Both the position numbers and the translations under genes were made by a program. The notes under the pieces are model-generated. The model was not told the origin of the DNA. It did not search any database and worked only from the letters and a program-made list of their open reading frames with translations. From Candidatus Terrybacteria bacterium RIFCSPHIGHO2_01_FULL_43_35 (lineage in GTDB: Bacteria > Patescibacteriota > Minisyncoccia > Terrybacterales > GWB1-40-14), in assembly GCA_001822815.1 (NCBI GenBank), contig MHSR01000013.1, forward strand, positions 85,093 to 149,092: a stretch of DNA of 64,000 bases, in the 5' to 3' direction. Below are positions 1 through 64,000 of this stretch, piece after piece. Numbering within the stretch: the stretch's first letter is position 1; every line of letters starts with the position of its first letter.

Positions 1-207
1 GAAATCGAAGGCAATCCAGTAGCGCGTGTACTAATCAACAAGTTGGGGCCGGTTGGCGGATCGCTATTCTTGAAATCGTTTTTGATACCGCTTGTTTTCA
101 TAAATCTATATGTGGGATCGTCTTTGCTCCCTCTAGCTGCCTTGGCAATAGTCTTTGGGTTGGTGGCCACAAATAACTACCTCACTATTTGGCATCTCAA
201 ATTATAA
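1..207 (+). CDS. 3' end of a hydrophobic membrane protein (partial, start outside the window)
   Basis: Frame 1 is open from position 1 to a TAA near 205-207. It translates to a hydrophobic C-terminus (...FLKSFLIPLVFINLYVGSSLLPLAALAIVFGLVATNNYLTIWHLKL*). Confidence 0.3.
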   Translation, partial: EIEGNPVARVLINKLGPVGGSLFLKSFLIPLVFINLYVGSSLLPLAALAIVFGLVATNNYLTIWHLKL

Positions 208-280
208 TTATTTCCGTTGTGGTTATACTACAAATAGTCTTCTTCCCAAATTAATGGTGCTGTTTTAAATAAATGTGCAT

Positions 281-306
281 AAATGCGCTCAGAATGAGCG
301 CATTTT
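281..306. terminator. Hairpin AAATGCGCTCA-gaa-TGAGCGCATTT followed by a T-run, terminator-like
   Basis: Perfect 11-bp inverted repeat read directly from the sequence, followed by TTT. Confidence 0.4.
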
Positions 307-432
307 AGCTTACTGGGATTTCATTTAATCAACCGAATTAAATGCGGGGTTGCCATTTTTATTAAAACTGATAAGCTATCCTAAGATAAAAGGTGGCCGT
401 AACAACAAACCCCAAATTTTTTAGTTAAACTT

Positions 433-693
433 ATGCCCGTAACCACATCAGCAAAAAAGGCGCTTAGGCAATCAACCAAACGCCGGCAAGCAAACCAAAA
501 AAACAAACGCGCCGTAGATTCTGCCGAAAAACAAATCAAAAAGCTGGTTAAAACCGGCAAACGTCAAGAAGCCTTGCAATATCTGCCCAGGGCTTATAAG
601 GTTTTGGACAAGGCGGCCAAAAAAGGCGTTATCGAAAAAAATACAGCCGCACGAAAAAAATCACGGCTGGCCAAATTGATAAACCGCAGGTAG
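433..693 (+). CDS. rpsT: 30S ribosomal protein S20
   Basis: 86 aa, Lys/Arg-rich. The N-terminus AKKALRQSTKRRQANQKNK and the tail KGVIEKNTAARKKSRLAK are typical of S20. Confidence 0.9.
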   Translation: MPVTTSAKKALRQSTKRRQANQKNKRAVDSAEKQIKKLVKTGKRQEALQYLPRAYKVLDKAAKKGVIEKNTAARKKSRLAKLINRR

Positions 694-694
694 T

Positions 695-1642
695 TTAAGT
701 TGCCGCCACTAGCAGTGTTAAGGCCAGGCGCGCGTCAAACGCGCCTGTTTTTATAGCTAAATCATAATTAGCCAAGCGCTCAAAAACCGCCCCAATTTCT
801 GCTTGCGGCCATCTTTTAAGTTGCGCGGAGAGTTTATTGACTACGTATGGATGCGCTCCCAATATTTTTGCGGTGTTTAAGGGCAATCTTCCTGCTTGAT
901 TCAATGCGAAAAGCTGTGCAAGATATTCAAACTGTTTAACCAGTAAATAAAAAAGGCCGTTTACGTCTTCGCCTTTTGCCGCCAGCATTTCGAGTTCATA
1001 TAAAGCGCGCTGTTTGTTTTTCCCCAAGAAGTAATCTACGAACGGAAAAACACCGGAATCTATGCTAGCCGGAGTTATTTCTTCAACTATACTCAAGGTA
1101 ATTGTTTCTTTATTTGCACCGCTCCAAGAAGCCAACTTATGGCACTCGTTGCTTAGCATCCATAAATCTGGTCCGATCGTGTTGATTAAAAAAACCAAAG
1201 CTTCAGGGGTAATTTTTATGCCGCGAGCGGCAAAAAACTTTTTGATCCACAGTGTTATTTTATCCCGCTTCAAAAAGGCAAATTCCTGAACCTTACCGTG
1301 TGTTTTTAAAAGCGCTGGAAGCTGACTTTTGTTCTCGAGCTTTCCTTCATGGAAAACGACGATATTATCCGTAGACTTATCCAGTTTGAATTTGCCGATT
1401 AAACTTTCTAAATATTCATAAATATTCTTCTCGTTGCTGGCATTATTTACAACAATTAAACGGAACGGTGTAAATAATGACGGCGTCTCAAGCTCGTGCT
1501 CAATAACGCGTATATTGTCCTCGCCCGCATCAATACGCCGAAGATTCAACTGCTCTTTATAGAGACTGCGGGCGCGCGATATTATTTCATTAACCCTTGT
1601 CAGGCTACGAAATGTATCTTCACCGTATAAAAGATAAATCAT
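695..1642 (-). CDS. holA: DNA polymerase III delta subunit
   Basis: The N-terminus MIYLLYGEDTF is typical of HolA. Length (315 aa) fits, and the gene sits in the conserved rpsT-holA neighbourhood. Confidence 0.75.
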   Translation of the reverse strand: MIYLLYGEDTFRSLTRVNEIISRARSLYKEQLNLRRIDAGEDNIRVIEHELETPSLFTPFRLIVVNNASNEKNIYEYLESLIGKFKLDKSTDNIVVFHEGKLENKSQLPALLKTHGKVQEFAFLKRDKITLWIKKFFAARGIKITPEALVFLINTIGPDLWMLSNECHKLASWSGANKETITLSIVEEITPASIDSGVFPFVDYFLGKNKQRALYELEMLAAKGEDVNGLFYLLVKQFEYLAQLFALNQAGRLPLNTAKILGAHPYVVNKLSAQLKRWPQAEIGAVFERLANYDLAIKTGAFDARLALTLLVAAT

Positions 1643-1655
1643 ATTAGATTAGCAA

Positions 1656-2774
1656 TTAAGATACCGGCGTATAGGAGATGTTTGTTTTTTGATCGATGTA
1701 CTCCAGCCATATTTTACCTGGAACCAAAGGTATTTCTTGACCCTGCTCGTCCAGGAACAACAGACGGGCGGATAAATTATTGATGTCTTTATCCCAGGTC
1801 GCTTTAATCTCCTTTCCCGTGCGATAAATAATAGCCTCTCCCCTTCCGGTCACCTTGACATCATTATACTGCCCTTCAATTTGTCGTGACGTGGTCTTGA
1901 TAATAATTACGTTTGGGGACGCCACCTGCAAACCAGTATTTTTATCTACCTCTTTTGTTCCGCCTCTGAAACGAAGAAAGGTTTTTTTGTCAGGATCAAA
2001 AACCCATCTCACTGCAAATGTTCCGGGGTATTTAATATCTAGGTTAAACCACTGTTCTGCAAGTTCCGTTTGATCTTTATTGATCCTTTTATAACCATAA
2101 CCTGGATTTTGTAGAACCCGAAAGCTGGCACGCTGAGATGCGTCGCGAAGGCGCTGGAGGTTTGAAAATCCATTGTTGGGCGCTGCAATGCCCTTTTTCC
2201 TGTAATAAGCGCCAAATCGATTTTGGAGTGCGTCCAGATTATCTATAATTTTTTTCTTCAATTCATCAAGTGCGAAATGCGACCCGCCCCAATGAGCGAA
2301 AACAGCATCAAAAGCCGCTGCTAGAGGAATAAAATCATCCCTGGCGCTCCTAACAGATCCTATTTCTTTAGCATCGGTACATTGGAATAAAGCCAAAAAC
2401 CTATTAATGCCCCTGGTGATTACTGGCATTTCTATAACCACATCGGCTTGGCCTATACCGGATAGGGGCCTGGTCACGGCATCACCCGCCAGCATAACGC
2501 CAATTGGCCTCAAAAGATTTTTATTCTTATCTAAACCGTCTGGACAGTAGTCTCCGACCAGGGAATCATTTTTAACTTCTCCTATTGTCTGCCCCGCAGA
2601 CGCTGCTACGCCATACGTTTGTTCTAAACTATTATGTCTATTTAGTAGAGTATTCTCAAAAATTACATTGCGTTCAGTATTCGAAAGCATTATATATAAA
2701 TAAACAGCCGTAAGGCCAATTGTCAAAATGGCTATCAAAAACAGTGGTGCTGACTTTTTGATCCGCTTTGCCAT
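1656..2774 (-). CDS. DUF3048 (YerB-like) membrane-anchored protein
   Basis: N-terminal TM anchor. The segment RPIGVMLAGDAVTRPLSGIGQADVVIEMPVITRGINRFLALF matches the conserved DUF3048 core. Confidence 0.55.
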   Translation of the reverse strand: MAKRIKKSAPLFLIAILTIGLTAVYLYIMLSNTERNVIFENTLLNRHNSLEQTYGVAASAGQTIGEVKNDSLVGDYCPDGLDKNKNLLRPIGVMLAGDAVTRPLSGIGQADVVIEMPVITRGINRFLALFQCTDAKEIGSVRSARDDFIPLAAAFDAVFAHWGGSHFALDELKKKIIDNLDALQNRFGAYYRKKGIAAPNNGFSNLQRLRDASQRASFRVLQNPGYGYKRINKDQTELAEQWFNLDIKYPGTFAVRWVFDPDKKTFLRFRGGTKEVDKNTGLQVASPNVIIIKTTSRQIEGQYNDVKVTGRGEAIIYRTGKEIKATWDKDINNLSARLLFLDEQGQEIPLVPGKIWLEYIDQKTNISYTPVS

Positions 2775-2862
2775 AATGTAATGGGGTGGCTATTAAATAT
2801 CCTCGATCTTGCTCGACCGAGGATCTTATCTATTTTAACAAGAAAAAATAGTTTGCTTAAAA

Positions 2863-3279
2863 CTAACGCTTCGTGCTCAAAACATTCTTGATTTTTGTTA
2901 TTATTTCTCCAGGAGTAAAGTGAGCCTTAATTAGAAAATCCGTTGCCCCCAAGCTTAAACCTTTTTCAACATCTTCACGCTGCCCCAGGTTTGAAAGTAT
3001 GACCACGGGAATGGTTTGGCTGTCTGGCATTTCTCTTATTTTTTTCAAGACCTCAAAACCGCTCATGCCGGGGAGAATTAGATCAAGTAGAACAATGTCC
3101 GGTTTCTGTTCGGATAACTTGCGTAATCCGCTTTCGCCATCAACTGTCTGCATGACATCAAATTTTTCTTTCTCAAGTTTCTGGGCTATCAATTCGCGTA
3201 AAAAACGGTCATCTTCTATTAGCAAGACTTTAGCTATAGTAGCGTTGTCGTTTGCGTTAGTTGGTTGTTCATTGGCCAT
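2863..3279 (-). CDS. Single-domain response regulator (CheY-like receiver)
   Basis: Receiver motifs LLIEDD...DIVLLDLILPGMSGFEVLKKIR...PVVILSN...GATDFLIK with no output domain. It lies adjacent to a histidine kinase. Confidence 0.8.
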   Translation of the reverse strand: MANEQPTNANDNATIAKVLLIEDDRFLRELIAQKLEKEKFDVMQTVDGESGLRKLSEQKPDIVLLDLILPGMSGFEVLKKIREMPDSQTIPVVILSNLGQREDVEKGLSLGATDFLIKAHFTPGEIITKIKNVLSTKR

Positions 3280-3369
3280 AAGATTTTATTTTAAGTGAAT
3301 TATAACGCTTTTTTCATTATACAACAATTCTATAATCGCAGCAAACTCTGCAAATAAATTTGGGGTAGG

Positions 3370-4569
3370 CTATTCTATTTCGGGAACGAAACCGCTGTCT
3401 TTTTGTTTAAAGGGGATAGTGAAAGTAAACACCGACCCATGACCTTCTTGCGATTCCGCCCATATTTTACCGCCGTGTCGCTCTATTATATTTTTAACTA
3501 TGAAAAGTCCCAGTCCGGTCCCGGAACTTTGCATGCGAATAACGTTTGAAGCTCTGAAAAATTTAACGAATAATTTTTTGATCTCGTCTTTGGGTATGCC
3601 CACGCCAGTATCGGTTATTGAAACTCGAATTTCTTCTTCTAAGGCCTCGCTTTTAATCGTGATTTTCCCGCCGGCCAAAGTATAATTTATGGCGTTAGAC
3701 AGAAGATTATTAATTGCCAACCCAATTCTTTCTTCATCTATGGCAATTAGAGGAATGGGTGCGGGCGAGTGAATAAACTCTAGTTTAATGTTCTTGCCTA
3801 GAGCTATCAAATAAAATTCTTCCTTAACCGACTCAATGATTTTTTCTATGTATGCGCTCTTAAAGTTGTAGCCTATCCTGCCTTCCTCAATTCGAGAAAC
3901 ATCCAGAAGTTCATTAACTAAAGCAATCAATCTTTCGTTCGCGGTCGAGGCACGTTCTATGGCTTGCTTCTGTTCGGAAGTCATAGCCCCCCAATCCTCA
4001 TCCAAGAGCATCCTGAAGGTCCATTTTATTCCAGAAAGAGGGGCTCGGAGCTGGTGTGCGGCTATAGAAATAAATTCCGATTTGAGCTTATTCATTTTTT
4101 CTTCTTGCTCATTAGCCTTATCTATATATTCTGACATTTCATTAAAGTGCTGTGCCAGATCGCCGAATTCGTCGTGATTCCTTACCGGAACCCTTACGTT
4201 TCTTTTTCCTGCTGATAAATCTCCAAAAGCCTTACGCAAATCAAGTATGGGCTTGATAAAAGAGGTGCTTATTAAATAGGCAATTAGTATTAAACTGGAT
4301 GACGCCAGAAAAACAGCTAAAGTTATCAGTCCTACGAGCTCCAGGACTTTATCCAAATCGTCTTGGACCGAATGCCCTACCAACACGACACCTGAAAAAA
4401 TGATTGCTCGGAAAGCAGCCTCGTATGCTTGTATTGAGAAAAGCAGGGCAAAAATAAGTGGCAGTACGCCAAAAACCGTCACGGTAGCCAATATCTTTCC
4501 CGCTATTGAAAACCTGAATTTTTTGCTGTGCGTTTTTGGTTCTGGATATTTCGCTAGTTGTTCGTTCAT
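3370..4569 (-). CDS. Sensor histidine kinase (two TM segments, HAMP, HisKA, HATPase_c)
   Basis: H-box AAHQLRAPLSGIKW, N-box NLLSNAINYT, G-boxes DTGVGIP and GTGLGLFIVKNIIERHGGKIWAES. Confidence 0.85.
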   Translation of the reverse strand: MNEQLAKYPEPKTHSKKFRFSIAGKILATVTVFGVLPLIFALLFSIQAYEAAFRAIIFSGVVLVGHSVQDDLDKVLELVGLITLAVFLASSSLILIAYLISTSFIKPILDLRKAFGDLSAGKRNVRVPVRNHDEFGDLAQHFNEMSEYIDKANEQEEKMNKLKSEFISIAAHQLRAPLSGIKWTFRMLLDEDWGAMTSEQKQAIERASTANERLIALVNELLDVSRIEEGRIGYNFKSAYIEKIIESVKEEFYLIALGKNIKLEFIHSPAPIPLIAIDEERIGLAINNLLSNAINYTLAGGKITIKSEALEEEIRVSITDTGVGIPKDEIKKLFVKFFRASNVIRMQSSGTGLGLFIVKNIIERHGGKIWAESQEGHGSVFTFTIPFKQKDSGFVPEIE

Positions 4570-4576
4570 AAACTAA

Positions 4577-6790
4577 CTATTTCTTCCATAATAGCATGTC
4601 TCCCCAGCTTGACCCATACGAAACCGATACTTCAAGCGGCGCTTTCAGTTTAACTGCTTCTGTCATTGCCTTTATTATTTTGGGCGCCAAGTAATCCAAT
4701 GAATCCTGGTTAATTTCAAACAAAATCTCATCGTGAACTTGGAGCAGCATGTCCCCAGAATTTTCGTTTTCTTCAAGCGTCCTTGTACATTCCAAAAGGG
4801 CAAATTTCATAATGTCGGCAGCCGTGCCCTGAATGGGCATATTTACTGCGGCCCTCTCCCCTTGCGCGCGCATGACGGGGTTAGGCGACAAGGCTTCTGG
4901 TATAAACCGCTTGCGCCCAAACATTGTCTCAGCAAAACCCAGTTCCCGAGCTTTATTTTTGGTGTTTTGTATCCAAGTGGCTACATCCGGAAATTGACCG
5001 AAGTATTCGGCTATAAAATCCCGGGCTTCGTCATGGTTCATATCCGTTTCTTCTGCAAGCCTTTTGGAACCCATGCCGTAAAGAATTCCGAAATTCAACG
5101 TTTTAGCTCTACTCCGCATATCTGGTGTTACGTTTTCGATTTTCACATGGAATATTTTTGATGCGGTCAGTACGTGGATATCTTGGCCTAGAAGAAAGGT
5201 ATCAATCATTGTGCGGTCTCCGGAGAGATGCGCTATAACCCTAAGTTCTATTTGTGAGTAGTCAGCGGATAATAAAAAACGTCCTTTTGGCGCTATAAAA
5301 GCCTTACGTACGGCACGACCGTATTCCGATTTTATAGGAATATTCTGCAAATTTGGTTTCATGGAACTTATCCTGCCGGAAGATGTGCCCAACTGTAAAA
5401 AGGTGCTGTGTATCCTGCCGTCTGCAGGAGATATGGTCTTAGGTAAGGCATCTATATAAGTTGATAATAATTTTGCGATTTCTCGCCATGCCAGTATCTT
5501 TTCCACGAATGGATACCTGGTCTCTAGGCGTTTTAACTCACGGAAGGCTGTGGACGATTTGCCGCCTGTGGTTTTACGCAATATTCGCGCCTGGTTTCCG
5601 AGCATACCGACCAGGATATTTCTAACCTGATCGCTTGATGCGGGGTTAAATTCTTTTTTGGCTAATTCGAACAATTCTATTTCAATATCTTTCTTTTTCT
5701 TCTTGAATTCTTTGGAGATTTTTCTTAGATATTCTGGATCTATTAAAATACCTTTTTGGGTCATACGATCAAAAATTGGCACGAGGTCACGCTCCAATTT
5801 TGATATTGTACTTGAAAAAATTCCTGCCGCTTCAGCATTTTCAATCATCTCTAGTATTTCTTTTTTATTGTGACCGCTCTGTGTATTCTTATTATTGTTG
5901 TCTTGAAGCCTTTTTATAAGCGTAAGAAACCCCCATCTCGTGAACAGGTCTTTGGCCGCGGCGATTTCTGGCTCTTTCCACGCCAGATAGTCAAGAGAAA
6001 AAACTACGGGCGCGTCTTTTCTTATGGTAGCAAGGGTTCTTGCGGTTAAAATTTTACTTTTGTTGTTTAGCAGGGCATCTTTAAAACGTTTCAGTAATCT
6101 GATCCTCTTATCCTCACCTTTATCCATGGCGTCATATAAGCCTTCAAGTGAACCGAAATTTGACAGTAAAGAATGGGCGCTTTTATCACCCAACCCTCGG
6201 ATTCCAGCAATATTGTCTGATGAATCGCCGGCCAAAGCCTTGAAATCTGGTATGCGTTCAGGAATTGCACCAAATCTATTCAAAGCGTCTTGCGCCTGAA
6301 CACGCTGGAGCTCCGAAACTCCTTTCTTCAACGCCAAAACCGCGGTGCGATCGTTTATCAACTGCCATACGTCACGATCGCTGCTTAGAATAAGAATATT
6401 TAAATCTGGATAGTCTCTATATAGACTGGCGGCAACAGTACCAATTACGTCATCGGCTTCAAAACCTTCGGCGCTCAACATCGGAATTTTCAATGCAAAT
6501 AGCAAATCGGTTATTTTTGAAAACTGTTTTTTAAGATCGTCGGGCGGCTCGGGACGAGTAGCTTTGTATTCTGGGAATATTTCGTGTCTAAATGTCTTTA
6601 CCGGCGTATCAAGAGCGGCCAGGGCGTAATCTGGCTTAATCTCGGCAAGCACGCGTAGCAAAAGATTGGCTAATCCGTAAATAGCGCTTATGGGCTCGCC
6701 AGATGGTGTTGTCAACGGTGGCAGCGCATGCCAAGCTCGATGGAAAAGCGCGCTTATATCAATAATCAAAACTTGTTTTTTATTAGGCAT
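4577..6790 (-). CDS. polA: DNA polymerase I (5'-3' exonuclease plus polymerase domain; appears to lack a 3'-5' exonuclease domain)
   Basis: N-terminal FEN-like region (VLIIDISALFHRAWHA, EADDVIG). The polymerase motifs ADYSQIELRVIAHLS, KTLNFGILYGM and LLQVHDEILFE are present. Only 737 aa. Confidence 0.9.
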   Translation of the reverse strand: MPNKKQVLIIDISALFHRAWHALPPLTTPSGEPISAIYGLANLLLRVLAEIKPDYALAALDTPVKTFRHEIFPEYKATRPEPPDDLKKQFSKITDLLFALKIPMLSAEGFEADDVIGTVAASLYRDYPDLNILILSSDRDVWQLINDRTAVLALKKGVSELQRVQAQDALNRFGAIPERIPDFKALAGDSSDNIAGIRGLGDKSAHSLLSNFGSLEGLYDAMDKGEDKRIRLLKRFKDALLNNKSKILTARTLATIRKDAPVVFSLDYLAWKEPEIAAAKDLFTRWGFLTLIKRLQDNNNKNTQSGHNKKEILEMIENAEAAGIFSSTISKLERDLVPIFDRMTQKGILIDPEYLRKISKEFKKKKKDIEIELFELAKKEFNPASSDQVRNILVGMLGNQARILRKTTGGKSSTAFRELKRLETRYPFVEKILAWREIAKLLSTYIDALPKTISPADGRIHSTFLQLGTSSGRISSMKPNLQNIPIKSEYGRAVRKAFIAPKGRFLLSADYSQIELRVIAHLSGDRTMIDTFLLGQDIHVLTASKIFHVKIENVTPDMRSRAKTLNFGILYGMGSKRLAEETDMNHDEARDFIAEYFGQFPDVATWIQNTKNKARELGFAETMFGRKRFIPEALSPNPVMRAQGERAAVNMPIQGTAADIMKFALLECTRTLEENENSGDMLLQVHDEILFEINQDSLDYLAPKIIKAMTEAVKLKAPLEVSVSYGSSWGDMLLWKK

Positions 6791-6799
6791 AAAATACTG

Positions 6800-7264
6800 T
6801 TACTTATCAATGCCATCGATTGTTATAATCCTGGCGCTTGATTTTCTGACGTGTTCAAAATTTATATTTACTGCTTGGCTAGGTAGACTCCTACTAATTT
6901 TCTCAGCCCATTCTATTAAAATTACAGCGCTGGCATCATTAAATATATCTTTAAGGTCCAGATATTTAATTTCTTTTGAATTATGAATTCTATATAAATC
7001 TAAATGATAAAAAAATGCAAAAGTTTTTTTAGCCCGCGGTTTTATTCTATATCTACGCATCAAAACGAACGTTGGGCTCTGTATGCGACCCGTTATCCCC
7101 AAGCCGCGACCAAACCCTTGAGCAAAGATTGTTTTACCTGAACCAAGATTGCCGCGCAGGCATACTACCGTTGCATTTTTTGTCTCCGTGCGTTTGATCA
7201 ACTTTTGGGCGACGCGTTTTCCTATTGCGCGGGTTTTGATTTCACTTTTTGAAACAATACGCAT
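6800..7264 (-). CDS. tsaE: tRNA t6A biosynthesis ATPase TsaE (YjeE family)
   Basis: Walker A LRGNLGSGKTIFAQGF, then SPTFVLMRRY and LYRI motifs typical of TsaE. The ORF-track start at 7369 is probably an upstream extension; the internal Met (MRIVSK) at 7264 gives about 154 aa. Confidence 0.65.
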   Translation of the reverse strand: MRIVSKSEIKTRAIGKRVAQKLIKRTETKNATVVCLRGNLGSGKTIFAQGFGRGLGITGRIQSPTFVLMRRYRIKPRAKKTFAFFYHLDLYRIHNSKEIKYLDLKDIFNDASAVILIEWAEKISRSLPSQAVNINFEHVRKSSARIITIDGIDK

Positions 7265-7348
7265 GTTATTTATATAGTATACTGCCTGCATTGCGCCAAA
7301 TACACAAATACCTTGAGATAAAGGGCTGGGGGGCTTAATATAGAATAG

Positions 7349-9028
7349 ATGGTGAATGAATACCAACAAGATGATTTAAGTCGCGCGCGCGAGCAGAAAA
7401 TACATAAGTTACGGCGTCAGGAGGAGGAGCATTTAGCCCAAACGATAGCGTCTCAAGGTGGGTTGCCTTATAAGGATTTAACCTTAACGCCCGTTGATGG
7501 AACCGCCTTAACCATACTCTCTAAAGAAGAGGCTGAAAACGCCGGCGCAGTAATAATCTCAAGGAAAGATAGCGTTTTAACCGTGGCGGTAAAAAATCCT
7601 TCTTCGTTCGAGGTTAAAAACTTGCTGGAAAAGCTACGCAAAGAATCTTGGAGGCCGTCGGTTGTAGTTGTATCTCCATTTAGCTTTGAGCATGCTGTTT
7701 CATTTTTTGAACGTTTTGCTTATTTAAAGACAAATATAACCGGCGAAGTTACGGTTTCCTCTGACCTGATTAAAGAATTTCTATCTTCGATTACGGATAC
7801 GGAAACCTTGCGCAATAAAATCAATCAGGTTTCGCCCAAAGATACTTCTAAACTGTTAGAGTTAATTTTGGCCGGAGCAATGAAAGTTGATGCTTCGGAT
7901 ATACATATTGAGCCTCGTGACGCCGAAGCAATAATTAGACTACGCATAGATGGCATTCTTTATGATTTGTTTGGTATATTACCCGCGGCCTATCATTTTC
8001 TTCTTGAAAGAATAAAGCTGCTGTCTGGTTTAAAACTTAATATTACTGACAAAGGACAAGACGGTAGATTTTCCATTAACGCTGCTGACAATGAGGTTGA
8101 AATAAGAACGTCAACCTTGCCTGGGGAAAGGGGCGAATATGTTGTCATGAGGCTTTTAAACCCAACCAAACTCGTTTCGATTAACAAACTAGGACTCCGT
8201 AAAGATCTGCTCTTGGTTTTAAACAAAGAATTGAAGCGTCCCAACGGCATGATTTTGACCAGCGGTCCAACCGGTTCCGGGAAAACAACAGCTTTGGCAG
8301 CGTTCGTTAAATCAATATCCTCGGAACAAATAAAAATTATAACCATTGAAGATCCAATAGAATACCACCTAACCGGAGTTGAACAAACCCAGGTTGCTCC
8401 GGAAGATGGTTATGATTTTGCAAATGGCCTGCGCTCCATTGTCAGACAGGATCCAGATGTTATTCTGGTTGGAGAAATACGCGACAAAGAAACCGCTGAA
8501 ATAGCAGTTCAGGCAGCACTAACCGGGCATCTTGTATTTTCGACACTACATAGCAATGATGCCGCCGGCGCCATCCCGCGCCTTGTAGAATTAGGAGTAA
8601 ATCCAGAAAATATAGCTCCGGCTCTTAACCTAACAATGGCGCAAAGGTTAATACGAAAAATATGCAAAACTTGCGCTTCCGCAGAGAAGATCTCGTCCCA
8701 AGAACTAAAAAGTGTAAAGGTCGCTCTCGCCAATGTGCCCAAAGGCCTGGTAACCGTAGAAATTAATGAGCATTTGAAAATATTCAAGGCCAAGGGTTGT
8801 AAAGACTGCAACGGCACGGGTTATAAGGGACGAGTGGGAATTTTTGAACTTTTTTTACTTGATGAAACCATGAAGGCTTTTATAGCCAAAAACCCTGGCG
8901 TTTATGATATACATCTCAAGGCCCAAGAGCGTGGCATGGTGCCGATGCAACAAGATGGCATATTAAAAATCCTCGACGGCGTAACAACCTTAGAGGAAAT
9001 CGAGAGAATAACTGGCCCTATAGGTTGA
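7349..9028 (+). CDS. pilB: GspE/PilB-family secretion or type IV pilus assembly ATPase
   Basis: N-terminal T2SSE_N-like region. Walker A LTSGPTGSGKTT, Asp and His boxes, and a CXXC...CXXC zinc motif (CKTCAS...CKDCNGTG) are present. Confidence 0.85.
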   Translation: MVNEYQQDDLSRAREQKIHKLRRQEEEHLAQTIASQGGLPYKDLTLTPVDGTALTILSKEEAENAGAVIISRKDSVLTVAVKNPSSFEVKNLLEKLRKESWRPSVVVVSPFSFEHAVSFFERFAYLKTNITGEVTVSSDLIKEFLSSITDTETLRNKINQVSPKDTSKLLELILAGAMKVDASDIHIEPRDAEAIIRLRIDGILYDLFGILPAAYHFLLERIKLLSGLKLNITDKGQDGRFSINAADNEVEIRTSTLPGERGEYVVMRLLNPTKLVSINKLGLRKDLLLVLNKELKRPNGMILTSGPTGSGKTTALAAFVKSISSEQIKIITIEDPIEYHLTGVEQTQVAPEDGYDFANGLRSIVRQDPDVILVGEIRDKETAEIAVQAALTGHLVFSTLHSNDAAGAIPRLVELGVNPENIAPALNLTMAQRLIRKICKTCASAEKISSQELKSVKVALANVPKGLVTVEINEHLKIFKAKGCKDCNGTGYKGRVGIFELFLLDETMKAFIAKNPGVYDIHLKAQERGMVPMQQDGILKILDGVTTLEEIERITGPIG

Positions 9029-9137
9029 GATAAGAGCTGCCGGCGCAAAACTCTAGGCTTGGGAACCCAAGAGTAAAGAGTGTTCCCGTGGAGAAACTCA
9101 GTACGAAACCAAGCAACCCGACAAAAGAAAACCCCTA

Positions 9138-9188
9138 ACCCGTACCTACTAAATACCGACTACGCGTGCAGTATTTAGTAGGTACGGG
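9138..9188. promoter_or_regulatory. Perfect roughly 18-bp inverted repeat (CCGTACCTACTAAATAC ... GTATTTAGTAGGTACGG) in the pilB-ruvB intergenic region
   Basis: Read directly from the sequence. Loop CGACTACGCGTGC. No T-run follows, so it may be a terminator, an sRNA or a regulatory stem. Confidence 0.3.
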
Positions 9189-9264
9189 CTTCCAGCAGCT
9201 CGTAACTCAAACTATTTGTGGTATTTATAGTATATCAGAATAATTATAATTTGTCAAGCGCTTT

Positions 9265-10305
9265 ATGCCCTTACCCCCAGACGGACAACCCGTTGAAAAA
9301 GAAGAGGATTTTTTGGCCCAAACCCTCCGCCCGCAGACTTTTGTGGAGTATATAGGCCAACAAAAAACGAAAGATAATCTTTCGGTAGCTATCGGCGCTG
9401 CTCAAATAAGACGCGAGCCCCTAGAACATGTTTTAATTCACGGCCCGGCCGGTATCGGCAAAACAACTTTGGCGTATCTTATCGCTAAGGAAATGCGCTC
9501 CAGTTTAAGAGTAACCTCTGGACCGGCTATAGAAAAAGTGGGTGATCTTGCCGCGATACTAACGAATCTAGAAGCTGGAGACGTGCTTTTTATAGATGAA
9601 GTACATCGTCTCTCAAAACTAATTGAAGAGATACTTTACCCAGCTATGGAGTCACGGTCACTTGATATTGTGCTTGGTAAAGGCGGCGGAGCCAGAACTA
9701 TACAGTTGCCATTACCGCCGTTTACTTTGATTGCAGCGACAACGCGTATCGGTCTTCTATCCTCTCCCCTGCGTTCACGCTTTGGCTCTACTTTCCGTTT
9801 AGAGTTTTATTCCGAACAGGAAATAGAAGAGATTTTAAACCGTTCGGCGAAAATTCTTGGCGTGTCGCTGACGCCAGAAGCGAGCAAGAAATTAGCCGTC
9901 TCTTCGCGTTCAACGCCTCGCGTTGCCAATCGCTTACTGAAACGCTGTCGTGATCTGGCCCAAGTTGAGAAACACAATATCATAGATGAACAAATTGTCT
10001 CCCGGGCTTTGAAAATGCTGGAAATAGACGAGGTTGGTCTTGAATCTTCCGATCGGAAGATTTTACGTGTTTTAATAGAACATTTCAATGGTGGACCTGC
10101 CGGAATACAAGCCATAGCAGCTTCTTCTTCTGAAGAAGAAGAGACTATTTTAGAAGTCTTTGAGCCTTATCTTTTAAGAATAGGTTTCTTAACGCGCACG
10201 CCTCGCGGCAGAGCGGCTACCAAAGCCGCTTATAGGCATTTGGGTGTTAATTTTCCTAAAAAAATAGATGATGCCCGAGACCACAACAACGAATCTATGC
10301 TGTAA
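9265..10305 (+). CDS. ruvB: Holliday junction branch-migration helicase RuvB
   Basis: HVLIHGPAGIGKTTLA Walker A, IDEVHRL, the sensor arginine region, and a C-terminal winged helix. Confidence 0.9.
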   Translation: MPLPPDGQPVEKEEDFLAQTLRPQTFVEYIGQQKTKDNLSVAIGAAQIRREPLEHVLIHGPAGIGKTTLAYLIAKEMRSSLRVTSGPAIEKVGDLAAILTNLEAGDVLFIDEVHRLSKLIEEILYPAMESRSLDIVLGKGGGARTIQLPLPPFTLIAATTRIGLLSSPLRSRFGSTFRLEFYSEQEIEEILNRSAKILGVSLTPEASKKLAVSSRSTPRVANRLLKRCRDLAQVEKHNIIDEQIVSRALKMLEIDEVGLESSDRKILRVLIEHFNGGPAGIQAIAASSSEEEETILEVFEPYLLRIGFLTRTPRGRAATKAAYRHLGVNFPKKIDDARDHNNESML

Positions 10306-10310
10306 ACTAT

Positions 10311-10535
10311 ATGACAATTGGTGCATTTTTTATCTTTATTCTCTTTTCCGCAATCCTGTCTTTAGCCGCTATTATCATAGCATTACATTTTTGGCGCTAT
10401 GGCGTGCAGGGAGACAAATCCAAGCTTTTGAGCATGATTTTGATGCTTAGTTGTATTGTGTTTTTCGGTACGGCTCTGGTGATTTTTATTACGGTACCTT
10501 GGAACTTGCTTGAACAAATCGTAGGGGGAATATAA
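10311..10535 (+). CDS. Small two-TM membrane protein
   Basis: 74 aa with two hydrophobic helices, immediately upstream of the bPH gene. Confidence 0.4.
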   Translation: MTIGAFFIFILFSAILSLAAIIIALHFWRYGVQGDKSKLLSMILMLSCIVFFGTALVIFITVPWNLLEQIVGGI

Positions 10536-10540
10536 CCTGT

Positions 10541-11089
10541 ATGATATCTCTTCACGAAGGCGAAAAAATCTTATCCGTAAACAGAAAAGTATGGTTTGCC
10601 TTTGCGCCCATATATGGTTCTGCCATTGGCTTGATGACTATGCCTCTTATAGTATTGCCCTCAATCGGCGTTCTTCTTCCAATTAGCATAAATCAGCCGT
10701 TTCTTGGGGTGATGCTGCTGGTGGCGATATTTTGGATGTGGGCGGCGTGGATTTGGTTATTTTTGTCGCTACTTAATTACTATCTTGATATATTTATTTT
10801 AACTAATGAACGTATAATTCATATTGAGCAAAGGAGTCTTTTTAACCGGGTAGTTTCCGAAATACGTCTTTCGCGCGTTCAAGACATTACCATAACCATA
10901 CGAGGTTTTTTGCCCACGACGCTTAACTATGGAAATATACGCATACAAAGCGCAGCAGAAATACCAGAATTTGTGTTTACAGAGGTACGCTATCCAGAAA
11001 AACTGAAAGAATTGATAATGCAAGAACATCGCCACGCAGTTGCTCAAGAACATCTTTTGAGCAGACCGGTTAACCCTGCGACCAAATAA
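10541..11089 (+). CDS. Membrane protein with a bacterial PH domain (bPH_2/YdbT-like)
   Basis: Two to three TM helices, then ILTNERIIHIEQRSLFNRVVSEIRLSRVQDITI, which matches the bPH_2 pattern. Confidence 0.5.
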   Translation: MISLHEGEKILSVNRKVWFAFAPIYGSAIGLMTMPLIVLPSIGVLLPISINQPFLGVMLLVAIFWMWAAWIWLFLSLLNYYLDIFILTNERIIHIEQRSLFNRVVSEIRLSRVQDITITIRGFLPTTLNYGNIRIQSAAEIPEFVFTEVRYPEKLKELIMQEHRHAVAQEHLLSRPVNPATK

Positions 11090-11091
11090 GA

Positions 11092-11892
11092 ATGGCCCGC
11101 GCCGATTTTGCTTTCGTTTTTAAAAGCGGTTTTTCTTACAAGACTGTGGCTGCGTTTCTACTACCTGGTATGCGTAAGTCTACGCTTATTTTAATTTTTC
11201 TTTTGGTTGTGTTTCCGCTTTATGCCCTAGGCAATAGTGGTATTGTTATAACTGAAATAATGTATGATTTACCCGGGGCAGATACCGGACGTGAATGGAT
11301 AAAAATATTTAATACGAGCAACGTATCTTTAGATTTAACGGACTGGAAATTCGTAGACAGCAGTGGTTCCCATGGTATTAATTCCCCACCTATCAACGGA
11401 GGACAGGGATCAATAGTTATTAATGCGGGACAATTTGCGGTTTTGGCCGATAAGGCTGATTTGTTTCTCAAAGACCATCCTAGTTTTTCGGATACAGTCC
11501 TGGATACGGTATTACGTCTAAAGAATTCATCGGATGCAATAAGTTTAACCTTACCAGATGGCACAGTAGCTACAAGTGCATACTATACTTCAACCGGGGG
11601 CGCCGACGGAAACGGCAAAACCCTTATGTTAAATGCGGCTGGGGCATGGCAAGAGAATCCTACTGTGTACGCGACGCCCCTCCAAGACAACAGCATAAAA
11701 ATTGTGGACTATGCCAAACCTCCTGACACCGATGATGGTATTCACGCTCCGCATACCGCTTCTGCTACTGACGGGGCTATTTCCGGACAATCAAATTCTT
11801 GGCCCAAAGAAATTGCTGTATTTTTTGGCGCAGGGCTGCTGGGCTCACTTGGCGGTTTGATTATATTTATGTTAAGACGCTTCAGGCCTTAA
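11092..11892 (+). CDS. Lamin-tail-domain (LTD) surface protein with a C-terminal TM anchor
   Basis: GIVITEIMYDLPGADTGREWIKIFNTSNVSLDLTDWKF ... GQFAVLADKADLF is the LTD signature, and a C-terminal hydrophobic tail follows. The true start is probably MRKSTLILIF near 11170. Confidence 0.55.
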   Translation: MARADFAFVFKSGFSYKTVAAFLLPGMRKSTLILIFLLVVFPLYALGNSGIVITEIMYDLPGADTGREWIKIFNTSNVSLDLTDWKFVDSSGSHGINSPPINGGQGSIVINAGQFAVLADKADLFLKDHPSFSDTVLDTVLRLKNSSDAISLTLPDGTVATSAYYTSTGGADGNGKTLMLNAAGAWQENPTVYATPLQDNSIKIVDYAKPPDTDDGIHAPHTASATDGAISGQSNSWPKEIAVFFGAGLLGSLGGLIIFMLRRFRP

Positions 11893-11931
11893 TTTTAGAG
11901 TATAATAAAAATAATTATTAATATTACTTTT

Positions 11932-12657
11932 GTGTCGGGACATTCAAAGTGGTCGACAATCAAACATCAGAAAGAATCGCAGGATAAAAAACGCGGTCAA
12001 ATTTTCAGCAAGCTTGCTCGCGCAATTTCCATTGCCGCAAAAGACGGTGCAGACCCAGATAAAAACGCCAGGCTCCGCATGGAGATGGAGAAGGCACGAA
12101 AGTTCAACATGCCTAAAGACAATGTTACCAGGGCTATAGAACGCGGCAACGGCGCTACTGACGGAACAGCGCTTGAAAGTTTTACATACGATGCGTATGG
12201 GCCTGGCGGCGTTGCGCTTATTATCGAGGGGATATCGGATAACCGAAACAGGACCGCCGCTGAAATAAAGCGTATTTTAGCCGATCACGGAGGCAAAATG
12301 GCTGGAGAGGGTTCTGTAAATTGGATGTTTTCCCGTAGTGGAATTATCCGAACTTCTTTGCCAGAAGCCGCAAGCGCAAAAAAGGAAGCCTTATATTTAG
12401 ATATCATATCTGCTGGCGCAGAAGATATTATGGAAGCCGTCAACGGACTAAATATAATGGTGCCGGTCGAAAACATGGAGGCGGTGAAAAAAACTTTGTA
12501 TGATTACAATATTGAAATAGACGTTGTTTCTACAGAGTGGGTACCGAAGAACCGTGTTGTTGTGGCCGAAGACGATAAAAAACCCTTGGAAAGGCTTTTT
12601 GAGGCCCTGGATGAACACGATGATGTACAAGAGATATATTCTAATATGAAGGAATAA
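11932..12657 (+). CDS. yebC: YebC/PmpR family transcriptional regulator
   Basis: MSGHSKWSTIKHQK...KRGQIFSKLARAI is the canonical YebC N-terminus. Confidence 0.9.
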   Translation: MSGHSKWSTIKHQKESQDKKRGQIFSKLARAISIAAKDGADPDKNARLRMEMEKARKFNMPKDNVTRAIERGNGATDGTALESFTYDAYGPGGVALIIEGISDNRNRTAAEIKRILADHGGKMAGEGSVNWMFSRSGIIRTSLPEAASAKKEALYLDIISAGAEDIMEAVNGLNIMVPVENMEAVKKTLYDYNIEIDVVSTEWVPKNRVVVAEDDKKPLERLFEALDEHDDVQEIYSNMKE

Positions 12658-12801
12658 TTAATATGCCCAGTCATACAACTTCGACTGATCCGATTTCATC
12701 GAATCACAAACAACCGTTGAGGTTATAAAACTGGAAGTTATCTAATCAAATCAATTTCATAAAATTAGCCGAGTCTAATTGTCGAAGTTGATATACTGGG
12801 T

Positions 12802-13281
12802 ATGCGCATACTTGGCATTGATCCTGGAATAGCTACGACAGGGTGGGGTCTTATTGAAGTTGCCGATCATAAATTAAAGTGTCTTGATTTTGGCACCATA
12901 CAAACCTCCAAAAATCTCGGGTCCGCCGAAAGATTAAATACGATTGCTTTAGAGCTTAGTATTATTCTTGATAAATCTTCTCCGGACTTAGTTATTGTCG
13001 AGGAGATTTTTTTCGCTAAAAACCGAAAAACTGCTGTAGCGGTTGCACAGGCGCGCGGCGTAATTATGGCGGTCGCCCACGGACACGGAGAGGTGTTAGA
13101 AATGACACCGCTTCAGGTTAAACAATTTATCGCCTTTTCCGGAAAAGCTGGCAAGGAAAGGGTGGGTGTAATGGTTAAAAAATTTTTGGGTATGCGTAAT
13201 ATCCCCAAACCCGATGATGCGGCTGATGCCTTGGCCATAGCTGTGTGTGCGGCTTTTAACCGCAACAAAATACGTTTATAA
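12802..13281 (+). CDS. ruvC: Holliday junction resolvase RuvC
   Basis: MRILGIDPGIATTGWGLIE ... VEEIFF ... carries the catalytic D/E residues in RNase H-like fold positions. Confidence 0.9.
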   Translation: MRILGIDPGIATTGWGLIEVADHKLKCLDFGTIQTSKNLGSAERLNTIALELSIILDKSSPDLVIVEEIFFAKNRKTAVAVAQARGVIMAVAHGHGEVLEMTPLQVKQFIAFSGKAGKERVGVMVKKFLGMRNIPKPDDAADALAIAVCAAFNRNKIRL

Positions 13282-13285
13282 ACAT

Positions 13286-13318
13286 AAAAAGCCGCGCCAA
13301 AAGCGCGGTTTTTATTTT
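13286..13318 (+). terminator. Rho-independent terminator after ruvC
   Basis: GCCGCGCcaaaaGCGCGGT followed by TTTTTATTTT. Confidence 0.65.
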
Positions 13319-13346
13319 AGTTAAACAAATAATTCTACGGTTTGGG

Positions 13347-13508
13347 TTATTCGTCTCCGCCATCTGATTCTAGATCCTCTTCGTCGGACAGATCTTCATC
13401 TTCCGAATCCTCTTCCGTAGAATCGGCGTCGTCTACGGCCAAATCTCCCAAATCATCGTCTTCTGGAGCGTTGATGATTGTATTTTGATTAAAAATTTCT
13501 TCAAACAT
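13347..13508 (-). CDS. Small, highly acidic protein (53 aa)
   Basis: MFEEIFNQNTIINAPEDDDLGDLAVDDADSTEEDSEDEDLSDEEDLESDGGDE*. A strong SD (GGAGGTGA) sits 5 nt upstream of the ATG. It is not in the ORF track because it is under 60 aa. Confidence 0.4.
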   Translation of the reverse strand: MFEEIFNQNTIINAPEDDDLGDLAVDDADSTEEDSEDEDLSDEEDLESDGGDE

Positions 13509-13560
13509 ACTGCTCACCTCCCCTCAAAACAAAAGTTTAATGATGTTTTGATAAGATCAG

Positions 13561-13691
13561 CCTCGTTAGAAATTTACGGTAACTTTTCCGGTTAGAAAAG
13601 GTCGCGGCCTTTTCTAACTCCTTCTTGTTTTTTGCAAAGGCCAAAAAGTGTTCGCGGCCAAAATCCTTAATTTCTGTAAATTTCTAACGGG
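13561..13691. repeat. Family-B nested palindromic repeat (CGTTAGAAATTTAC ... GTAAATTTCTAACG outer IR; GTTAGAAAAGG-tcgcgg-CCTTTTCTAAC inner IR)
   Basis: Read from the sequence. It shares the CGTTAGAA/TTCTAACG core with elements at 52146, 53783, 57199 and 59737. Confidence 0.5.
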
Positions 13692-13729
13692 GTCAACGCC
13701 ATTATAAACAGGCAAGAGGCGGTGTCAAG

Positions 13730-14956
13730 TTATTTTTGGCTAGATCTAGGCTTTATTTTATAGGCTTTTTTCCCGTACTTCACAATATGTTCTTTTGTAA
13801 TATCAACTTGGGGGTAAGGATTATCTGTAGCGAGCTCTCCGTCTATATAAACCGCACGCTGGGAAATGAGACGCCTTGCTGCACTTGTTGTTGCCGTGGC
13901 TCCGCTGACAGAAAGAAAATGCGGTAAATCAAAAGTCTTCCCCTGATCTTCTGGGCCAATTTTTTCAGGGGTTCTTGTTGGTATCTTTTTTTCTTTGTTT
14001 ACTCGTATGAATTCGTCTTTAGACTTTTCTGCTTCTTCTTGACCCCATATCCATTCAACTATGGTATGTGCCAATAATTCTTTTTCGTCACGAGGATTTA
14101 TTTTTTTAGTCTTCATTGCGGCGCTAGCTCCATCTATTTCCTCCTGCGGTCTATCCGTCAGCAAGGTAAAATACGTAGATATCACATCGTCAGGGATAGA
14201 CATTATTTTACCGAATTGTTCCTGTGCCGCCTCGCTTAATCCTATCGTGTTGCCTAACGATTGCGACATTTTTTTCTTGCCGTCTGTTCCAGGAAGAACC
14301 TCGAGAGCGATAATACCTTGCGGTTCTTGGTTGTAAATTTTTTGCAGGTGTCTTCCGGCTAATTCATTGAAAATCTGGTCTGAACCAATCACGGTCAGGT
14401 CTGATTTAAGCATTACAGAATCATACCCCTGCAGGATCGGATATAAAAGCTCGTGTAGCGCCACCTCCTTGCCTTTTTTTATCCTTTCTTGGAACATGTC
14501 TCGTTCTAATATCTGCGCTGTAGTGAAATTAGCAAGAATAGAAAAAAGTTCTTCAAGCTTCATCGTATCGTACCATTCGCTATTGAAATGCACTTCTAGT
14601 TTTTCTGGATCGAGAATTCGTGAAATCTGCTCAACATATGAATCTGCAAGTTTTCTAACTTCGGCGGCGTTTCGCATGCCGCGTGATTCCATCCTGCCGG
14701 TCGGATCCCCGAAGCGCGCGGTAAAATCGCCCACAAGGAAAACTATCGTGTGGCCTAGATCCTGCAAGGCTTTCAGTTTACGGTATATAACTGCATAACC
14801 AAGATGAAGTTGGTTGCCGGTCGGATCAATACCGTGTTTTATGCGCAGTGGTCTGCCAGAAAGAATATTCTTTTCTATCTCATCCTCTTTGATCAGTTTT
14901 ACTACTCCCCTCTTCAAAATATCCTGCTGTTTTTTTCCCGTGATATTTTTGGTCAT
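13730..14956 (-). CDS. tyrS: Tyrosyl-tRNA synthetase
   Basis: Class I motifs HLGY (HIGH-like) and KMSQS (KMSKS). A C-terminal S4 RNA-binding domain is present (AARRLISQRAVYIDG). Confidence 0.85.
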   Translation of the reverse strand: MTKNITGKKQQDILKRGVVKLIKEDEIEKNILSGRPLRIKHGIDPTGNQLHLGYAVIYRKLKALQDLGHTIVFLVGDFTARFGDPTGRMESRGMRNAAEVRKLADSYVEQISRILDPEKLEVHFNSEWYDTMKLEELFSILANFTTAQILERDMFQERIKKGKEVALHELLYPILQGYDSVMLKSDLTVIGSDQIFNELAGRHLQKIYNQEPQGIIALEVLPGTDGKKKMSQSLGNTIGLSEAAQEQFGKIMSIPDDVISTYFTLLTDRPQEEIDGASAAMKTKKINPRDEKELLAHTIVEWIWGQEEAEKSKDEFIRVNKEKKIPTRTPEKIGPEDQGKTFDLPHFLSVSGATATTSAARRLISQRAVYIDGELATDNPYPQVDITKEHIVKYGKKAYKIKPRSSQK

Positions 14957-15097
14957 ATATACATAATATTAACACATTAATAACATTGCGGCGGTGTGTG
15001 CTTGGCCTGGTGGGACTTGTTAAATTTTGCTTTTTGACTGGCTGAGTATAATATTAATATGTCTAGATTTAAACCTTAGTGGGCTTGGCGGTGCGTT

Positions 15098-17635
15098 ATG
15101 AGAAAAACGGTTTATCTTAAAAGTTCGCGCAGGGCTTTATTGTTTTTATGGAGAAGGGCCGCGCTTTTGGTTAGAGGGTCAGTTTTATTATTGATTTTTG
15201 TCCTCATTATAACTGGTGGTATTTTTATATGGGCAGCGAGAAACCTTCCTCCGCCCGAAGCTTTTGCTTCGAGGCGTGTTAGCGAATCCACTAAAATTTA
15301 TGATCGCACGGGAACGGTGCTTCTTTATGACGTTCACGGAAACGAAAAAAGGACCGTTGTGCCGCTGGATCAAATACCTATTTTTGTACAGCAGGCGTTT
15401 GTAGTTACAGAAGATGACCAATTTTACAGCCATATAGGCATAGATATTCAAGGAATAGGTCGGTCTTTTATTAAAAATTTGACTAACCAAGACATTCAAC
15501 AGGGTGGTTCAACCATCACCCAACAGCTGATACGTAACGCGATTCTAACTCCTGAAAAAACGTTTGGCAGAAAAATTAAAGAGATAATTTTATCGTTTGA
15601 AATAGAAGCTAGATATTCTAAAGATGAAATTTTGGATTTTTATTTGAATCAGATACCATTTGGTTCAAATGTCTACGGGGTTGAAGCGGCCAGCGAGGTA
15701 TACTTGGGCAAGAAGGTAAACGATTTGTCTATAAGCGACAGCGCCATAATAGCCGCTCTGCCAAAAGCACCTACCTATTACTCTCCTTGGGGATCTAACA
15801 AAGAAAGGCTGTTGGAGAGAAGAGATTTTATATTGAAGCGCATGGCTGATAAAAATGTTATAAATCGGGACGAGCTTGCCGTAGCCTTAGCAGAAAAACC
15901 CACCTTTTTGCCACCTAAAAACAACATACGTGCTCCTCATTTTGTTTTTGAGGTTCGAGAACAACTAGAAAAACAGTTTGGTAAGGATGTCGTGGAGGAA
16001 GGAGGATTAAAAGTAATAACCAGTATAGATCTTAATCTACAGGATATAGCCGAGGAGATCGTTTCGCGCAATGCTTACCGGAATGAAAAACAGTGGCGCG
16101 CAACCAATGCGGCGCTTGTGGCCATCGATCCTTTATCTGGTGAGGTTTTGACGATGGTGGGCTCAAGAGATTATTTTGATCTAGCCCACGATGGCAATGT
16201 TAACGTTACGACAAGACTTAGACAACCTGGTTCTTCTTTTAAACCAATAGTTTATGCCTCGGCTTTTAAACGGGGCTTTACTCCAAATACTGTACTTTTC
16301 GATGTATCTACGGAATTTGCGGCAAGTGGAGCTACGTCCTATCGCCCCGATAACTATGACGGTGCATTTCGTGGACCTGTAACAATGCGCACCGCCTTAG
16401 CTAACTCCCTTAACATACCGTCCGTAAAAACGCTATATCTAGCAGGCATTGCAGAAAGCATAGAAACGGCTAAGGATCTTGGGATAACAACGTTAAGCGA
16501 TGCGGATACTTACGGCTTGGCTTTAGTTTTGGGCGGAGCAGAAGTAAAATTACTGGAAGAAACTTCTGCTTTTGGTGTTTTTGCTACAGAAGGAATGAAG
16601 GCTTCTCCTGCCATTATACTCCGCATCGAAGACAATCGTGGTAATACGTTGTTTGACTATAAGCCTCGCCCAGTAAGAGTTTTGGATCAACAAATAGCCA
16701 GAAATATTACTGATATTTTATCCGATAACCAAGCTCGATCTCTGGTTTTTGGATTATCGACTCCTTTAATACTTGGCGATAGACCGGTTGCCGCAAAAAC
16801 CGGCACAACACAAGACTTTAGGGACGGTTGGACGGTAGGTTATACCCCATCTTTGGTAGCTGGAGTTTGGGTAGGAAATAATGACAACACGCCTATGAAA
16901 AAAGGCGCCGATGGCGTTGTCGTTGCCGCACCAATATGGAACGACTTCATGACTAAGGCATTAAAAAATAAATCGACCGAATCTTTTAACAGGCCAGATC
17001 CGATTATCACCGGCAAACCAATATTAGATGGTAATTTTGTTGTAGAAACTCCGGTTAGAATAGATCGTGTTTCTGAGAAAAGAGCCACATCGGCAACGCC
17101 ACTAGAATTTGTTGAAGAGCGTTTATTCCGTGAGGTTCACTCGATACTTTTTTGGGTTGACAAAAACGATCCTCAGGACAATACTCCAAAATCACCATCG
17201 GATGATCCTCAATATGACAACTGGGAAACGGCTGTACAAAATTGGGTCGCGGCCAATAAAAACGCTTTGGGCGTTTTGGGTCCCCCTCCGAACGATTTCG
17301 ATGATACTCACACGCAAGAACGCGCTCCTAAAATATCTTTCCTCACCCCAAAGGAAAATTCGTCTGTAGCCAGCTATCAACGTTTGCCGGTAGAAATATC
17401 GGTTGATGCGCCTTTCGGAATAAACCAAGTTTTGGTATTAACAGATGGTTCTGTTGTGGGACGCCTTTTTGAAAGTTCTTTAGGGACAACTCTAAAAGGC
17501 AGTTTTTATCCGCAGTGGAAAAAAGACGATATCACGCCCGGAGATTTCCAAGAGAAAGAACACCTTGTCACTGTTAGGGCTTTTGATCGCGTCGGGAATG
17601 TGGGCGAGACAACGATTTCTGTTTATCTGCAATAG
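15098..17635 (+). CDS. Class A penicillin-binding protein (glycosyltransferase GT51 plus transpeptidase)
   Basis: GT51 motifs (QQAFVVTEDDQFYSHIGIDI, GGSTITQQL). Transpeptidase motifs SSFKP, SLN and KTGT are present. N-terminal TM anchor and a C-terminal extension. Confidence 0.85.
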   Translation: MRKTVYLKSSRRALLFLWRRAALLVRGSVLLLIFVLIITGGIFIWAARNLPPPEAFASRRVSESTKIYDRTGTVLLYDVHGNEKRTVVPLDQIPIFVQQAFVVTEDDQFYSHIGIDIQGIGRSFIKNLTNQDIQQGGSTITQQLIRNAILTPEKTFGRKIKEIILSFEIEARYSKDEILDFYLNQIPFGSNVYGVEAASEVYLGKKVNDLSISDSAIIAALPKAPTYYSPWGSNKERLLERRDFILKRMADKNVINRDELAVALAEKPTFLPPKNNIRAPHFVFEVREQLEKQFGKDVVEEGGLKVITSIDLNLQDIAEEIVSRNAYRNEKQWRATNAALVAIDPLSGEVLTMVGSRDYFDLAHDGNVNVTTRLRQPGSSFKPIVYASAFKRGFTPNTVLFDVSTEFAASGATSYRPDNYDGAFRGPVTMRTALANSLNIPSVKTLYLAGIAESIETAKDLGITTLSDADTYGLALVLGGAEVKLLEETSAFGVFATEGMKASPAIILRIEDNRGNTLFDYKPRPVRVLDQQIARNITDILSDNQARSLVFGLSTPLILGDRPVAAKTGTTQDFRDGWTVGYTPSLVAGVWVGNNDNTPMKKGADGVVVAAPIWNDFMTKALKNKSTESFNRPDPIITGKPILDGNFVVETPVRIDRVSEKRATSATPLEFVEERLFREVHSILFWVDKNDPQDNTPKSPSDDPQYDNWETAVQNWVAANKNALGVLGPPPNDFDDTHTQERAPKISFLTPKENSSVASYQRLPVEISVDAPFGINQVLVLTDGSVVGRLFESSLGTTLKGSFYPQWKKDDITPGDFQEKEHLVTVRAFDRVGNVGETTISVYLQ

Positions 17636-17927
17636 TTATTATAATTTCCTTTACTGGCGTTTTTGGAAAGCGCACCTCTAGCGCTTTTTTTATCTTATCG
17701 CTTAACAGGTAGACTTGCGCCGCCCACTGCGCATTCGGGGCGCTTATAATGAGTTTATGGTTTCGGAACTGTTTTATTGTTACGCTATATTTTATTTTTT
17801 TATTTTCGGAAAACTCCTTTTTTAAGATACTTGTAGCCGCCTCTTCAATATTTTTTTCGTTTAGTTTTTCTCGCACCCCCAAAGCTTCTACTCTTCTGGG
17901 TAGTAAGGTCTTGATGTTCGTAAACAT
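17574..17927 (-). CDS. DciA/DUF721-like small protein downstream of dnaN
   Basis: 117 aa basic protein immediately after dnaN. Called on position and size only; the sequence match is weak. Its 3' end overlaps the convergent PBP gene. Confidence 0.35.
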   Translation of the reverse strand: MFTNIKTLLPRRVEALGVREKLNEKNIEEAATSILKKEFSENKKIKYSVTIKQFRNHKLIISAPNAQWAAQVYLLSDKIKKALEVRFPKTPVKEIIITIADKQKSLSRPHSRRDQKP

Positions 17928-17952
17928 GATAATAACCTCTCGAAGCTTTATT

Positions 17953-19065
17953 TTATAGCTTAATCGGCATCAAAAGATAAAGTTGTTTGTTTTCTTCTTT
18001 TTCTGGTCTTATCATTCCTGGTTTGTTTTCTCCGCACAAGTAAAACGTGATGTTCTCGTCTTTAAAACCTTCTAGTCCGTCAATCAGATATTTTGAATTA
18101 AACACCGCGTTGACGCTTTCTCCTTTTGCGCTTTTGGTTTCTACTTTAGTTTCCAATACCCCTTTGTTTGGATCTTCACTTTTGATTTCTATTGTTTTTG
18201 CTTCGGTTTTAAAGGATAAATGGATATCATTTAAACGACTGGTTAATATATTAGCGGCTCGTACCTGATTTAAAAAAACTTCTCTAGCAACAACGAAAGT
18301 GGTTTTTGTTTCTTGGGGAATTATGTGTTTGTAATTAGGATAATTACCGTCTATAAGCCGTGAAACAAGGCTGGTTTTTCCAGCTCTAATTTCGATGTGG
18401 TTCTTATCCAACAAGAAATTTATTTTACTTTCTTGAACCGCTGAAAAAATTCTTATTATTTCTTGGGCGCATTGAAGGGGTATAATATACTGGCCCTCTT
18501 TCTGCTCCTTATTTATATCAATTTTTCTCTCCCCTAATCTAAACGTGTCCGTCGCCACAAGTGTTAAGTTCCCGTTAGAAAAATCTAAAAAAAGGCCGGA
18601 AATTTCGGGCCTAGATTCAGATACGGCAATAAGTGGCAGTAGAGATTGTAGATTAGACAAAAGAGAGCTTTTCTCTATTTCGTTTTGGTTCTCTTCGTTA
18701 ATTTTCGGAAGAAGTGGAAATTCGTCCCCGTCTTCGTGTTTAATCTTAAAGTTAAGTGCACCGTTTTCTATATACAGAAAAAGGGTCTGTTTTGTTGTGT
18801 AAAGATGTATTGGTTCGTTTGCGAATGTACTGGAAACGTCGCTTAAAATTTTTGCTGGAACGGCTACGCTACCCTTTGTTTTGATTTTTGCTGGAACGAT
18901 AGTAAAAGCCCCTAGTTCAAGATTAGTTGATTGAAAAGATAATCCAGAATCCTCCGTTTTTATTAGTATATTTTGTAAAATTGGTAGAGTAGCGTGTTTA
19001 TTCCAAATACGTTCAACAACACGAAGACCCTCCCTAAAATGTTCCGGTAAACACGTAATATCCAT
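17953..19065 (-). CDS. dnaN: DNA polymerase III beta sliding clamp
   Basis: 370 aa with a three-domain clamp-like pattern, located directly downstream of dnaA. Confidence 0.85.
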   Translation of the reverse strand: MDITCLPEHFREGLRVVERIWNKHATLPILQNILIKTEDSGLSFQSTNLELGAFTIVPAKIKTKGSVAVPAKILSDVSSTFANEPIHLYTTKQTLFLYIENGALNFKIKHEDGDEFPLLPKINEENQNEIEKSSLLSNLQSLLPLIAVSESRPEISGLFLDFSNGNLTLVATDTFRLGERKIDINKEQKEGQYIIPLQCAQEIIRIFSAVQESKINFLLDKNHIEIRAGKTSLVSRLIDGNYPNYKHIIPQETKTTFVVAREVFLNQVRAANILTSRLNDIHLSFKTEAKTIEIKSEDPNKGVLETKVETKSAKGESVNAVFNSKYLIDGLEGFKDENITFYLCGENKPGMIRPEKEENKQLYLLMPIKL

Positions 19066-19213
19066 AATTAGTTCTTCTATATAATTCTAACGATTATTAG
19101 TAGCCAGCTTTAAACAGGAAGTGATTAAATAGTTTAAAATATAAAGGAAATTTAAAAAAACATTCTGAATAACTTGCGGATAACCGGTTCTTCACCAGCT
19201 CCTTTAGATTGTA

Positions 19214-20590
19214 TTACTCGTGTAAACGTAATCTTTCTTTTATAGTATTAATTTCATCAAAAATTTGGCCGTTCGTCCTACGTTCCTCCTCGATCTTTTC
19301 GCAGGCATGCATGACCGTAGTGTGGTCACGGCCGCCGATTTTACGTCCGATAAAAGGATAAGAATTCCTAAGTTCTTCTCTTAGGATATACATGGTTACC
19401 TGACGAGGTCGAACAACCTCTTGACGGCGACTCTTCTCTAGAATCTCGCGCTCTTCTATGTCATAAAAATCAGCCACAACCCGGATAACATCACGCCATG
19501 AACACTTCTTTTGAACTTTTATTGTACCGGACAAAAGTTTGTGTATTTCGTTTGGCGATATGTCTACTTGTCCACTAGTAGCTGAAACTCCTTTAACCAT
19601 GGCAACTCTATTTAAGGCTCCTTCAAGCTCGCGTATATTTTTTTGTATTATGTTAGCGATAGCCGTAAGGGTTTGTTCCGACAGCAATAATCCCCTTTCT
19701 ACGGATTTTGTTTTCAAAATAGCCATTCGTGTTTCAAAATCCGGAGGGGTTATATCAGCTATCATCCCCCCTTCGAAACGCGATCTCAGCCTTTCCTCAA
19801 GAGTGGGAATGGCTTTAGGCGGTCTGTCTGAGCTGAAAACCACTTGTTTGTTTTCTGTTGATAAGGCGTTAAAAGTGTGGAAAAGTTCTTCTTGAGTCCG
19901 TTCCTTACCGGCTATGAATTGAATATCATCTATAATCAAAACATCTAATTGCCGATATTTTTCTTTAAATTCGTCTATAGTTCGGTTTTTAATCGAGGAA
20001 ACAAAATCGTTGGTGAATTTCTCACAGCTTATGTACCGTATTTTTAAACCAGCGCGTTTTTTCATGAGCGCATTACCAACAGCTTGTAAAAGATGCGTTT
20101 TCCCTAGCCCCACTCCGCCATAAATAAACAAAGGATTATAAACCATACCAGTTCTTTCAGTCACTGCTTTTGCTGCCGCGTGAGCCAACTCGTTGAATTG
20201 TCCGATAACAAAACCATCAAAAGTATAGCGCGGGTTCAAATTAGTTTCGCGGTCAACTTGAGAATGTTGCAGGGGCAGAGAAAGAATGCTGGGAGCAGAG
20301 GCTGGATTTTTGGCAGCATGCGATACCCCGTTTTCTCTGTGTTGAGTTTTGCCTACGACGAATTGAATATCTCTTATCTCATTATCTTTTGTGCGCAAAG
20401 ATTTTAATATAGGCTTTCTATATTTGGTTTCTAGCCATTCTTTGGCAAAGGCATTTGGTACGCTCACCACCGCCAAGCCATCTTTTTTGTCGTAAAGAAC
20501 CGTTTTTTGGAACCAGGTAATAAAATTAGCCCTTGAAAGAGATAATTCTAATTCTCCTAGCACAAGCTGCCATAGATCATCTTTGGTCAT
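19214..20590 (-). CDS. dnaA: Chromosomal replication initiator DnaA
   Basis: Walker A GGVGLGKTHLLQA, box VII, and a C-terminal DNA-binding helix. Confidence 0.9.
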   Translation of the reverse strand: MTKDDLWQLVLGELELSLSRANFITWFQKTVLYDKKDGLAVVSVPNAFAKEWLETKYRKPILKSLRTKDNEIRDIQFVVGKTQHRENGVSHAAKNPASAPSILSLPLQHSQVDRETNLNPRYTFDGFVIGQFNELAHAAAKAVTERTGMVYNPLFIYGGVGLGKTHLLQAVGNALMKKRAGLKIRYISCEKFTNDFVSSIKNRTIDEFKEKYRQLDVLIIDDIQFIAGKERTQEELFHTFNALSTENKQVVFSSDRPPKAIPTLEERLRSRFEGGMIADITPPDFETRMAILKTKSVERGLLLSEQTLTAIANIIQKNIRELEGALNRVAMVKGVSATSGQVDISPNEIHKLLSGTIKVQKKCSWRDVIRVVADFYDIEEREILEKSRRQEVVRPRQVTMYILREELRNSYPFIGRKIGGRDHTTVMHACEKIEEERRTNGQIFDEINTIKERLRLHE

Positions 20591-20866
20591 ACAAATAAAA
20601 TAATACTAATTATTGATTCTTGTTTGCAGAAACCATTATAGATCATCCGCAGAAAACCACGACAACCCCTCAAGAGCCTGTTTTTGTGCACACTCTGTGG
20701 ACAATATATGGAAAACCAAACCAGCGCTGTTATCTATAAATAAAGGTTATATCAAAAGCAAGAAAAAAGCCAGTTTTATAACAAGAAGTAAAATTAGTCC
20801 GGTTTGACCAACTCAAAACACGTGGTAGTATAAAAAAGTTTTATTGTTAACAAAGGAACTTAAAAT
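20591..20866. other. Putative oriC region between divergent dnaA and rpmH
   Basis: AT-rich. DnaA-box-like 9-mers TGTGGACAA (about 20694) and TTATCTATA (about 20730) are present. A further TGCGGATAA lies in the dnaN-dnaA spacer (about 19166). Confidence 0.4.
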
Positions 20867-21001
20867 ATGCTGACACGCTTTCCCAAAAAATCCAAAAAAA
20901 GAAAAAAACACGGTTTTCGTAAAAGAATGCGAACTCCCGGCGGCCGCAAAACCATATCCCGAAGAAGAGGCAAAAAAAGAGCTAAACTCACAGTTAAATA
21001 A
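20867..21001 (+). CDS. rpmH: 50S ribosomal protein L34
   Basis: MLTRFPKKSKKRKKHGFRKRMRTPGGRKTISRRRGKKRAKLTVK, 44 aa. Not in the ORF track because it is under 60 aa. Canonical rpmH-rnpA-yidD-yidC-jag order. Confidence 0.85.
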   Translation: MLTRFPKKSKKRKKHGFRKRMRTPGGRKTISRRRGKKRAKLTVK

Positions 21002-21024
21002 AAGCACGGCTTAGCAAATTTAGT

Positions 21025-21372
21025 ATGTTAGCTAAAAGATACCGCATTCCCAAAATAGATCTGAAGAAAGTCTTTGTAAGCAAAAATAAAGTTTTCTATA
21101 AAAACATAAACATTAATTTTGCAGCAAATAAACTTTCGCATCCCCGCTTTGCCGTATATGTTAATATGAACAAATCTATCAAAGGAGCTGTCGGGCGTAA
21201 TAGAGCAAGGCGAATTTTGTTTGACGAAATAGCCAAAAACCAGAAAATATTTGTTAGCGGGTTTGATGTTTTGGTTAAAGCGCGTATGGGAACTGCCAGA
21301 GAGCAAAAAGAAACCAGAACTAATCTAGATCACGCTCTAAAACTAATTACAAACAAAAACCCAAATGTTTAA
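21025..21372 (+). CDS. rnpA: RNase P protein component
   Basis: 115 aa basic protein following rpmH; [10 protein letters not shown] ... GRNRARRIL motif. Confidence 0.8.
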
Positions 21373-21616
21373 TTTTTTTGAGACCTTTTTTAAAACCACA
21401 ATTATTTCCGTGATAGTTTGGTATAGAGAATTCTTGGGCAATAGTAAAATTATCGGTGTTATCGCGCCATTCCCGTGCAGATTTTATCCAACATGCTCTC
21501 AATACGCGCAGGAAGCCATAACAAAAAAAGGTTTATTAAAAGGAGGTTTCATGTCCTTTAAACGTATTCTGCGTTGTCACCCTCTTGCTCGCGGGGGCTA
21601 TGATCCGGTAATTTAG
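21365..21616 (+). CDS. yidD: Membrane protein insertion efficiency factor YidD
   Basis: [12 protein letters not shown]...G ... RILRCHP motif. Confidence 0.8.
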
Positions 21617-21625
21617 ATTTTCAAA

Positions 21626-22366
21626 ATGGATCCAATATATTTATTCCACGAAATATTATATAAGCCCATATTTAATGCGTTAATAGGCTTATATGTTTTA
21701 TCTCCGATTAGGGATTTTGGCTTGGCCATAGTTATTTTAACCATATTGACCAGGTTGTTTTTCTATCCCATGTCCAAAAAGGCGGCTTATTCGCAAAAGT
21801 TAATGGCGCAGATACAGCCGCAGCTCAAAGAGATACAAGAAAGACATAAAGATAATAAGGAACGCCAAAGTAAGGCCATGATGGAGTTTTATCAGACAAA
21901 AAAATTCAATCCCTTTTCCGGTTGTGTGCCCATACTAATACAATTGCCGGTTTTATTCGCGCTTTTTGCGGTTTTTAAAAACGGTCTTGACCCCCAATCA
22001 TTTAAAGATCTTTATTCATTTATACCTAATCCAGGAAGCATAAATGATACAGCGTTTGGAATCTTAAAGCTAACAAGCCCCACGCCTTTCATTCTTGCTA
22101 TTGCGGCCGGATTCGCGCAGTATGTGCAGTCGGCTATGATGCTGGTTAAAACGCAAAATAAAACCGCAAAAAGCGGCGATAGCAAAATGGACATGAATCA
22201 GATTATTTCGATACAAGCCAAGTACATATTTCCCATCTTTACTGTATTTATCGCACTAAAATTTCCAGCTGGTCTGGGATTATACCTATTGGCCACAACT
22301 CTAGTCTCAATAGTACAGCAATATTTTATCAACAAAACGCTTGCCAAAGAACAAATCCCATCCTAA
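21626..22366 (+). CDS. yidC: Membrane insertase YidC/Oxa1 (short form)
   Basis: 246 aa, five TM helices. The LYPM-like and QQ...Q regions (YPMSKKAAYSQKLMAQIQPQLKEIQ) are present. Confidence 0.8.
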   Translation: MDPIYLFHEILYKPIFNALIGLYVLSPIRDFGLAIVILTILTRLFFYPMSKKAAYSQKLMAQIQPQLKEIQERHKDNKERQSKAMMEFYQTKKFNPFSGCVPILIQLPVLFALFAVFKNGLDPQSFKDLYSFIPNPGSINDTAFGILKLTSPTPFILAIAAGFAQYVQSAMMLVKTQNKTAKSGDSKMDMNQIISIQAKYIFPIFTVFIALKFPAGLGLYLLATTLVSIVQQYFINKTLAKEQIPS

Positions 22367-22403
22367 TATTTATAAGACCGGAGAAAAAGACTAAGCTAAA
22401 TAT

Positions 22404-22856
22404 ATGGATTTAACTTTGGATATAAAAAACAAAATAGAAAAACTTCTTAACGCCGGAGGTATTCCAGCGGAAGTTTCTGTTTCTCCCACCAACGAAACTG
22501 CGTTCTCGGTGTTTCTATCTATTAATGATGAAGCTGGTCAGTTTATCGGCCGCGGAGGAGAAAATTTAGACGCTATTGAGCATTTGATAAGACTGGTTGT
22601 GAACAAAAATGCGACAGAGCCAGCCAGAATTTTTGTTGATATAAACGGCTACAAAGAAAGACGAGCCTCTATTTTGCGTGAAAAAGCAAGGACCATTGCA
22701 GACGAAGTAAGATTGCGCGGCACTACCGAAAGTTTAGAACCCATGAGTTCCTTTGAGCGACGCATTATTCACCTGGAACTGGCCGGAAGAGGAGATATTG
22801 TAACAGAATCCGTTGGCGAAGAGCCATATCGGAAAGTCATAATTAAGCCAGCTTAA
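22404..22856 (+). CDS. jag: Jag/KhpB RNA-binding protein (KH plus R3H domains)
   Basis: GRGGENLDAIEHL (KH) and SFERRIIHLEL (R3H). Confidence 0.75.
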   Translation: MDLTLDIKNKIEKLLNAGGIPAEVSVSPTNETAFSVFLSINDEAGQFIGRGGENLDAIEHLIRLVVNKNATEPARIFVDINGYKERRASILREKARTIADEVRLRGTTESLEPMSSFERRIIHLELAGRGDIVTESVGEEPYRKVIIKPA

Positions 22857-22863
22857 AAAATAA

Positions 22864-22897
22864 GCCCAGCCCCAATTTTTAAAAAATGGGGCTGGGC
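22864..22897 (+). terminator. Terminator hairpin GCCCAGCCCCA-N-TGGGGCTGGGC
   Basis: Perfect 11-bp stem around an A/T loop. The same stem sequence recurs near 57062 and 57270. Confidence 0.6.
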
Positions 22898-22905
22898 AAG
22901 CGCAC

Positions 22906-24348
22906 ATGGTAAAAATTAATACCATAGCCAGTAATGTTTTTGTAGCAGGCGGCGGCCGAGTAATCGGCGGCCTTTTTGCTTTCGGTTCAATAGTTTTAAT
23001 AACAAGAGTTTTAGGACCGCAAAAATTTGGAGAATATTCCACTGTCCTGGCCTTCCTGTATATTTTCAACGCTTTAGCCGATTTCGGTCTGTACGCTTAT
23101 TTAATAAGGGAAATAGCCAGAAGAAACGATAGTGAAAAAGAGATTATCGGTCACGTTTTGTCGCTACGCATGGCTATTCTTGTTTTGTCGTTGGCAGCCG
23201 GTATTATAATCGGCCACCAAATACCCTATGACCATGCGATAAAAAACGGTTTTTTTGTCGGTGCCATTTCTTATTTTTTCTTATCCTCATCCCAGGTTTT
23301 GATGGGTGTTTTCCAGAAATATCTGGTTATTTGGCAGGTAGCCTGCGCAGAAATTACATCTCGCTTTATCCAGTTAGCGCTTTTTGTGTACCTATTTCTG
23401 AATAAAGATAGTAGTGTCATGCTATTTCTTTACGCCCTGGCTCTCGCATCTTTTACCAATTTTGTTTTAACCTGGTGGTTTGCGACAAGACACGTTAAAT
23501 TCATCTTGTCCATAGATATTCATAGATGGGGGGAAATAATAAAAGAAAGCCTCCCGATAGCCTTAGCTCTTATATTCACACTAATTTATTTCCGCCTAGA
23601 CACAGTTTTACTGTCTTTGTTTAAGCCGGCAGAAGATGTGGGTATATATAATATCGCCTATAAACTGCTGGAAAATATAATATTTTATCCCTCAATGTTG
23701 GTGGGTCTTATCATGCCCATTTTATCAAAAGAGGCCTTTGTAAATCCCGAGCGCTTCAAAACCGTCTTCCAGCGCACGGTAAAAATTTTGTTTATAGGAG
23801 CTCTTCCTATGCTGGTTGGCGGATGGCTGCTGGCGCCAGAAATAGTAGGACTTCTTGGCGGAAAACTTTTTATTGATGCGGCGGCTCCGTTTAAAATTCT
23901 TCTAGCCGCTACGTTTTTTATTTTCTTCGGCACCCTCCTAGGAGCTGCCGTGATAGCTTTGGGTAAACAAAAAGAAGCCATCCCGGTATATTTCGGTGCG
24001 ATGCTTTTCAATGTAACCGCCAACCTTTTGTTTATACCAAAATTTAGCTATATGGCCACTTCCATTACCACGCTTCTAACCGAGTTTTTTGTGGTTGCTG
24101 GGCTCGTTTTTTTGGTAAGAAAGACCGTTGTTTGGCCGCAAAAACTATTTGTGATCAAAGTGTTTGTGGCCGCTGTAATCATGGGCGGTTTAATATTTGT
24201 TTTGCGGGATGCAACAAAAAGTACGCCGAGTATTTATACGCTGGCCATTTTTATTCCGTTATCCTTTTTGATTTATGGCTTGAGCCTGTTGGTCCTCCGT
24301 GCACTCAACCGCGAAGAAATAAAATTTTTCTTCGGTAAAGCCGAATAG
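22906..24348 (+). CDS. Polysaccharide flippase (Wzx/MOP superfamily)
   Basis: 480 aa, about 12-14 TM helices, with a PST-family-like N-terminus. Confidence 0.7.
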   Translation: MVKINTIASNVFVAGGGRVIGGLFAFGSIVLITRVLGPQKFGEYSTVLAFLYIFNALADFGLYAYLIREIARRNDSEKEIIGHVLSLRMAILVLSLAAGIIIGHQIPYDHAIKNGFFVGAISYFFLSSSQVLMGVFQKYLVIWQVACAEITSRFIQLALFVYLFLNKDSSVMLFLYALALASFTNFVLTWWFATRHVKFILSIDIHRWGEIIKESLPIALALIFTLIYFRLDTVLLSLFKPAEDVGIYNIAYKLLENIIFYPSMLVGLIMPILSKEAFVNPERFKTVFQRTVKILFIGALPMLVGGWLLAPEIVGLLGGKLFIDAAAPFKILLAATFFIFFGTLLGAAVIALGKQKEAIPVYFGAMLFNVTANLLFIPKFSYMATSITTLLTEFFVVAGLVFLVRKTVVWPQKLFVIKVFVAAVIMGGLIFVLRDATKSTPSIYTLAIFIPLSFLIYGLSLLVLRALNREEIKFFFGKAE

Positions 24349-24352
24349 AAAT

Positions 24353-25648
24353 ATGATTATCGCAATTTTTTTACTATTTGCCATGCTCCCCTTTTTGCCA
24401 GCTTTAGCCGTAGACGTAATATATATACCTGTCATAAGAATATTGGCGCCACTCTTGGCCGCCATCTGGCTTATCAAGGGGCTTATAGACAAAAAAGTAA
24501 TCTTACCGTTTTCTCTTCCGGCAATATACCTGGTTTCATTTTTGGTATTTTCGGGCTTCTCAATTCTGTGGTCAGAAAACCCGCTTTTGGGCATTCGTAA
24601 ACTGGTTCTATGGATATCCATTTTCCCCTTAAGCGCGGTATTTTTTAGCGCCATAAGCCAAGGCGATAATAAGGAAAAACTAATAAAAGGGTTATCTTTT
24701 TCAGCAGCAGTTTTGAGCATTTTTGCCGTTATCCAATTTACGTTTCAGTTCGTAATAAACCCCGAAGTTATAAACGTTTTTTTGGCCGAAAAAATAACGC
24801 CTCTTTTCGTGGGCATGCCAACCGCAGAAGTAATAAGAAGCAATTCAAGTTGGTTCGTTGATATAGGCGGGAAAACCATTTTGAGAGCCGTAGCGAATTT
24901 CCCAGATCCGCATACTCTTGCCTTATTTTTGGGTTTAGCCTGGCCGTTTGTTGTTAGTCAAGCCATTTTTTCTAATGAAAGGAAAGAAAAAGCTACCTAT
25001 GCTATTTTTTCTGCTGCGATAACAGCGGCGATTATATTTACTTTTTCGCGCGGTGCCTACCTGGCATTGCTCATTTCGGCAGTAAGTCTAACGATTTTTG
25101 CCAGAGCGGCTATAGCCGCCTCTAGCAAAAAAACCAAAATCCTTACCTTTATAGTAGCGGTTCTCGCGCTCATGGTAGTTGGCCCGCTTGCTGGTCCGCG
25201 TTTGGCGAGTTCTTTTGATACCAGCGAAGGCTCAAACTACGCCAGGCTTTTAATTTGGCAGGGCGCGTTTGATGTTTTTGAGCAACATCTCTTATTTGGC
25301 GTAGGTTTGGGCAATTATGCTCTGACGCAAGACGAATTTGTTTCCAGTCGCTCCCCTATTAACGCGCACAATACCTATTTGGAAATAGCAAGCGAACTCG
25401 GGCTATTCGGTTTGTTGTTGTGGACCAGTATTTTCATATCCAGCTTTTTTATACTATTGAAGAAGCAAGACCCGCAAAATAATAAATATATTTACCCGGC
25501 TATAGCCGCCATGATTTTTTACCTGGCACACGGATTATTTGAAACGAATATTTATTCTCCGCAAGGACTTGTTCTATTGACGTTTATTTTATCCTTGGTG
25601 ATGTGGCTGCATGTGAAGCAGAAAGAAACAAGATTTTTTAACACGTAA
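24353..25648 (+). CDS. O-antigen ligase/polymerase-like (Wzy_C) membrane protein
   Basis: AHNTYLEIASELGLFGLL matches the Wzy_C motif; multi-TM. Confidence 0.7.
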   Translation: MIIAIFLLFAMLPFLPALAVDVIYIPVIRILAPLLAAIWLIKGLIDKKVILPFSLPAIYLVSFLVFSGFSILWSENPLLGIRKLVLWISIFPLSAVFFSAISQGDNKEKLIKGLSFSAAVLSIFAVIQFTFQFVINPEVINVFLAEKITPLFVGMPTAEVIRSNSSWFVDIGGKTILRAVANFPDPHTLALFLGLAWPFVVSQAIFSNERKEKATYAIFSAAITAAIIFTFSRGAYLALLISAVSLTIFARAAIAASSKKTKILTFIVAVLALMVVGPLAGPRLASSFDTSEGSNYARLLIWQGAFDVFEQHLLFGVGLGNYALTQDEFVSSRSPINAHNTYLEIASELGLFGLLLWTSIFISSFFILLKKQDPQNNKYIYPAIAAMIFYLAHGLFETNIYSPQGLVLLTFILSLVMWLHVKQKETRFFNT

Positions 25649-25649
25649 A

Positions 25650-26987
25650 ATGGATATCATCATAACTCAACCAATTTACACAACACTTATTTTTGTAGCT
25701 ATTGCTGCGGTGGGTTTTATCGCCGCCATTAAACCGGAGCGCGGTTTTACAGCGGTTATTTTTTTGACCCCGTTTTACATTCTGCGCGTAAGGAATTTAT
25801 CAATACCCACCAACGGCCTTGAGCTTTTAATTATTGCCGCAGTTATAGGCTGGGCATTTTATTGTTTACGCAACAAAAAGATGTTTTTTACTGCGGATAT
25901 AAAAATATTGGCATTAAGCGGTTTTATAATAGCTGGCGCGGTACTCTCGGCATTGGCAAGCGAGCCTGCCTTGCGTTTGCCGAGCTTAGCTATTTTCCGC
26001 GCATTTATTTTCGAGCCCATTATTTTTGCCTTGGCTCTGCAGGCGGCCATAAAACAAAAAATATTCTCAAGCTCATCAATCATTAGGGCCTATGTTTTTT
26101 CAGCCAGTTTTGTCGCTTTGCTTAGTTTGGCTGGCGCCTTGCTTAATCATTTCAACAACTCTTTATTCGAAGGATTTTTAACTTATGATGGCCGGCTCAA
26201 GGGGTTTTACCTATCCCCAAACCATCTGGCCATGTATTTGGCACCAGCAGTGCCATTGGTTATAGCACAAGCGGTAAGCCGTCTCATGTCTGCAAGGGAT
26301 CCCTCCACACGCATAAGCCGTTCCGGCAAGGGGTTCTTGACCTTAATGACACTCGCCGGCCTACCGCTCGCAGATATTTTTTTAGCAAGTATTATTTTAA
26401 GTGCTTTATTTTTAACCAAATCTTTCGGCGCTATCGCAGCCACCGCTATTGGTTTATGGTTCTTTGCCACCATCTATTTTAAAAATAGGCGTAAGTTATG
26501 GCTTGAAGTAAGCGCGGTGCTGGTTTTGCCGCTTTTGTTTTTAGTAGCAAAAGAAGCGCAGGTTCTTTTCGTGGATCCAGAGCGCTCATCTTTGGCCTCG
26601 CGTTTGATGATATGGCGTTCGGCTTTAACAATATTGCGCGATCACCATATTTTTGGAATAGGGCCAGGCAATTTCCAAGAATATTATCTGGCGTATCAAA
26701 AATATTTTTCGCCATATCTTGAATGGGCCGTCCCGCAACCGCACAATTTGCTTTTAGCTTTATGGTTGCAAACCGGCATTTTGGGCGTGATCGGCTTCGT
26801 GTGGCTTATATTTAATCGTTTTAAAAAATTAGTCAACCGGTTGAAGTCTGACCTCAACCAATCCGATAAAATAATAACCGCCGCAGTTGTTTCCGCGGTG
26901 GTTATAATACTTATGCACGGTTTGGTTGATACAACTATTTGGAAAAATGATTTGGCGACAATGTTTTTCGTACTGCTAAATTTATAA
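25650..26987 (+). CDS. Second O-antigen ligase/polymerase-like (Wzy_C) membrane protein
   Basis: PHNLLLALWLQTGILGVIGF matches the Wzy_C-type motif; multi-TM. It is a tandem paralog of the preceding gene. Confidence 0.65.
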   Translation: MDIIITQPIYTTLIFVAIAAVGFIAAIKPERGFTAVIFLTPFYILRVRNLSIPTNGLELLIIAAVIGWAFYCLRNKKMFFTADIKILALSGFIIAGAVLSALASEPALRLPSLAIFRAFIFEPIIFALALQAAIKQKIFSSSSIIRAYVFSASFVALLSLAGALLNHFNNSLFEGFLTYDGRLKGFYLSPNHLAMYLAPAVPLVIAQAVSRLMSARDPSTRISRSGKGFLTLMTLAGLPLADIFLASIILSALFLTKSFGAIAATAIGLWFFATIYFKNRRKLWLEVSAVLVLPLLFLVAKEAQVLFVDPERSSLASRLMIWRSALTILRDHHIFGIGPGNFQEYYLAYQKYFSPYLEWAVPQPHNLLLALWLQTGILGVIGFVWLIFNRFKKLVNRLKSDLNQSDKIITAAVVSAVVIILMHGLVDTTIWKNDLATMFFVLLNL

Positions 26988-26991
26988 GAAT

Positions 26992-27831
26992 TTAAGGCTG
27001 ACGGCAGAATGGCAAAACTAAGCCTTGAGCGCCGCCTTCCCATACGCAGCCAACGGCCTCACAAGCCGCCTTGCCTTGATTAGTGCAGGCGGTGCAACTG
27101 GATATAGAACAAGTGGGTGTAATTGCTCCGCCACCGCCGGAAGAAGTTCCTTGAGGAGCGCAACAATACACATCATGGAAGGCCTCTACGTATCCAGTTG
27201 TAGAATTGGTGGTATAGCTTCGTTCTATAGCGCATTCGGTGCGGATGCCACCGCATGTATTGGCGTTACATACGGAATTCGCCTCATCCACACTTACATT
27301 ATCCATAAGCTTACCGCATTCTGAACGCTGACTGGGACATTTGGCGCCATAAGCATTATCTGCTGTAGGCAGGGTTATTGTTGCAAAATTCACCAAGCTA
27401 CCATTTATGGCAGCTAAAATGATGTAGGAACTCAAAAGCAGGACCAGTCCAAGAATGGCGTTGGTTATCCTTTCCTTGGCTTCGTTTTGAGAAGTTGAAT
27501 TGCCCGCACCTGCGGCATATTGGATGCCTGCGACAACCATCATTACCAAAGCAAGGAAACCGGCAGAGCCTACGCCCAGCTTGAATACATAGACGATTAG
27601 ATCCGGAAGGCTGCCGGTGTTTGTGCCAATTGTTGGATTAAAAGAACCAATAATAGGCAAGCCAAGTCCTTTTTCAAACGGGATACCTTGGTTCGGGTCG
27701 TTTATGGTGCATATCGTGGCGGCATTGCTTGTTTGAGCAAAGTAAAAAACCGAAAAGAAAACAATTAAACCTAACATTAAAAGCGCGAATTGCGATCTAA
27801 TCCTCACATTTTTCAAGATAAATTTAACCAT
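26992..27831 (-). CDS. VirB2/TrbC-like pilin candidate with a Cys-rich C-terminal domain
   Basis: Signal peptide, then two hydrophobic helices separated by a short loop (FLALVMMVVAGIQYAAGAGN ... ILGLVLLLSSYIILAAI). The C-terminal roughly 120 aa carries more than 14 Cys. It is the last gene of the T4SS-like operon. Confidence 0.4.
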   Translation of the reverse strand: MVKFILKNVRIRSQFALLMLGLIVFFSVFYFAQTSNAATICTINDPNQGIPFEKGLGLPIIGSFNPTIGTNTGSLPDLIVYVFKLGVGSAGFLALVMMVVAGIQYAAGAGNSTSQNEAKERITNAILGLVLLLSSYIILAAINGSLVNFATITLPTADNAYGAKCPSQRSECGKLMDNVSVDEANSVCNANTCGGIRTECAIERSYTTNSTTGYVEAFHDVYCCAPQGTSSGGGGAITPTCSISSCTACTNQGKAACEAVGCVWEGGAQGLVLPFCRQP

Positions 27832-27854
27832 ATAAGTTTTATTGCAAGTTTGTA

Positions 27855-28409
27855 TTAAAAACCAAGCGCGTGGCCGATATTGGTCAAAGCATCGCCTATA
27901 AAACCGGCTACGCCGCCGACAGTCCCTACAACAAGCAGAATGATAATGATAAATGGAACAAACAGCATCATTATACCGAATACTAACCCTCCAATTATCA
28001 AAAACGGCACCAAGAAGCCTAAAGCCAGAGGATTACTTAAGAGGCGCTTAACCACGTGTCTTAAAACGAAGCCTTGCGGAGTGAATTGTTTTACGCCGGA
28101 AGTTGCGGCGTCTATTACTGCGCCAATACCCTGTTGACGCAGACTCTGTATGCGCGAGTGCCGCAGACCAGAACTTCTTTGATCTTCGTTGTCTTGAGGT
28201 GCCGTAGCCTTGGACGCAACGCGTTTGGCCACCTGCCTTAAGGCAAATCCTTGCGGAGTGAATTTTTTCACGCCCCCCGTTGCCGTATCTATAGCCTTAT
28301 TAATACCTTGCTGGCGCACGGCTTGAAGGCGCGCGCGGCGCAATTGTGCCTGGCGTTGCATTTCCACGTCTTGAGTTCCATCCATATTTAAAGCTGCTTC
28401 TTCGGCCAT
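27855..28409 (-). CDS. Membrane protein with two roughly 40-aa tandem repeats and a C-terminal double TM
   Basis: RRARLQAVRQQGINKAIDTATGGVKKFTPQGFALRQVAKR is repeated as RHSRIQSLRQQGIGAVIDAATSGVKQFTPQGFVLRHVVKR. Two TM helices follow. Confidence 0.5.
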   Translation of the reverse strand: MAEEAALNMDGTQDVEMQRQAQLRRARLQAVRQQGINKAIDTATGGVKKFTPQGFALRQVAKRVASKATAPQDNEDQRSSGLRHSRIQSLRQQGIGAVIDAATSGVKQFTPQGFVLRHVVKRLLSNPLALGFLVPFLIIGGLVFGIMMLFVPFIIIILLVVGTVGGVAGFIGDALTNIGHALGF

Positions 28410-28494
28410 ATGTACTAATTATAATATTTAAAACCTTTATAAGATATAGGACTTACACGTTTGCTTTTTTGAACGGATTAAGATAGCGATGTTT

Positions 28495-30306
28495 TTAACT
28501 GTTTGGGCTACGGCTTTGTTTTAACGCCACCAACTGCTCCGGATCCGATGTTATTATCTTATCTTCGGTATATGAAGCCACTACTTTTATGGCCACATGT
28601 TTCAAGCCGGCGAAAAACAGCCCCTCCCCCACCGCGGCTTCCAATAGAAGATATTTTTCTTCATCCGTCAGGTTAAAGGCTTGTTTTACCGCCTCAATTG
28701 TCGCGGGAGATTGTTTGAACAATATTTGCAGAGAGGAATTGGTAATTAAAGGCTGGCCGTATTTTGAATTCAGGAAATCGTTGACGTCCTGCGTTATTGT
28801 GGACAGGCCCAAGTAATATTTGCGCGCTCGCTTGGCTATGGAATAAAGGAAAGATCCGCCGTCTTCATGTTGCATTACCCACCAGGCCTCATCCACAACC
28901 AGCATGCGTTTCTTTAGAGATCCGCGCACCACGTTCCATATATGGTGCAAAATCATGTACATGGCTATAGGCCTTAAAGAATCCTCAAGATCGCGGATGT
29001 TGAAGACCACAAGATTATTGTTCAAATCGAGATTTGAAGGTTGATCAACGAACCCGGCGCTCGTGCCTTCAGTGAATTTTTTTAGCCGCGCGGCTAATTC
29101 GTCTCCGCCAACCAAACTTTCCAATACGGTAATGAAATCCTTTAAAACCGGTGGGTTAATGTTTTTAAAATCGCTCTCCGGAGTTATGTTGCGTGAGGCG
29201 TATGTTTCTTCCACTGCCGTGTCCATCAAGGCTTCTTGAGTTTCGTTTATGGTCCCAAGCATTATTCTTAGCAAGCCCGTAAGCTCAAGAAGATGCGAGC
29301 GGAAAATATCGGCTTGGGATTCGCCCTCAACAACCCGCGGCAAATCAAAGGGATTAATTTTATTCTGGCTGGTCAAAGAAATTTTAAAATAACTTCCGCC
29401 CACGGCCTCGGCTAAGCGTTCATACTCGTTTTCGGGATCAATAATAATTACGTCAACGCCCACCATAAGCGAGCGCAATATTTCTAGTTTCATGGCATAG
29501 GATTTTCCTCCGCCAGATTGGCCAAATATCACTGTATTGGCATTGGGCAGACTGAAACGATCAAAAATAACCAGAGAATTGTTATGCCGGTTAACGCCAT
29601 ACATTATCCCCTTATCCGTCGTTAAATCAAAAGAAACAAAAGGGAAAATTGTCGCCAGCGATTCAGAATCCAGGTTGTTTGTAATATTCAACCAATCCTC
29701 GTTGTAAGGGAATGCCGATTTTAAGGCCTCGCTCTGTTGAAATACGGCTGGCTTGGCATAAACCAATTTTCCTTCCAGGAGAGACCTTAAGACCGTTTCC
29801 TGTTTATCAAGCTCTTCGGGTGTTTTGCTCCACACTGTTATATAAAGCGAGAACTGAAAAAGATGACTTGAGGCTTGTTGTAATTTGTCCCTTAATTCTT
29901 CAACGTCTTCATAAGCCGTTTCCAGTATTGGATCACGCACGAGACCTTTTTCCTCTTCTATGGCTATCTGTGATTCTACCTCAGCAACTTTTTTGCGCAG
30001 TTTTTTAAGTATCATTCCGGTATCAATAGGATGTATGTGCATAGAAATATCCATGACCGCATCCATGTTTATTATCGGCGCAAACCAGTTAGTGGATAGA
30101 TACCGGGGATAGGTGAATATAAAAAACGTCCGGCAGTAGCGCTCCCCTACCTTAATAAAATTCTGACCAAATTCCAGAGCCGCTGGCGCCACCAGATCTT
30201 TTAGGGTGGTAATGCCGCGGGCAAAAACCTGACCGGCCTCGGCGAGAATGCGCTCGGTTTCTTGAGAAGACGGCGTTTTTTGTTTTTTAGAAGATAAAAT
30301 AGACAT
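28495..30306 (-). CDS. virB4: VirB4/TrbE-family T4SS ATPase, C-terminal roughly 600-aa fragment (ATPase domain)
   Basis: Walker A VIFGQSGGGKSY and Walker B VVDEAWWVM. The N-terminus (LKDLVAPAALEFGQNFIKVGERYCRTF...) continues the VirB4 fold after the N-domain encoded separately at 30701-31363. Confidence 0.85.
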   Translation of the reverse strand: MSILSSKKQKTPSSQETERILAEAGQVFARGITTLKDLVAPAALEFGQNFIKVGERYCRTFFIFTYPRYLSTNWFAPIINMDAVMDISMHIHPIDTGMILKKLRKKVAEVESQIAIEEEKGLVRDPILETAYEDVEELRDKLQQASSHLFQFSLYITVWSKTPEELDKQETVLRSLLEGKLVYAKPAVFQQSEALKSAFPYNEDWLNITNNLDSESLATIFPFVSFDLTTDKGIMYGVNRHNNSLVIFDRFSLPNANTVIFGQSGGGKSYAMKLEILRSLMVGVDVIIIDPENEYERLAEAVGGSYFKISLTSQNKINPFDLPRVVEGESQADIFRSHLLELTGLLRIMLGTINETQEALMDTAVEETYASRNITPESDFKNINPPVLKDFITVLESLVGGDELAARLKKFTEGTSAGFVDQPSNLDLNNNLVVFNIRDLEDSLRPIAMYMILHHIWNVVRGSLKKRMLVVDEAWWVMQHEDGGSFLYSIAKRARKYYLGLSTITQDVNDFLNSKYGQPLITNSSLQILFKQSPATIEAVKQAFNLTDEEKYLLLEAAVGEGLFFAGLKHVAIKVVASYTEDKIITSDPEQLVALKQSRSPNS

Positions 30307-30700
30307 TTAGCTAAAATTTCTAATTACTAATTTCTAATTGACCTAAGCAACTCTCAAGATACAAGATACAATAACCAGACAAATCACAATAATCAAAAGT
30401 TCAAATTCCAAAGCTCATCCTTCGACTCTACTCAGGATGACCCTGAACGGAAACGAATGGGTCAAATGACAATTCATGGATTCGACTTCGCTCACCATGA
30501 CCCTGAGTAGAGTCGAACGGGTCAATGCTTAAAATTCAAAGGCTTAAAACCGTTTTTGTGCCTTAGTCATTTAGGCTTGAATTGAAATTTAGATTTTGGC
30601 ATTTGGGTATTGTCTGTATCTTGGGTCTTGGTTATTCGCAACATTTTTGTCATTAGACATAGGGATTTGATTAGAAATTAAGAATTAGAAATTAGACATT
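30307..30700. mobile_element. Family-A MITE-like palindromic element (394 bp) inserted between the two halves of virB4
   Basis: Terminal inverted repeats AAATTTCTAATTACTAATTTCTAATTGACCTAAG (30314-30347) and its reverse complement at 30664-30700. Internal sub-palindromes are present (TCGACTCTACTCAGG / CCTGAGTAGAGTCGA). Related copies lie at 37451, 45858 and 56991. AT-rich, no ORF. Confidence 0.6.
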
Positions 30701-31363
30701 TTAAGCTTCTGCATTCAATGCGGCCATATCGGGTACTCCGCCAGTCTCTTCCTTCTCTGGATTATACAGGCCCCAAATTAGTTCTATTAGTTCTTCGGTG
30801 GTAAGCATGGTTGACCTAGAGCCCAAACCGCGCAAGCCTTGTTCAACAAATTCTACCCGTTGCACAAGTTGATTGCGAAACTCGTGGAATTTTGCGGCAT
30901 CTATAAAAAACTCTTTTCTGGACGCGGGCAGTAAGGTGGATTTAATACTGCCCAAGGGGCCGGTGTCTTTGGCCGCCGCGGCTTCAAGCGCAAAGGGCAC
31001 TATAACATAATAGGTTTTAGACATTATGGATACGGTTTCCACAAAAGAGCGTATGAATTCAATATATTCTTGGGTTTGGATCTTTAAGAGTTCATTTTCT
31101 TGGGCGGCCTCTAACTGCGAAAGAGTTGATAAATAGCCGGATATATTTAGGCGGCGCGAATGGACAAAAATCTGTAGATTAAAGTCCAGTGAGTTTAGAA
31201 AATTCTGGAAACCGTATATTATAGCCTCCTGTTCGTCTTGAGACTTCAGGCCAAAATTGGTTGCCGAAACCATTAAAATGGCTCGCAAAGAGCCGTCTTT
31301 TAACACAATGACATCGTCGCGTATTTGTTCAAATTGTAGGAAAGATTGAGTGGAAGAAGGCAT
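30701..31363 (-). CDS. virB4: VirB4 N-terminal domain encoded as a separate ORF
   Basis: FEQIRDDVIVLKDGSLRAILMVSATNFGLKSQDEQEAIIYGFQNFLNSLDFNLQIFVHSRR aligns position by position with the N-domain of A. tumefaciens VirB4 (...DHIVLLEDGSIMSIARIDGVAFELEEIEMRN...). 220 + 603 aa approximates one full-length VirB4. Confidence 0.7.
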   Translation of the reverse strand: MPSSTQSFLQFEQIRDDVIVLKDGSLRAILMVSATNFGLKSQDEQEAIIYGFQNFLNSLDFNLQIFVHSRRLNISGYLSTLSQLEAAQENELLKIQTQEYIEFIRSFVETVSIMSKTYYVIVPFALEAAAAKDTGPLGSIKSTLLPASRKEFFIDAAKFHEFRNQLVQRVEFVEQGLRGLGSRSTMLTTEELIELIWGLYNPEKEETGGVPDMAALNAEA

Positions 31364-31395
31364 ATGCCGTCGTTGCCCGCGAGCTCGCTCGCGGT

Positions 31396-31453
31396 TGCAA
31401 CGACGTGCATCCTAAGGAGCGAAGCGACGAGGGACTACCTTAATAAAAAATTC
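31396..31453 (-). repeat. 58-bp leader repeat, copy 1 (upstream of the VirB4-N gene)
   Basis: TGCAACGACGTGCATCCTAAGGAGCGAAGCGACGAGGGACTACCTTAATAAAAAATTC, versus copy 2 at 31926-31983 with 6 mismatches. An adjacent 38-bp hairpin (31368-31405) reaches to 5 nt from the start codon. Confidence 0.6.
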
Positions 31454-31479
31454 AAGTTTTTAGTTTTAATTTTAAAATT

Positions 31480-31899
31480 TTAGGATTTACGTACTTGAGT
31501 ATCTACATCTAGCGCCGTGGCCAACTCCTTTATTTTCTGCACGGTGAGTCCTTCGCCGCCAGCCCGCCTAGATGCGTCAAAAGGAGACTTTTTGTGTTCA
31601 CGTATCTTTATTCGCGGATTTTCTTTGTGCCATATATAGTTTTTTGGATTTACGGCAAATTTCAGCGCGGCAAATAAAAAAGTTCCGAAAGACCGCTCGT
31701 TGATTTTCACGAAAGCGAAGCAAACGCCAGCAACGACGCAAAAGAAAGCCAGCATTTTCCCAACAGGATTTTTTAACAAAACAAATAACAAAGCGGCAGA
31801 AATACCGGCCGTGCCCAAATCAATAGCCTGCCATAATGTCAGACCAGCCACAACCTTATCCTGCACGTCAATAAATTTTGGAACTTTAGCTTGCGCCAT
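31480..31899 (-). CDS. VirB3/PrgI-like small two-TM protein
   Basis: 139 aa with an N-terminal KVPKFIDVQDKVVAGLTLWQAI motif, then two TM helices. Sits directly upstream of virB4 (canonical VirB3-VirB4 order). Confidence 0.5.
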   Translation of the reverse strand: MAQAKVPKFIDVQDKVVAGLTLWQAIDLGTAGISAALLFVLLKNPVGKMLAFFCVVAGVCFAFVKINERSFGTFLFAALKFAVNPKNYIWHKENPRIKIREHKKSPFDASRRAGGEGLTVQKIKELATALDVDTQVRKS

Positions 31900-31925
31900 G
31901 GTTGCTCCCGAGCAACGCGAGGGAA

Positions 31926-31983
31926 TGCAACCATGTGCATCCCGAGGAGCGAAGCGACGAGGGACTACCTTAATAAAAAATTC
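31926..31983 (-). repeat. 58-bp leader repeat, copy 2 (upstream of the VirB3-like gene)
   Basis: TGCAACCATGTGCATCCCGAGGAGCGAAGCGACGAGGGACTACCTTAATAAAAAATTC. A CATGGTTGC...GCAACCATG hairpin (31897-31935) includes the start codon. Confidence 0.6.
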
Positions 31984-32651
31984 TATAAGCTCGGCTTGTT
32001 GCCCACATCTTTCAGATTAACCGTATTACCTTCTAACTGCGGTCCGGAGTTGTCAATTTGGGGAGGCGCGGGGGGCGTTAGAGTAACGTGCGGCACATCG
32101 GGCTGTGGAGAATAAAAGCTTTTTGTTGGGGGCGGTGCGCCGCTTATTTGTTCCGTGGGCGGCGATGATGGCTTCGTGTAAAGAGCGTCTATTGATGCGT
32201 TTGGCATTGGCGGCAACGGCACACCCGCAGGCCGTGTTGATGGTGGTGGGAGCGGAGGCGACACTGGCGCGGGTTTTGTTTGTTGGGTCCGCGCCTCAAC
32301 CGATGTTTTTTGAACTGACGACGCGCCTGACGAAGTTATGCCATATAAAGAGATCAACTCTGATTTTACCGGTTGGAAAACCGCGGACGATATCTCTAAA
32401 GCCAAGGCTTTAGCCATTTCAATATTAAGATGTTCGGTTTCAACTATATTTCTTACCAAAAGATTTGGATGCAGTTCGCCAAGTAATACCATGCCCACAA
32501 GTCCGGAATATACGTAAACACGTTCTTCAACACCATGCCTTTGACACGCCGCGTAAATATCGTCGCCGGTTTTTGGAGCAAGCAAAATATCTTTGACCCG
32601 TTTGGGCAAGCGATGATATAACAATTGAAATGATGTGGTTGAAGTTTCCAT
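31983..32651 (-). CDS. Hypothetical protein with a globular N-domain and a proline-rich tail
   Basis: The C-terminal half is PAPVSPPLPPPSTRPAGVPLPPMP...PPAPPQ low complexity. No recognizable domain. Confidence 0.5.
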   Translation of the reverse strand: METSTTSFQLLYHRLPKRVKDILLAPKTGDDIYAACQRHGVEERVYVYSGLVGMVLLGELHPNLLVRNIVETEHLNIEMAKALALEISSAVFQPVKSELISLYGITSSGASSVQKTSVEARTQQTKPAPVSPPLPPPSTRPAGVPLPPMPNASIDALYTKPSSPPTEQISGAPPPTKSFYSPQPDVPHVTLTPPAPPQIDNSGPQLEGNTVNLKDVGNKPSL

Positions 32652-32656
32652 AATTT

Positions 32657-34702
32657 TTATTTATTCTCTTCTTCCTGCCGTTTTGTCAGTCTTTCTAAAT
32701 GGTCAGCGGCCTCATTCGGCGTTCTGAGCTGTTTTACGGGTCCAGCTTTTACGGCCTCAACTATTCTGCCGCCAACTTTATTGAGTTGCGACTGCAATAA
32801 TTGCGTATCAAAACCGGCTCCGGCTATGGCGGGATTCCTAACTAGATAGTCAAATGTTGGCGCATTGGCTTTGTAGGCTCTGGCCAGGTATTCCTCGTTC
32901 TCTGAAAGCTTTTTTATGGCAGCGATTAGTTGTGGTGTAGCATGTCCTGCATCCACCATTTGGCCGATTCCATTGCCAGTTATTCTGGTCATTAACACCT
33001 CAGCAAATTCAGAAGCCCCAGTGATATTACCGGCTGCGTCTTTTTCAATGAGCGCATTTCCTGGGATTTGCCTTGCGTTAGCAGGAGCGGCCAGGTTATA
33101 ACTGCCAGGACGAGCCTCCATCATCTTTTCATAGGCGACCATGCGACTCTTTTTATCTGTGGTATCAACTCCATAAAACGGACTTGTTCTATCCTTACTT
33201 AAGAGTTCTAAAGCCAAAGCTGGGTTTGCCCCCACAATAGAGCCTTCTTTTCCAATCTTCCTCAGATAACCGAACGAATTCGTAAAGTCGTCACCCCTTA
33301 AGGGTCTTTTTTCGGCTAAGGCAATTAAGGCACCGGCTTTTTCGCGTCGGTCCGTCATACTGCTTAAGCGATTCTCGATACTCTGAACAGCGCGAGGTCC
33401 AAGAGAAGCCTCTTTTCTGTATTTTTCCGCATGTTCTCCCACGGCCGCTTCATCGGCTCGCATGCCGCCGCGCAATGGAGCAGAAATCGCTCCTCCAAAA
33501 ACCGGGATGCGCTCAATGCGTCCAGCGACGCCAGACCTTAGGCCATAAGTTCTATCCTTAATTTCTCTTCCCACTCCCCTACGCACAGCTCTTGCGCCGG
33601 CAATGGTCGGAGCGGCTACGAGGCCCGTGACCAAGCCTGCGGCAACTCCTCCGGCTTGGCCAGACATCTTTTTTGAAATAGCCATGCCTTGCGATAAGAA
33701 AATAAAGACCGTGATAAACTGCAATATATTTTTACCCACAAGCAGAAGCGGAGTTATGGCTTCATTGGTTAGGGTGTAATTGGTTGCGGCAACAAATATT
33801 TTGGTGTCGGGATCGTTCAGATAAGATACCAGCCATGTTGTAAGCCAAATAAAGAACGTGCCGAATACGCCAAACAGTGACCAGGTAATCAATTGATTCA
33901 TCCAATCTTGGAAGAAGCCCTTAGTTCTAGGCAGGACAAGTGAGATCATGGCTAAGGGCGAAACTATAAGAATGGTCCACAAGATGACAATGCGCATCAC
34001 AAAAAGTATGGCCAAAAACAATAGCAGGAAAAAGGTTGCGGCCGCAAATACTATTGAGAACATCAGGTTTGCTACTTTCAGCCAAGTGCCGGGTATCTGC
34101 GCCCCGGAAGGCGTATTTATTTGTAAATCCCCTACCCGCAAAGCGCTGGCCAATACCTCGCCGATGTTCTTGTTGGTGCCAAAGCCGTTGGCAATGAAAA
34201 AGCCCATGATGACGTTAGCGAAGTTTATAACCATCGCGCCCAAAAACAAACTGAAGTTTACCAATATGGCGGCTATCAGGAACTGCGGCATCAGCTTCCT
34301 TAAATTATAGTCCGGAAGACCAAGTATAGTGCCGAAAGCGATCACAACCAAAATAAACGCAAAAAACATGTTCACTAAATCTCTAACCACGCCCCAGCCA
34401 GTGCGCACCATGTCGTTGTCAAAGTAGCCCATGTAGCGGTTAACATCTACAACCACGAAAGTTAGCAGAGCGCCCGCAAGTGTTACAAACCAAATAAATA
34501 TTTCCAATATTAATCCTAAAATGAAAGCGATTATCTGGCCTATTAAATCGCAAAGGTCAACGCCGATAGGGCCTACGCCAATAAAACATTGGGCAGAAGC
34601 CGCTTGAGGGGCCAAAACACCGCCGGCAATAACCAAAATCAACAACATTACTGCCATTTTGCCCCTATTAAATTTTATTTTTTTAAATGACGTTGAGTGC
34701 AT
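32657..34702 (-). CDS. VirB6/TrbL-like polytopic membrane protein with a large C-terminal soluble domain
   Basis: Signal/TM, then at least six TM helices over about 350 aa, then a roughly 300-aa hydrophilic domain. Position relative to VirB3/VirB4 fits VirB6. Confidence 0.55.
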   Translation of the reverse strand: MHSTSFKKIKFNRGKMAVMLLILVIAGGVLAPQAASAQCFIGVGPIGVDLCDLIGQIIAFILGLILEIFIWFVTLAGALLTFVVVDVNRYMGYFDNDMVRTGWGVVRDLVNMFFAFILVVIAFGTILGLPDYNLRKLMPQFLIAAILVNFSLFLGAMVINFANVIMGFFIANGFGTNKNIGEVLASALRVGDLQINTPSGAQIPGTWLKVANLMFSIVFAAATFFLLLFLAILFVMRIVILWTILIVSPLAMISLVLPRTKGFFQDWMNQLITWSLFGVFGTFFIWLTTWLVSYLNDPDTKIFVAATNYTLTNEAITPLLLVGKNILQFITVFIFLSQGMAISKKMSGQAGGVAAGLVTGLVAAPTIAGARAVRRGVGREIKDRTYGLRSGVAGRIERIPVFGGAISAPLRGGMRADEAAVGEHAEKYRKEASLGPRAVQSIENRLSSMTDRREKAGALIALAEKRPLRGDDFTNSFGYLRKIGKEGSIVGANPALALELLSKDRTSPFYGVDTTDKKSRMVAYEKMMEARPGSYNLAAPANARQIPGNALIEKDAAGNITGASEFAEVLMTRITGNGIGQMVDAGHATPQLIAAIKKLSENEEYLARAYKANAPTFDYLVRNPAIAGAGFDTQLLQSQLNKVGGRIVEAVKAGPVKQLRTPNEAADHLERLTKRQEEENK

Positions 34703-34706
34703 ATTT

Positions 34707-36623
34707 TTATCGACAGGCGCTTATATCAAAAGGATTAAAGATGCCTGTATCGGTAGCCTTTTGGATCATCCAAATTTTAATCACACATTGCCAGTCGGAA
34801 ATATTTGGATAATAAGTACTCGGATTGTTTATATCGTATCTTTTCGACTCATATAGTTCCAAAACTCTGTCAAACCAATCATTGGTAGAGAAATCCACAC
34901 CAATTTTGGGGTCGCCCAAATTATCATAAACATCTCTTCTCGGCCTGGTTGGAGCAAAATAATTGTAATCTTGAAGTTTATAATTATAACCCAGAGAAAC
35001 GGTCGGACTATCATCTTCAAAGGGAGCCGGCAGACCAGATCCGACACGATCTTCAACCGGGGCGGTACTTGCGGCGTCTGGCGAAATTAATCGTTGATCT
35101 GGAGCAGAACGGAATTTAGCACTCGGTTTTAACCATGCGTCTATTAGTGTGCAGAAATTTGTTCCGTCAGGGTTGGTGTTGCAAACACCCCGCGTGTTAT
35201 TTGCATTAGCGGGATTGGTTTCGCCGCTATTGCTGGCAACTCGATATCTGTCCAAGATTGTTTTTGGTGTGCCTTGTGGTTCGGCTTGAGGATCCAAATA
35301 AACAAAACCCTGTCCAGCCAGATCAAATTGCGCCTGTGTGGCCGCCTGCATTTTTTGCAGCAAAATTACCGCCGGAGAAATAACATACTCTGTATTCATA
35401 GCAAAGGAATTTGTATTCCAAAAGAACAGTCCAGGATCAACAGATCCTTGAGTGTCTGTGACGTAGAGATATTCTGGACGGAGTCCCTGTCCGGCAAGAT
35501 ACTCCAATTGCCGTACTTGTTTGGCTTCGTTTACAATTCTGTCTATCTGCGTCTTTGCTCCTTCACGCACGCTTTCCAAAGAATTTGCCGGCAGGGTCAT
35601 TTTTTGTAGCTCTTCAAAGCGGACGTCGTTTCTATTTACCAAGCTTTTATCAAGCGTCGGCAAGTTCATTAGCTGGCGTATAAGGATTTGTCCTTGTGCA
35701 GAGTTTATGTCTATGTCGTGGAGCTCTACATCCTTGGTCGCTGTTTCGATATTTTCTCCGCGAGTTATTTCAAATACGCGTTCGCAAATTGGCTTGACAC
35801 GATTAAAATTTTGGTCATCAAAAAGGCCGGCTATAAAAGGATCTTCGTTTTCTATTCCACTGCCATATTGATACCAATGACCATAGTGGTTCAATACGCC
35901 CAGTTCCTTTTTAAGATTTCTTAAATTTTCTATGCTTTCTGATGTTGAGTAAGGATTCTTTACTGCATAAGTACTTTTAGGATCGGCGCCATTGTTGCCA
36001 AACAAAAAGTCTTGTTGATCCCATATCAAATAGTTTATGTAGCAAGCCGCAAAAGCCCGCCCCCTGTTTACCGGCTCACCAAAAATGAACTCAAACGGAT
36101 CGTGTATTATTCGAGGCCCTTTTAGCGGTGATATCGTGGGGGCCGCGCCATTGCTTCCTGCGCCCTCGGCACCAGCAAGTTTTTTATCGGCAATGTCATA
36201 AGCCAAACCAAAATCTTGCAATTCCTTTAGCGACTCTTGATAAAGTTTGTTCACGTCTTCGCGCGCTTTCTCAATTTTGGTTAGCTCAAAAGAAGCGGTA
36301 AAGTCTTCTTGGCGGTTGGCCAAGGTATTAAAAAGGTCGGCCATGAAACTTTCAAGGCTTGTTTCAAATTTTGTTCCGGCATCCTGATTTACCACGTAAA
36401 CTGGAACAGCGGCGAGAGCAGGTCCCACACTTTCAAAAATAAAAATAAATATAAGCGTGGATAAGCCAAAAACACGCGTCAGGCGCGCAAGAATTTTATG
36501 GACTGCAGATTTTTTCATGGGAACTGATTGGCGCGCAGAAATATTTTTCTGCGCGGCTCTGGAAATAAAAATTAAATTTATTTCTGCGAGACAGAGCAGC
36601 GGAGAAAAATTTGCCACCAACAT
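34707..36623 (-). CDS. Large secreted or surface protein of the T4SS-like operon, no recognizable domain
   Basis: A signal peptide begins at the internal Met (MKKSAVHK..., about 36518). Several Cys near the C-terminus. Confidence 0.5.
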   Translation of the reverse strand: MLVANFSPLLCLAEINLIFISRAAQKNISARQSVPMKKSAVHKILARLTRVFGLSTLIFIFIFESVGPALAAVPVYVVNQDAGTKFETSLESFMADLFNTLANRQEDFTASFELTKIEKAREDVNKLYQESLKELQDFGLAYDIADKKLAGAEGAGSNGAAPTISPLKGPRIIHDPFEFIFGEPVNRGRAFAACYINYLIWDQQDFLFGNNGADPKSTYAVKNPYSTSESIENLRNLKKELGVLNHYGHWYQYGSGIENEDPFIAGLFDDQNFNRVKPICERVFEITRGENIETATKDVELHDIDINSAQGQILIRQLMNLPTLDKSLVNRNDVRFEELQKMTLPANSLESVREGAKTQIDRIVNEAKQVRQLEYLAGQGLRPEYLYVTDTQGSVDPGLFFWNTNSFAMNTEYVISPAVILLQKMQAATQAQFDLAGQGFVYLDPQAEPQGTPKTILDRYRVASNSGETNPANANNTRGVCNTNPDGTNFCTLIDAWLKPSAKFRSAPDQRLISPDAASTAPVEDRVGSGLPAPFEDDSPTVSLGYNYKLQDYNYFAPTRPRRDVYDNLGDPKIGVDFSTNDWFDRVLELYESKRYDINNPSTYYPNISDWQCVIKIWMIQKATDTGIFNPFDISACR

Positions 36624-36631
36624 CCAAGATT

Positions 36632-37399
36632 TTACGGAAGAACATCCGGTGGCAGATAGAAATTATACGTGTTTTCAAGGTTCTTGATTTCCGCAATGAT
36701 ACCCTCGGATTCCACGGCTATTTTTGAGTGTTCACCAGAATTCCATAAATTCAGCACATCTTCTGAATTTGAACCGGCGATATTTTTTAAGAACAAAATA
36801 TATTGCTTAATAAGCGCGAGGCTGTGTTCGTGAACTGCGGCGGCCTGCGAAGGAGGCGTTATGGCGCGGAGGGCTTGCAGTTGTCTTTCGTATTCGGAGA
36901 TAACTTCATTTAACGCCTCTTTTTGGCCCTTGGCCGCAAGGGCCAACGCTATTTTTATGGTGTCGGGATTATTGCCGCCAAAATCTATGGCCGAAGAGGC
37001 AACGAAGTATTCATAAAGTGAGCGAGCCGGTTCAGTTTTAGGTATCGGACTTTGAGTTTGCGGTTCCTGGTCGCCGGTTTGGGCCGTACCGTTCAGTATA
37101 GCGTCATCACTTTTGTTTAGGGCGTCCAGAAGGCCAGCCATAAAAGGTCTATATGTTCCCGGTATCGTGTTTTGTGGGTGCGTAGCGTTTTGGTTTGGCG
37201 CGTCAAACACCGATGTCAAAAAACTTGAAATAGACAAACCACCTTTCGGCTTCATTATAACACCGCTAGGATTTTTTGCTGATGTGGATAAGTGGCTTAT
37301 GGGAAAACTATTTCCAAAAGCAAAAAATCCCGCAAGCAACGGGATAGTTATAACCAGCAGGAGCTTGAGAAACCGATATAAAAAGACGCCTTTTAGCAT
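36632..37399 (-). CDS. Secreted/anchored protein, paralog 1 of a three-gene tandem family
   Basis: N-terminal TM. The C-domain (ALALAAKGQKEALNEVISEYERQLQAL...) resembles the C-domains of the proteins at 37644 and 38792. Confidence 0.5.
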   Translation of the reverse strand: MLKGVFLYRFLKLLLVITIPLLAGFFAFGNSFPISHLSTSAKNPSGVIMKPKGGLSISSFLTSVFDAPNQNATHPQNTIPGTYRPFMAGLLDALNKSDDAILNGTAQTGDQEPQTQSPIPKTEPARSLYEYFVASSAIDFGGNNPDTIKIALALAAKGQKEALNEVISEYERQLQALRAITPPSQAAAVHEHSLALIKQYILFLKNIAGSNSEDVLNLWNSGEHSKIAVESEGIIAEIKNLENTYNFYLPPDVLP

Positions 37400-37450
37400 A
37401 TTAAGTACTTAGCGAAAAGCGTAAAGCGCAAAACGTAAAATGCGGTTTCA

Positions 37451-37581
37451 AATTGACCTAATTACTCTAATTGATCTAAACAACGTCTAATGCCAAAATT
37501 TCTAAACGCGCATTTTGGTCATTGGTGCTTGGATATTGGGGCTTGCTTAGGTCAATTAGAAATTAGAATAATTAGAAATTT
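37451..37581. repeat. Family-A short palindromic element (TIRs only)
   Basis: AATTGACCTAATTACTCTAATTGATC ... GCTTAGGTCAATTAGAAATTAGAATAATTAGAAATTT. The right arm is the reverse complement of the left TIR at 30314-30350. Confidence 0.5.
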
Positions 37582-37643
37582 ACAGCGGTTTTTAACTTTA
37601 CACTGTTATTTTACGTCTTTCGCTTTAAATTTTACATTTATTG

Positions 37644-38579
37644 TCATGGCGCCGGCTGTTGTTCTCCGCTGGTTGGGGGGTTTTGAACTGCTGGTGGATT
37701 ATATTTTTCCTCCAGGCCTAAACGTATTCTTTCCAAAGCATAACCTTGTTGGACCAAGTCCCCTCCCCAGCGCACGTCACGCATAAGTTTTACCGGATCG
37801 GTATTAATTTCATACAGGTCGGCGAAAAGCTCCCGCAGACCTTTGAACAAACCAAGATAGCCCTTTTGGAGATCAACGGCTTCCTTGGGCGTCTGCAGGT
37901 TGCGGATATGTTGTTCGGTTTCGTTTATGCCGGCCAACACTTTTTCTACCACGTCCGCTTTTTGTTCCTGCACCACGCTTTGGGCAATGTCAAAATAAGA
38001 CGCAGTTTCGGCAGGAAGCTGGATAGTTGAAAATTCTTTAAGGTAATTTTTTACCGCGTCGGTACCATCGGCCGCGGATATATTTATGTCGCGGTCGGAT
38101 ATTTCAGGCAGGATAAAAGCATCCATCTTTTTTTCAGTCAAGAATTTTTCTATCTGTTTTTCGTCAAGCCGCGGATCATTGTCTCCGGTTTTGGTCTGGA
38201 GCCAGGAAAAATATTGGACAGTTAAGTTAGAGGCAAGTTTTGTATTTTCATCGACGCGCGCACGGCCAGACAGTGTGGGGTCATAACCATTTTTAACCTC
38301 ATCACCATCTTTGTATCTGTCGCCGTCGGTGTCTGGATTATTGGGATTCGTTCCGTAAATTAATTCCTTGGCGTCGGATAAGCCATCGCCATCTTCATCG
38401 TGTAAAAAAGAAGCCGCCGAACCAATGGCCGGCTGGTTTACGGGCGAGTTTGAAAATATGGAGGCTTTGAGATTGCGCACAAAATTGCCGTGCCAAAAAG
38501 CCGAGCCGCCATATATGGCCAAGCCCAACATTAAGAGATAAAAACCAGGTTTTATTAATTTACGAAAAAAGCGGCGCAT
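37644..38579 (-). CDS. Secreted protein, paralog 2, with DxDGDG calcium-binding-type (thrombospondin type-3-like) repeats
   Basis: HDEDGDGLSDAKELIYGTNPNNPDTDGDRYKDGDEVKNGYDP, with an N-terminal TM. Confidence 0.6.
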   Translation of the reverse strand: MRRFFRKLIKPGFYLLMLGLAIYGGSAFWHGNFVRNLKASIFSNSPVNQPAIGSAASFLHDEDGDGLSDAKELIYGTNPNNPDTDGDRYKDGDEVKNGYDPTLSGRARVDENTKLASNLTVQYFSWLQTKTGDNDPRLDEKQIEKFLTEKKMDAFILPEISDRDINISAADGTDAVKNYLKEFSTIQLPAETASYFDIAQSVVQEQKADVVEKVLAGINETEQHIRNLQTPKEAVDLQKGYLGLFKGLRELFADLYEINTDPVKLMRDVRWGGDLVQQGYALERIRLGLEEKYNPPAVQNPPTSGEQQPAP

Positions 38580-38791
38580 ATTCTGTTTTAAGTATGGACC
38601 GCTTTAAATGTTTAGGCAAGCCGGGTAGTGATCCCGCCGTTGCGGGATTGATAACCTGACACGAGACTATTTTTGATTTTGGGCAAATAGGACAGCGTTT
38701 ATTTACAAAACAATAAATTTTGAGATAAAAAATCAGCAGTTTTTAAAAGCCGCCGCCTAACGCCACGGTATTTAAACTTTATATTCGTTGT

Positions 38792-39754
38792 TTAGAAAAG
38801 AGGCTTGGAAAAGTGGGGTGGATAAATATACATGTAAATAACATCCTCGTATTTTTCAAGAAATTCTTTGAGCCATTCGGCCTCTTTTACTAACATAACC
38901 GGATCATTTTGGCTAGCGTTGATTTCACTTAGTATGTCGTGCACGGTTTTGATGTAAGCAAGATCCCGTTCTTGGGTCATTCTTGCATAGCCTCGGGTAT
39001 TCTGCAGTGCGTTAAATGTCGCCTGCGCCGTAGTTATCATTTGTTCCAGTTGATACCGCTTATTTAGGTCTTCAAGGGAAATAATAAATAGATTTACATC
39101 GCCGCCGGCCTCATCGAGTTTTGTATTTGCCTCATAAATATAATTAACCAATTCCTCTGGCAGAGGCGCAGATGAATAGCGTTTTTCTAGATATTGGAAC
39201 AGCTCTTCATCTGACGGCGTAGTATTCTGTAATATTACCTTGGCGGACTCTTCAGCGCTTAGCTCTTGTAATATAACATGGTCAAGCCCTTTTTCCTTCA
39301 GAAAATCATCTACTTCTGTTTTGGTCAGGGTCAGATTATTCAAGGATGATTTTTGGCGTTTCCAGTCGTAAAACTGCACGGTTAAATTTGTAATCAATTT
39401 TGCATTATCTGATATGTTTCCGCCCTTAACCGCAGGATCTTTTCCTTGCGTTATGTCTTCGTAATCAGATATGCCATTTTGGTTAGTATCTTTATTTTCC
39501 GGATTGGTGCCATAAATTGATTCTTGATAATTCGTTAAACCATCGCCATCATCATCGCGGAACAAATCTGAGGATTGAAAACCCGCAGGTTTTTCCAGCT
39601 TCGGAGTTGGCGGCGCGGGTTGGTTATACGATGTTTGTTGTTGCGGGGCTTGATGTTTGTAATTAGGACTTAAAATAAAACTCACGGCAAAAACGCCTAA
39701 TAATATAAATATACTTATTAAGCCAATCTTTAATTTTTCAGGAAGTTGGAGCAT
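38792..39754 (-). CDS. Secreted protein, paralog 3, with DxDGDG calcium-binding-type repeats
   Basis: FRDDDGDGLTNYQESIYGTNPENKDTNQNGISDYEDITQGKDP. Same architecture as 37644-38579. Confidence 0.6.
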   Translation of the reverse strand: MLQLPEKLKIGLISIFILLGVFAVSFILSPNYKHQAPQQQTSYNQPAPPTPKLEKPAGFQSSDLFRDDDGDGLTNYQESIYGTNPENKDTNQNGISDYEDITQGKDPAVKGGNISDNAKLITNLTVQFYDWKRQKSSLNNLTLTKTEVDDFLKEKGLDHVILQELSAEESAKVILQNTTPSDEELFQYLEKRYSSAPLPEELVNYIYEANTKLDEAGGDVNLFIISLEDLNKRYQLEQMITTAQATFNALQNTRGYARMTQERDLAYIKTVHDILSEINASQNDPVMLVKEAEWLKEFLEKYEDVIYMYIYPPHFSKPLF

Positions 39755-39767
39755 GGATTTTTCAGAA

Positions 39768-41057
39768 CTATAAACAGCTTTTGCCGTTGCAGTTTCTAAG
39801 AGCCTTAATCATTTCTATCGAGTTAGTATTCGGCCATATGACACTGTAGTACTTAGTATGATTCATTATGGTTTTGCCCAAAGAGTCGGGCTCTTCGCGA
39901 TCAGTTAGACCAAGAGCATGGCCGACTTCGTGGTTGATAAGCCACCTTGAGCAGCCGTTTAAATAACGAAAACAGCTTCCTCCGCCAGCAAAGGCAATTC
40001 TGTTCCAATCGTAATCGCGGTGCGTAATTTCCGTGCTGCCGCATATATTATTGTACGTACCCATCTTTTGGGAAAATGATATACATCCGCCAACGACTTG
40101 GTAAGCCAACGTACAATTAGGGTCGTTAATCAACGCAATATCTGTCGCAGATGACTTGTACGTGTCAAAACTAAAGTTTACGCCGCTTTTTTCCCAGCCG
40201 CGTGAATCAGTCAGTGTATCTATCACAAAATTCCTTTGAGTCGTAGTCATGTTAATCAATGACACGCGGATGTCGTTGCCGTGTATGGCTCGTATGTGCG
40301 TACTGCCGCGAGTTTTGCCGCCCTTGGGATCGTTGATACAGCTATTGGAAGTATAATTAGGATAATAAGGATTAAACACTTTTTCATAGCCCGAAAATAC
40401 GAACTGGTAATAATCATTATGTGGCGAGCCAAAAGACGGGAAACGTCCGTCCGTATACCTGTCCAGAGTGTCAAATTCGCATTGGCTACTTTGGCACGTG
40501 GCCACACTGCATGATTGTCCTTGGCTAGTGCACCCATCTTGATTTGTGCAGGTATTTGTGGCGTTTGGTATTAACGCACAGGTGCCAGATACGCAGCCCA
40601 AGTAATTTCCGACCACCGGATTATATTGGCAAATACCAGATATGCACGTGCCTAGTGAACAGCTAGAATTGACGCAGTCTGCGTCTATTGTGCAGGTGGT
40701 TGTAGGCGGCGGACTTATATCTGGGCTTGATTGTCCGCAACCACAGGTTTGGGTGATTGAATCCCACAGATAAGCCGTTCCGAATCCGCCAACAGCCGCA
40801 CAAGCATCTCTACATGTGTCACAGCTGTCGGCAGGGAATTCTGGGCCGAGAAAAGGTTCGGTAGATAAAGTTAAGTCGCCGCATTCTTCGCCCAGCGTAG
40901 TGTCGACAGCTTGAACAGAGAATTTAGTTTCAACCGCCTTTCTTAAAGAAAAAGGCGAGTTATAAGACTGCAACGCAAAGGCCGCGGCTATGATTAGCAT
41001 GGAAAGCAATCCAAATATCCACCATTTTTTTATTATTCTGCCCCTTATTTTAATCAT
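39768..41057 (-). CDS. Membrane-anchored Cys-rich zinc metalloprotease (metzincin/snapalysin-like, HEXXHXXGXXD)
   Basis: N-terminal TM. An EGF-like Cys-rich middle region (about 30 Cys). C-terminal HEVGHALGLTD followed by a Met-turn-like TIMNH. Confidence 0.6.
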   Translation of the reverse strand: MIKIRGRIIKKWWIFGLLSMLIIAAAFALQSYNSPFSLRKAVETKFSVQAVDTTLGEECGDLTLSTEPFLGPEFPADSCDTCRDACAAVGGFGTAYLWDSITQTCGCGQSSPDISPPPTTTCTIDADCVNSSCSLGTCISGICQYNPVVGNYLGCVSGTCALIPNATNTCTNQDGCTSQGQSCSVATCQSSQCEFDTLDRYTDGRFPSFGSPHNDYYQFVFSGYEKVFNPYYPNYTSNSCINDPKGGKTRGSTHIRAIHGNDIRVSLINMTTTQRNFVIDTLTDSRGWEKSGVNFSFDTYKSSATDIALINDPNCTLAYQVVGGCISFSQKMGTYNNICGSTEITHRDYDWNRIAFAGGGSCFRYLNGCSRWLINHEVGHALGLTDREEPDSLGKTIMNHTKYYSVIWPNTNSIEMIKALRNCNGKSCL

Positions 41058-41086
41058 TTATAGCGGTTAAGCTTCTGATATTACTA

Positions 41087-41890
41087 TTATAGCTTAATTT
41101 CCGCGGCAAGACATTCCCAGTTTCGCACCGAAAGTTCTTGGGCGCGGGCAGTGGTTTTTATACCGTAATGCGTAAAACAATCATCTATTGTTTGACTATC
41201 CAATTTTAAAGCCCGTTTTAAATTTGCGCGCAGTTGTTTTCTGGGATGCGCAAAGCCGGCACGCACAACGGTAAAAAATTTTGCAGATCCTTTTTTTGGC
41301 GGAATTGACTCACCAACCTTTATTTTTATTATGGCAGAATCAACCCCAGAAGGCGGCCAAAAATTATCCGGTAGGATATTATTAATTAGTATTTCGGGTG
41401 TGCCATAGTATTGGACCGATACAGCAAGTAGACTCATGCGTGGCGGTTGAGCGCAAATTCTTTCAGCAATCTCTTTTTGCAGCATCAAGAGTATTTCGGT
41501 GGGCGGATTTTTGCTTTCCAAGGCATGTCGTAGAAATCGTCCAGTTATCCAATAGGGTATATTTGATACTATGCGCCAAGGCGCTTTGCTTTGAGAATAC
41601 GGCAAAGCGTCAAGTTTAAGAACGTCCCCCTCAACAATTTTTACGTTTTTAAAGCCTCTTAGTGCATCCTTTAAAACCAGCACTAATTCAGGATCTTTTT
41701 CGATAACCGTCACCTCTTTTGCTCTTCGCGCAAGTTCTTGAGTGAGCGTGCCCGCTCCCCCGCCGACCTCTAATATACGGTCGGTTTTTTTAATGTCAGC
41801 GGCCTCAATTATTTTTTCGAGAATTGTTGATGAAACCAAAAAATTCTGCCCCCAGCCCTGGCGCGGAGTTATGCCGTGTTTGGCAAACAA
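41087..41890 (-). CDS. rsmA: 16S rRNA adenine dimethyltransferase RsmA/KsgA
   Basis: QNFL...ILEVGGGAGTLT SAM motif and NIPY motif. Confidence 0.85.
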   Translation of the reverse strand: MFAKHGITPRQGWGQNFLVSSTILEKIIEAADIKKTDRILEVGGGAGTLTQELARRAKEVTVIEKDPELVLVLKDALRGFKNVKIVEGDVLKLDALPYSQSKAPWRIVSNIPYWITGRFLRHALESKNPPTEILLMLQKEIAERICAQPPRMSLLAVSVQYYGTPEILINNILPDNFWPPSGVDSAIIKIKVGESIPPKKGSAKFFTVVRAGFAHPRKQLRANLKRALKLDSQTIDDCFTHYGIKTTARAQELSVRNWECLAAEIKL

Positions 41891-41987
41891 CCGTTTAAGT
41901 ATTTTAATGTCGGTTAAATCCAGAAGTTTAGGTTTTAGCGTAGAGGGTTTAGGGTTTAGTTACTATACCCCCAACCCTAACCGCTAA

Positions 41988-42995
41988 CTAAAGTAGTTGT
42001 TCCACTCTCACCGGTATAATCCCTCTATAAAGAGGAGAAAGCATTTTGAAAGCCGTGGCTTCAAGATCAATTATGCGGCCCGGGATAGTTGGTCCGTAAT
42101 CGTTTATTTTCACTATCACTGATTTGTTATTATTCAAATTGGTCACGCGTACAAAAGATTTTCTTGGGTATGTTGTGCTGGCAGCGTATAATCCCGGGAA
42201 TGCGTTATACCAACTGCCCAAAGCCTCGTCTACCCTGCCTATTACTATTTTTGTGCCGCGCAATTCTTCTTGCGTTTGAGGTTTTTCCAAAACAGTCGAG
42301 CTAAGCATTTTTTTCTTGATTATTCGCCCGTCCTCTTTTAATATTTCGAAAGCCGCACTCTTTTTGCCAAGCACCCCCGGTTTTATTATTGTAATTTTGC
42401 CGTAGGAGTTTTGGGGATCATCCGAGGCAATATGGTCAAAGGGTATGTCTAAAATTTCCGTAGTAGTTTCTAAAGAACGCCTTTTTATTTTTACGGTTAA
42501 TTTTTGTTTTATACTCGTTTCTTCTGCGGGCGTTATAATATCAAGCTCTCCAAGTTTGATTCCCTGTTCTGTTATGAATCCGCCTACAGTGTTTGCGTGT
42601 GTGAGGGCTTCGCGCTTTACGTCGTCATCTATGATGCTAATTACCGTTGCGTGATCAATAAAAATATTTTCGTTTGCGGAGATTTCCGCGTCGGGAGACT
42701 GGCTGATGATGTCGCCATCTTGTGCCGACAAACCCAAGACTGCTAGGGCATCGCGCACCGAAGAATCAGTTGGTACGTCAATCCTGTAGTTTATTCCTTC
42801 CTCTATTATGTTGATCTGAACAGTGTCGGATCCCGACTCTTTACTCTGATTAGCCAAACCAATCCCATCTTGGGCCCTGGCTTGGGATCCGGTTTGGCCT
42901 ATAAGCAGCTGCAGGCCAGTAAACATTCCGGCAAGAAAGAGAGCTAAACGCATAAAAACACTTATATAATAAGAAATATCTAATAATTCCGCCAA
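41988..42995 (-). CDS. Cell-wall-binding protein with G5 and RlpA-like double-psi beta-barrel domains (YabE-like)
   Basis: The C-terminus SWYNAF...VRVTNLNNNKSVIVKINDYGP...GRIIDLEATAF matches the RlpA/3D DPBB motif. The preceding segment is G5-like. Confidence 0.6.
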   Translation of the reverse strand: MAELLDISYYISVFMRLALFLAGMFTGLQLLIGQTGSQARAQDGIGLANQSKESGSDTVQINIIEEGINYRIDVPTDSSVRDALAVLGLSAQDGDIISQSPDAEISANENIFIDHATVISIIDDDVKREALTHANTVGGFITEQGIKLGELDIITPAEETSIKQKLTVKIKRRSLETTTEILDIPFDHIASDDPQNSYGKITIIKPGVLGKKSAAFEILKEDGRIIKKKMLSSTVLEKPQTQEELRGTKIVIGRVDEALGSWYNAFPGLYAASTTYPRKSFVRVTNLNNNKSVIVKINDYGPTIPGRIIDLEATAFKMLSPLYRGIIPVRVEQLL

Positions 42996-43076
42996 TATTT
43001 ATCTTACCCTATCTGTTGACAGACCGCTACTTGCGGAGTTAGGCTGGTTGGTAGCGGCCTTAAGTGGCCTTTTTTC

Positions 43077-44270
43077 ATGAGTGATACCGAAAAACAAGGC
43101 AATCTTCTAAATCTAGGCAACATAAACACCCCCAGCAAATCAAAAACCCGCATGGCTTTCTTGCCAAAGCTGTTTTTGAGGTGGTTGGGCAGACGTATTT
43201 CCGGCGGTGCATTAGTTTCGTTGGTTGCCCTTGGTTTATTTGGCGGCAGTTATCTTGCACCCAACGGCCAAAGTTTTTTGTTTGCATCGGATATTGATAC
43301 TTCGGGCGGTTCTTATATTGAGGAAGTAGATGTGGATGCCTTAACTGTTTCGCTAGAGCCCTACCCATTTATGCTGCCAGGGCCGGCTTTTTCAGATGAA
43401 TTCGGCTTGTTAGATTATGATGATGAGCTTGATGAAACCTACGTTCAGGATTTTCTCGTCGCCTACCTTTCGCCGTCTAACTTTCCGACTATTGGTTCAG
43501 ATCGGCGAACAATAGTCCAGCATACGATTCGTGATGGAGAGACTCTATCATTTATAGCCGCGTCTTGGGGCGTTAGTATAGATACGCTTAAATGGGCAAA
43601 TAAAATTTCCGATCCAAACTTATTGCAACCAGGAGCGGTGTTAGATATTCTTCCGGTTTCTGGAGTCGCCCATGTCGTGAGAAGCGGAGATACCGCCTCG
43701 GGCGTAGCGACAAAATATAAAGCCGATCAAGCAGCCATAATAGCGTTTAATGCCCTTCTGGCAGACGGCGCTCTTCGTGTCGGAGATGTAATCATTGTTC
43801 CCAACGGACTAATGCCTCAAGCACCGCGTCCTATTGTGCCAAACATTACTGCTCCTCGTTTTGCGGGAAATATACAAACAGCAGGTTATTTCATTGCGCC
43901 GACAACAGGAAGAAATTTTGGGCGTCGACACGCAAACAACGGCGTTGATATTGCAAATCAGTGCGGCACACCTATCTATGCCGCGGCCGCGGGCAAAGTT
44001 ATAAAAGTCGCCTTTACGGACAGCGCAAAAAGGAACGCCAATGGAGGTTATGGCAGCAATGTGGTGATTAGCCATCCAAACGGTACACAAACTCTTTATG
44101 CCCACCTACTTAAAGGTAGCGGTCAGATAACAGTCGGACAGGAAGTTGTCCAAGGACAATTGATATCTCTAATCGGTGGTAGGCCTGGCTTGCCGGGTGC
44201 CGGAAGGTCTACGGGCTGCCATTTGCATTTTGAAGTTCACGGCGGCACCAACCCATTTATAAGACGCTAA
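43077..44270 (+). CDS. LysM-domain M23 family peptidase
   Basis: Two LysM-like segments. M23 motifs HANNGVDIA...GYG..V.ISHPNGTQTLYAHL and HLHFEVH. Confidence 0.8.
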   Translation: MSDTEKQGNLLNLGNINTPSKSKTRMAFLPKLFLRWLGRRISGGALVSLVALGLFGGSYLAPNGQSFLFASDIDTSGGSYIEEVDVDALTVSLEPYPFMLPGPAFSDEFGLLDYDDELDETYVQDFLVAYLSPSNFPTIGSDRRTIVQHTIRDGETLSFIAASWGVSIDTLKWANKISDPNLLQPGAVLDILPVSGVAHVVRSGDTASGVATKYKADQAAIIAFNALLADGALRVGDVIIVPNGLMPQAPRPIVPNITAPRFAGNIQTAGYFIAPTTGRNFGRRHANNGVDIANQCGTPIYAAAAGKVIKVAFTDSAKRNANGGYGSNVVISHPNGTQTLYAHLLKGSGQITVGQEVVQGQLISLIGGRPGLPGAGRSTGCHLHFEVHGGTNPFIRR

Positions 44271-44327
44271 CCATTGCGCAAAAACAATTCGTAAAAGCGC
44301 CCCGAAACTGTGGGGCGTTTTTGTTGC

Positions 44328-45857
44328 TTAATCAGTGTCATTGTGTCTATAGTGTACGGCTTCGGCTATATGTCCAGGGCCTATATTCTCTTCGCCAGCC
44401 AGGTCAGAGATGGTGCGCGCCACCTTCAATATTCTGTTGTGACCGCGCGGCGAAAGATGAAACTTATCGTGAGCTCTTTTTAATATTTGCTCGCTTTCAC
44501 GATTTAATTTACAAAAGGAGTTTATTTGTCTGGTGCTCATCTCGGCATTGGTGTGTATTTTTGAAGCTGAAAATCTTTCTTCCTGAAGTTTCCGCGCCAC
44601 AATGACGCGCAAGCGTATATCTTGAGAAGATTCGCTGTCGCTTCCACGCAGTTTTTCAAAAGAAACGCGCGGTACCGAAACATTAATATCAATTCGGTCC
44701 AGTATTGGCCCGGAAATTTTCCTTTTGTACTTCATTATGTCGCCCGAGCTGCAAACACACGGAACTTCTTGATCGCCCAAATTTCCGCATGGGCATGGGT
44801 TTTGAGCCGCAACCAAAGAAAAGCGAGCTGGAAACAAAACCGTTTCCTTGGCTCGGGCCACCGTGACCTCGCCGTCCTCAAGAGGTTGTCTTAGGGCTTC
44901 TAAAATAGAACGAGGGAATTCAGGAAATTCATCCAGAAATAAAACTCCGCGGTGCGCTAAACTTATTTCTCCTGGCCTCGGGCTTGTTCCGCCGCCGATT
45001 ATAGACACTAATGACGCCGAGTGATGAGGAGTTCTAAATGGTCTCTCCAGTATCAAAGGGCGTTCTGCGTGCAGTAGCCCAGCAACACTCCATATCTTAG
45101 TGACTTCAAGTGTTTCGTCTTCTGACATGGGCGGCAAGATAGTCGGCATAGCCCTGGACAGTATTGTTTTTCCTGAACCGGGAGAGCCGTGTAATAGAAT
45201 ATGGTGGCCGCCCGCGGCAGCAATTTCCAGCGCCCGTTTGGCCTGCTCCTGTCCGCGTATAAAACCCATATCAAAATCTGATTTTAATACTCCAGCAAAG
45301 TTCTTGGGTATGCCGTCCCCTACTTCAACTGCCGCAGCAGTATTTTTTTCTAACTTTAAAACTAAATCTTTAAGAGAATCAGAAGCAATTATTTTTAAGT
45401 CTTTAACTAGAGAGGCTTCAGCTTTATTTTCTTTGGGTATAACAAGGATCAAATCGTGCCTTTGTGCATATATGGCCATAGCTAATACTCCTTGCACGGA
45501 ACATAAAGAACCGTCCAAAGCCAATTCTCCGGCAAAAACAAGATCGGGTCTGGCTTTAAAATTAATTTGGTCGGATGCAATCAAAAAGGCCACGGCTATG
45601 GGCAAATCAAAAGCCGGTCCTTGTTTTTTGAGGTCTGCCGGCGCCAAATTAACTATTATTTTTCGGTTAAATCTTTGCGGCGGCTTAGCCCCGCTGGCCT
45701 TTACGGCCGCGCCAACTCTTTCGCGAGACTCTTCAACGGCCTTATCCGCCAGGCCAACAATACGGAAATTATGCAACCCCGGATCCAAATCGATTTCTAC
45801 CCTCACGGGTTTGACGTTAAGCCCAACCACGCTTAAGCTTGATACTTTATTCGCCAT
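44328..45857 (-). CDS. comM: YifB/ComM Mg-chelatase-like AAA+ ATPase
   Basis: HILLHGSPGSGKT Walker A, a C-terminal ChlI-like domain, and an N-terminal Lon-like domain. True start at MANKV (45857); the ORF-track extension to 45935 runs into the repeat element. Confidence 0.85.
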   Translation of the reverse strand: MANKVSSLSVVGLNVKPVRVEIDLDPGLHNFRIVGLADKAVEESRERVGAAVKASGAKPPQRFNRKIIVNLAPADLKKQGPAFDLPIAVAFLIASDQINFKARPDLVFAGELALDGSLCSVQGVLAMAIYAQRHDLILVIPKENKAEASLVKDLKIIASDSLKDLVLKLEKNTAAAVEVGDGIPKNFAGVLKSDFDMGFIRGQEQAKRALEIAAAGGHHILLHGSPGSGKTILSRAMPTILPPMSEDETLEVTKIWSVAGLLHAERPLILERPFRTPHHSASLVSIIGGGTSPRPGEISLAHRGVLFLDEFPEFPRSILEALRQPLEDGEVTVARAKETVLFPARFSLVAAQNPCPCGNLGDQEVPCVCSSGDIMKYKRKISGPILDRIDINVSVPRVSFEKLRGSDSESSQDIRLRVIVARKLQEERFSASKIHTNAEMSTRQINSFCKLNRESEQILKRAHDKFHLSPRGHNRILKVARTISDLAGEENIGPGHIAEAVHYRHNDTD

Positions 45858-46058
45858 AGCATAAATTAAAAAGTAAAATGCTAATTGAAAATTTAAGAAA
45901 CAATTACCAAGAAACAAGATACAGACAATTTCCAATATTCAATAACCAATAATCAACTTTATGTTTGAATTTTGGAATTTGGGTATTGTAATTTGTCTGG
46001 TTATTGTTTCTTGTGTCTTGGTTATTATGACTTTTAATATTTAATTTTTGATCTGCGC
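45858..46058. repeat. Family-A-related palindromic element (inner arms)
   Basis: CAAGAAACAAGATACAGACAA...AATAACCAATAATCAA / TTTGGGTATTGT...TGTCTGGTTATTGTTTCTTG. Shares inner-arm words with 30350-30420 and 30570-30640. Confidence 0.45.
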
Positions 46059-46421
46059 CTATTTACAGTTCCCGCAAAGTTCCGCCTCCGGAGAAGCATT
46101 AAGACGCTTTATCGGAATGTCCTTTTTGCAATTCAAACATTTCCCGTACGCGTTCTTTTGGATGCGCGTTAGGGCACGTCTTATCGCGCGCAATCTTTCT
46201 TCTAAAATGGTTTCGGCTGAAAGCCTCGTACCGTATTCTTCAACGGCCGAGACTTGCGCGTCTTCATCCTGCCCGTCGCCAAAGTTCGGAAAACGCGAGG
46301 TAAACTCTCCCGAGCCACCCTTGTTTTTTGTGGCAAAAGAAGCCAGCGTTTCGGAAATGCGCCTTTCTTCAGAAAGCAGTTTATTCTTGAAGTTTTCTAT
46401 ATCCTGTTTAGCTAGAGGCAT
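46059..46421 (-). CDS. dksA: DksA/TraR-family C4 zinc-finger protein
   Basis: Coiled-coil N-terminus. The four-Cys finger CLNCKKDI...CGNCK is at the C-terminus. Confidence 0.7.
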   Translation of the reverse strand: MPLAKQDIENFKNKLLSEERRISETLASFATKNKGGSGEFTSRFPNFGDGQDEDAQVSAVEEYGTRLSAETILEERLRAIRRALTRIQKNAYGKCLNCKKDIPIKRLNASPEAELCGNCK

Positions 46422-46439
46422 ACCAGGTAGTAGAAGTTC

Positions 46440-46960
46440 GACTATAATATGTTGCCGAATTTCTAGTTAATGATTAGTGTTATAACGAATTAATGGTTAG
46501 AATTAAGTATCACGAAATCGATTGTTCGCCTTCGGCGAACGGTCGAACTTTCACTACCTGGCATAAGAAGCAAAACACTTTGAATATAGTTATTATTACC
46601 ATACAAAAAAAGCTCCGCAAGGGAGCCGAAGGTACTGAAGATATTGAAGTACCGAAGGTGCTGAGCTCATCGAAGCATTACCGAAAAGTTTCTTAGGGGC
46701 GCTAGACGCCCCAGTTTAATTTGGGCGGAGCGCCCCTAATGGAGTTGGCCTTTTCCTCGATTATGGAGGAAATTTCCGCGATTATAGCGGGGTTTGGCTC
46801 GAATGAGCCGAAGGCCTATGTGCAGGCAAGTCCGCAGACTTTTCTGCGAGTGTTTTTAGCCCTTCGAAAAATCTCAGGGTCAAGACCTGGCCGATTGCCG
46901 GGTTTTAAGGTCCTAAACTGCGGAGCAATCCGCTAGGCGTTAACACCTATTATACCACGC
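46440..46960 (+). ncRNA. Candidate structured non-coding RNA of unknown identity
   Basis: About 570 bp with no credible ORF. Contains a UUCG-tetraloop hairpin (GTTCGCcttcgGCGAAC, about 46534), a GNRA-type hairpin (GCTCCgcaaGGGAGC, about 46611), GGGGCGctaGACGCCCC and GGGCGgagCGCCC. It contains AAGTCCG and CGGAGCAA segments reminiscent of RNase P RNA P4/P15 regions, but the order does not fit the RNase P consensus. Confidence 0.3.
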
Positions 46961-47014
46961 TATGAACCCGCGCCAAATGGCTAGATGTGGATAATTGAAA
47001 GCGCGTAATCCTGG

Positions 47015-48511
47015 TTATTTGCCAAGTAGATCTAACAGAGCGAACATTGATATTCGTGATGTTCCAAAAAGAAACATGGTGTCGCTGAACGCATAGTCTA
47101 TGGTGAGATTAGGATCGGGCAAATTTAAATATCTTATAGGTATGCTGCGCGAGTCGTTTTGTAAGAATGGCGCTGATTCTTGCTGTGCGGGTGAGCCCAT
47201 AGCCGATAAAAGAGGCCTAGTATCTTGATACATTGTTGATTCCCAATTTTGCGCGGCATGCAACGCATCGTTTTTATTTTTAATCGGGATAGCAAAGCCC
47301 AATCTTTTACCTTCGCTTTGGGTATAAGTGAATATAGTAAATTTGTTCTCATCCAAGGCACTTTCTAAAGTATCTGGTATGGTTACGCCCAAAGCGGAAC
47401 TATATTCCGAAAAGGTTAAATAACGCTTTTCGGTGTCGTTTTCCACCTTAACCAGCAGTCTGGTGAAAATTCCTTGCGTGCCTGGAGCCTGTAGCGTATT
47501 AAGGATAGTGCTGTTGGCTTCGCTTAATTGTCTTATGGTTAAAGTAATATCCGAAGATACCGGTATAATGCTTTCCGGGATTGGTGGGTTGGGTATTTCT
47601 TGTTGCGGGGGTGGGGTGACGACGATTGAACCCGTCTTTTGGGATCCGTTTGAAACAAAGATAAAATATAAGGCAACTGCGGCAACGGCAATAAAAACAA
47701 TAAACCCAACGATTATGATTATTTTTGCCGGAATTTTGCGGCCGGTTTTTAGCGCAGATTCAGACTGATTTGCTGGTTCGGCCATCTGCATCGCCACTTC
47801 TTGTCCCAAGCTCAATATATCGTGCTCCTTTACTGGATGCGGCGCCGGTATAGGCCTTGTTCTTGGCAGTACTTCTTTTCGTGTCGGCCCACTCATTTCC
47901 GGTGGAATGGCACTCGTTAAAATAGAAGGCGTTTCTTTATAATCTTTTTTTATGGTTTTTTCTTCAACGGTGCCGGCATCTTTTTTAATTTCCGCAAGTT
48001 CGGTGAGCTTTTCTGTTTCGGGTAAGCTTGTCTGCATCCTTCCAGACGATTCAAGTCCAAGTACGTCAAACTCTGGGATATTTTTCAATTCCGATATTGA
48101 AATTGGTGGCGACGTTTCTTTTTTGAATGGCACTGCTGGCTCTTCTTGCGGTTTGGATTTCTCGGCCAAAGCTCCTTGTAAGTCTGCCCGCGGCTCGGTT
48201 GTTTGGCCTAAACTTAAACTAAGATCAGCCAATGAATGAGCCTTTTCACCTTCAAGTCCCGGGCCCTGTTCCTCTTTGGTTGTTTGGGGTTTATTAAACT
48301 CCAGAGACTCAATTCTTTCCCCTGGTTTTGAAACGCCTTCTTCCCTTTGCCAAATATTAGCCGGTTCTTGAGGAGCTACCTTGGGCGCATAAAATTGTCG
48401 CGGTTTATATTCTCCGCGTTGGATCATAGCAATATCTTTCTGCATTGTGCGTATAGGATCTTCTTCTCTTTCTTCAACCGTATTTTTCGCTGGAACGGCG
48501 GCAGGGTTCAT
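47015..48511 (-). CDS. Hypothetical single-pass membrane protein with a long disordered N-terminal region
   Basis: Central TM IIIIVGFIVFIAVAAVALYFIFV. No recognizable domain. Confidence 0.5.
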   Translation of the reverse strand: MNPAAVPAKNTVEEREEDPIRTMQKDIAMIQRGEYKPRQFYAPKVAPQEPANIWQREEGVSKPGERIESLEFNKPQTTKEEQGPGLEGEKAHSLADLSLSLGQTTEPRADLQGALAEKSKPQEEPAVPFKKETSPPISISELKNIPEFDVLGLESSGRMQTSLPETEKLTELAEIKKDAGTVEEKTIKKDYKETPSILTSAIPPEMSGPTRKEVLPRTRPIPAPHPVKEHDILSLGQEVAMQMAEPANQSESALKTGRKIPAKIIIIVGFIVFIAVAAVALYFIFVSNGSQKTGSIVVTPPPQQEIPNPPIPESIIPVSSDITLTIRQLSEANSTILNTLQAPGTQGIFTRLLVKVENDTEKRYLTFSEYSSALGVTIPDTLESALDENKFTIFTYTQSEGKRLGFAIPIKNKNDALHAAQNWESTMYQDTRPLLSAMGSPAQQESAPFLQNDSRSIPIRYLNLPDPNLTIDYAFSDTMFLFGTSRISMFALLDLLGK

Positions 48512-48664
48512 ATTGTTTAGTATATCACGGAATTTATGGGTATAACCATTAAGTTATATAGTATGATTCTTGGTTCAAAGTCCGATAAAATACCGCCCGA
48601 CTTCTAAGATATTAGAAGCCAGGCGTACACCATAAACTTTAGCCTTTAATTTTTTAATATTTTT

Positions 48665-50902
48665 CTAGTGTCTTTGGAAACGATGCGGTCCTCTGCCACG
48701 TCGGTCGTCCCGACCACGGTTTTGCCCTTGGGGGTTGCGCGGGCGGAAGCGATCAGCTTCTTGTGTAAAGGCCCCGCTTAATTTTCTTTCCGGCATAAAA
48801 GAGTCCTGCGGTTTCAGGTTAACCCTTCCCTGGCTATCTATTTCTTCTACTTCCACGGGCATTTTATCCCCTGTTTTAACCAGCTCTTCGGCGCTGCGGA
48901 CACCCCAGGCGGCTATTTTTGAATTGTGCACTAAGCCTTCTTGGCCCGGAGCTATTTCAACCATGATTCCAAAGGGGAACATTCTCGTTACCGTGCCATC
49001 GAATTTTTCACCCGGCATGATTTCTCTGGTTAAGTCATTTATCCAGTTTAATGCTTTTTCCGCCGAAACTGGATCTTTGCCGGTTATGTAAATTTTCCCG
49101 GTTTGTTCTATATCTATCTGCGTGCCGGTTTGTTCCGTGATAGTATTTATCATTTTACCGCCAGGTCCTATTACATCGCGGATCTTATCCGGATTTATCA
49201 TAAGCGTGAGTATTCTCGGAGCGTAAGCGGATAAGCTTGGACGCGGCTCCGGCAATGCTTGAGACATAACATCCAATATTTTTAGACGCGCCTCTTTGGC
49301 TTGCGCAAAGGCGGCTTCAAGCATTTCTAACGTGGCTCCTTCAATTTTTACATCCATTTGCACTGCGGTTATGCCATCCCGGGTTCCGGCCACCTTGAAA
49401 TCCATATCACCGTAGTGGTCTTCCGGGCCCTGTATATCAGTAAGCACCTTCCAGTGGCCTTGGCTATCGGTCATCAGGCCCATGGCTATACCCGCGGCCA
49501 TTTTTTTGATGGGCACGCCGCCGTCCATTAAAGCAAGACAGCCGGCGCATACCGAAGCCATAGAGGAAGATCCGTTTGATGACAATATTTCTGAAACTAT
49601 CCTTATAGTATAAGGGAAATCATCTTTATCCGGAATAAGGGGCGCTAAAGCTTTTTCGGCCAGCATGCCGTGGCCGATTTCTCTTCGGCCTGGGCCGCGG
49701 AAAAAACCAGTCTCGCCCACAGAAAACGGCGGAAAATTGTAGTGGAGCATAAAGCGCTTCTTGCGTTCGCCCTCCATAGTTTCTATCAGCAGTTCGTCGG
49801 AAGGTGCGCCTAAAGTTAGCGCGGCCAGCGACTTGGTGTTACCGCGCGTAAATAATGCCGATCCGTGTATGCGAGGCAAGATTCCCACCGAAGATGAAAG
49901 TTCGCGCAATTCGTCTAAAGCGCGGCCATCCGGCCTCTGGTTGCCATTAATAATTTTTTCATGGACGATTTTATCAGTTTCTTCTTCCAGAACCGCCAAA
50001 GCGCTGCGTATATCAATATTTTCTTCAGAAACTTTTTGCAAAAGCGCCTTTTTTAATTCATCCATTTTTCTCGCGCGTTCAAGCTTATCTATTGAAGTGT
50101 CAAACATGACCTCCCCAAGTTTTTTACCCAAAAAAGACAATACAAAATCTTTGGTTTTTTCGTCTGGTTCGGCGAGAATAACCGAGGCCTTATTCGGTTT
50201 GACGGTTTTAACTATTTCTTCCTGTAAGGTAAATAGTTCTTGCATCGCTTTCTGCGCGACAGTTATGGCTTCTACGGCTTCCTTTTCGCTTAATTCGTAA
50301 AGGCCACCCTCAAGCATGTTTATGCGCTCGCGCGTTCCGGCAACGACCAAATCCAGGGAACTTGAGCTTCTTTCTGCCGTTGTTGGAAACATTATCCAAT
50401 TACTTTCGCTGTCTCGGCCTATGCGTATTCCGGCTATTGGACCACCCCACGGAATATCAGAGGTGCTTAAAGCCAAAGAAGCGCCTATTATGCCCAACAC
50501 ATCAGGATCATTTTCGTAATCGTAAGAAAGGGTTGTGGCCACAACCTGCACTTCATTGCGCATGAATGCTGGGAAAAGAGGTCTGATTGTTCGATCAACA
50601 AGACGAGCCGATAACACGGCTTCATCTGACGGGCGGCCCTCGCGTTTCATAAAACGCGAGCTTTTTATTTCACCGGCGGCGTAATATTTTTCTTCAAACT
50701 CCACCATAAGCGGGAAAAAATCAATGCCCTCGCGGGGGGTTTTGCCCATGACTGCGGTGACCAAAACTATCGTGTCTCCGCACTGTATTAGAGCCTCGCC
50801 GCTGGCTTGTTCGGCAAGATGAGGTAGGGATACTTTTATTTCTTTTCCGCCGATATTCGCGCGGAAAGTTTTTATTTCCTTCATGAAATTGAGCTCTGGC
50901 AA
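48665..50902 (-). CDS. pnp: Polyribonucleotide nucleotidyltransferase (PNPase)
   Basis: Two RNase PH domains, a KH domain (GPGGKMINTITE) and an S1 domain, downstream of rpsO. The true start may be the internal MKEIK. Confidence 0.9.
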   Translation of the reverse strand: MPELNFMKEIKTFRANIGGKEIKVSLPHLAEQASGEALIQCGDTIVLVTAVMGKTPREGIDFFPLMVEFEEKYYAAGEIKSSRFMKREGRPSDEAVLSARLVDRTIRPLFPAFMRNEVQVVATTLSYDYENDPDVLGIIGASLALSTSDIPWGGPIAGIRIGRDSESNWIMFPTTAERSSSSLDLVVAGTRERINMLEGGLYELSEKEAVEAITVAQKAMQELFTLQEEIVKTVKPNKASVILAEPDEKTKDFVLSFLGKKLGEVMFDTSIDKLERARKMDELKKALLQKVSEENIDIRSALAVLEEETDKIVHEKIINGNQRPDGRALDELRELSSSVGILPRIHGSALFTRGNTKSLAALTLGAPSDELLIETMEGERKKRFMLHYNFPPFSVGETGFFRGPGRREIGHGMLAEKALAPLIPDKDDFPYTIRIVSEILSSNGSSSMASVCAGCLALMDGGVPIKKMAAGIAMGLMTDSQGHWKVLTDIQGPEDHYGDMDFKVAGTRDGITAVQMDVKIEGATLEMLEAAFAQAKEARLKILDVMSQALPEPRPSLSAYAPRILTLMINPDKIRDVIGPGGKMINTITEQTGTQIDIEQTGKIYITGKDPVSAEKALNWINDLTREIMPGEKFDGTVTRMFPFGIMVEIAPGQEGLVHNSKIAAWGVRSAEELVKTGDKMPVEVEEIDSQGRVNLKPQDSFMPERKLSGAFTQEADRFRPRNPQGQNRGRDDRRGRGPHRFQRH

Positions 50903-51070
50903 CCGTCACCCACAAAGGAGTTCGTGAAAACCAAGTGCGCTTGTAGTAAAGACGACATGGTCATCTTTTTCTCAAGCATTGGCAGGGAATAAGAGTAAAA
51001 GGCACTTTTAAGTATTTGAATGCGCTTTACTCCAATTCCCTCGCGTTCACGGGCTTAGTTAATTTGAGCC

Positions 51071-51619
51071 CTAGATCCTATTGCGATTGGCAATGCGCTT
51101 AGAGCGATTACTAATAGATATTAAGAACTTTGAATTTTGTCCAAGATCCAAGAAATCATCAGCCGCCTCCTTTAGTTTTGCTGAAGCCGAGCGGCCAAAG
51201 GCAGCAACTTCTACCTGTACTCCCTTTTGCATTTTTAGAAATTCAACCAACGGGATAAAATCTCCGTCCCCTGTAATCAGTATTATCGCGTCAACCAAAT
51301 TTGATAAACGTATAGCATCCACCGCTAGCCCAACGTCCCAGTCGGCCTTCTTCATTCCGCCGGCAAAAATCTGTAAATCCTTACTCTTGACCTCAAAGCC
51401 AGCCTTGACCAATGCGTCAAAAAAGGCCTGTTCTTCGTCCATTTCGCCAGCCTTGACTACATAGGCCAGTGAACGTACCAAAAGACGGCCGGCAACGGCT
51501 TCTTCCAGGAGAGCTTTAAAATTAACTCTCGAAGAGAAAAGGTGCTTGGCAGAATGATATAAGTTCTGTACATCGACAAGTACGGCAACCCGCTGGTTTG
51601 GATGTTTAATTACAGTCAT
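51071..51619 (-). CDS. NYN-domain (LabA/DUF88-like) protein
   Basis: VAVLVDVQNLYHS...ILITGDGDFIPLV matches the NYN/PIN-like pattern. Confidence 0.7.
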   Translation of the reverse strand: MTVIKHPNQRVAVLVDVQNLYHSAKHLFSSRVNFKALLEEAVAGRLLVRSLAYVVKAGEMDEEQAFFDALVKAGFEVKSKDLQIFAGGMKKADWDVGLAVDAIRLSNLVDAIILITGDGDFIPLVEFLKMQKGVQVEVAAFGRSASAKLKEAADDFLDLGQNSKFLISISNRSKRIANRNRI

Positions 51620-51883
51620 TTATTTTAGGCCCAATTTCTTAACCAACGAATTGTAACGCTTCTCATCCTCGTCTTTTAGATAGTTAAGAAGGCGTCTTCT
51701 TTTTGCAACCATCTTCAACAATCCGCGGCGAGAATGATTATCCTTTACGTGGTTTTTTAAGTGGCTACTTAGCCGATCTATTTCTTCGCTCAAAATAGCA
51801 ATTTGTACCTCGCTTGAGCCGGTGTCGGTATCATGTATTTTAAATTTTTTGATAATATTATCTTTTTGTCTAGTAGTTAACAT
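51620..51883 (-). CDS. rpsO: 30S ribosomal protein S15
   Basis: 87 aa; [29 protein letters not shown] is canonical for S15. Confidence 0.9.
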
Positions 51884-51973
51884 ATCGAATGAAGCATAGC
51901 ATAAATATTGCGTATTGAAAACCCCGCGAAAAAGCTTTTGTACAAGGATAAATTATGTCGTACAATATAACCA

Positions 51974-53032
51974 ATGATTAACCGCGGCCCCATAAGCGAA
52001 TTAAAAAAACAGTTTCTTGAATATATAGAAGTAGAAAAAGGCCGTTCAGCCAAAACCGTAGAGAATTATGACCATTATTTGGAGCGGTTTTTCACTTGGC
52101 TTGTTGAAAATGTGAAGCCCCGTACCGAACGAAGTTCTGGTACTGGGGTTTCACGTGAAACCCCGTTAGAGGTCTCGCCCGCGCTTGCGCGCCCGCGAGA
52201 GTCTGCGGGGCGGGCCGCCTCTAACGAGGTGGAACCCCCTGTAGAAAAGCCTACTCTTTCAGATCTAACAGAAGAAAAGGTTAGAGCGTTTCGTGTGTGG
52301 CTCAACCGGAAATCGTTATCCAAACAGACACAGAATTATCACGTAATCGCACTGCGCATGTTCCTTAAGTTTCTTGCCCATAAAGGCATTGATGCTTTGT
52401 CCGCGGAACGTTTGGAGCTTGCTAAAACAGGCGCAAGGGAGGTTGATTTTCTTGAAGGTGAGGATTTGGAACGCATGCTTAGTGCGCCAAAAGGCAATGA
52501 TTTGCGCGCGTTGCGCGACCGAGCGATATTAGAAACCCTTTTCTCCACCGGCATGCGTGTTTCAGAGCTATGCGCCTTGGACATAGATCACATCAATATT
52601 GAAAAAGGAGAATTTGCTGTACGCGGGAAGGGCGATAAAATTAGGCCGGTTTTTCTATCGTATCACAGCAGAGAAACAATAAGGGATTACATGAACGCCC
52701 GCGCCGTAATAGTGGAAAAAGCCTTGTTTGTAAGGGTACCTCGTGGTAAGAATTCATTAAATAATGGTAATAATTTTACGCGCTTGACACCAAGATCGGT
52801 TCAGCGGTTGGTTCAACACTACGCGCAAAAAGCCGGCATAGTTGGTAAACACGTAAGCCCGCACACATTAAGACACTCTTTTGCCACCGATCTTTTGAGA
52901 AACGGCGCCGATTTGCGTTCGGTACAAGAAATGTTGGGACATTCTTCCATAACGACTACGCAAATATATACGCACGTCACAAACCCACAGCTAAAAAAAG
53001 TGCACGAAAAGTTCCACAAAGATCCTGAATAG
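51974..53032 (+). CDS. xerC: Tyrosine recombinase XerC/XerD family, with a roughly 40-aa repeat-derived insertion in the N-terminal core-binding domain
   Basis: C-terminal catalytic RHSFATDLLRNGADLRSVQEMLGHSSITTTQIYTHV. The N-domain is interrupted by a GC-rich segment encoding ...GTGVSRETPLEVSPALARPRESAGRAASNEVEPP... Confidence 0.85.
   Translation: MINRGPISELKKQFLEYIEVEKGRSAKTVENYDHYLERFFTWLVENVKPRTERSSGTGVSRETPLEVSPALARPRESAGRAASNEVEPPVEKPTLSDLTEEKVRAFRVWLNRKSLSKQTQNYHVIALRMFLKFLAHKGIDALSAERLELAKTGAREVDFLEGEDLERMLSAPKGNDLRALRDRAILETLFSTGMRVSELCALDIDHINIEKGEFAVRGKGDKIRPVFLSYHSRETIRDYMNARAVIVEKALFVRVPRGKNSLNNGNNFTRLTPRSVQRLVQHYAQKAGIVGKHVSPHTLRHSFATDLLRNGADLRSVQEMLGHSSITTTQIYTHVTNPQLKKVHEKFHKDPE
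52146..52230. repeat. Family-B GC-rich palindromic element inserted in-frame within xerC
   Basis: GGTTTCACGTGAAACCCCGTTAGAGG-(GC-rich core)-CCTCTAACGAGG. The first 45 bp are near-identical to 53783-53827. GC content is sharply higher than in flanking coding DNA. Confidence 0.55.
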
Positions 53033-53107
53033 AACAAGTAATTAAGATGTGTTCTACTAACCCGTAAGCAAAAAATGTTTCACGTGAAACATAAGCACTC
53101 TATATTA

Positions 53108-53128
53108 TAGTAAAACCCCGCAAGCTAT
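53108..53128. terminator. Bidirectional terminator hairpin CCCCGCAagctatgTGCGGGG between xerC and the Nudix gene
   Basis: 7-bp GC stem with a T-run on the minus strand (downstream of the Nudix stop). Confidence 0.5.
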
Positions 53129-53142
53129 GTGCGGGGTAATTC

Positions 53143-53718
53143 TTAAAGGCCTTGCTCAAGGAACATTTTGGCTCTTACGTAGGCGACAAAGAGATCGCTT
53201 TTGTACACTGGGTACATCCTACTGTCTTCTTTGGCCGCTATCCGAGCCTCTTTTCCGCTCTCGTATAGAGCGACTATTTCCTCTACCGGTACTACAACAG
53301 CTTGTTCTACCGGAACAGGATCGAAGTCCTTATCGCGCGAGTGGTCAACCCAGCCGCTTTGGTTTGTGGCCTTTGCGTCTCTGCCGTTGTAATAGATCTT
53401 GGCGTGGTTATCGCCAGAAAGTATTACGTGGAGCAGATCTCGATCTTCTACTGTGATAGCTAAGCCGGTTTCGTGGCCAACTTCGCGAATGGCTCCTTCA
53501 GTCGGCAATTCATTGTCGTGCATTTTGCCGCCCGGCAGGCCAAAACCACGACGTTTTGTGCCCACGAATTGGCCAGTGCTTGCAGAGATGATCGGCTCTT
53601 CCTGGTTGAGAACAAAAACGATTCCTGGTTCCTTGATCTTCTTCAAGAGTATAACCGTTTTCACGGTTATTTCGTAGCCAGAGCGCACCAGATTTTCTGC
53701 TTGCGCCTGAAGACTCAC
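53143..53718 (-). CDS. NUDIX hydrolase
   Basis: Nudix box GKMHDNELPTEGAIREVGHETGL (GX5EX7REUXEEXGU). Confidence 0.8.
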   Translation of the reverse strand: MSLQAQAENLVRSGYEITVKTVILLKKIKEPGIVFVLNQEEPIISASTGQFVGTKRRGFGLPGGKMHDNELPTEGAIREVGHETGLAITVEDRDLLHVILSGDNHAKIYYNGRDAKATNQSGWVDHSRDKDFDPVPVEQAVVVPVEEIVALYESGKEARIAAKEDSRMYPVYKSDLFVAYVRAKMFLEQGL

Positions 53719-53782
53719 AGCGTTCTCCTTTAAGTTTGAGGAACGATATTCATACTATAGCACATCTCTTACAAAAAAGCAA

Positions 53783-53930
53783 GGTTTCACGTGAAACCCC
53801 GTTAGAAATCTCGCCCGCACTTGCCCCGTTAGAGGCCCTCTTTTGGGAGGCAGTCACCCTTGACGATTTGCCTCTAACGGGGCTTGCGCGCCAGCGAGGA
53901 CCTTTGGGGCAGGCTGTTTCTAACGGAGTG
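53783..53930. repeat. Family-B nested palindromic element
   Basis: GGTTTCACGTGAAACCCCGTTAGAAATCTCGCCCGC ... CCCCGTTAGAGG-36 bp-CCTCTAACGGGG ... TTTCTAACGGAG. The 104-aa ORF called across it (53736-54050) is probably spurious. Confidence 0.5.
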
Positions 53931-54022
53931 AGACCATATCGTTTCCACCTTTCGCTTAATGACTTTACAACAAAATATAAAATGCTATGCTATACAAAAA
54001 TTAAAGAAGGAGGCACCTTAAA

Positions 54023-54271
54023 GTGCCGATGTGGATGTCTGCAGCCGTAAAGGCATTTATCGCCGCCAATGCCGCTGGTGATGAGGAGTTAAAGCGAGAT
54101 ATTCAGGCAGAACGATCTCGCATCGAACAGCAACTACAGATCGCGCAGGGTTATCGAAATACGCTCGAAGTAACGGAGCGTGACCTAGATGAATTTATGA
54201 GAAGGGTTGAATGGGTGATGGAACACCCAAATTGTCTTGGATTTTCAAGCTGGATCAGTCACCAATGGTGA
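54023..54271 (+). CDS. Small hypothetical protein (82 aa)
   Basis: GTG start 9 nt after a strong SD (AAGGAGG). Predicted helical; no recognizable family. Confidence 0.45.
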   Translation: MPMWMSAAVKAFIAANAAGDEELKRDIQAERSRIEQQLQIAQGYRNTLEVTERDLDEFMRRVEWVMEHPNCLGFSSWISHQW

Positions 54272-54283
54272 GTGAATCCGATA

Positions 54284-54359
54284 TGGTGCGCCCGGAAGGA
54301 TTCGAACCCTCGACAGTCTCCTTAAGAGGGAGCTGCTCTACCAACTGAGCTACGGGCGC
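54284..54359 (-). tRNA. tRNA-Lys (anticodon CTT), CCA encoded
   Basis: Folded by hand: acceptor GCGCCCG/CGGGCGC, D-arm TAGCTCAGTTGGTAGAGC, anticodon loop CTCTTAA, T-arm GAGGGTTCGAATCCTTC, 3' ACCA. Confidence 0.75.
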
Positions 54360-54396
54360 ATATAAGCCGCTTTCGTTTTTGGCGAATGAGCGGCGT

Positions 54397-55065
54397 TTAA
54401 CTATATCCCGGGCCTGTTTCAAGCAGGTCGACGTTTATCCTGTTTATCCAGATGTTATGCAGTTTATGTTTGAATTGCCACAAGTCGCCGTTATTTGCGA
54501 TTAGGCAGTCGGGCGAGACTTCTTTCAGGCAATCATTAACACGTTGCCCGTTTTCGTCTTGGCCGTACCCTTTGTCACGCCGGTCCAACTGGCGGAAATC
54601 TTTAAGTGCTATTGCCCCGCCGTCGCGTTCTTCTTCGCGCTTTTTAAAACGTTTGAAGCGTATCAGCTGGTTGGCCGTGACACCAATGAACACACACCGA
54701 TTGTCGGTAGCGCGTCTTATCTCTTGCATTTCGCCAGGGTTTCTCACGCCATCAATAATGACAAAATTGTTGTAGTCTTGACCGTTTTCGAGAGCCATTT
54801 CCAAAACCATTTTCGCCAAGGCGCCGGAGCCGTGAGTAGCGCGTAATTCATCCCCGATGTCTTGAAGAAGATTGGTGGTCGGATTTTCAACGCCGCGTTG
54901 GCGGGCAATTTCCCGCAACGGATCAGATAATCTGAAAATTTGGAATTCAAAACTGCCGGCAAATGGATTAGTTGCTATTTGTTGAAAATATCTGGCAGCC
55001 TCGCTTTTTCCAGCCGCCTTTTGGCCTATTAGGGCTATTGCAAAGCCAATCTGTTTTCCTGACAT
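54397..55065 (-). CDS. P-loop nucleotide kinase-like protein (CoaE/AAA_17-like)
   Basis: Walker A IALIGQKAAGKSE near the N-terminus and NMP-binding-like IIDGVRNPGE. Family assignment is uncertain. Confidence 0.5.
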   Translation of the reverse strand: MSGKQIGFAIALIGQKAAGKSEAARYFQQIATNPFAGSFEFQIFRLSDPLREIARQRGVENPTTNLLQDIGDELRATHGSGALAKMVLEMALENGQDYNNFVIIDGVRNPGEMQEIRRATDNRCVFIGVTANQLIRFKRFKKREEERDGGAIALKDFRQLDRRDKGYGQDENGQRVNDCLKEVSPDCLIANNGDLWQFKHKLHNIWINRINVDLLETGPGYS

Positions 55066-55307
55066 GGACTCACCCCAAATTTAAAAAGAACTTATCCTTA
55101 ATTTAAGGATAAATTGTGCATATTGCAATAGCAAAATTTTATACTGCGTCCCCACGAGGATTCTCCCGACGTTTCAGTCGGGATCCTCCGATGGAGTCCG
55201 ATACTCGGCCTTATGCGGAGTCATCGGACCGACTTCTAGCTTTAAAATTTATAAAATAGTGCGTCGGGAGAACCCATAACCTTCTGGTCCGACCCAGCCA
55301 CTTCCAG

Positions 55308-55379
55308 TGCCCCCGGGAGGATTCGAACCCCCAACAACAGTTCCGAAGACTGTTGTGATATCCATTTCACCACAGGGGC
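55308..55379 (-). tRNA. tRNA-Arg (anticodon TCG), no encoded CCA
   Basis: Hand fold: acceptor GCCCCTG/CGGGGGC, D-arm GTGA...TCAC, anticodon stem ACAGT/ACTGT with loop CTTCGGA, T-arm GGGGGTTCGAATCCTCC. Confidence 0.75.
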
Positions 55380-55483
55380 AGAGGAAGGAGCTGGGCTATC
55401 CATTGAGCTAAGGGCGCATATTATATACCTTTAAAATACTTGTGCCGTATACAAAAGTCAAAATTTGTTAAAAGTATCAGAAC

Positions 55484-56992
55484 ATGATTAAGTATAATTG
55501 TATGCGAGAAAATAAAACAGTTTTGGAAGAAATAAAAGTGCCGGATAAGATTCAGCTGCCAAAAGAAGTTAAAGAGACGATGCAAAAGCTGGATAAAGGC
55601 GGCTTTAAGGCTTTTGTTGTGGGCGGGTGTCTGCGCGATATATTATTGAGCCGCGATCCCAAGGATTGGGATATAGCCACCAATGCCGAGCCAGAACAGA
55701 TTCAAGAGATTTTTCCGGATTCATTTTACGAAAATACTTTCGGCACAGTCGGCATAAAAACAGATTCAAAAAAAGAAGAGCTGAAAGTAATTGAAGTCAC
55801 TACTTTCCGCATCGAAAGTGATTATACCGACAAGCGCCATCCCGATTCGGTGCATTTTGCGAAAACCATTGAGGAGGATTTATCGCGCCGCGATTTTACC
55901 ATTAACGCCATGGCTTGGGATGGCAAAACGCTTATTGACCCTTATGGCGGACAAAAAGATCTTAAAAAAAGGACTATAAGGACTGTTGGCGATGCCGATC
56001 GGCGTTTTCAAGAGGACGCCCTAAGGCTTATGCGCGCTATACGCTTTGGCTCCGAGCTCAATTTTGTTTTGGATAGCAGGACAGCCGAATCCATGCACGA
56101 TCATGCCGGCTTGCTGGAGTTTATTTCTAAGGAGCGCATAGGAGACGAATTCCGCAAATTAATCATGACTACGCACGCGGCACGCGGCATAGAACTTTTG
56201 CGCGATTTAAAAATGCTAAAGTTTGTTTTGCCTGAACTTGAAGAAGGTTGGGATGTTGATCAGAATAAGCATCATATTTATACGGTGTGGGAGCATAATG
56301 TACGTGCCTTGCAATATGCTACCGAACAAGGATATTCTTTTGACGTGCGCTTGGCGGCGTTGCTTCACGATGTGGGCAAACCAAGAAGTAAGCGCGGCAC
56401 CGGTCCGGATTCAACTTTCTACGGCCATGAAGTTATCGGTGCCAAGCTTGCCGCGCGGGCCCTGGAGCGTCTGCACTTTTCTAAAAAAGAAATAGAAAAA
56501 ATATCTTTGCTGGTGCGCGCACATATGTTTAATTATGATCCAAATGTTGTCACCGACGCTTCAGTAAGAAGGCTTATAGCCAAAGTAGGGGAGGAGAACA
56601 TAAAAGATCTGGTTCAAGTGCGTGAAGCTGACCGCATAGGCTCAGGCGTCAAAAAAGCCGTGCCTTATAAGCTTAGGCACTTTATGTTCAGGATTGAGAA
56701 AGTTCTGGCCAAACCGGTTTCGCGCAAGACCATGAAGCTTGATGGAAATGAGCTTATGACTGTCTTGAAACTTGAGGCAGGACCGCGCGTGGGCGCAATT
56801 TTGGAAGCATTATTTGAAGAAATTTTAGATGATCCAGGGCGCAATAAGAAAGATTACCTTGTTGCGCGGGCAAAAGAATTAAATGAGATGTCAGATAAAG
56901 AACTTGGGGCCTTGCGCAAAAAAGCACAGGATAAGTACGCCTCAGTTCTTGAATACGAGGAAGGATTGATGAAAGACAAATATGGCGTATAA
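55484..56992 (+). CDS. cca: CCA-adding tRNA nucleotidyltransferase with HD domain
   Basis: Pol-beta NT motif FVVGGCLRDILL...DWDIAT. HD domain LLHDVGK...H...D. Confidence 0.85.
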   Translation: MIKYNCMRENKTVLEEIKVPDKIQLPKEVKETMQKLDKGGFKAFVVGGCLRDILLSRDPKDWDIATNAEPEQIQEIFPDSFYENTFGTVGIKTDSKKEELKVIEVTTFRIESDYTDKRHPDSVHFAKTIEEDLSRRDFTINAMAWDGKTLIDPYGGQKDLKKRTIRTVGDADRRFQEDALRLMRAIRFGSELNFVLDSRTAESMHDHAGLLEFISKERIGDEFRKLIMTTHAARGIELLRDLKMLKFVLPELEEGWDVDQNKHHIYTVWEHNVRALQYATEQGYSFDVRLAALLHDVGKPRSKRGTGPDSTFYGHEVIGAKLAARALERLHFSKKEIEKISLLVRAHMFNYDPNVVTDASVRRLIAKVGEENIKDLVQVREADRIGSGVKKAVPYKLRHFMFRIEKVLAKPVSRKTMKLDGNELMTVLKLEAGPRVGAILEALFEEILDDPGRNKKDYLVARAKELNEMSDKELGALRKKAQDKYASVLEYEEGLMKDKYGV

Positions 56993-57121
56993 ATTTCTAA
57001 TTTTTAATTTCCAATTTCTAATTATTCTTAAAAATAAATTGAAGACTGTGTCATGGTGTACCCAGCCCCAATTCTTAATTAGAGCTGGGCAGCAGTATGT
57101 CCTGGCACGCATTAAAAAACT

Positions 57122-57192
57122 CGGAGATTAGTATACCGGTAGTACGCACGCTTCGGGTGCGTGAAGACCGGGTTCGATTCCCGGATCTCCGA
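57122..57192 (+). tRNA. tRNA-Pro (anticodon CGG), no encoded CCA
   Basis: Hand fold: acceptor CGGAGAT/ATCTCCG (C1:G72 as in tRNA-Pro), anticodon stem CACGC/GCGTG with loop TTCGGGT, T-arm CCGGGTTCGATTCCCGG. Confidence 0.85.
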
Positions 57193-57336
57193 CTAAAAAT
57201 TTCTAACGAGGCAAGGGTGCGCTTGTCCTGAGCATATTGAAGGATAAAGACCGAGTTCTTCCGCCCAGCCCCAGTTTGAAAAAATAACAAACTGGGGCTG
57301 GGCGGGATTGCTGTTTGTTTCCAATCGTTCCGACGA

Positions 57337-57365
57337 GACTTCGGAACTTTTGGACAAACATGGAA
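57337..57365 (+). terminator. Hairpin GTTCCGAcgagactTCGGAAC plus TTTT
   Basis: 7-bp stem followed by a T-run. A second long hairpin (GCCCAGCCCCAGTTT...AAACTGGGGCTGGGC) lies at about 57270-57310. Confidence 0.45.
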
Positions 57366-57467
57366 GATTCTCGGCGCCCCGACCCAGTTTTTAATCAAGA
57401 CCGATTTCTACTTAGGCGAATGCAGTTAAAACAAGTGTGTCCAAGCCATTGAACCATTACGGTGATA

Positions 57468-57495
57468 TTGACAAAATAATTAGGCATGTTATAAT
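57468..57495 (+). promoter_or_regulatory. Consensus sigma70-type promoter (TTGACA-16 nt-TATAAT)
   Basis: -35 TTGACA at 57468-57473 and -10 TATAAT at 57490-57495, read from the sequence. A roughly 195-nt GC-rich structured leader follows before the Fic-like gene. Confidence 0.55.
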
Positions 57496-57690
57496 GTAAT
57501 AGCGCTACCAACCCCCATGGGCGAGTCGTGGTCACCGTAAGGGTTGAGCGCCGTGAAATAGGGGGGGGCGGCAAGAAATATAAAATGTCGCCCCCTCCAC
57601 CTTCTTTGAATATCGGTTGGGCGCTCCGTAGTTGCGGGGCGCTTTGTTATTGGTATTGAACGCTTTTTCATAACAGGGTAATCTTGGGTT

Positions 57691-58242
57691 ATGGAGGACG
57701 AGCAAAGACATTACGACCCAAAGGAGGTCACGGAATCAAAGATTCACGAAATAAACTTTCCCGAAGGTCTTTCAGAAAAGGACATTGAATTGATCGTTGC
57801 GCAATGCAAACATCAGGGCGCCACGAGCTCCGAACAAGTTAAGGGCTTTGCCGAGGCCTATAAAGAAGCAAAGGAAACCGCTTTTGATTCTGAGAGGTTG
57901 GAATCTATAACCGCTGAAGAGGTAAGAGAGCTTATTTTGCGGTTTGGCGAGCTGACAGAAAATATTAAAAACAAAAACGGGTTCCGTACTGTTCCCGCCA
58001 GGTTCAAAGATTTTTCTTTTGCTTTGCCGCCGGATCTCATAGAAAGAGCGATAAGCAATTTTTCTCAAGCGTATGCCGAAGGACTTTTAGCATCGGAAGA
58101 ATACTATCTAATTTTTGAAGAGATACATCCGATGCTCGATGGTAACGGAAGGATAGGGGATCTACTTTGGAAAATAGATGTTACCCGCAAGACTAAACAT
58201 TGGCCGCAAGAATTGCCACCGGATGTTTTTGGCCCAAAATAA
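57691..58242 (+). CDS. Fic/Doc-family-like protein (HPxxDGNGRxG motif)
   Basis: HPMLDGNGRIGDLLW resembles the Fic active-site motif HPFx(D/E)GNGRxxR. 183 aa. Confidence 0.45.
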   Translation: MEDEQRHYDPKEVTESKIHEINFPEGLSEKDIELIVAQCKHQGATSSEQVKGFAEAYKEAKETAFDSERLESITAEEVRELILRFGELTENIKNKNGFRTVPARFKDFSFALPPDLIERAISNFSQAYAEGLLASEEYYLIFEEIHPMLDGNGRIGDLLWKIDVTRKTKHWPQELPPDVFGPK

Positions 58243-58394
58243 TACCAACAAAGGTGATTTTGATGGATAACCGTATTCGTCCCGCAGGATTTCCGGGCCT
58301 ATAGTAAAGTGTATGGGTAGTCTCGCTATCGCGGGATTGCGTCCAGCCCCAAGCTTTGGAGCTGGACGGGAACATTCGCCCCGCATAAGTTTTT

Positions 58395-58468
58395 GGGGAT
58401 ATAGTAAAGTGGTATTACGGCGCATTCGCATTGCGCAGGCCCGGGTTCGATTCCCGGTATCTCCACCA
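58395..58468 (+). tRNA. tRNA-Ala (anticodon CGC), CCA encoded
   Basis: Hand fold: acceptor GGGGATA/TATCTCC with the G3:U70 Ala identity pair, anticodon stem GCGCA/TGCGC with loop TTCGCAT, T-arm CCGGGTTCGATTCCCGG, 3' ACCA. Confidence 0.85.
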
Positions 58469-58506
58469 ACAGATCCCGCGTATATCAAATATGTTATATT
58501 TAAATT

Positions 58507-59085
58507 GTGGCCAACCCAGAACTCATTAAATATTTAAAAGATAACGCGAGTTTGCCGCGAGAACAAATTTGGGCGCAATTGCGCAAGGCAGAATGGCCGG
58601 ATAGTGAAATTCAGGCCGCCGAAGACGTAATTGCTTCGGAGGGAGGTAATGTGCCAAACAAGGTTTTAAAAGCGGCGACGGCGGGTGCCAAAACATCAAA
58701 ATCGCACCGATTGCCAAGAATAATATTTGTGTTGCTGGGACTGACGGTTATACTCCTTTCGGCTGTTTTCGCGACTATGCCTCTGCAACGTTCTGCGGCG
58801 CAAAAAGCGCAAAGAGACGCGCAACGTGAACGTGACATGTCTACTATTAAACTTGCTATAGAATCTTATTACAGCAAAAATGGCGTTTACCCAGCTACGT
58901 TAGAAGAACTATTAAAAGAGCATATTATAGGTTTTATACCCAACGATCCTTTAGCCAGCACTAATTACACTAATTACATGTATGATGTCACTGCGGATGA
59001 GAAACATTATAGTCTTTGTGCTGTTTTTGAAACTGCACATAAGGGCACAAATTGTTTGTGGACCGATGCAATAATTATAAATTAG
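58507..59085 (+). CDS. Pilin-fold (type IV pilin/pseudopilin-like) membrane protein with a non-canonical N-terminus
   Basis: After a single TM, RDAQRERDMSTIKLAIESYYSKNGVYPATLEEL...IPNDP matches the pilin alpha1-C/αβ-loop pattern. A roughly 60-aa cytoplasmic N-domain replaces the G-FTLIE prepilin leader. Confidence 0.5.
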   Translation: MANPELIKYLKDNASLPREQIWAQLRKAEWPDSEIQAAEDVIASEGGNVPNKVLKAATAGAKTSKSHRLPRIIFVLLGLTVILLSAVFATMPLQRSAAQKAQRDAQRERDMSTIKLAIESYYSKNGVYPATLEELLKEHIIGFIPNDPLASTNYTNYMYDVTADEKHYSLCAVFETAHKGTNCLWTDAIIIN

Positions 59086-59126
59086 TTTAAATGCGCTACC
59101 GCTAGTATGTATACAAAAAGAAACCC

Positions 59127-59151
59127 CTAGATATCAGGGGTTTTTATAACA
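59127..59151 (+). terminator. Rho-independent terminator AAACCCCTagatatcAGGGGTTTTT
   Basis: GC stem plus T-run downstream of the pilin-like gene. Confidence 0.55.
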
Positions 59152-59178
59152 CCTCTATCTATTTGTGGAAGCTAGTCG

Positions 59179-59745
59179 ATGAGCTATGCTTTAATGGGTA
59201 AGAAAGGACAGGTCAAAACGTCATATATGACAAAGAAAATAAGTAAAAAGGAACAGGATTTTATGCGCTCGTATGACGCTCATGCGGACGCGTTATTTCG
59301 GCACTGCTATTTTCGCGTATATGACCGTGAGCGAGCTAAAGAGCTAGTGCAGGAAACATTTATGCGTGCCTGGGAGTATGTGGTCAAAGGGCATAAAGTA
59401 CAAAATCTTCGCGCTTTCCTCTATCGAGTCGCAATAAACCTTATTATTGACGAATCGCGAAAGAATAAACCAGTCTCTTTGGATGAACTAGCTCAAAGTG
59501 GATTTGATGTAGCAAGCGAAGAGTATGAAATGCTGCACACGAAAATAGATGCCTCTAGCGCCGCAGCATTGTTTAAAAACTTGGACGACAAACATCGCGA
59601 GGTTATAATTTTACGTTATTTAGACGGGTTTAAGCCCAAAGAAATAGCCCGGATGCTTAATGAATCTGAAAACGTGGTTTCGGTGCGCCTGCACAGGGCC
59701 ATTAAACAAATTTCAGGCACGTTTACCGCACATGAATCCCGTTAG
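59179..59745 (+). CDS. ECF-type RNA polymerase sigma-70 factor
   Basis: Region 2 (ALFRHCYFRVYDRERAKELVQETFMRAWEY) and region 4 HTH (ILRYLDGFKPKEIARMLNESENVVSVRLHRAIKQI). Confidence 0.8.
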   Translation: MSYALMGKKGQVKTSYMTKKISKKEQDFMRSYDAHADALFRHCYFRVYDRERAKELVQETFMRAWEYVVKGHKVQNLRAFLYRVAINLIIDESRKNKPVSLDELAQSGFDVASEEYEMLHTKIDASSAAALFKNLDDKHREVIILRYLDGFKPKEIARMLNESENVVSVRLHRAIKQISGTFTAHESR

Positions 59746-59940
59746 AAGCCGCGATCGCAAAGGATTAGCAATAAACCCCGTTAGAAAGTTATTTTTGAAA
59801 CTTTTATAGGGAATATTATAATTGATGTGTTTGTGATGCGAGCTTTCTAACGGGGTAAAAATATCTATGTCATATATATAGTATCCATACAAATAATTTT
59901 GCAGATTGAGATCATTGATCGCGATCTGCTTCTAACGGGA
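59737..59940. repeat. Family-B nested palindromic element spanning exactly from the sigma-factor stop codon to the next start codon
   Basis: Outer IR TCCCGTTAGAAGC (59737-59749, containing the TAG stop) and GCTTCTAACGGGA (59928-59940, abutting the ATG). Inner IR CCCCGTTAGAAAG (59777-59789) and CTTTCTAACGGGG (59843-59855). Also GCGATCGC...GATCGCGATC sub-palindromes. Confidence 0.55.
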
Positions 59941-61157
59941 TGAATAACAATCTCCAAAAATTAATAAACGAAGCTAAGCTTTGGGGCTTAACCGTCGAAG
60001 AGCGAAACGGCATTCGCCGAAACCTACTTGCTTTTATGGAGAGCAATCCGCAAGGCGTTCACGGTTTTGGCGCCGAAGCCAGGGTTTCAAACTGGCACGT
60101 CTTATTTACTGCCAAGCCCGTAGCGCTGTTTTTGAGTATTATTTTAATACTGACTGGTAGTACTAGCTTGTCTTTTGCCGCCGAAAACTCTTTACCAGGA
60201 GAAATACTTTATCCAGTCAAGGTAAACATAATCGAAGAAGTACGTTCTGCCCTGGCCTCATCGACTGAAACAAAGGCCAAGTGGGAAAGTGAGCGTATGG
60301 CCGTAAGGCTTGAAGAAGCTGAAGCATTGGCTAACAATGGCCAATTAACCCCCAAGCTCAGAGCAGAGATAGAATATAATTTTGAAAAACACGCTCAGCG
60401 GGTTGATGAGCATGTGGCCAAGCTTGAGGATGAAGGTAACGTTCGGGCCGTAGCCCAGGTTTCATCAAATCTTGAAGTGTCGCTGGAAGTGCACCAAGCT
60501 ATTTTAGAGAACCTTGCCGACCAGGAAAGCGCGGCAGAAGAAATTGATAACGGCGTCATAGGGCAGAGCGAAGAGCTTCTTATCAAAATAGAAGAGAAGA
60601 AAGATTTTGCTTCCTTAGATAGACAGGACAGCGAAGAAAAGGTTTACGAACAACCAACGGACGCCGCTGAAGCTACCGCCCAGGCTGGCTTGCAAGAAGC
60701 CGAGAAGCGAATAGTTCAAGTGCAGGATTTTATATACAATGATAATAAAAGTTCAAAATCCAGCGCAGATTTTTCTTTGATGGAACGCTCGCGAGCCCGT
60801 CTCCTTTCAGCCAAACAAATTTTAGATGACGGTAAGGTTAAGCTGGAGGCCAAAGATTACGCCGAAGCCTTCGTTTTGTTCCAAGCCGCAGACAGGGCAG
60901 CTAGACGAGCCCAATTAATAATGGAGACAAAAAACAATCTTGATATAGAAATTGAGTTGGATGACGATCCAACGGTTTTAGATGAGAATGAATCAAACGC
61001 AAAGACTGAAACCGATAACAACAGTGAAGTAAATGCCGTTGTCGGAGATCCGCCATCTTCGGAAGAGTCCTCAGGGAGCATTTCTAATCAAGACGCCACG
61101 GCGAATAATGAAGATCAACCAGTCGAAGAAGCGTCGCCGGTAATCAGTCTTCCGTAA
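59940..61157 (+). CDS. Single-pass membrane protein downstream of the ECF sigma gene; putative anti-sigma/DUF5667-like partner
   Basis: About 55-aa cytoplasmic N-domain, a TM (VALFLSIILILTG), then a helical extracytoplasmic domain and an acidic tail. Assignment is by genomic context. Confidence 0.4.
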   Translation: MNNNLQKLINEAKLWGLTVEERNGIRRNLLAFMESNPQGVHGFGAEARVSNWHVLFTAKPVALFLSIILILTGSTSLSFAAENSLPGEILYPVKVNIIEEVRSALASSTETKAKWESERMAVRLEEAEALANNGQLTPKLRAEIEYNFEKHAQRVDEHVAKLEDEGNVRAVAQVSSNLEVSLEVHQAILENLADQESAAEEIDNGVIGQSEELLIKIEEKKDFASLDRQDSEEKVYEQPTDAAEATAQAGLQEAEKRIVQVQDFIYNDNKSSKSSADFSLMERSRARLLSAKQILDDGKVKLEAKDYAEAFVLFQAADRAARRAQLIMETKNNLDIEIELDDDPTVLDENESNAKTETDNNSEVNAVVGDPPSSEESSGSISNQDATANNEDQPVEEASPVISLP

Positions 61158-61356
61158 CCGGATTTGAATTTACAGCTAAACACGGAAGAACCAGCGAATT
61201 AAATAATAATAGTAAGGCGGATGCAATAACCCGTGTTAAGGCGAGGGGTTTTTGTTTATCCGTCCTACTTTAATTAAGATCCAGGCTTGGTGAGCCAACC
61301 TTTCGCAGCTTATTAGAGCGCTATAGTGTTATAATATAGTAGATGTAAATTGAACG

Positions 61357-62949
61357 ATGATTGCAATACTCAAAAATAAAATCTTTTTTATCGCCGGCGG
61401 TATTGTGCTGTTGGGTTTTATCGTGTTTTTGGGCATGGGTAGCAAGAAGGAAACGCCGTATGTTTTTACAAACGTGCAGCGCGGGACTTTAGTTGAGCGC
61501 GTTTTTGCTTCCGGCGAAGTTAAATCTTCAGAAGAACTGTTCCTCTCTTTTGTGGCCGGCGGGAAAGTTAAATCTGTCACCGTTAATGTGGGGGACCATG
61601 TAGAGGAAGAACAAGAGCTGGCGCGTCTTGATACGACCTCTCTTGAGGCGCAGGTGAGACAGACCAGCTCCGCACTGGCTAGCGCGCAGGCCAATCTTAA
61701 TAAGGCAATAGCCGGTCCGTCTAAAGAAGAGATAGCTGTAGCGCAAAGCGCTGTTGATTCTGTCCAAACCGCGCTTTCAAATGCCCAGAAAAGCGCTGAT
61801 GACGCGCTTGTCAAGACGTATAGCGACGCCGTTGATATCCTGCAGAATGTGCGCCTAAAAAGCGATGCGGCAAATCAGGCCATGAATAATTTTTATGACC
61901 TGGTCTGCGACTATAAATGTTTCAAGAAATTTAGCGTTTTTATAGTTTCTGATGCAGCACGCCTTAAAGCCGAAGATCAAAAAATAATATCCGACAGCGC
62001 ATTGAACGATATTAAAACAGCCATAAACTTTATCACCCACGCGTCTACACAAGAGCAGATAGATACAGCCATCGCCGATGTTAAAACAAGTCTTGAGTCC
62101 ATTCGTTTAGCCTGTAGTTATACGTATGACGCCTTGCAGACAGACGCCGACAAAACCACAGTAAAAACAGCTTGGACGGATCTGAATACCGTCATCGCCC
62201 AAATCAACTCGCAGGAACAACTTATTATTTCTACCAAGAATACAAATTATGCCAGTATAACCAGCGCCCAAGCTCAACTTGCCACGGCCAAGGCAGAATT
62301 AGATCTGAAAACGGCACCGGCGCGTGACGTCGATTTAGCCGCCTTACGTGCCCAAGTTTCTCAAGCTCAAGCGAATTTAGATTCCGCTAAATATAATTTA
62401 GATAACGCCATACTTGTTGCGCCGGCCCAAGGCGTCATTACTAAAGCCAACATTAAAAAAGGTGAGACGGTTGTAGCCGGCAGCGTGGGCATATCCATGC
62501 TGACCGACGCGCCATTTGCCGTTGAAGCCGACGTTCCTGAAGCCGATATTGCCAAGATTTCTATAGGCGATCCCTTAAAAATAACTCTGGACGCTTTGCC
62601 TGTAGTAAATCTCAGCGGGAAAGTTTTTTCTATAGACCCGGGCCCCAAAATAATCGGCGGGGTCGTGACTTACAGGATTAAGGCCAGCATAGATAATGCC
62701 GAGCAAAGGGTAAGAGCTGGCATGACCGCAAATTTGGATATTGAGACGGCGCGGATCGACAATGTTCTGTTCGTTCCTCAAAGGGCCGTCATAGAAAAAG
62801 ACGCCAAGTCTCAAGTGCGTGTCTTGGTAGGTGGTCAAATAAAAAATATAGAAGTAAAGACCGGTATACGTTCTTCCGAAGGTACGATTGAAATAAAATC
62901 TGGTTTGGAAGAAAGCCAGGAAATTATAAATTATATCAAACAGAAATAG
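61357..62949 (+). CDS. HlyD/MacA-family periplasmic adaptor (membrane fusion protein) with a long coiled coil
   Basis: N-terminal TM, biotinyl-lipoyl-like GEVKSSEELFLSFVAGGKVKSVTVNVGDHVEEEQELARLD, long helical hairpin, beta-barrel and MP domains. Confidence 0.7.
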   Translation: MIAILKNKIFFIAGGIVLLGFIVFLGMGSKKETPYVFTNVQRGTLVERVFASGEVKSSEELFLSFVAGGKVKSVTVNVGDHVEEEQELARLDTTSLEAQVRQTSSALASAQANLNKAIAGPSKEEIAVAQSAVDSVQTALSNAQKSADDALVKTYSDAVDILQNVRLKSDAANQAMNNFYDLVCDYKCFKKFSVFIVSDAARLKAEDQKIISDSALNDIKTAINFITHASTQEQIDTAIADVKTSLESIRLACSYTYDALQTDADKTTVKTAWTDLNTVIAQINSQEQLIISTKNTNYASITSAQAQLATAKAELDLKTAPARDVDLAALRAQVSQAQANLDSAKYNLDNAILVAPAQGVITKANIKKGETVVAGSVGISMLTDAPFAVEADVPEADIAKISIGDPLKITLDALPVVNLSGKVFSIDPGPKIIGGVVTYRIKASIDNAEQRVRAGMTANLDIETARIDNVLFVPQRAVIEKDAKSQVRVLVGGQIKNIEVKTGIRSSEGTIEIKSGLEESQEIINYIKQK

Positions 62950-62998
62950 GTCAGCGCCATCGCCGACGAATTTAGTATCAGCTAATACGATTTGCGGT

Positions 62999-63679
62999 AT
63001 GCTTATCGATGTAAGAAACCTAATCAAGGTTTATGGTTTAGAAGATAGCAAAACACACGCCTTACACGGCGTTTCTTTCACCATTGATAACGGCGATTTC
63101 GTTGCCATTATGGGGCCTTCGGGTTCGGGCAAATCAACTCTTTTGCACATCTTGAGTTTTCTGGACAGGCCCAGCGGAGGCCAATATTTTTTTGAGGGTA
63201 AGGCTATTGAAGACCTTTCGGATGAGGATCTTGCGCGTGTGCGTAATAAAAAAATGGGTTTTGTTTTTCAGTCGTTTAACCTTTTACCCAGAAGGAGCGT
63301 TTTAGACAATGTGGTTTTGCCGCTTATATATGCCAACGTGGGGCAAAGAGAACGTGAAAACAGAGCCCGGAGTTTAATTAAAGACGTGGGTCTGGAGCAT
63401 AGAATATTTCATTTATCCAATCAGCTGTCGGGAGGGGAGGGTCAGCGAGTTGCAATTGCCAGAGCTCTGGTTAATGAACCAACGGTAATTTTTGCCGATG
63501 AGCCGACCGGTAACCTCGATTCGATTTCCGGCAGACAGGTGATGACTTTACTCGAGCAATTACATGATCGCGGTCACACCGTTGTCTTTGTTACCCATGA
63601 TCAAATGATAGCCGATCATGCAAAAAGAATAATACGTTTGAGGGATGGGAGAATAGAAAGCGACTCGATAATAAAATAA
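62999..63679 (+). CDS. ABC transporter ATP-binding protein (MacB/LolD/FtsE-like)
   Basis: Walker A GPSGSGKST, signature LSGGEGQRVAIARAL, Walker B VIFADEPTGNLD, H-loop. Confidence 0.85.
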   Translation: MLIDVRNLIKVYGLEDSKTHALHGVSFTIDNGDFVAIMGPSGSGKSTLLHILSFLDRPSGGQYFFEGKAIEDLSDEDLARVRNKKMGFVFQSFNLLPRRSVLDNVVLPLIYANVGQRERENRARSLIKDVGLEHRIFHLSNQLSGGEGQRVAIARALVNEPTVIFADEPTGNLDSISGRQVMTLLEQLHDRGHTVVFVTHDQMIADHAKRIIRLRDGRIESDSIIK

Positions 63680-63684
63680 AAATT

Positions 63685-64000
63685 ATGCTTATACGCGATC
63701 TCGCACGCATTGCTATGGGTGGCCTGACGGTAAATATAGGCCGCTCTATGTTGACGATTTTAGGTATTGTGATAGGCGTGGCCTCGATAATCCTTATAGT
63801 TTCTGTCGGGAACGGGGCGCAACGGCTTATATTAAGCCAGTTTGAGGGTATAGGTTCCAGAGTTCTAGTTATACAGCCCGGAAGACAGCCCCAAGGGCCA
63901 TCCGATTTTTTTGAATTTTTCACCGATTCTTTAAAAGAGCGGGATGTAAAAGCATTAACTGTTCGTGGGAGCGTCCCAGGCATAGTTGATGTGGCGCCTG
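63685..64000 (+). CDS. ABC transporter permease (MacB/FtsX-like), 5' partial at the window edge
   Basis: MLIRDLARIAMGGLTVNIGRSMLTILGIVIGVASIILIVSVGNG... is the typical MacB N-terminal TM1 plus periplasmic-domain start. It continues beyond the window. Confidence 0.6.
   Translation, partial: MLIRDLARIAMGGLTVNIGRSMLTILGIVIGVASIILIVSVGNGAQRLILSQFEGIGSRVLVIQPGRQPQGPSDFFEFFTDSLKERDVKALTVRGSVPGIVDVAP

Follow-up and report, generated by a model that had tools for sequence, protein, structure and literature searches.

Short palindromic elements with a common 13-bp end in a Terrybacteria genome and in several other phyla: a probable family of MITE-like transposons

What are the nested palindromes found at 13.56 kb of this DNA, and why do their ends recur at other sites of the same stretch? 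The window, by which we mean the whole 64-kb stretch that was analysed, takes in the origin region, where dnaA (19214-20590) and dnaN are minus-strand genes and rpmH/rnpA/yidC plus-strand genes; it also has a type IV secretion-like cluster and four tRNAs. A preliminary description had listed 15 sites of the decamer CCYCGTTAGA or its complement, at a density that it considered to be above chance, and this density is indeed confirmed, as there are 10 exact matches on the two strands (13561, 13683, 52161, 52220, 53797, 53824, 53873, 57202, 59776, and 59846) against 0.14 expected, and none of 100 shuffles reaches 10. The remaining five sites of that list, at about 13591, 13610, 53918, 59740, and 59931, are one-mismatch variants, which read CCGGTTAGA, TCTAACTCC, TCTAACGGAG, TCCCGTTAGA, and TCTAACGGGA. 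Related motifs are in excess as well: the window has 7 copies of the 10-mer CCCGTTAGAA or its complement (0.07 expected), or 17 if one mismatch is allowed (3.8 expected), and 13 of CGTTAGAA (2.5 expected). When the one-mismatch variants are included, these motifs resolve into seven hairpin elements, plus one orphan end, distributed over five loci. The arrangement as nested palindromes, described as constant, is found at 13.56, 53.8, and 59.7 kb, but at 52.16 kb there is a single pair and at 57.2 kb only the orphan end. All the paired copies of the window fold far better than shuffled sequence (z -4.5 to -7.4). An exact CCCGTTAGAA is also present inside dnaN (18571-18580), with no partner end, and is either a chance occurrence or a relic.

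The element that gave rise to the question, E1 (13561-13692), is 132 bp long, its ends CCTCGTTAGAAAT... and ...ATTTCTAACGGGG forming a 20-bp stem, and its flanking duplication is TCAG (13557-13560) / TCAA (13693-13696); within it there is a degenerate nested copy, E1-inner (13588-13621), of the form CCGGTTAGAAAAGG-TCGC-GGCCTTTTCTAACTCC, each end of which is a one-mismatch variant. Two relatives that are syntenic at this point (L191 and L192, with tyrS, a small ORF, and ruvC) have the intergenic sequence TTGACA-N16/17-TATAAT-GGCG-TTGA-TTTAA, and thus preserve the empty site, TATAATGGCG-TTGA-TTTAA, while in the window E1 is placed exactly after TTGA, CTGA then following. A 12/12 consensus promoter, TTGACA-16-TATAAT, lies on the minus strand at 13728-13701, and E1 begins 9 nt past its -10 box, so that the transcript of the small ORF should open with a hairpin of 132 nt.

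Two more elements are found directly to the right of a sequence, GGTTTCACGTGAAACC, that we take to match the parS consensus TGTTNCACGTGAAACA (the B. subtilis site). E2 (52161-52229; 69 bp, GC-rich) lies in the right half of the parS-like site at 52147-52162, has the 5-bp duplication TGAAA (52156-52160) / TGGAA (52230-52234), and is read through as part of a xerD-like ORF (51974-53032, plus strand). The closest XerD homologues, 65-69% identical and of 307-311 aa as against 352 aa here, keep NVSRET, the in-frame translation of parS, and are without the approximately 30 residues encoded by E2 (PLEVSPALARPRESAGRAASNEVE...); at the DNA level, the parS of xerD is uninterrupted in L130 and L131, which is the empty site of E2. 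E3-outer (53797-53928), a homologue of E2 with 74-93% identity, occupies the right half of a parS-like site at 53783-53798, with the duplication TGAAA / TGAGA, and the orthologous intergenic parS is uninterrupted in L131/L132. Nested in it, E3-inner (53824-53882; 59 bp) is bounded by an exact CTTG on either side (53820-53823 and 53883-53886), and its target can be read without interruption in E2, where CTCGCCCGCGCTTGCGCGCC stands at the same place. In L129/L130 a different element is found in the other half-site of the same parS, GTTTCA-C-CCCGTTAGA...TCTAACGGG-G-TTTCA-CGTGAAAC; it duplicates TTTCA and leaves parS intact, and in the window it is the mirror-image half-site, TGAAA, that is duplicated.

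The parS half-site G|TTTCA|C fits the target preference set out below, and has been struck repeatedly; a perfect 16-mer, TGTTTCACGTGAAACA, at 53076-53091, carries no element and provides an example of an unoccupied target. The three parS-like sites (52147-52162, 53076-53091, and 53783-53798) lie within 1.7 kb of one another, about 32 kb from dnaA, and the one situated inside the xerD-like ORF is translated as VSRET, an arrangement that is kept in related species. Both of the element-bearing sites begin with G, not T, which hints at gene conversion between them. One XerD-like homologue (P0012) has a different insertion of some 30 aa in the same position, after a degenerate VLRGT, and this suggests that the parS-encoding spot of the gene has been hit repeatedly.

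The orphan right end, E4 (AAATTTCTAACGAGG, 57197-57211), is found 4 nt after tRNA-Pro (57122-57193); no partner end was found for it, and in L130 the orthologous tRNA-Pro is not followed by such an end. At E5, two elements are again nested. E5-outer (59737-59940; 204 bp) stands between an ECF sigma ORF (59179-59745) and a DUF5667 ORF (59940-61157), flanked by an exact duplication of TGAA (59733-59736 and 59941-59944), and it contributes to both genes, as its left end provides the TAG stop of the sigma ORF, and the last base of its right end, an A, is the first of the downstream ATG. Its removal restores CATGAATAA, where the sigma stop overlaps the ATG of the next gene; the element splits the overlap of a sigma/anti-sigma gene pair at ATGAAT. 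E5-inner (59776-59855; 80 bp, AT-rich) is flanked by an exact duplication of TAAA, the third of the exact duplications in the window together with those of E3-inner and E5-outer, and includes an 11/12 promoter-like sequence, TTGAAA-16-TATAAT (59795-59822, plus strand), directed toward the downstream gene. In the relative L130, the orthologous sigma gene has an independent copy of its own at its ATGAAT start codon.

The window also contains other repeats. A second, AT-rich family (30315-30701, 37516-37566, 45894-46027, and 56991-57022; for example AATTTCTAATTACTAATTTCTAAT and TTGGAATTTGGGTATTGT...) consists of long imperfect direct and inverted repeats that join distant intergenic sites, and is probably the "family A" of the earlier reader. 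The sequence GCCCAGCCCCAATTTTTAAAAA occurs four times (22864-22885, 57060-57081, 57263-57284, and 57376-57397), and in the stretch 57259-57307 it folds as a GC hairpin with a T-run behind it, giving the appearance of a shared intrinsic terminator. Finally, a direct repeat of 58 nt, 93% identical (31396-31453 and 31926-31983), is found upstream of two adjacent genes, PrgI and TraC-like, of the type IV secretion-like cluster.

The pattern CCCGTTAGA-N35-65-TCTAACGGG was scanned for in one genome per GTDB species, and at least 120 loci were obtained, although by our own calculation chance predicts roughly 270 matches over the entire collection, so that the number of loci alone proves little. The matches are nevertheless clearly members of one family. 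In 126 copies taken from GTDB genomes, the 9-mer is bordered on the left by Y (C/T) in 125 cases and on the right by R (G/A) in 123. Beyond these bases, the four nucleotides to either side repeat each other directly and not in inverted form: their variable middle positions agree in 73-76 of the 126 copies, where about 35 are expected, with the inverted comparison at the level of chance, and the 4-bp core is exactly duplicated in 57, against 7.4 for shuffled pairings. When GTDB genome, viral, and metagenome matches from public data are brought together (276 non-redundant copies), an exact 4-bp duplication is found in 135 (14 expected) and one of 5 bp in 8 (0.4 expected), with 3-bp duplications at chance. 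The duplicated bases are YNNR, mostly TNNA (TTTA, TTCA, TGAA, TTGA, TAAA, TCAA), with a weaker preference for R before them and Y after. A model with a 6-bp duplication was rejected, as in copies with an exact 4-bp core its outer positions agree in only about 50% of cases, and the terminal Y/R are nearly invariant.

The terminal inverted repeat is 5'-Y-CCCGTTAGA-RRY at both ends, the opposite end reading TCTAACGGG (the pair for the family may also be written YCCCGTTAGARRY ... RYYTCTAACGGGR). The complementarity between the ends is 93, 89, and 79% at positions 10-12, whose consensus is R-R-Y, and about 33% at position 13, a fall by which the element is defined as having a sharp terminal inverted repeat of 13 bp. 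The median length of the copies is 74 bp and the range 23-236 bp (59-204 bp in the window); they have no coding capacity of their own, and are for the most part unrelated to one another in their interiors. E2 and E3-outer are members of one GC-rich subfamily that is met again, in either orientation, in unrelated CPR genomes, with a conserved three-way fold and with AU/GC swaps at end positions 10-12. Nested and tandem copies are common in other genomes. We also considered a structured RNA, and rejected it: the interiors are unconserved, and no Rfam family overlaps any element at E<=1, only the tRNAs reaching the gathering score. In the published literature, no description of the family was found, either by its motif strings, which match only primers and unrelated oligonucleotides, or as MITEs of CPR/Patescibacteria/Planctomycetes.

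The distribution is very broad. Among 80 matches listed, 41 loci are in Patescibacteria/CPR, including Saccharibacteria, 18 in Planctomycetota, 5 in Omnitrophota, 3 in Desulfobacterota-like genomes, 2 each in Cloacimonadota, Bacteroidales, and Gammaproteobacteria, and 7 unclassified, and identical ends are present in at least five named phyla. Several loci have 2-3 copies, several MAGs are matched on two or more contigs, copies that show the same signature in their flanks are present in twelve viral contigs, and some metagenome contigs, such as L160 and L165, have arrays of 10-12 copies per kilobase. Other arrays containing the ends were observed: in L174 (269-922; also in L162 and L170) a 39-bp unit, ATGGAATTCTAACGAGGATTTTGTATTTGTTTTATTAGT, is repeated in tandem about 17 times, every unit having the right-end motif TTCTAACGRG and one frame being open (WNSNEDFVFVLLV), and L162, of 3.6 kb, has 41 end motifs and no ORF of 180 codons or more from stop to stop.

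The copies also show a habit with respect to genes, for which the preliminary description had proposed a check. In 35 of 140 copies, the element abuts a start codon (29 ATG, 6 GTG) that opens an ORF of at least 80 codons, against 11% at random RTNNAY sites, a generous control in which internal codons are counted; in 24 of the 140, an ORF ends within the end of the element. ATGAAT and ATTCAT are among the commonest targets. Plausibly, insertions at start codons survive because the terminal A and the duplicated TGAA rebuild the start codon.

Six assemblies, among the 22 contigs on record, were compared with the window; they are 99.9-100% identical to it and identical across E2-E5, and neither inversion nor allele variation at the elements was found among them, which gives no support for ongoing mobility in this population. 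Several independent assemblies of this population break inside or just after E5 and E3 (the ends of L002 at 59832, L003 at 59786, and L006 at 53943), as is expected of repeats, which confuse assemblers. In one assembly of the same population (L003, at 10627), 67 bp corresponding to 55885-55951 are missing from the gene of the CCA-adding enzyme, splitting it into ORFs of 137 and 320 aa; the loss may be a true deletion allele or else an artefact of assembly.

With all this, the palindromes are very probably copies of a family of non-autonomous, MITE-like DNA transposons moved in trans, presumably by cut-and-paste or copy-in through an enzyme of the DDE type. The observations are the sequence of the ends, with its sharp limit at 13 bp, the statistics of the duplications, orthologous sites that are empty (in related Terrybacteria, for E1, E2, and E3), the nesting, and the spread across phyla and genomes, and it is in the MITE sense that the proposal of a "REP/MITE-like" family holds. 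Each copy would have two 13-bp ends around an interior of 0 to about 200 bp, unrelated between copies; a transposase supplied in trans would bind both ends and cut the target with a stagger of 4 nt, occasionally 5, at r|YNNR|y, mostly TNNA, and the repair of the gaps would leave the target-site duplication. The copies would be tolerated in start codons, 5' UTRs, between coupled genes, and inside protein loops, because their ends fold into a hairpin and because the duplication, together with the terminal base, rebuilds sequences such as ATGAA. Counting against this explanation are the outcome of the search for an autonomous element, given below, the sameness of the six assemblies compared, the heterogeneity of the interiors, and the existence of copies of only 23-31 bp, features that MITEs descended from a single insertion sequence do not usually have and that sit uneasily with a synaptic complex of two ends, as well as the fact that about half of the copies are without an exact duplication, which could be due to decay.

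Alternative explanations for these palindromes are that they are REP/BIME sequences, spread by a RAYT (an HUH Y1 transposase) acting on single-stranded hairpins, or that they are the paired operators, or binding sites, of one conserved protein, whether a regulator or a ParB/Noc-like factor. The likeness to REP/BIME and RAYT systems lies in the very short palindromes, some of 23-40 bp, in the mostly intergenic location, and in the dense clusters (L160, L165), and intragenic REPs and RPEs are also known (PMC3733652). However, REPs have no target duplication, whereas here those of 4 bp are significant; the ends are symmetrical and paired fully to the terminal Y:R, with no unpaired GTAG or CGTC tag; the same ends recur in at least five named phyla, whereas a REP sequence is specific to a species or clade; and the Pfam annotation of the 64-kb window includes no Y1_Tnp domain. 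We regard this origin as very improbable, and this part of the earlier proposal is not supported. In favour of the operators, only the 13-bp ends are conserved and the interiors vary freely, two copies abut parS sites near oriC, and the ends are conserved across phyla as parS is. Nevertheless, the orthologous sites of close relatives are wholly without these sequences and the filled sites bear duplicated target bases; some copies are inserted into others or into an ORF, and they occur in hundreds of unrelated gene contexts with no common neighbour; and the half-sites are spaced from about 5 to 218 bp apart. Paired operators, which had been offered as the other possible reading, thus seem scarcely credible.

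A recombinational origin would take one of two forms. In the first of these, the hairpins are moved by a tyrosine recombinase, of the integron-integrase or XerD-like type, and the flanking repeat is the crossover region. Joined ends, TTCTAACGGG-N4-6-CCCGTTAGAA, would give two inverted 10-bp arms with a spacer of 4-6 bp, as in a core-type site, tandem copies are exactly 6 bp apart in L026 and L110, and the gene that bears an element is XerD-like and labelled as an integron integrase by some sources. The core sites of attC are GTTRRRY and RYYYAAC, and GTTAGAA and TTCTAAC resemble them; the attC sites of integrons are likewise palindromes of variable length in which only the ends, with 7-mers containing GTT/AAC, are conserved. 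Yet the order is the opposite, since attC has RYYYAAC (5')...GTTRRRY (3') and here GTTAGAA...TTCTAAC is read on either strand; the target sites have no arm-like sequence in common; the copies, unlike attC, are flanked by duplications and found outside cassette arrays, without an intI/attI context; and neither the integron nor the Tn916-type reaction gives true target duplications. A tyrosine recombinase is thus a very unlikely agent. In the other form, the palindromes are invertons, that is, inverted repeats around a promoter that is flipped by a site-specific invertase, as the 11/12 promoter-like site between the inverted repeats of E5-inner and the nearby tyrosine recombinase gene might suggest; but the orientation is identical in the six assemblies compared, most interiors, some of them of 5-20 bp, have no promoter, and the duplications and empty sites point to insertion, for which reasons we give this idea hardly any credence at all.

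If the MITE-like explanation is accepted, the enzyme that moves the elements has to be sought. In 1.38 Mb of sequence around 190 loci, neither a transposase nor an autonomous element bounded by these ends was found, and the Pfam annotation of the window includes no transposase domain of any kind. Every pair of ends with a duplication at a distance of 0.6-5 kb proved to be a composite of small, separate copies and enclosed no transposase, and an all-against-all clustering of 698 ORFs from 120 loci revealed no recurrent neighbour gene, only housekeeping and type II/IV secretion genes. Three orphan ends that came up in this search adjoin housekeeping genes, for thiolase and solute-binding proteins. 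In the metagenomes, ends situated 550-580 bp apart corresponded to composites, dense arrays, and unrelated long palindromes (L164, L184), as well as, judged by eye, a truncated segment of a group II intron-type reverse transcriptase (L177). A 584-bp copy (L183, 2864-3447) that has proper ends and a duplication of TTTA contains an ORF similar, as judged by eye, to DUF559/Vsr-type endonucleases and bordered by GGGGAGAGGG-type palindromes; this ORF was rejected as the mobilising enzyme and is considered cargo or a nested insert, because it occurs only once in the 1.38 Mb.

The CC(C)-start ends and the T..A duplications of 4-5 bp are the features from which a link to transposases of the IS1380/piggyBac or IS5/Harbinger types appears possible. 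Elements of the IS5/Harbinger type have TNA or YTAR targets. The left inverted repeat of ISEcp1, of the IS1380 family, is CCTAGATTCTACGT, and its duplications are AT-rich and of 5 bp, such as TAATA and TAAGA (PMC6061673); the terminal repeats of piggyBac start with CCC and its duplication is TTAA, of 4 bp, with IS1380 serving as its prokaryotic outgroup (PMC10813416). A bolder version, which we think rather unlikely but worth stating, is that these are pan-phylum hairpin transposons, defined by a 13-bp end only, with a bias for parS and start codons, and moved by a class of enzyme new to bacterial MITEs; the candidates would be a prokaryotic piggyBac/IS1380-like transposase with a TNNA target, or a nuclease or recombinase encoded by the host or by phages and acting on the extruded hairpin. 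If this were true, a major and overlooked force would be reshaping the gene starts and partition sites of reduced CPR genomes.

The genomes of CPR/Patescibacteria are small and are generally held to be poor in mobile elements, a reputation despite which seven copies are found in 64 kb. Their effects in this window are a longer XerD-like recombinase, the occupation of two of the three parS-like sites near the origin, the uncoupling of a sigma/anti-sigma pair, and the remodelling of a promoter-proximal region. Given that about a quarter of the copies are at start codons, the family is likely to be a source of annotation errors and of regulatory changes in many uncultured lineages. The mobilising enzyme, once found, would define a new transposon-host relationship, and might provide a prokaryotic counterpart of a cut-and-paste system with a 4-bp target.

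Compared with other known systems, the IS1380/piggyBac elements share ends that start with CC(C) and contain TAGA, with duplications of 4-5 bp, but the target here is TNNA, and never TTAA in the copies examined, and no transposase of that kind was found with the present ends. The palindromic elements of Rickettsia are also found within coding genes and translated as an extra peptide, which recalls E2 in the xerD-like gene, although their ends differ from those of the present family and they have no demonstrated 4-bp duplication; these RPEs are of 100-150 bp, CGTC-tagged, and exclusive to Rickettsia (PMC3733652). There is also a likeness in general form with bacterial MITEs such as Correia/NEMIS (Neisseria), RUP (S. 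pneumoniae), ERIC/YPAL, and bcr1, which are also short and non-coding, with terminal inverted repeats, duplications, and hairpins, situated next to or between genes, able to carry promoters, and present or absent at a given site between relatives. Those MITEs, however, are homogeneous in sequence, of 70-300 bp, and restricted to one genus or species, and their duplications, for the most part TA or others, go with an insertion sequence that is known, whereas here, with no known partner insertion sequence, only the 13-bp ends are shared, the length goes from 23 to 236 bp, the duplication is a 4-bp YNNR, and the copies extend over several phyla. This is a real and well-defined family, whose ends are conserved unusually widely, and whose interiors are unusually free, for one of the MITE-like kind.

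Follow-up and report, generated by a model that had tools for sequence, protein, structure and literature searches.

Nearly all ultrasmall CPR/Patescibacteria carry a chromosomal, origin-adjacent T4SS cluster, a class of system described between 2023 and 2025. Quinonero-Coronel et al. (Microb Genom 2025, PMC12102498) describe a Patescibacteria clade of MPF-FATA ancestry that has a TrsD and VirB2-like pilins, lacks a relaxase and lies, in Paceibacteria, in a dnaA/ksgA/rnpA neighbourhood; its Table S1 lists GCA_001822905.1 as VirB4-positive. According to Wang et al. 2023 (Cell, PMC10633639), a Saccharibacteria homologue is essential for epibiotic growth; Southlakia epibionticum carries the system that has been studied by experiment, SEML1_0006-0019. 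The clade has also been reviewed (PMC12857230). A 2026 preprint on a cultivated relative reports tubular structures at the host interface, possibly T4SS pili, as well as the uptake of host RNA and a link between monophyletic VirB4 and PNPase.

The locus studied here is very probably a member of this group: a chromosomal, origin-proximal T4SS that belongs to the Patescibacteria clade and descends from the MPF-FATA systems of monoderms. The identity follows from matches to T4SS_pilin, PrgI and P-loop_TraG above the cut-offs, from the TrsD and VirB6-like matches, and from conservation, context and the literature. The system is thus already known, because it matches the clade of the two studies cited above, and the residual novelty lies in its accessory genes, some of them fast-evolving surface-protein genes around the core.

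Gene content and genomic setting

The cluster comes from a Candidatus Terrybacteria (Paceibacteria) MAG, given as GCA_001822905.1, and was analysed within a window of 64 kb (64,000 nucleotides). A sequence-only reading of this window had proposed twelve co-directional minus-strand genes, and a check of the ORFs found all twelve at 26992-41057, uninterrupted. They are listed below in the direction of transcription, with the basis of each assignment in brackets.

39768-41057, minus strand: g1, membrane-anchored metzincin-like zinc protease, 429 aa, first gene after ksgA (motif, borderline Pfam)
38792-39754, minus strand: g2, protein of 320 aa anchored at its N-terminus, with a helical C-domain and a TSP3 repeat of calcium-binding type, DDDGDG (Pfam)
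37644-38579, minus strand: g3, second TSP3-repeat protein, paralogue of g2, 311 aa (Pfam, BLASTP)
36632-37399, minus strand: g4, N-terminally anchored protein with no functional annotation, 255 aa (ORF)
34707-36623, minus strand: g5, secreted or anchored protein, 638 aa, likely true start Met36 (ORF)
32657-34702, minus strand: g6, extended VirB6-like polytopic membrane protein, 681 aa (AF2 model and Foldseek)
31983-32651, minus strand: g7, conserved N-terminal domain of about 105 aa and Pro-rich tail, 222 aa (positional-family profile)
31480-31899, minus strand: g8, PrgI/VirB3-like protein with a TM hairpin, 139 aa (Pfam PrgI, PF12666)
30701-31363, minus strand: g9, TrsD-like protein, separately encoded homologue of the N-terminal region of full-length VirB4, 220 aa (NCBIfam, Pfam)
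30307-30700, no strand: non-coding nested-hairpin insertion between TrsD and VirB4, 394 nt (inverted repeats, RNA fold)
28495-30306, minus strand: g10, VirB4-type ATPase, the signature T4SS motor, 603 aa (Pfam, alignment)
27855-28409, minus strand: g11, 184 aa, with a tandem repeat in two units of about 53 aa each and a pair of TM segments at the C-terminus (self-comparison, TM prediction)
26992-27831, minus strand: g12, VirB2-like T4SS pilin with a Cys-rich C-terminal extension, 279 aa, last gene of the cluster (Pfam)

The cluster is flanked by ksgA on one side and by yidC/rnpA/rpmH/dnaA on the other, with dnaA, dnaN, rpmH, rnpA and yidC all within 10 kb. Some intergenic gaps are long (212, 244 and 394 nt), and a single transcript for the twelve genes is not required. 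As the earlier reading had it, VirD4, relaxase, VirB8/9/10 and VirB11 are missing: no gene of the window matches the Pfam families of T4CP, relaxase, VirB8/9/10 or VirB11, and no outer-membrane core is encoded there; for the coupling protein and the relaxase, these searches cover 64 kb of a 243-kb contig, in a draft genome of 874 kb. Of the two genes that had been singled out elsewhere in the window, the pilB at 7349 is indeed a T2SSE/MshEN ATPase, and the supposed pilin-fold gene at 58507 has no Pfam match.

The core translocon

The cytoplasmic-membrane translocon set is present: VirB4, TrsD, PrgI/VirB3 and an extended VirB6-like channel/stalk protein. The ATPase g10 matches P-loop_TraG (2.6e-24, above the cut-off), AAA_10 (2e-13) and DUF87 (1.4e-8) and has at least 8000 homologues at E <= 1e-10. 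Among the 120 matches listed, lengths range from 583 to 619 aa and identities from 60 to 100%, and those with taxon-bearing names are all from CPR taxa. Both nucleotide-binding motifs are invariant in the alignment (Walker A G265/G267/K268/S269, Walker B D472/E473). Upstream, g9 hits the NCBIfam models VirB4_plasma (positions 103-233, 1.3e-8), CD1110 (positions 2-119, 7.5e-5) and TrsD (3.9e-4) with scores that are all far under the family cut-offs, and its precomputed Pfam assignment is PF26593, TraC-like.

The remaining core assignments of the earlier reading were upheld by profile and structure searches, which argue against unrelated membrane proteins. The VirB3-like g8 scores 37.9 bits against PrgI (2.6e-9, cut-off 27). 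The pilin g12 matches T4SS_pilin (PF18895) at 3.1e-7 with 30.8 bits, over a cut-off of 26.6, and the NCBIfam Mbov_0395 pilin-like model at 3.1e-5, under that model's cut-off. The protein comprises a signal-like helix and two hydrophobic ones, and 13 of the 14 Cys lie within the C-terminal 115 residues, in line with the Cys-rich tail noted before. The VirB6-like g6 consists of approximately 8-10 TM helices followed by a soluble C-terminal region of about 300 aa. It has no Pfam match itself, and its homologues bear TrbL_3 or sub-threshold TrbL, in a family of 27,579 clusters at 50% identity. The TM core of its AF2 model has a pLDDT of 80-97, and seven of the nine best Foldseek matches in the PDB are TrwI/VirB6 of R388 (E 1.5e-3, probability 1.0), with a TM-score of 0.50 normalised to the target, a moderate fold match.

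Conservation of the gene order supports these assignments across Paceibacteria. Of the 80 species loci compared, all have VirB4, 79 have TrsD, 75 have PrgI (directly upstream of TrsD), 71 have a pilin homologue (downstream of VirB4) and 55 have the VirB6-like gene. Of the flanking genes, ksgA is present upstream in 42 loci and yidC downstream in 62, and the ksgA/yidC-rnpA-rpmH-dnaA setting is common to dozens of species. Each positional family is homologous within itself. The Terrybacteria-like relative L089 has all twelve genes in the same order, with an ATPase 83% identical and a TrsD 75% identical.

Comparison with described systems

In the plasmids pGO1/pSK41 (trsC-trsD-trsE) and pCF10 (prgH-prgI-prgJ), the genes are ordered PrgI/TrsC, TrsD, VirB4/TrsE, with a VirB6-like gene upstream. 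Our locus shares with these MPF-FATA systems of Gram-positive plasmids both this order, including the upstream VirB6-like gene, and a monoderm architecture free of VirB7/9/10. It differs from them by lacking a T4CP, a relaxase, a VirB8-like protein (PrgL/TraM), a VirB1-like hydrolase and a surface adhesin (PrgB), by encoding a VirB2-like pilin, absent in Gram-positive systems, and by being chromosomal and vertically inherited, whereas theirs are on a mobile element. VirB-type systems of R388 and Agrobacterium (MPF-T) have in common with it VirB4, VirB3-like, VirB6-like (the TrwI fold match) and VirB2-like proteins, but VirB5, VirB7, VirB8, VirB9, VirB10, VirB11 and VirD4 are missing here, and TrwI is half the size of the VirB6-like protein, which has a long soluble C-terminal region.

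The published Patescibacteria clade has the same VirB4, separate TrsD, PrgI/VirB3, VirB6-like protein and PF18895 VirB2-like pilin, the same lack of a nearby relaxase or T4CP, and the same chromosomal site by dnaA, dnaN, rnpA, rpmH and ksgA, as in Paceibacteria. There are also differences: the cluster has one pilin gene, whereas Saccharimonadia have a pilin array; no VirB1-type hydrolase is recognisable in the operon; and a hairpin element sits inside the TrsD/VirB4 junction. The sequence-only reading had likened the locus to the T4SS-like machines of CPR/Patescibacteria rather than to a conjugation system. The Terrybacteria source, the profile and structure tests, the absence of a relaxase and a coupling protein from the 64 kb, and the match of gene order and oriC-proximal site to the published clade bear this out.

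Accessory and surface-protein genes

The membrane-anchored Cys-rich metzincin proposed earlier, g1, contains 26 Cys, a single N-terminal TM segment and, at residue 376, the motif HEVGHALGLTD. Its Pfam score is borderline (DUF3152, 25.0 bits against a cut-off of 25.1) and matches to the MMP-2 catalytic site are weak (E about 1); from the motif and the borderline DUF3152 score, we call it metzincin-like. It has no counterpart in the 80 other Paceibacteria loci and was found only in the Terrybacteria-like L089, where the catalytic C-terminal 300 aa are 40% identical. The three DxDGDG paralogues of the earlier reading came down to two. TSP3_bac matches g2 (5.3e-6, 26.6 bits, cut-off 25) and g3 (3.7e-9), which are 27% identical (E 2e-31) and both match a profile made from the positional family that is located two genes upstream of VirB6 (1.6e-16 and 1.2e-26, respectively); g3 is 61% identical to its L089 orthologue. 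The 255-aa g4 was rejected as the third paralogue: it has no DxDGDG motif and a BLASTP E of about 1 against g2 and g3. It matches nothing in Pfam, NCBIfam or PHROG, hhalign gives a probability of 17% against the C-terminus of the TSP3 family, and an orthologue 38% identical occupies the same position in L089.

Four genes, g4, g5, g7 and g11, are counted in the machine by position only. No recognisable fold or functional annotation was found for g5, which is always directly upstream of the VirB6-like gene. The Pro-rich protein g7 (14% Pro, as anticipated) lacks a TM segment and a Pfam match; a profile of 54 positional homologues from the VirB6-PrgI interval, all 54 of which fall in one cluster, matches it at 6.4e-24. 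The Pro-rich and TSP3 families are conserved by position. In g11, the predicted tandem-repeat membrane protein, the repeats are 58% identical over 53 aa (E 5e-22) and the TM segments lie at 122-159. It fills the slot of the small membrane protein after VirB4, is not similar to the family of small proteins that follows VirB4 in other Paceibacteria, and is 34% identical to its L089 orthologue, in the TM part only. We found no discussion of g1, the TSP3 pair, g4, g5 or g11 in the accessible parts of PMC12102498 and PMC10633639.

The TrsD-VirB4 junction and alternative explanations

The sequence-only reading rightly recognised a VirB4-type ATPase but called it split, and one might suppose that an insertion broke VirB4 into two ORFs and left a non-functional remnant, given that a 394-nt non-coding element parts the N-terminal-domain ORF from the ATPase ORF. 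This element has outer inverted repeats of 28 nt, an internal one of 38 nt and a predicted RNA fold of -117 kcal/mol (z -6.5), and contains neither an ATG-started ORF of at least 50 aa nor an Rfam match. Yet the two-gene TrsD and VirB4 layout is the normal state, without disruption, because each of the 120 ATPase homologues listed has a length of about 600 aa and a separate TrsD-like ORF precedes VirB4 in 79 of the 80 species loci (spacing mostly 1-12 nt; 4 nt in L089). Both g9 and g10 are intact, each with its own start codon, the layout with the insertion recurs in several independently assembled samples, the ATPase and TrsD are close to those of L089 (83% and 75% identity), and the catalytic residues are preserved. 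Decay is already contradicted by this conservation, and we give it next to no credence. The TrsD-VirB4 layout would instead be ancestral and functional (TrsD is described in PMC12102498), and the hairpin a secondary non-coding insertion. The outer arms match those that, in another locus (L068), surround a 23S_rRNA_IVP mini-gene occupying this junction, and the junction may attract small selfish elements in other lineages.

It is also very improbable that the locus belongs to an integrated conjugative element, as its mating-pair-formation module, or to a conjugation system with its relaxase and coupling protein elsewhere in the genome. Its VirB4, PrgI and TrsD are closest to monoderm conjugation proteins (NCBIfam ICE/CD1110/TrsD; MPF-FATA ancestry, PMC12102498), the inspection covered 64 kb of the genome, and PMC12102498 places VirD4-like T4CP homologues in many Patescibacteria genomes distant from virB4. 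However, that paper also finds relaxases in only 103 of 3,035 Patescibacteria genomes, rarely close to virB4, and a VirB4 phylogeny that follows taxonomy, with rare transfer between classes. The same housekeeping flanks recur in dozens of species, and the window shows no conjugative module linked to the cluster, no adjoining integrase (the sole one, of XerC/D type, is 11 kb off), no att-like boundary and no deviation in GC content of the cluster. A less remote, though still unlikely, alternative is an importer, in which the pilus or tube and the VirB4 motor would draw host DNA/RNA or other cytoplasmic material into the epibiont, somewhat as in ComB-type or archaeal Ced DNA import, instead of exporting effectors. 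The lack of a coupling protein or relaxase in the 64 kb leaves no obvious recruitment of export substrates, the phylum is mostly without nucleotide synthesis, and the tubular structures, host RNA uptake and VirB4-PNPase link of the 2026 preprint point the same way, as do a PNPase gene in the window (48665-50902) and the T4SS-comF/recG/radA linkage in class ABY1 given in PMC12102498. But PNPase is a housekeeping gene and a distance of 8 kb is no linkage, profile searches recognise no nucleic-acid-binding protein or nuclease among the operon genes, and Southlakia requires its T4SS but not comEC-dependent DNA uptake (PMC12857230).

Proposed function

We favour a Patescibacteria-clade T4SS, with a function assigned wholly from homology and context. 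VirB4, TrsD, PrgI and VirB6 would come together in the single membrane and polymerise pilin exported by Sec, giving a tube or pilus that extends to the host cell. The TSP3 pair, g4, g5 and the Cys-rich metzincin may act extracellularly, in attachment, envelope penetration or pilus maturation. Surface proteins tracking their hosts would fit the fast divergence of these genes, with 34-61% identity where VirB4 keeps 83%. Since the homologous system is essential in Southlakia epibionticum, the machine would serve the epibiotic lifestyle, by exporting proteins or exchanging macromolecules with the host, and not plasmid conjugation.

The operon and its assignment

The locus at 26992-41057 holds twelve genes, all co-directional on the minus strand as the sequence-only reading had it, and all of them are uninterrupted ORFs. 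They are called g1 to g12 here, in the order of transcription.

Table. Genes of the operon (coordinates, strand, product)
g1, 41057-39768, minus: 429 aa, 26 Cys, one TM, HEVGHALGLTD motif
g2, 39754-38792, minus: 320 aa, TSP3 repeat
g3, 38579-37644, minus: 311 aa, TSP3 repeat
g4, 37399-36632, minus: 255 aa, no annotation
g5, 36623-34707, minus: 638 aa, no annotation
g6, 34702-32657, minus: 681 aa, polytopic, VirB6-like
g7, 32651-31983, minus: 222 aa, 14% Pro
g8, 31899-31480, minus: 139 aa, PrgI
g9, 31363-30701, minus: 220 aa, TrsD-like
g10, 30306-28495, minus: 603 aa, VirB4
g11, 28409-27855, minus: 184 aa, tandem repeat
g12, 27831-26992, minus: 279 aa, pilin

The Pfam families above threshold are T4SS_pilin (g12), PrgI (g8), P-loop_TraG/AAA_10/DUF87 (g10) and TSP3_bac (g2 and g3). 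The GC content shows nothing unusual along the operon, and a scan for promoters and terminators found no more of them than expected from shuffled sequence.

The locus combines a VirB4, a separate TrsD, a PrgI/VirB3 protein, a VirB6-like protein, a PF18895 pilin and a chromosomal site on the dnaA/ksgA side. Since every defining feature of the published Patescibacteria-clade T4SS that was tested is found here, and since the Ca. Terrybacteria assembly GCA_001822905.1 appears among the VirB4-positive genomes in Table S1 of Quinonero-Coronel et al. 2025 (PMC12102498), this is a system that had already been described and that was correctly recognised. In the dataset of that paper, 2,425 of the 2,474 VirB4s fall inside the Patescibacteria clade. 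The locus is not a new kind of system but a clean and complete Paceibacteria example. The earlier view of a CPR/Patescibacteria T4SS-like machine, rather than a conjugation system, therefore stands, given these features and the lack of a relaxase or T4CP in the window. Conjugative T4SSs (MPF, T4CP and relaxase) have a relaxase and a VirD4/TcpA-type coupling protein, whereas neither occurs in these 64 kb of the 874-kb assembly, and diderm VirB/D4 (MPF-T) systems have a VirB7/VirB9/VirB10 core, VirB8 and VirB11, none of which was found with Pfam in the operon or in the window. The whole window was covered by precomputed Pfam annotations of all called genes and by our own Pfam scans, and no called gene carries a Pfam family of a coupling protein, a relaxase, VirB8, VirB9, VirB10 or VirB11, in agreement with what had been seen by eye.

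The core machine

The VirB4 protein (g10) matches P-loop_TraG (Pfam, 2.6e-24) and has at least 8000 homologues at E <=1e-10. The 120 homologues examined among the matches listed are 583-619 aa long and 60-100% identical to it, those with taxon-bearing names are all CPR, and the alignment of VirB4 homologues (A2) shows no variation at the Walker A and B residues. An identical protein is encoded on MHSX01000014.1 (GCA_001822905.1) and in several independent groundwater assemblies. A VirB4 homologue of 1262 aa, with an intein and a LAGLIDADG endonuclease in the precomputed Pfam annotation, occurs on another Parcubacteria contig (L095:13782-17570).

Upstream of g10, the g9 protein matches the N-terminal parts of full-length VirB4 models (NCBIfam VirB4_plasma N-terminal region, 1.3e-8) as well as the TrsD model (3.9e-4), and its precomputed family is PF26593. 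VirB4 had been described as split, but the gene is not broken: across 80 species-level loci gathered by VirB4 alignment, a TrsD-like ORF lies directly before VirB4 in 79, mostly at a spacing of 1-12 nt, and the listed VirB4 homologues all have the length of 583-619 aa. The two-gene layout is thus the conserved state and not damage. PMC12102498 gives it for 2,272 Patescibacteria proteins.

The smaller core components were recognised correctly from sequence: g8 exceeds the PF12666 (PrgI/VirB3) cut-off (37.9 bits against 27), and g12 exceeds that of the VirB2-like pilin family PF18895 (30.8 bits against 26.6). The internal repeat of the tandem-repeat protein g11 is real as well, with 58% identity over 53 aa.

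The polytopic protein g6 has no match of its own in Pfam or NCBIfam. A word-indexed search returned only 19 homologues, and the profile built from these 19 reached 27,579 clusters in a representative library, which makes the family huge and fast-evolving. Some of the homologues match Pfam TrbL_3, others TrbL below threshold, and a profile matches that of TrwI itself, as a sequence, at E 0.47. AlphaFold2 modelling on an alignment of 60 sequences gave a confident TM core at residues 50-370 (pLDDT 80-97), whose C-terminal continuation of 300 aa is weak. When this model was compared with the PDB (Foldseek), TrwI/VirB6 of R388 provided 7 of the 9 best matches, the best one at E 1.5e-3 and probability 1.0, with a target-normalised TM-score of 0.50 and the full TrwI chain covered. 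The fold matches, together with the TrbL_3 and TrbL domains of homologues, bear out the earlier VirB6-like call, and we accept g6 as a predicted VirB6-like protein of the 'extended VirB6' type.

Accessory genes and positional families

We defined positional families, i.e., groups of proteins fixed by their slot relative to VirB6, VirB4 or the pilin, over the 80 loci, and each of them is essentially one homology cluster.

Table. Positional families across the 80 loci (position and type; loci; largest cluster; member in the window)
About 300 aa, N-anchored, two genes upstream of VirB6; 40 loci; 39 (18 with DxDxDG); g2 (E 1e-16) and g3 (E 1e-26)
Large, Cys-containing, directly upstream of VirB6; 44 loci; 39; none detectable
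Pro-rich, after VirB6; 54 loci; 54; g7 (6e-24)
Small polytopic, after VirB4; 53 loci; 41; none detectable
About 330 aa, N-anchored, before the pilin; 57 loci; 57; none

Four or five unannotated families match the named components in positional conservation. Searches of Pfam, NCBIfam and PHROGs gave no match for g4, g5, g7 and g11, except one weak PHROG of unknown function for g5, and ten proteins in corresponding positions of other loci likewise had no Pfam match. Members of the pre-pilin family, which lies between VirB4 and the pilin in loci L007-L086, keep a tight size range of 316-384 aa. Three scanned members have no Pfam annotation, and the family is absent from the window and from L089, the locus of a close Terrybacteria-like relative. 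In other Paceibacteria, this family is a candidate provider of the VirB8- or VirB5-like function that is otherwise missing.

Membership of g5, g4 and g11 in the families of other Paceibacteria found no support from phmmer, from family HMMs or from a g5-family HMM run against the 80 loci. Searches for links through hhalign (best probability 17%) and transitive phmmer (one 13-bit match) were negative as well. All family searches being negative, these three proteins are positional analogues only. The own family of g5 comprises 61 proteins, and the members checked (L089, P0334 and P0331) all lie directly upstream of a VirB6-like gene, within a common template that runs from ksgA to the pilin. The core of the structure modelled for g5 is confident, yet a fold search of the PDB was empty. 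Two distant homologues bear SLT or SLT_3 lytic-transglycosylase domains, which hints that the g5 slot may be tied to cell-wall passage.

The three secreted proteins that had been taken for paralogues with DxDGDG repeats turned out to be a pair: g3 (36.7 bits) and g2 (26.6 bits) exceed the cut-off of 25 for the TSP3 repeat PF18884 (DxDxDG...) and are related, whereas g4 lacks the DxDGDG motif and is not detectably related to either. Metzincins have an extended zinc-binding motif, HExxHxxGxxH/D, with a Met-turn after it and a catalytic domain of characteristic fold. The motif HEVGHALGLTD of g1 is kept in its L089 orthologue, with 'IMNH' or 'LMNH' downstream. Its score for DUF3152 is borderline (25.0 against a cut-off of 25.1), and its PDB sequence matches to MMP-2 are weak (E about 1). 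An orthologue was found in L089 only, with 40% identity over the catalytic part, and in none of the 80 other loci; judging from these motifs, one clade would have added a putative metzincin-like protease. We discarded kinship between the Cys-rich regions of g1 and of the pilin, as BLASTP gave E 0.17 at best.

The twelve genes of L089 are in an order identical to that of the window. Identity between the two is 83% for VirB4 and 75% for TrsD, and 34-40% for g11, g2, g4, g1 and the pilin, a gradient that would be expected of surface-exposed proteins.

Insertions at the TrsD-VirB4 junction

The spacer between g9 and g10 (30307-30700), 394 nt long in the window, is particular to the window's lineage; in L089, whose VirB4 is 83% identical, it measures 4 nt. 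The long spacer contains outer inverted repeats of 28 nt and an inner inverted repeat of 38 nt, which form a nested hairpin (fold z = -6.5), and no ORF that starts with ATG reaches 50 aa in it. We discarded the idea of a known RNA, as an Rfam search gave chance hairpin matches only. Among the compared loci, L009, L017, L068 and L074 carry mini-genes at this junction, encoding a 23S_rRNA_IVP four-helix bundle in three other species and a PDDEXK_3 (GxxExxY) protein in one. The outer arms of the window's spacer match those around the L068 mini-gene. These repeated inserts, and the arms common to L068 and the window, make the junction an insertion hot spot, of which the window carries a non-coding version.

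An exact 24-nt sequence, TTGCTTAGGTCAATTAGAAATTAG, stands in two of the gaps between genes of the operon, once on each strand, and both copies sit within nested inverted repeats. Related heptad repeats of the AATTTCTAATT type follow the gene of a CCA-adding enzyme. Together they look like a genome-specific REP/MITE-like hairpin family.

30327-30350, minus: TTGCTTAGGTCAATTAGAAATTAG
37543-37566, plus: TTGCTTAGGTCAATTAGAAATTAG
56992-57022: AATTTCTAATT-type repeats

Chromosomal setting

On the upstream side, ksgA precedes g1 by 29 nt on the same strand, and the YabE/RpfB-like and LysM-M23 genes lie beyond. Downstream of the pilin come two Wzy_C genes and a flippase gene on the opposite strand, then jag/yidC, yidD, rnpA, rpmH, dnaA and dnaN, with yidC, yidD, rnpA, rpmH, dnaA and dnaN at most 10 kb downstream of the operon. 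The dnaA/dnaN/rnpA/rpmH neighbourhood places the operon next to the replication origin, and the Paceibacteria pattern of the clade, a chromosomal site by dnaA/dnaN/rnpA/rpmH/ksgA, is the same in the window.

Other features of the window are as follows.

7349-9028, plus: PilB with MshEN
41988-42995, minus: YabE/RpfB-like DUF348-G5-DPBB gene, on the strand of g1 and upstream of it
43077-44270, plus: LysM-Peptidase_M23 gene, divergent, beyond the YabE/RpfB-like gene
48665-50902, minus: polynucleotide phosphorylase (two RNase_PH, KH, S1), about 8 kb from the T4SS
51974-53032, plus: XerC/D-type integrase
57691-58242, plus: Fic-domain protein
58507-59085, plus: gene read earlier as pilin-fold

PilB, the sole T2SSE-family ATPase of the window, stands alone between tsaE and ruvB and is the orphan that it had been said to be. 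The gene at 58507 fared less well: it has no Pfam match at E <=0.01 and no N-terminal class III signal, and what speaks for a pilin fold is the C-terminal stretch AIESYYSKNGVYPATLEEL, which by eye resembles the globular domain of GspG/type IV pilins. The integrase, the only one in the window, forms a cluster with four tRNA genes (54287-58465) and the Fic-domain gene 11-17 kb from the operon, and nothing was found to connect this cluster to the T4SS. The YabE/RpfB-like and LysM-M23 neighbours around ksgA recur in L089, and L095 has the M23 gene as well.

Function and significance

The locus encodes the inner-membrane core of a T4SS along with a VirB2-like pilin, and this set is vertically conserved and keeps a constant place among housekeeping genes on the chromosome. 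In the mechanism that we propose, VirB4, TrsD, PrgI and the VirB6-like protein would build a pilus or tube from pilin exported by Sec, the accessory proteins that are anchored or secreted would work at the host interface, and the system would serve an epibiotic lifestyle and not plasmid transfer. The epibiotic role is proposed because the homologous T4SS cluster of Southlakia epibionticum is essential by Tn-seq, according to Wang et al. 2023 (PMC10633639), and because of the phylum-wide analysis (PMC12102498). Transport might also run inward, the machine importing host material rather than exporting effectors: a 2026 preprint ties possible T4SS pili to the acquisition of host RNA and couples PNPase with VirB4 in a host-RNA-feeding model for the phylum. 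We consider such a direction improbable.

For a machine at the host interface, the accessory genes on either side of the conserved core (the g5 family, the TSP3 pair, the Pro-rich g7 family and, in Terrybacteria, the putative Cys-rich metzincin) might be integral extracellular parts, forming a host-recognition and envelope-breaching tip or stalk in place of the missing VirB5, VirB8 and VirB1 functions, a proposal that we hold only tentatively and with low confidence. The putative metzincin g1 could have a role in maturing the pilin with its Cys-rich tail, or it could cleave surface proteins of the host. The YabE/RpfB-like and LysM-M23 proteins could supply the peptidoglycan remodelling that the operon lacks, or these genes may merely belong to a conserved housekeeping yabE-ksgA neighbourhood. 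If the accessory genes are integral, the locus would give a defined and testable parts list for a non-Saccharibacteria CPR host connection.

The Patescibacteria T4SS papers (PMC12102498, PMC10633639), in their available text, name classical VirB/Prg homologues only, and in the same portion of the clade literature we found no description of the positional accessory families, the putative Terrybacteria metzincin, the fold-orphan g5 family or the TrsD-VirB4 hot spot. In the only member open to genetics, the Patescibacteria T4SS is essential; the system is thought to be central to the host-bound life of a very large share of uncultivated bacteria, and its unnamed accessory families are sensible targets for complex structure prediction and for genetics in cultures.

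What the first reader, a model, noticed from the sequence alone, without database searches (positions are those of the whole stretch)
28495..31363. VirB4 ATPase split into two ORFs by a 394-bp MITE-like palindromic insertion
The 220-aa ORF at 30701-31363 aligns residue by residue with the N-domain of VirB4 (DDVIVLKDGSLRAILMVSATNFGLKSQDEQ... versus A. tumefaciens DHIVLLEDGSIMSIARIDGVAFELEEIE...). The 603-aa ORF at 28495-30306 carries the rest of VirB4, including Walker A and B motifs. Exactly between them lies a 394-bp AT-rich element with roughly 34-bp terminal inverted repeats and no coding capacity. Either a T4SS ATPase has been inactivated by a mobile element, or the system works with a two-polypeptide VirB4. 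The downstream half has no obvious SD, which argues for disruption or unusual reinitiation.
Basis: partly seen in the sequence, partly recalled or inferred. Interest (0 to 1): 0.78.

Follow-up and report, generated by a model that had tools for sequence, protein, structure and literature searches.

The report
Naturally two-gene VirB4 plus intergenic repeat
The secretion-system ATPase VirB4 of this Candidatus Terrybacteria genome is encoded in two genes, as it is across the Patescibacteria. A 394-bp palindromic repeat later landed in the spacer between the two genes and did not break anything, so the finding is largely ordinary.

Summary
On the minus strand, a 220-aa ORF (30701-31363) has a VirB4 N-terminal fold. 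A 603-aa ORF (28495-30306) carries the rest of VirB4, with Walker A and B motifs. Between them lies a non-coding 394-bp element with 28-nt terminal inverted repeats.

The causal claim fails. The small ORF has about 3,100-3,800 homologues, and nearly all are stand-alone proteins of about 215 aa. Orthologous loci at 50-79% identity keep the same two genes, separated by 1-43 nt, with no element. The arrangement is published as TrsD + VirB4 of the Patescibacteria T4SS (PMC12102498). One rare fused relative (797 aa) shows that the two ORFs are abutting, colinear pieces.

The element is a lineage-specific insertion in the intercistronic spacer. It belongs to a family of heptamer-built AT-rich palindromes found across Patescibacteria. 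It carries a GC-rich double hairpin at its apex, and TA flanks it on both sides. When folded, the hairpin leaves the upstream stop about 5 nt from the downstream ATG.

The missing Shine-Dalgarno is uninformative: only 2 of 54 ORFs in the window have one.

The repeat family is the more novel by-product.

The parts
30701..31363 (-). TrsD / TraC-like protein. It is the N-terminal piece of VirB4 encoded as a separate 220-aa gene.
   Evidence: One search gives the ORF. One search found 3126 homologues, and the best 120 are all 194-238 aa with a precomputed PF26593 'TraC-like' hit. One search shows it matches the N-terminal positions of VirB4 profiles, plus TrsD NF041427 (E 3.9e-4). Searches show its AF2 model matches TrwK/VirB4. 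One search aligns it to residues 1-216 of the fused relative P0224.
28495..30306 (-). VirB4 ATPase lacking the first ~200 residues of the N-terminal domain. It is 603 aa, with Walker A at 262-269 and Walker B at 468-473.
   Evidence: One search gives Pfam hits to P-loop_TraG, AAA_10 and DUF87. One search gives conju_CD1110 at 371.8 bits, above the 325 cut-off, covering profile positions 185-733. locates the Walker motifs. One search shows 56% identity to residues 216-793 of fused P0224.
30307..30700 (.). 394-bp non-coding palindromic repeat element in the intercistronic spacer. If TA..TA is a target duplication, the element proper is 30314-30700.
   Evidence: characterise it. It is absent from orthologous loci. 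It is present and identical in every contig examined from this population that reaches the element.
30676..30703 (.). Outer inverted-repeat arm next to the upstream gene. It includes the TAA stop of the 220-aa ORF and is built of 7-nt units (ATTAGAA x4.4).
   Evidence: (I2).
30312..30339 (.). Outer inverted-repeat arm next to the downstream gene. It ends 5 nt (GCTAA) before the ATG of VirB4 and is built of 7-nt units (AATTTCT x3.6).
   Evidence: (I2). It overlaps the 20-mer TTAGGTCAATTAGAAATTAG (30325-30344), which is found more than 120 times in each of two public collections.
30344..30363 (.). Inner inverted-repeat arm, which pairs with 30615-30634. It is followed by CAAGATA heptamers. The related module occurs at 45964-46020.
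   Evidence: (I5).
30615..30634 (.). Partner of the inner inverted-repeat arm.
   Evidence: I5.
30414..30527 (.). GC-rich apex made of two REP-like hairpin units (30421-30465 and 30481-30525). The two units also pair with each other.
   Evidence: D1, I1. One search gives a fold of -48.9 kcal/mol (z -5.1). One search shows the unit CCTGAG(N)4-6GTCGAA recurs in other CPR loci.
31480..31899 (-). PrgI (VirB3-like) gene, immediately upstream of the TrsD-like gene as in relatives.
   Evidence: One search gives PF12666 at E 2.6e-9. The same order is seen in L001, L253, L255 and L257.
32657..34702 (-). 681-aa polytopic membrane protein at the VirB6/TrbL position of the cluster.
   Evidence: One search gives the translation. 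There are no Pfam or NCBIfam hits here. The protein at the same position in the Ryanbacteria locus and in L258 has a weak TrbL hit.
26992..27831 (-). T4SS pilin-like protein that closes the cluster.
   Evidence: One search gives PF18895 at E 3.1e-7.
37446..37585 (.). Smaller palindrome of the same repeat family. Its right end is 83% identical over 66 nt to 30314-30377.
   Evidence: One search gives a fold with z -3.5.
45885..46034 (.). Palindrome that shares the inner (CAAGATA-type) modules of the element.
   Evidence: One search gives a fold with z -4.8.

Best explanation
This is the chromosomal, monoderm-type (MPF-FATA-like) type IV secretion cluster of a Candidatus Terrybacteria genome. The gene order is VirB6-like, a 222-aa protein, PrgI/VirB3, TrsD-like, VirB4, a 184-aa protein, then pilin.

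In this lineage VirB4 is natively made as two polypeptides. One is a ~215-aa TrsD/TraC-like protein, which corresponds to the first half of the VirB4 N-terminal domain. The other is a ~600-aa protein carrying the rest of that domain plus the ATPase domain. The split is ancient and conserved; the repeat did not cause it.

After this lineage diverged from its nearest sampled relatives, a 394-bp palindromic repeat was inserted into the very short spacer between the two cistrons. The repeat has heptamer-built AT-rich arms and a GC-rich double hairpin at its apex. The reconstructed empty site is GCT-TAG-CTAA-ATG. Neither reading frame was changed.

The following steps are inferred, not shown. The element is co-transcribed and folds into a long hairpin. 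The base of that hairpin lies next to the upstream stop codon and 5 nt from the downstream AUG. Stop and start therefore stay effectively adjacent. The AUG is also masked by pairing with the last codons of the upstream gene, so translation of the TrsD-like gene would unmask it. The insertion is thus tolerated or nearly neutral. At most it changes the relative expression of the two halves.
For: Evidence that the split is ancestral:
- The small ORF has 3126 homologues, and the best 120 are all 194-238 aa.
- An exhaustive profile search found 3807 cluster representatives. Only 1 of the best 150 is of fused length.
- Orthologous loci keep the order PrgI, TraC-like, VirB4. Their spacers are 1 nt (Ryanbacteria, Giovannonibacteria), 4 nt (L001-L003), 10 nt (L257), 41 nt (L011) and 43 nt (L004).
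- The stop and start codons are at homologous residues: ...LNAEA* / MSILSS here, against ...LNAEA* / MSFLSS in L011.

Evidence that the pieces are complementary:
- On the CD1110 profile, the small ORF covers positions 2-119 and the large ORF covers 185-733.
- In fused P0224, residues 1-216 align to the small ORF and residues 216-793 to the large ORF.
- Pfam TraC_F_IV spans the junction in P0224.
- The fold of the small ORF matches TrwK/VirB4.

Literature: TrsD is a remote homologue of the VirB4 N-terminus. Patescibacteria have 2272 TrsD homologues, 1664 of them next to virB4, and the homologue in Southlakia epibionticum is essential (PMC12102498). A Geobacillus plasmid has the same three-gene layout.

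Evidence on the element:
- It is absent in relatives.
- It has terminal inverted repeats and a significant fold.
- Related copies occur in the window.
- Its terminal 20-mer is found more than 120 times in each of two collections, mostly in CPR genomes.
- TA flanks both ends.
- Helix geometry: 30704-30707 pairs with 30309-30312, and 30710-30712 pairs with 30303-30305.

Both ORFs are intact and identical in all contigs examined from about 20 carrying this VirB4 sequence, from several samples.
Against: - There are no expression data. Whether the downstream VirB4 is still made at a normal level across a 394-nt structured spacer is unknown.
- The nearest relatives without the element are only 75-79% identical, so the timing of the insertion is coarse.
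- Transposition is not proven. The TA..TA flank is weak evidence in AT-rich DNA, and a family-wide test was inconclusive.
- The two arms are only about 86% complementary at the termini and much less so inside. No transposase was identified.
- The coupling-by-hairpin idea rests on an MFE prediction. Across the family the supporting enrichment is modest: the helix starts at the stop codon in 48% of cases against 27% of controls.
- The small ORF scores far below the curated TrsD cut-off (20 against 200 bits).
Confidence: 0.88

Rival explanations
1. A single virB4 gene was cut in two, and probably inactivated, by insertion of a mobile palindromic element.
For: The element lies exactly between the two VirB4-homologous ORFs and has terminal inverted repeats. 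A fused ~800-aa form exists somewhere in the family (P0224).
Against: The same stop and start positions occur in relatives that lack the element. Stand-alone small ORFs number in the thousands. Excising the element leaves stop-CTAA-ATG, not an open frame. The arrangement is published as the norm for Patescibacteria.
Confidence: 0.02
2. The 394-bp spacer is not a transposed MITE. It grew in place, by slippage of 7-nt units and hairpin-templated duplication or recombination with other copies of the same repeat vocabulary.
For: TRF finds period-7 arrays at both termini and inside the element. The nearest relatives already have 41-43-nt spacers containing similar motifs: aaatttctaaatt in L004 and ttttagct in L011. 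Family members vary continuously in length from 44 to 414 bp and are mosaics of a shared unit vocabulary, not copies of one master sequence. Family termini are not sharply defined.
Against: The element combines three module types that occur separately elsewhere in the window. The GC-rich apex unit recurs in unrelated CPR loci. TA flanks both ends. Exact 20-mers shared across very distant CPR lineages are hard to explain without transfer or strong selection.
Confidence: 0.3
3. The element is functional, not merely tolerated. As an RNA hairpin inside the operon it could act as a processing or stabilising site, or as an attenuator. That would set different levels of the upstream genes (VirB6-like, PrgI, TrsD-like) and the downstream genes (VirB4, pilin). 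REP/BIME elements do this in E. coli operons.
For: The predicted structure is very stable. The element is fixed and identical in all contigs examined from several samples. Three other spacers of the same cluster are also enlarged by repeats compared with L001: 83, 116 and 85 nt against 32, 2 and 4 nt.
Against: Relatives work with spacers of 1-10 nt, so no such element is needed for the system. No sigma-70-like promoter or intrinsic terminator pattern was found in the element. There is no Rfam family and no expression data.
Confidence: 0.25
4. The T4SS cluster of this genome is decaying, and the repeat invasions in four of its spacers are a symptom of relaxed selection.
For: Four spacers of the cluster carry repeat insertions that are absent in L001.
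Against: All genes of the cluster are full length, with no frameshift or stop. The catalytic motifs are intact. The small ORF keeps all 22 invariant and 26 near-invariant positions of its family alignment. The sequence is identical across samples. T4SS genes are essential in the one Patescibacterium tested (PMC12102498).
Confidence: 0.04

Closest known systems
TrsD + VirB4 pair of the Patescibacteria T4SS (Quinonero-Coronel et al. 2025, PMC12102498). The prototype TrsD comes from the pGO1 subclass of MPF-FATA conjugation systems.
   Same: A small protein remotely homologous to the VirB4 N-terminus is encoded just upstream of a shortened VirB4 and next to PrgI/VirB3, VirB6-like and pilin-like genes on the chromosome. 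The gene order and protein sizes here match.
   Different: Here the two genes are 394 nt apart, not 1-10 nt. The match to the curated TrsD model is weak (20 bits against a cut-off of 200). The family is better captured by Pfam PF26593 'TraC-like' (precomputed hits).
Single-polypeptide VirB4 (TrwK of R388, A. tumefaciens VirB4, F TraC, the CD1110 family)
   Same: The fold of the N-terminal piece, colinear profile coverage, Walker A/B motifs and the P-loop_TraG domain all match. One Patescibacteria-type relative is fused (P0224, 797 aa).
   Different: The polypeptide is broken inside the N-terminal domain: TraC_F_IV positions ~19-180 lie in one protein and the rest in the other.
Bacterial MITEs such as Correia (Neisseria), ERIC and RUP (reviewed in PMC3184786)
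   Same: It is non-coding, within the 100-400 bp size range, and has terminal inverted repeats. It folds into a long hairpin, is intergenic and multi-copy, and has a 5'-TA-3' flank at both ends, as reported for ERIC-type elements.
   Different: There is no defined master sequence. The arms are mosaics of 7-9-nt units, the termini are fuzzy, no partner transposase is known, and the target duplication is unproven.
REP/BIME elements in the intercistronic spacers of E. coli operons, and pneumococcal BOX elements (modular boxA-boxB(n)-boxC)
   Same: GC-rich hairpin units paired in inverted orientation sit inside an operon spacer, and the build is modular with a variable number of units. The known effects of REP on mRNA stability and differential expression are drawn from my own knowledge and were not tested here.
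   Different: Here the GC-rich units are nested at the apex of long AT-rich arms. No RAYT-type transposase was looked for, and none could be found with these tools.
STRR heptanucleotide repeats of heterocystous cyanobacteria (from my own knowledge; the held library gave no primary paper)
   Same: They are tandem 7-nt units in intergenic DNA. Family members contain runs such as ATTGGTC, which is a rotation of the STRR unit TTGGTCA as I recall it.
   Different: The phylum is different. Here the arrays are arranged as inverted pairs that form palindromes. No relationship is shown.

Membership tests
VirB4 family T4SS ATPase (603-aa ORF) | Scores above the curated cut-off of a VirB4 family model | tested here: met
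   NCBIfam NF045971 conju_CD1110 (VirB4-like conjugal transfer ATPase) scores 371.8 bits against a cut-off of 325, at E 6.6e-111. TIGR00929 VirB4_CagE scores 151.9 bits, below its cut-off of 643.
VirB4 family T4SS ATPase (603-aa ORF) | Walker A and Walker B nucleotide-binding motifs in a P-loop domain of the TraG/VirB4 type | tested here: met
   GQSGGGKS at 262-269 and MLVVDE at 468-473. PF19044 P-loop_TraG covers 253-556 at E 2.6e-24.
VirB4 family T4SS ATPase (603-aa ORF) | Complete N-terminal domain on the same polypeptide | tested here: not met
   The large ORF starts at position 185 of the 752-position CD1110 profile. Positions 2-119 are on the separate 220-aa ORF. The junction maps to residue ~216 of fused P0224.
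VirB4 family T4SS ATPase (603-aa ORF) | Encoded in a cluster with other T4SS components | tested here: met
   PrgI/VirB3 (PF12666) and T4SS_pilin (PF18895) are in the same strand run. The order is conserved in relatives.
TrsD / TraC-like stand-alone VirB4 N-terminal protein (220-aa ORF) | Homology to the N-terminal part of VirB4 | tested here: met
   NCBIfam VirB4_plasma matches at positions 103-233 (E 1.3e-8), CD1110 at 2-119 (7.5e-5) and PRK13853 at 20-80 (0.03). Foldseek's top 14 hits are TrwK/VirB4, with probability 1.0 for the best eleven and TMq 0.42-0.54. The ORF is 39% identical to residues 1-216 of fused P0224.
TrsD / TraC-like stand-alone VirB4 N-terminal protein (220-aa ORF) | Scores above the curated cut-off of the TrsD model (NF041427) | tested here: not met
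   20.3 bits against a cut-off of 200, at E 3.9e-4. The paper detected Patescibacteria TrsD with its own HMMs and with profile-profile comparison.
TrsD / TraC-like stand-alone VirB4 N-terminal protein (220-aa ORF) | Pfam PF26593 TraC-like domain | tested here: inconclusive
   Precomputed tables assign PF26593 to the identical protein and to all 120 best homologues. The local Pfam copy does not appear to hold that model: no PF26593 row even at E<=10, only weak TraC_F_IV at E 0.022.
TrsD / TraC-like stand-alone VirB4 N-terminal protein (220-aa ORF) | Separate gene immediately upstream of virB4 and downstream of prgI/virB3 | tested here: met
   This holds in the window and in L001-L004, L011, L253, L255 and L257. 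The paper finds 1664 of 2272 homologues next to virB4.
MITE (miniature inverted-repeat transposable element; definition as in PMC3184786) | Terminal inverted repeats around a non-coding core, with size up to ~400 bp | tested here: met
   The arms are 28 nt at 86% complementarity, the element is 394 bp, and the longest internal ORF is 36 aa.
MITE (miniature inverted-repeat transposable element; definition as in PMC3184786) | Flanking target-site duplication | tested here: inconclusive
   TA is present on both sides (GCT[TA]AAATG...GAAATTT[TA]GCT). The longer direct repeat AAATGTCTA (D3) is explained by an element unit plus the native gene start. In the family, AATT + T(0-4) + A follows 146 of 238 ends, which is not distinctive in AT-rich DNA.
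MITE (miniature inverted-repeat transposable element; definition as in PMC3184786) | Multiple copies in the genome | tested here: inconclusive
   Only 64 kb of the genome could be read. It holds partial relatives at 37446-37585, 45885-46034 and 56992-57030, and no second full copy. The terminal 20-mer is abundant across other genomes.
MITE (miniature inverted-repeat transposable element; definition as in PMC3184786) | Empty site at the orthologous position in relatives | tested here: met
   Spacers are 1-43 nt in eight loci from six relatives. These relatives are at most 79% identical, so this is a comparison between species, not between strains.
MITE (miniature inverted-repeat transposable element; definition as in PMC3184786) | A transposase acting in trans whose element ends match the arms | not tested
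   The rest of the genome was not available and no transposase search was done.

The most novel reading that the evidence does not exclude
The spacer element belongs to a family of intergenic palindromes that, as far as I could find, has not been described. The family is found across the Patescibacteria. Its members are built from a small vocabulary of 7-9-nt units (AATTAGNN.., ATTGGNN.., CAAGATA), sometimes with a GC-rich hairpin at the apex.

The novel reading is that these elements insert at or in the TA of stop codons and regenerate the stop. They then fold so that the upstream stop and the downstream start stay next to each other. This would let them colonise tightly coupled operons, such as TrsD-VirB4, without breaking translational coupling.
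Probability: 0.15. Interest if true: 0.55.

Novelty: new member of a known kind. Interest (0 to 1): 0.25.

Why it matters
For annotation, the result removes a false pseudogene or disruption call. Small 'hypothetical' ORFs upstream of a short virB4 in Patescibacteria are the native N-terminal piece of VirB4 (TrsD/TraC-like), which is reported as essential in the one organism tested. The locus adds one natural variant in which the two cistrons are pulled 394 nt apart by a structured repeat. That variant could be used to ask whether tight spacing or translational coupling matters for assembling a two-piece VirB4.

The by-product may be worth more than the original claim. A heptamer-built palindromic repeat vocabulary is shared across very distant CPR lineages. 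It breaks assemblies and fills operon spacers. I could not find it described in the literature I searched.

Tried and rejected
- **Long target duplication.** I first read the direct repeat AAATGTCTA(A/T)TTT at both ends (D3) as a 9-13-bp target duplication, giving an ancestral TAA-A-ATG junction. I rejected this. AATGTCTAAT is a standard unit of the repeat family, and ATGTC(T/A)(A/T)TT is the native start of the gene (L011). The TA..TA reading, which gives TAG-CTAA-ATG, fits better but is unproven.
- **Promoter or RBS function.** I considered a directional role for the arm that abuts the ATG. I rejected it because family ends sit next to gene starts (39) and next to stops of opposite-strand genes (48) about equally often. 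The promoter/terminator scan also found nothing.
- **Rfam.** Only two sub-threshold miRNA-family matches were found, at E 0.076 and 0.58. These are chance hits on a hairpin. A whole-window gathering search found only four tRNAs.
- **PDB by sequence profile.** No hit for the small ORF. The structure comparison was needed.
- **Genome collection, 24-mer.** The element's 24-mer gave 0 hits in the genome collection. The 20-mer was then used.
- **GC-rich core.** Searching it as a long pattern in the fetched loci returned only this population's own copies. A shorter motif recurred 7 times against 2.4 expected.
- **Literature.** Searches for a description of CPR intergenic palindromes and for STRR primary papers found nothing relevant.
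- **Gene-length discrepancy.** The 190-aa versus 220-aa calls for the small ORF in other assemblies are gene-caller differences on identical DNA.

Full report
**Source.** The window is part of contig MHSX01000014.1 of assembly GCA_001822905.1 (L007 is identical to the window). NCBI names the two proteins 'conjugal transfer protein TraC' and 'hypothetical protein', and UniRef names the small one 'TraC-like domain-containing protein', of a Candidatus Terrybacteria bacterium. This is a member of the Patescibacteria / Candidate Phyla Radiation (CPR).

- On the minus strand, ORF 30701-31363 encodes 220 aa and ORF 28495-30306 encodes 603 aa.
- The 394 bp between them (30307-30700) have 35% GC, against 43% for the window, and no ORF longer than 36 aa.
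- The outer inverted repeats are 28 nt at 86% complementarity (30312-30339 / 30676-30703), or 24 nt at 92%. A second pair lies further in (30344-30363 / 30615-30634). Two GC-rich 45-nt hairpin units sit at the centre.
- As RNA the region folds into one long imperfect hairpin, with an MFE of -118.3 kcal/mol against -84.1 +/- 5.8 for shuffles (z = -5.9).
- No Rfam family matches.

**Both ORFs are VirB4 pieces, and they are complementary.**
- The 603-aa ORF carries P-loop_TraG, AAA_10 and DUF87 domains, Walker A at 262-269 and Walker B at 468-473.
- It exceeds the curated cut-off of the NCBIfam CD1110 VirB4 family (371.8 against 325 bits), but it covers only profile positions 185-733.
- The 220-aa ORF matches the same profile at positions 2-119. 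It also matches the mycoplasma-type VirB4 profile at 103-233, the Agrobacterium-type profile at 20-80, and the TrsD model weakly.
- Its AlphaFold model, built from a 40-sequence alignment (pLDDT 82.8), finds only TrwK/VirB4 chains of the R388 system as its top 14 structural matches. Probability is 1.0 for the best eleven and 0.98 for the other three; the best E-value is 6.4e-4.
- A sequence profile search of the PDB found nothing.
- The clearest evidence is a rare fused relative, P0224 (797 aa). Its residues 1-216 align to the small ORF (39% identity, E 7e-45). Its residues 216-793 align to residues 25-597 of the large ORF (56% identity).
- In P0224 the Pfam TraC_F_IV N-terminal domain model spans the junction. 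The break therefore lies inside the VirB4 N-terminal domain.

**The split is ancestral, not caused by the element.**
- The small ORF has 3126 homologues at E <= 1e-3 in the word-index search, and the best 120 are all 194-238 aa.
- The exhaustive profile search found 3807 cluster representatives. Only one of the best 150 has fused length.
- Orthologous loci keep the order PrgI, TraC-like, VirB4. The TraC-like to VirB4 spacer is 4 nt in L001-L003 (75% identity; TAA-ATAT-ATG), 43 nt in L004 (79%), 41 nt in L011 (77%), 10 nt in L257, and 1 nt in a Ryanbacteria and a Giovannonibacteria locus.
- The upstream protein ends at the homologous residue in all of them, and the downstream protein starts at the homologous residue.
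- The arrangement is also in the literature. Quinonero-Coronel et al. 2025 (PMC12102498) report TrsD, a remote homologue of the VirB4 N-terminus known from the pGO1 subclass of monoderm conjugation systems, as the most abundant T4SS component of Patescibacteria. They found 2272 homologues, 1664 of them next to virB4, and note that the homologue in Southlakia epibionticum is listed as essential.
- A Geobacillus plasmid shows the same layout: PrgI, an N-domain protein, then a DUF87 ATPase.

**The argument from a missing Shine-Dalgarno does not hold.** Only 2 of 54 ORFs of at least 100 aa in the window have GGAG or GAGG upstream. The relatives with 1-4-nt spacers have none either.

**What the 394-bp element is.**
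- It is the largest same-strand intergenic gap in the window and is specific to this lineage.
- It is identical in every contig examined from this population that reaches it. About 20 contigs carry this VirB4 sequence; five loci from several samples were compared. Two other contigs break inside the element or at its edge (L005, L009), as expected for a repeat.
- It is a mosaic. The outer arms are 7-nt tandem units (AATTTCT / ATTAGAA). They are shared with a 140-bp palindrome at 37446-37585 (83% over 66 nt).
- The inner arms (CAAGATA units) are shared with a palindrome at 45885-46034.
- The apex holds two GC-rich hairpin units that also pair with each other.
- The 20-mer TTAGGTCAATTAGAAATTAG, from the arm next to the VirB4 start, occurs exactly in more than 120 JGI metagenome contigs and in more than 120 contigs of GTDB species representatives.
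- Of the 120 genome loci, by my count of the record titles 73 are named as CPR lineages (Microgenomates, Saccharibacteria, Parcubacteria, Doudnabacteria, Peregrinibacteria and many others). Thirteen are unnamed 'bacterium', and 34 carry other labels that I could not verify.
- Typical family members are 44-170-bp palindromes made from the same unit vocabulary. Some have a GC-rich hairpin in the middle, and the unit CCTGAGCG(A/G)AGTCGAAGG recurs.
- Family members lie mostly between co-directional genes (121 tandem, 19 convergent, 14 divergent). This mainly reflects gene order in these genomes.
- They show no orientation bias towards gene starts.
- I found no description of such repeats in the searchable literature.

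**Insertion site.**
- On the coding strand the junctions read GCT[TA]AAATGTCTAATT ... AATTAGAAATTT[TA]GCTAAATG.
- If TA is a target duplication, the empty site was GCT-TAG-CTAA-ATG. That is a stop, a 4-nt spacer and a start, the same spacing as in L001.
- In that case the insertion regenerated a stop codon (TA + A of the element).
- This is consistent with MITEs that have a TA target, but it is not proven. In the family the ends are fuzzy and a following T(n)A is not distinctive.
- An alternative is that the spacer grew in place by slippage of 7-nt units. The nearest relatives already have 41-43-nt spacers with similar motifs. I give this alternative about 0.3.

**How it probably works.**
- Shown: two intact, conserved genes that together make up one VirB4; a structured non-coding insert between them; its absence in relatives.
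- Inferred: the cluster is one operon and the insert is transcribed.
- In the MFE fold the last codons of the upstream ORF (30704-30707 and 30710-30712) pair with 30309-30312 and with 30303-30305, the TG of the VirB4 ATG. The main stem starts at 30693:30315.
- The stop codon therefore sits at the base of the hairpin, 5 nt across from the AUG. A ribosome finishing the TrsD-like ORF would open that base and expose the AUG.
- This would preserve the stop-to-start proximity seen in relatives and could explain why the insertion is tolerated.
- Family-wide support is modest. In 86 co-directional spacers that contain the 20-mer, the outermost helix starts at or within 1 nt of the stop codon in 48%. 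The figure is 27% in 219 control spacers without such units (Fisher p 7e-4). Both ends are tight in 24% against 11% (p 0.003).
- Genes followed directly by an arm use TAA more often (72% against 57%, p 7e-4), and the stop often lies inside a repeat unit. These tests use crude ORF calls.
- A regulatory role, such as processing, stabilisation or attenuation as known for REP/BIME in E. coli operons (my own knowledge), cannot be excluded or shown without expression data.

**Verdict.** The claim that a mobile element split or inactivated VirB4 is refuted. The two-polypeptide VirB4 is the known native state in Patescibacteria. The element is a repeat insertion in an intercistronic spacer, MITE-like in form, with mobility unproven. 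The original finding is of low interest. The CPR-wide heptamer-built palindrome family and its tendency to sit on stop codons deserve a separate look.

Noticed in passing
The genome hits span many CPR lineages. Around it lie palindromes of typically 44-170 bp (longest 414 bp), built from a shared vocabulary of 7-9-nt units (AATTAGNN.., ATTGGNN..). I found no published description.
   Followed up: partly
L136, L150, L152, L156 and about 30 other genome loci: 34 of the 120 genome contigs that carry the 20-mer are labelled as non-CPR taxa. Of these, 22 are 'uncultured Gammaproteobacteria' TPA MAGs; others are Bacteroidales, Planctomycetia, Persephonella and more. These may be mis-binned or mislabelled CPR contigs, or the repeat may range more widely.
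   Followed up: no
window 31366-31453 and 31895-31983: A second, unrelated repeat family has two copies (83% identical over 89 nt) of an AT-rich leader followed by GC-rich hairpins. They fill the spacers on both sides of prgI. The corresponding spacers in relative L001 are 2 and 32 nt.
   Followed up: partly
window 28410-28494: The spacer between VirB4 and the next gene is 85 nt here, against 4 nt in L001. Four spacers of this T4SS cluster are therefore enlarged relative to the relative.
   Followed up: no
window 37446-37585 and 45885-46034; also 56992-57030: These are further palindromes or arrays of the same repeat family. One lies between two co-directional genes. One lies between convergent genes. 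One is a short array directly after a stop codon and upstream of tRNA-Pro.
   Followed up: partly
whole window: Only 2 of 54 ORFs of at least 100 aa have a GGAG/GAGG motif within 22 nt upstream of the start. This genome makes almost no use of Shine-Dalgarno sequences.
   Followed up: partly
window 28044-28115 and 28221-28292 (inside ORF 27855-28409): The 184-aa protein downstream of VirB4 contains an internal duplication, 75% identical over 72 nt. It gives two copies of a ...QQGI..ID.AT.GVK.FTPQGF.LR.V.KR... segment ahead of a C-terminal membrane helix.
   Followed up: no
P0224 (protein from the representative library): This is a rare fused form of the Patescibacteria-type VirB4 (797 aa). It is the only fused-length protein among the best 150 representatives. 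It could be a secondary fusion or an ancestral state.
   Followed up: partly
L252 (Geobacillus subterraneus plasmid pGspE55-1, NZ_AP022558.1): Stand-alone homologues of the small ORF occur on 374 Firmicutes and archaeal plasmid records, 294 of them Bacillus. In the Geobacillus example the order is PrgI, a 318-aa N-domain protein, then a 636-aa DUF87 ATPase, with overlapping genes.
   Followed up: partly
L060, L085, L103, L135, L150, L170; window 30421-30525: The GC-rich unit (T)CCTGAGCG(A/G)AGTCGAAGG(A/G) recurs at the centre of AT-rich periodic arrays in unrelated CPR loci. It looks like a REP-like hairpin that travels with, or inserts into, the AT-rich palindromes.
   Followed up: partly
L005 (913-bp contig) and L009: Two independent assemblies of this population break inside the 394-bp element or at its edge. 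In addition, gene callers in other assemblies start the small ORF 30 codons later (190 aa) on identical DNA.
   Followed up: yes
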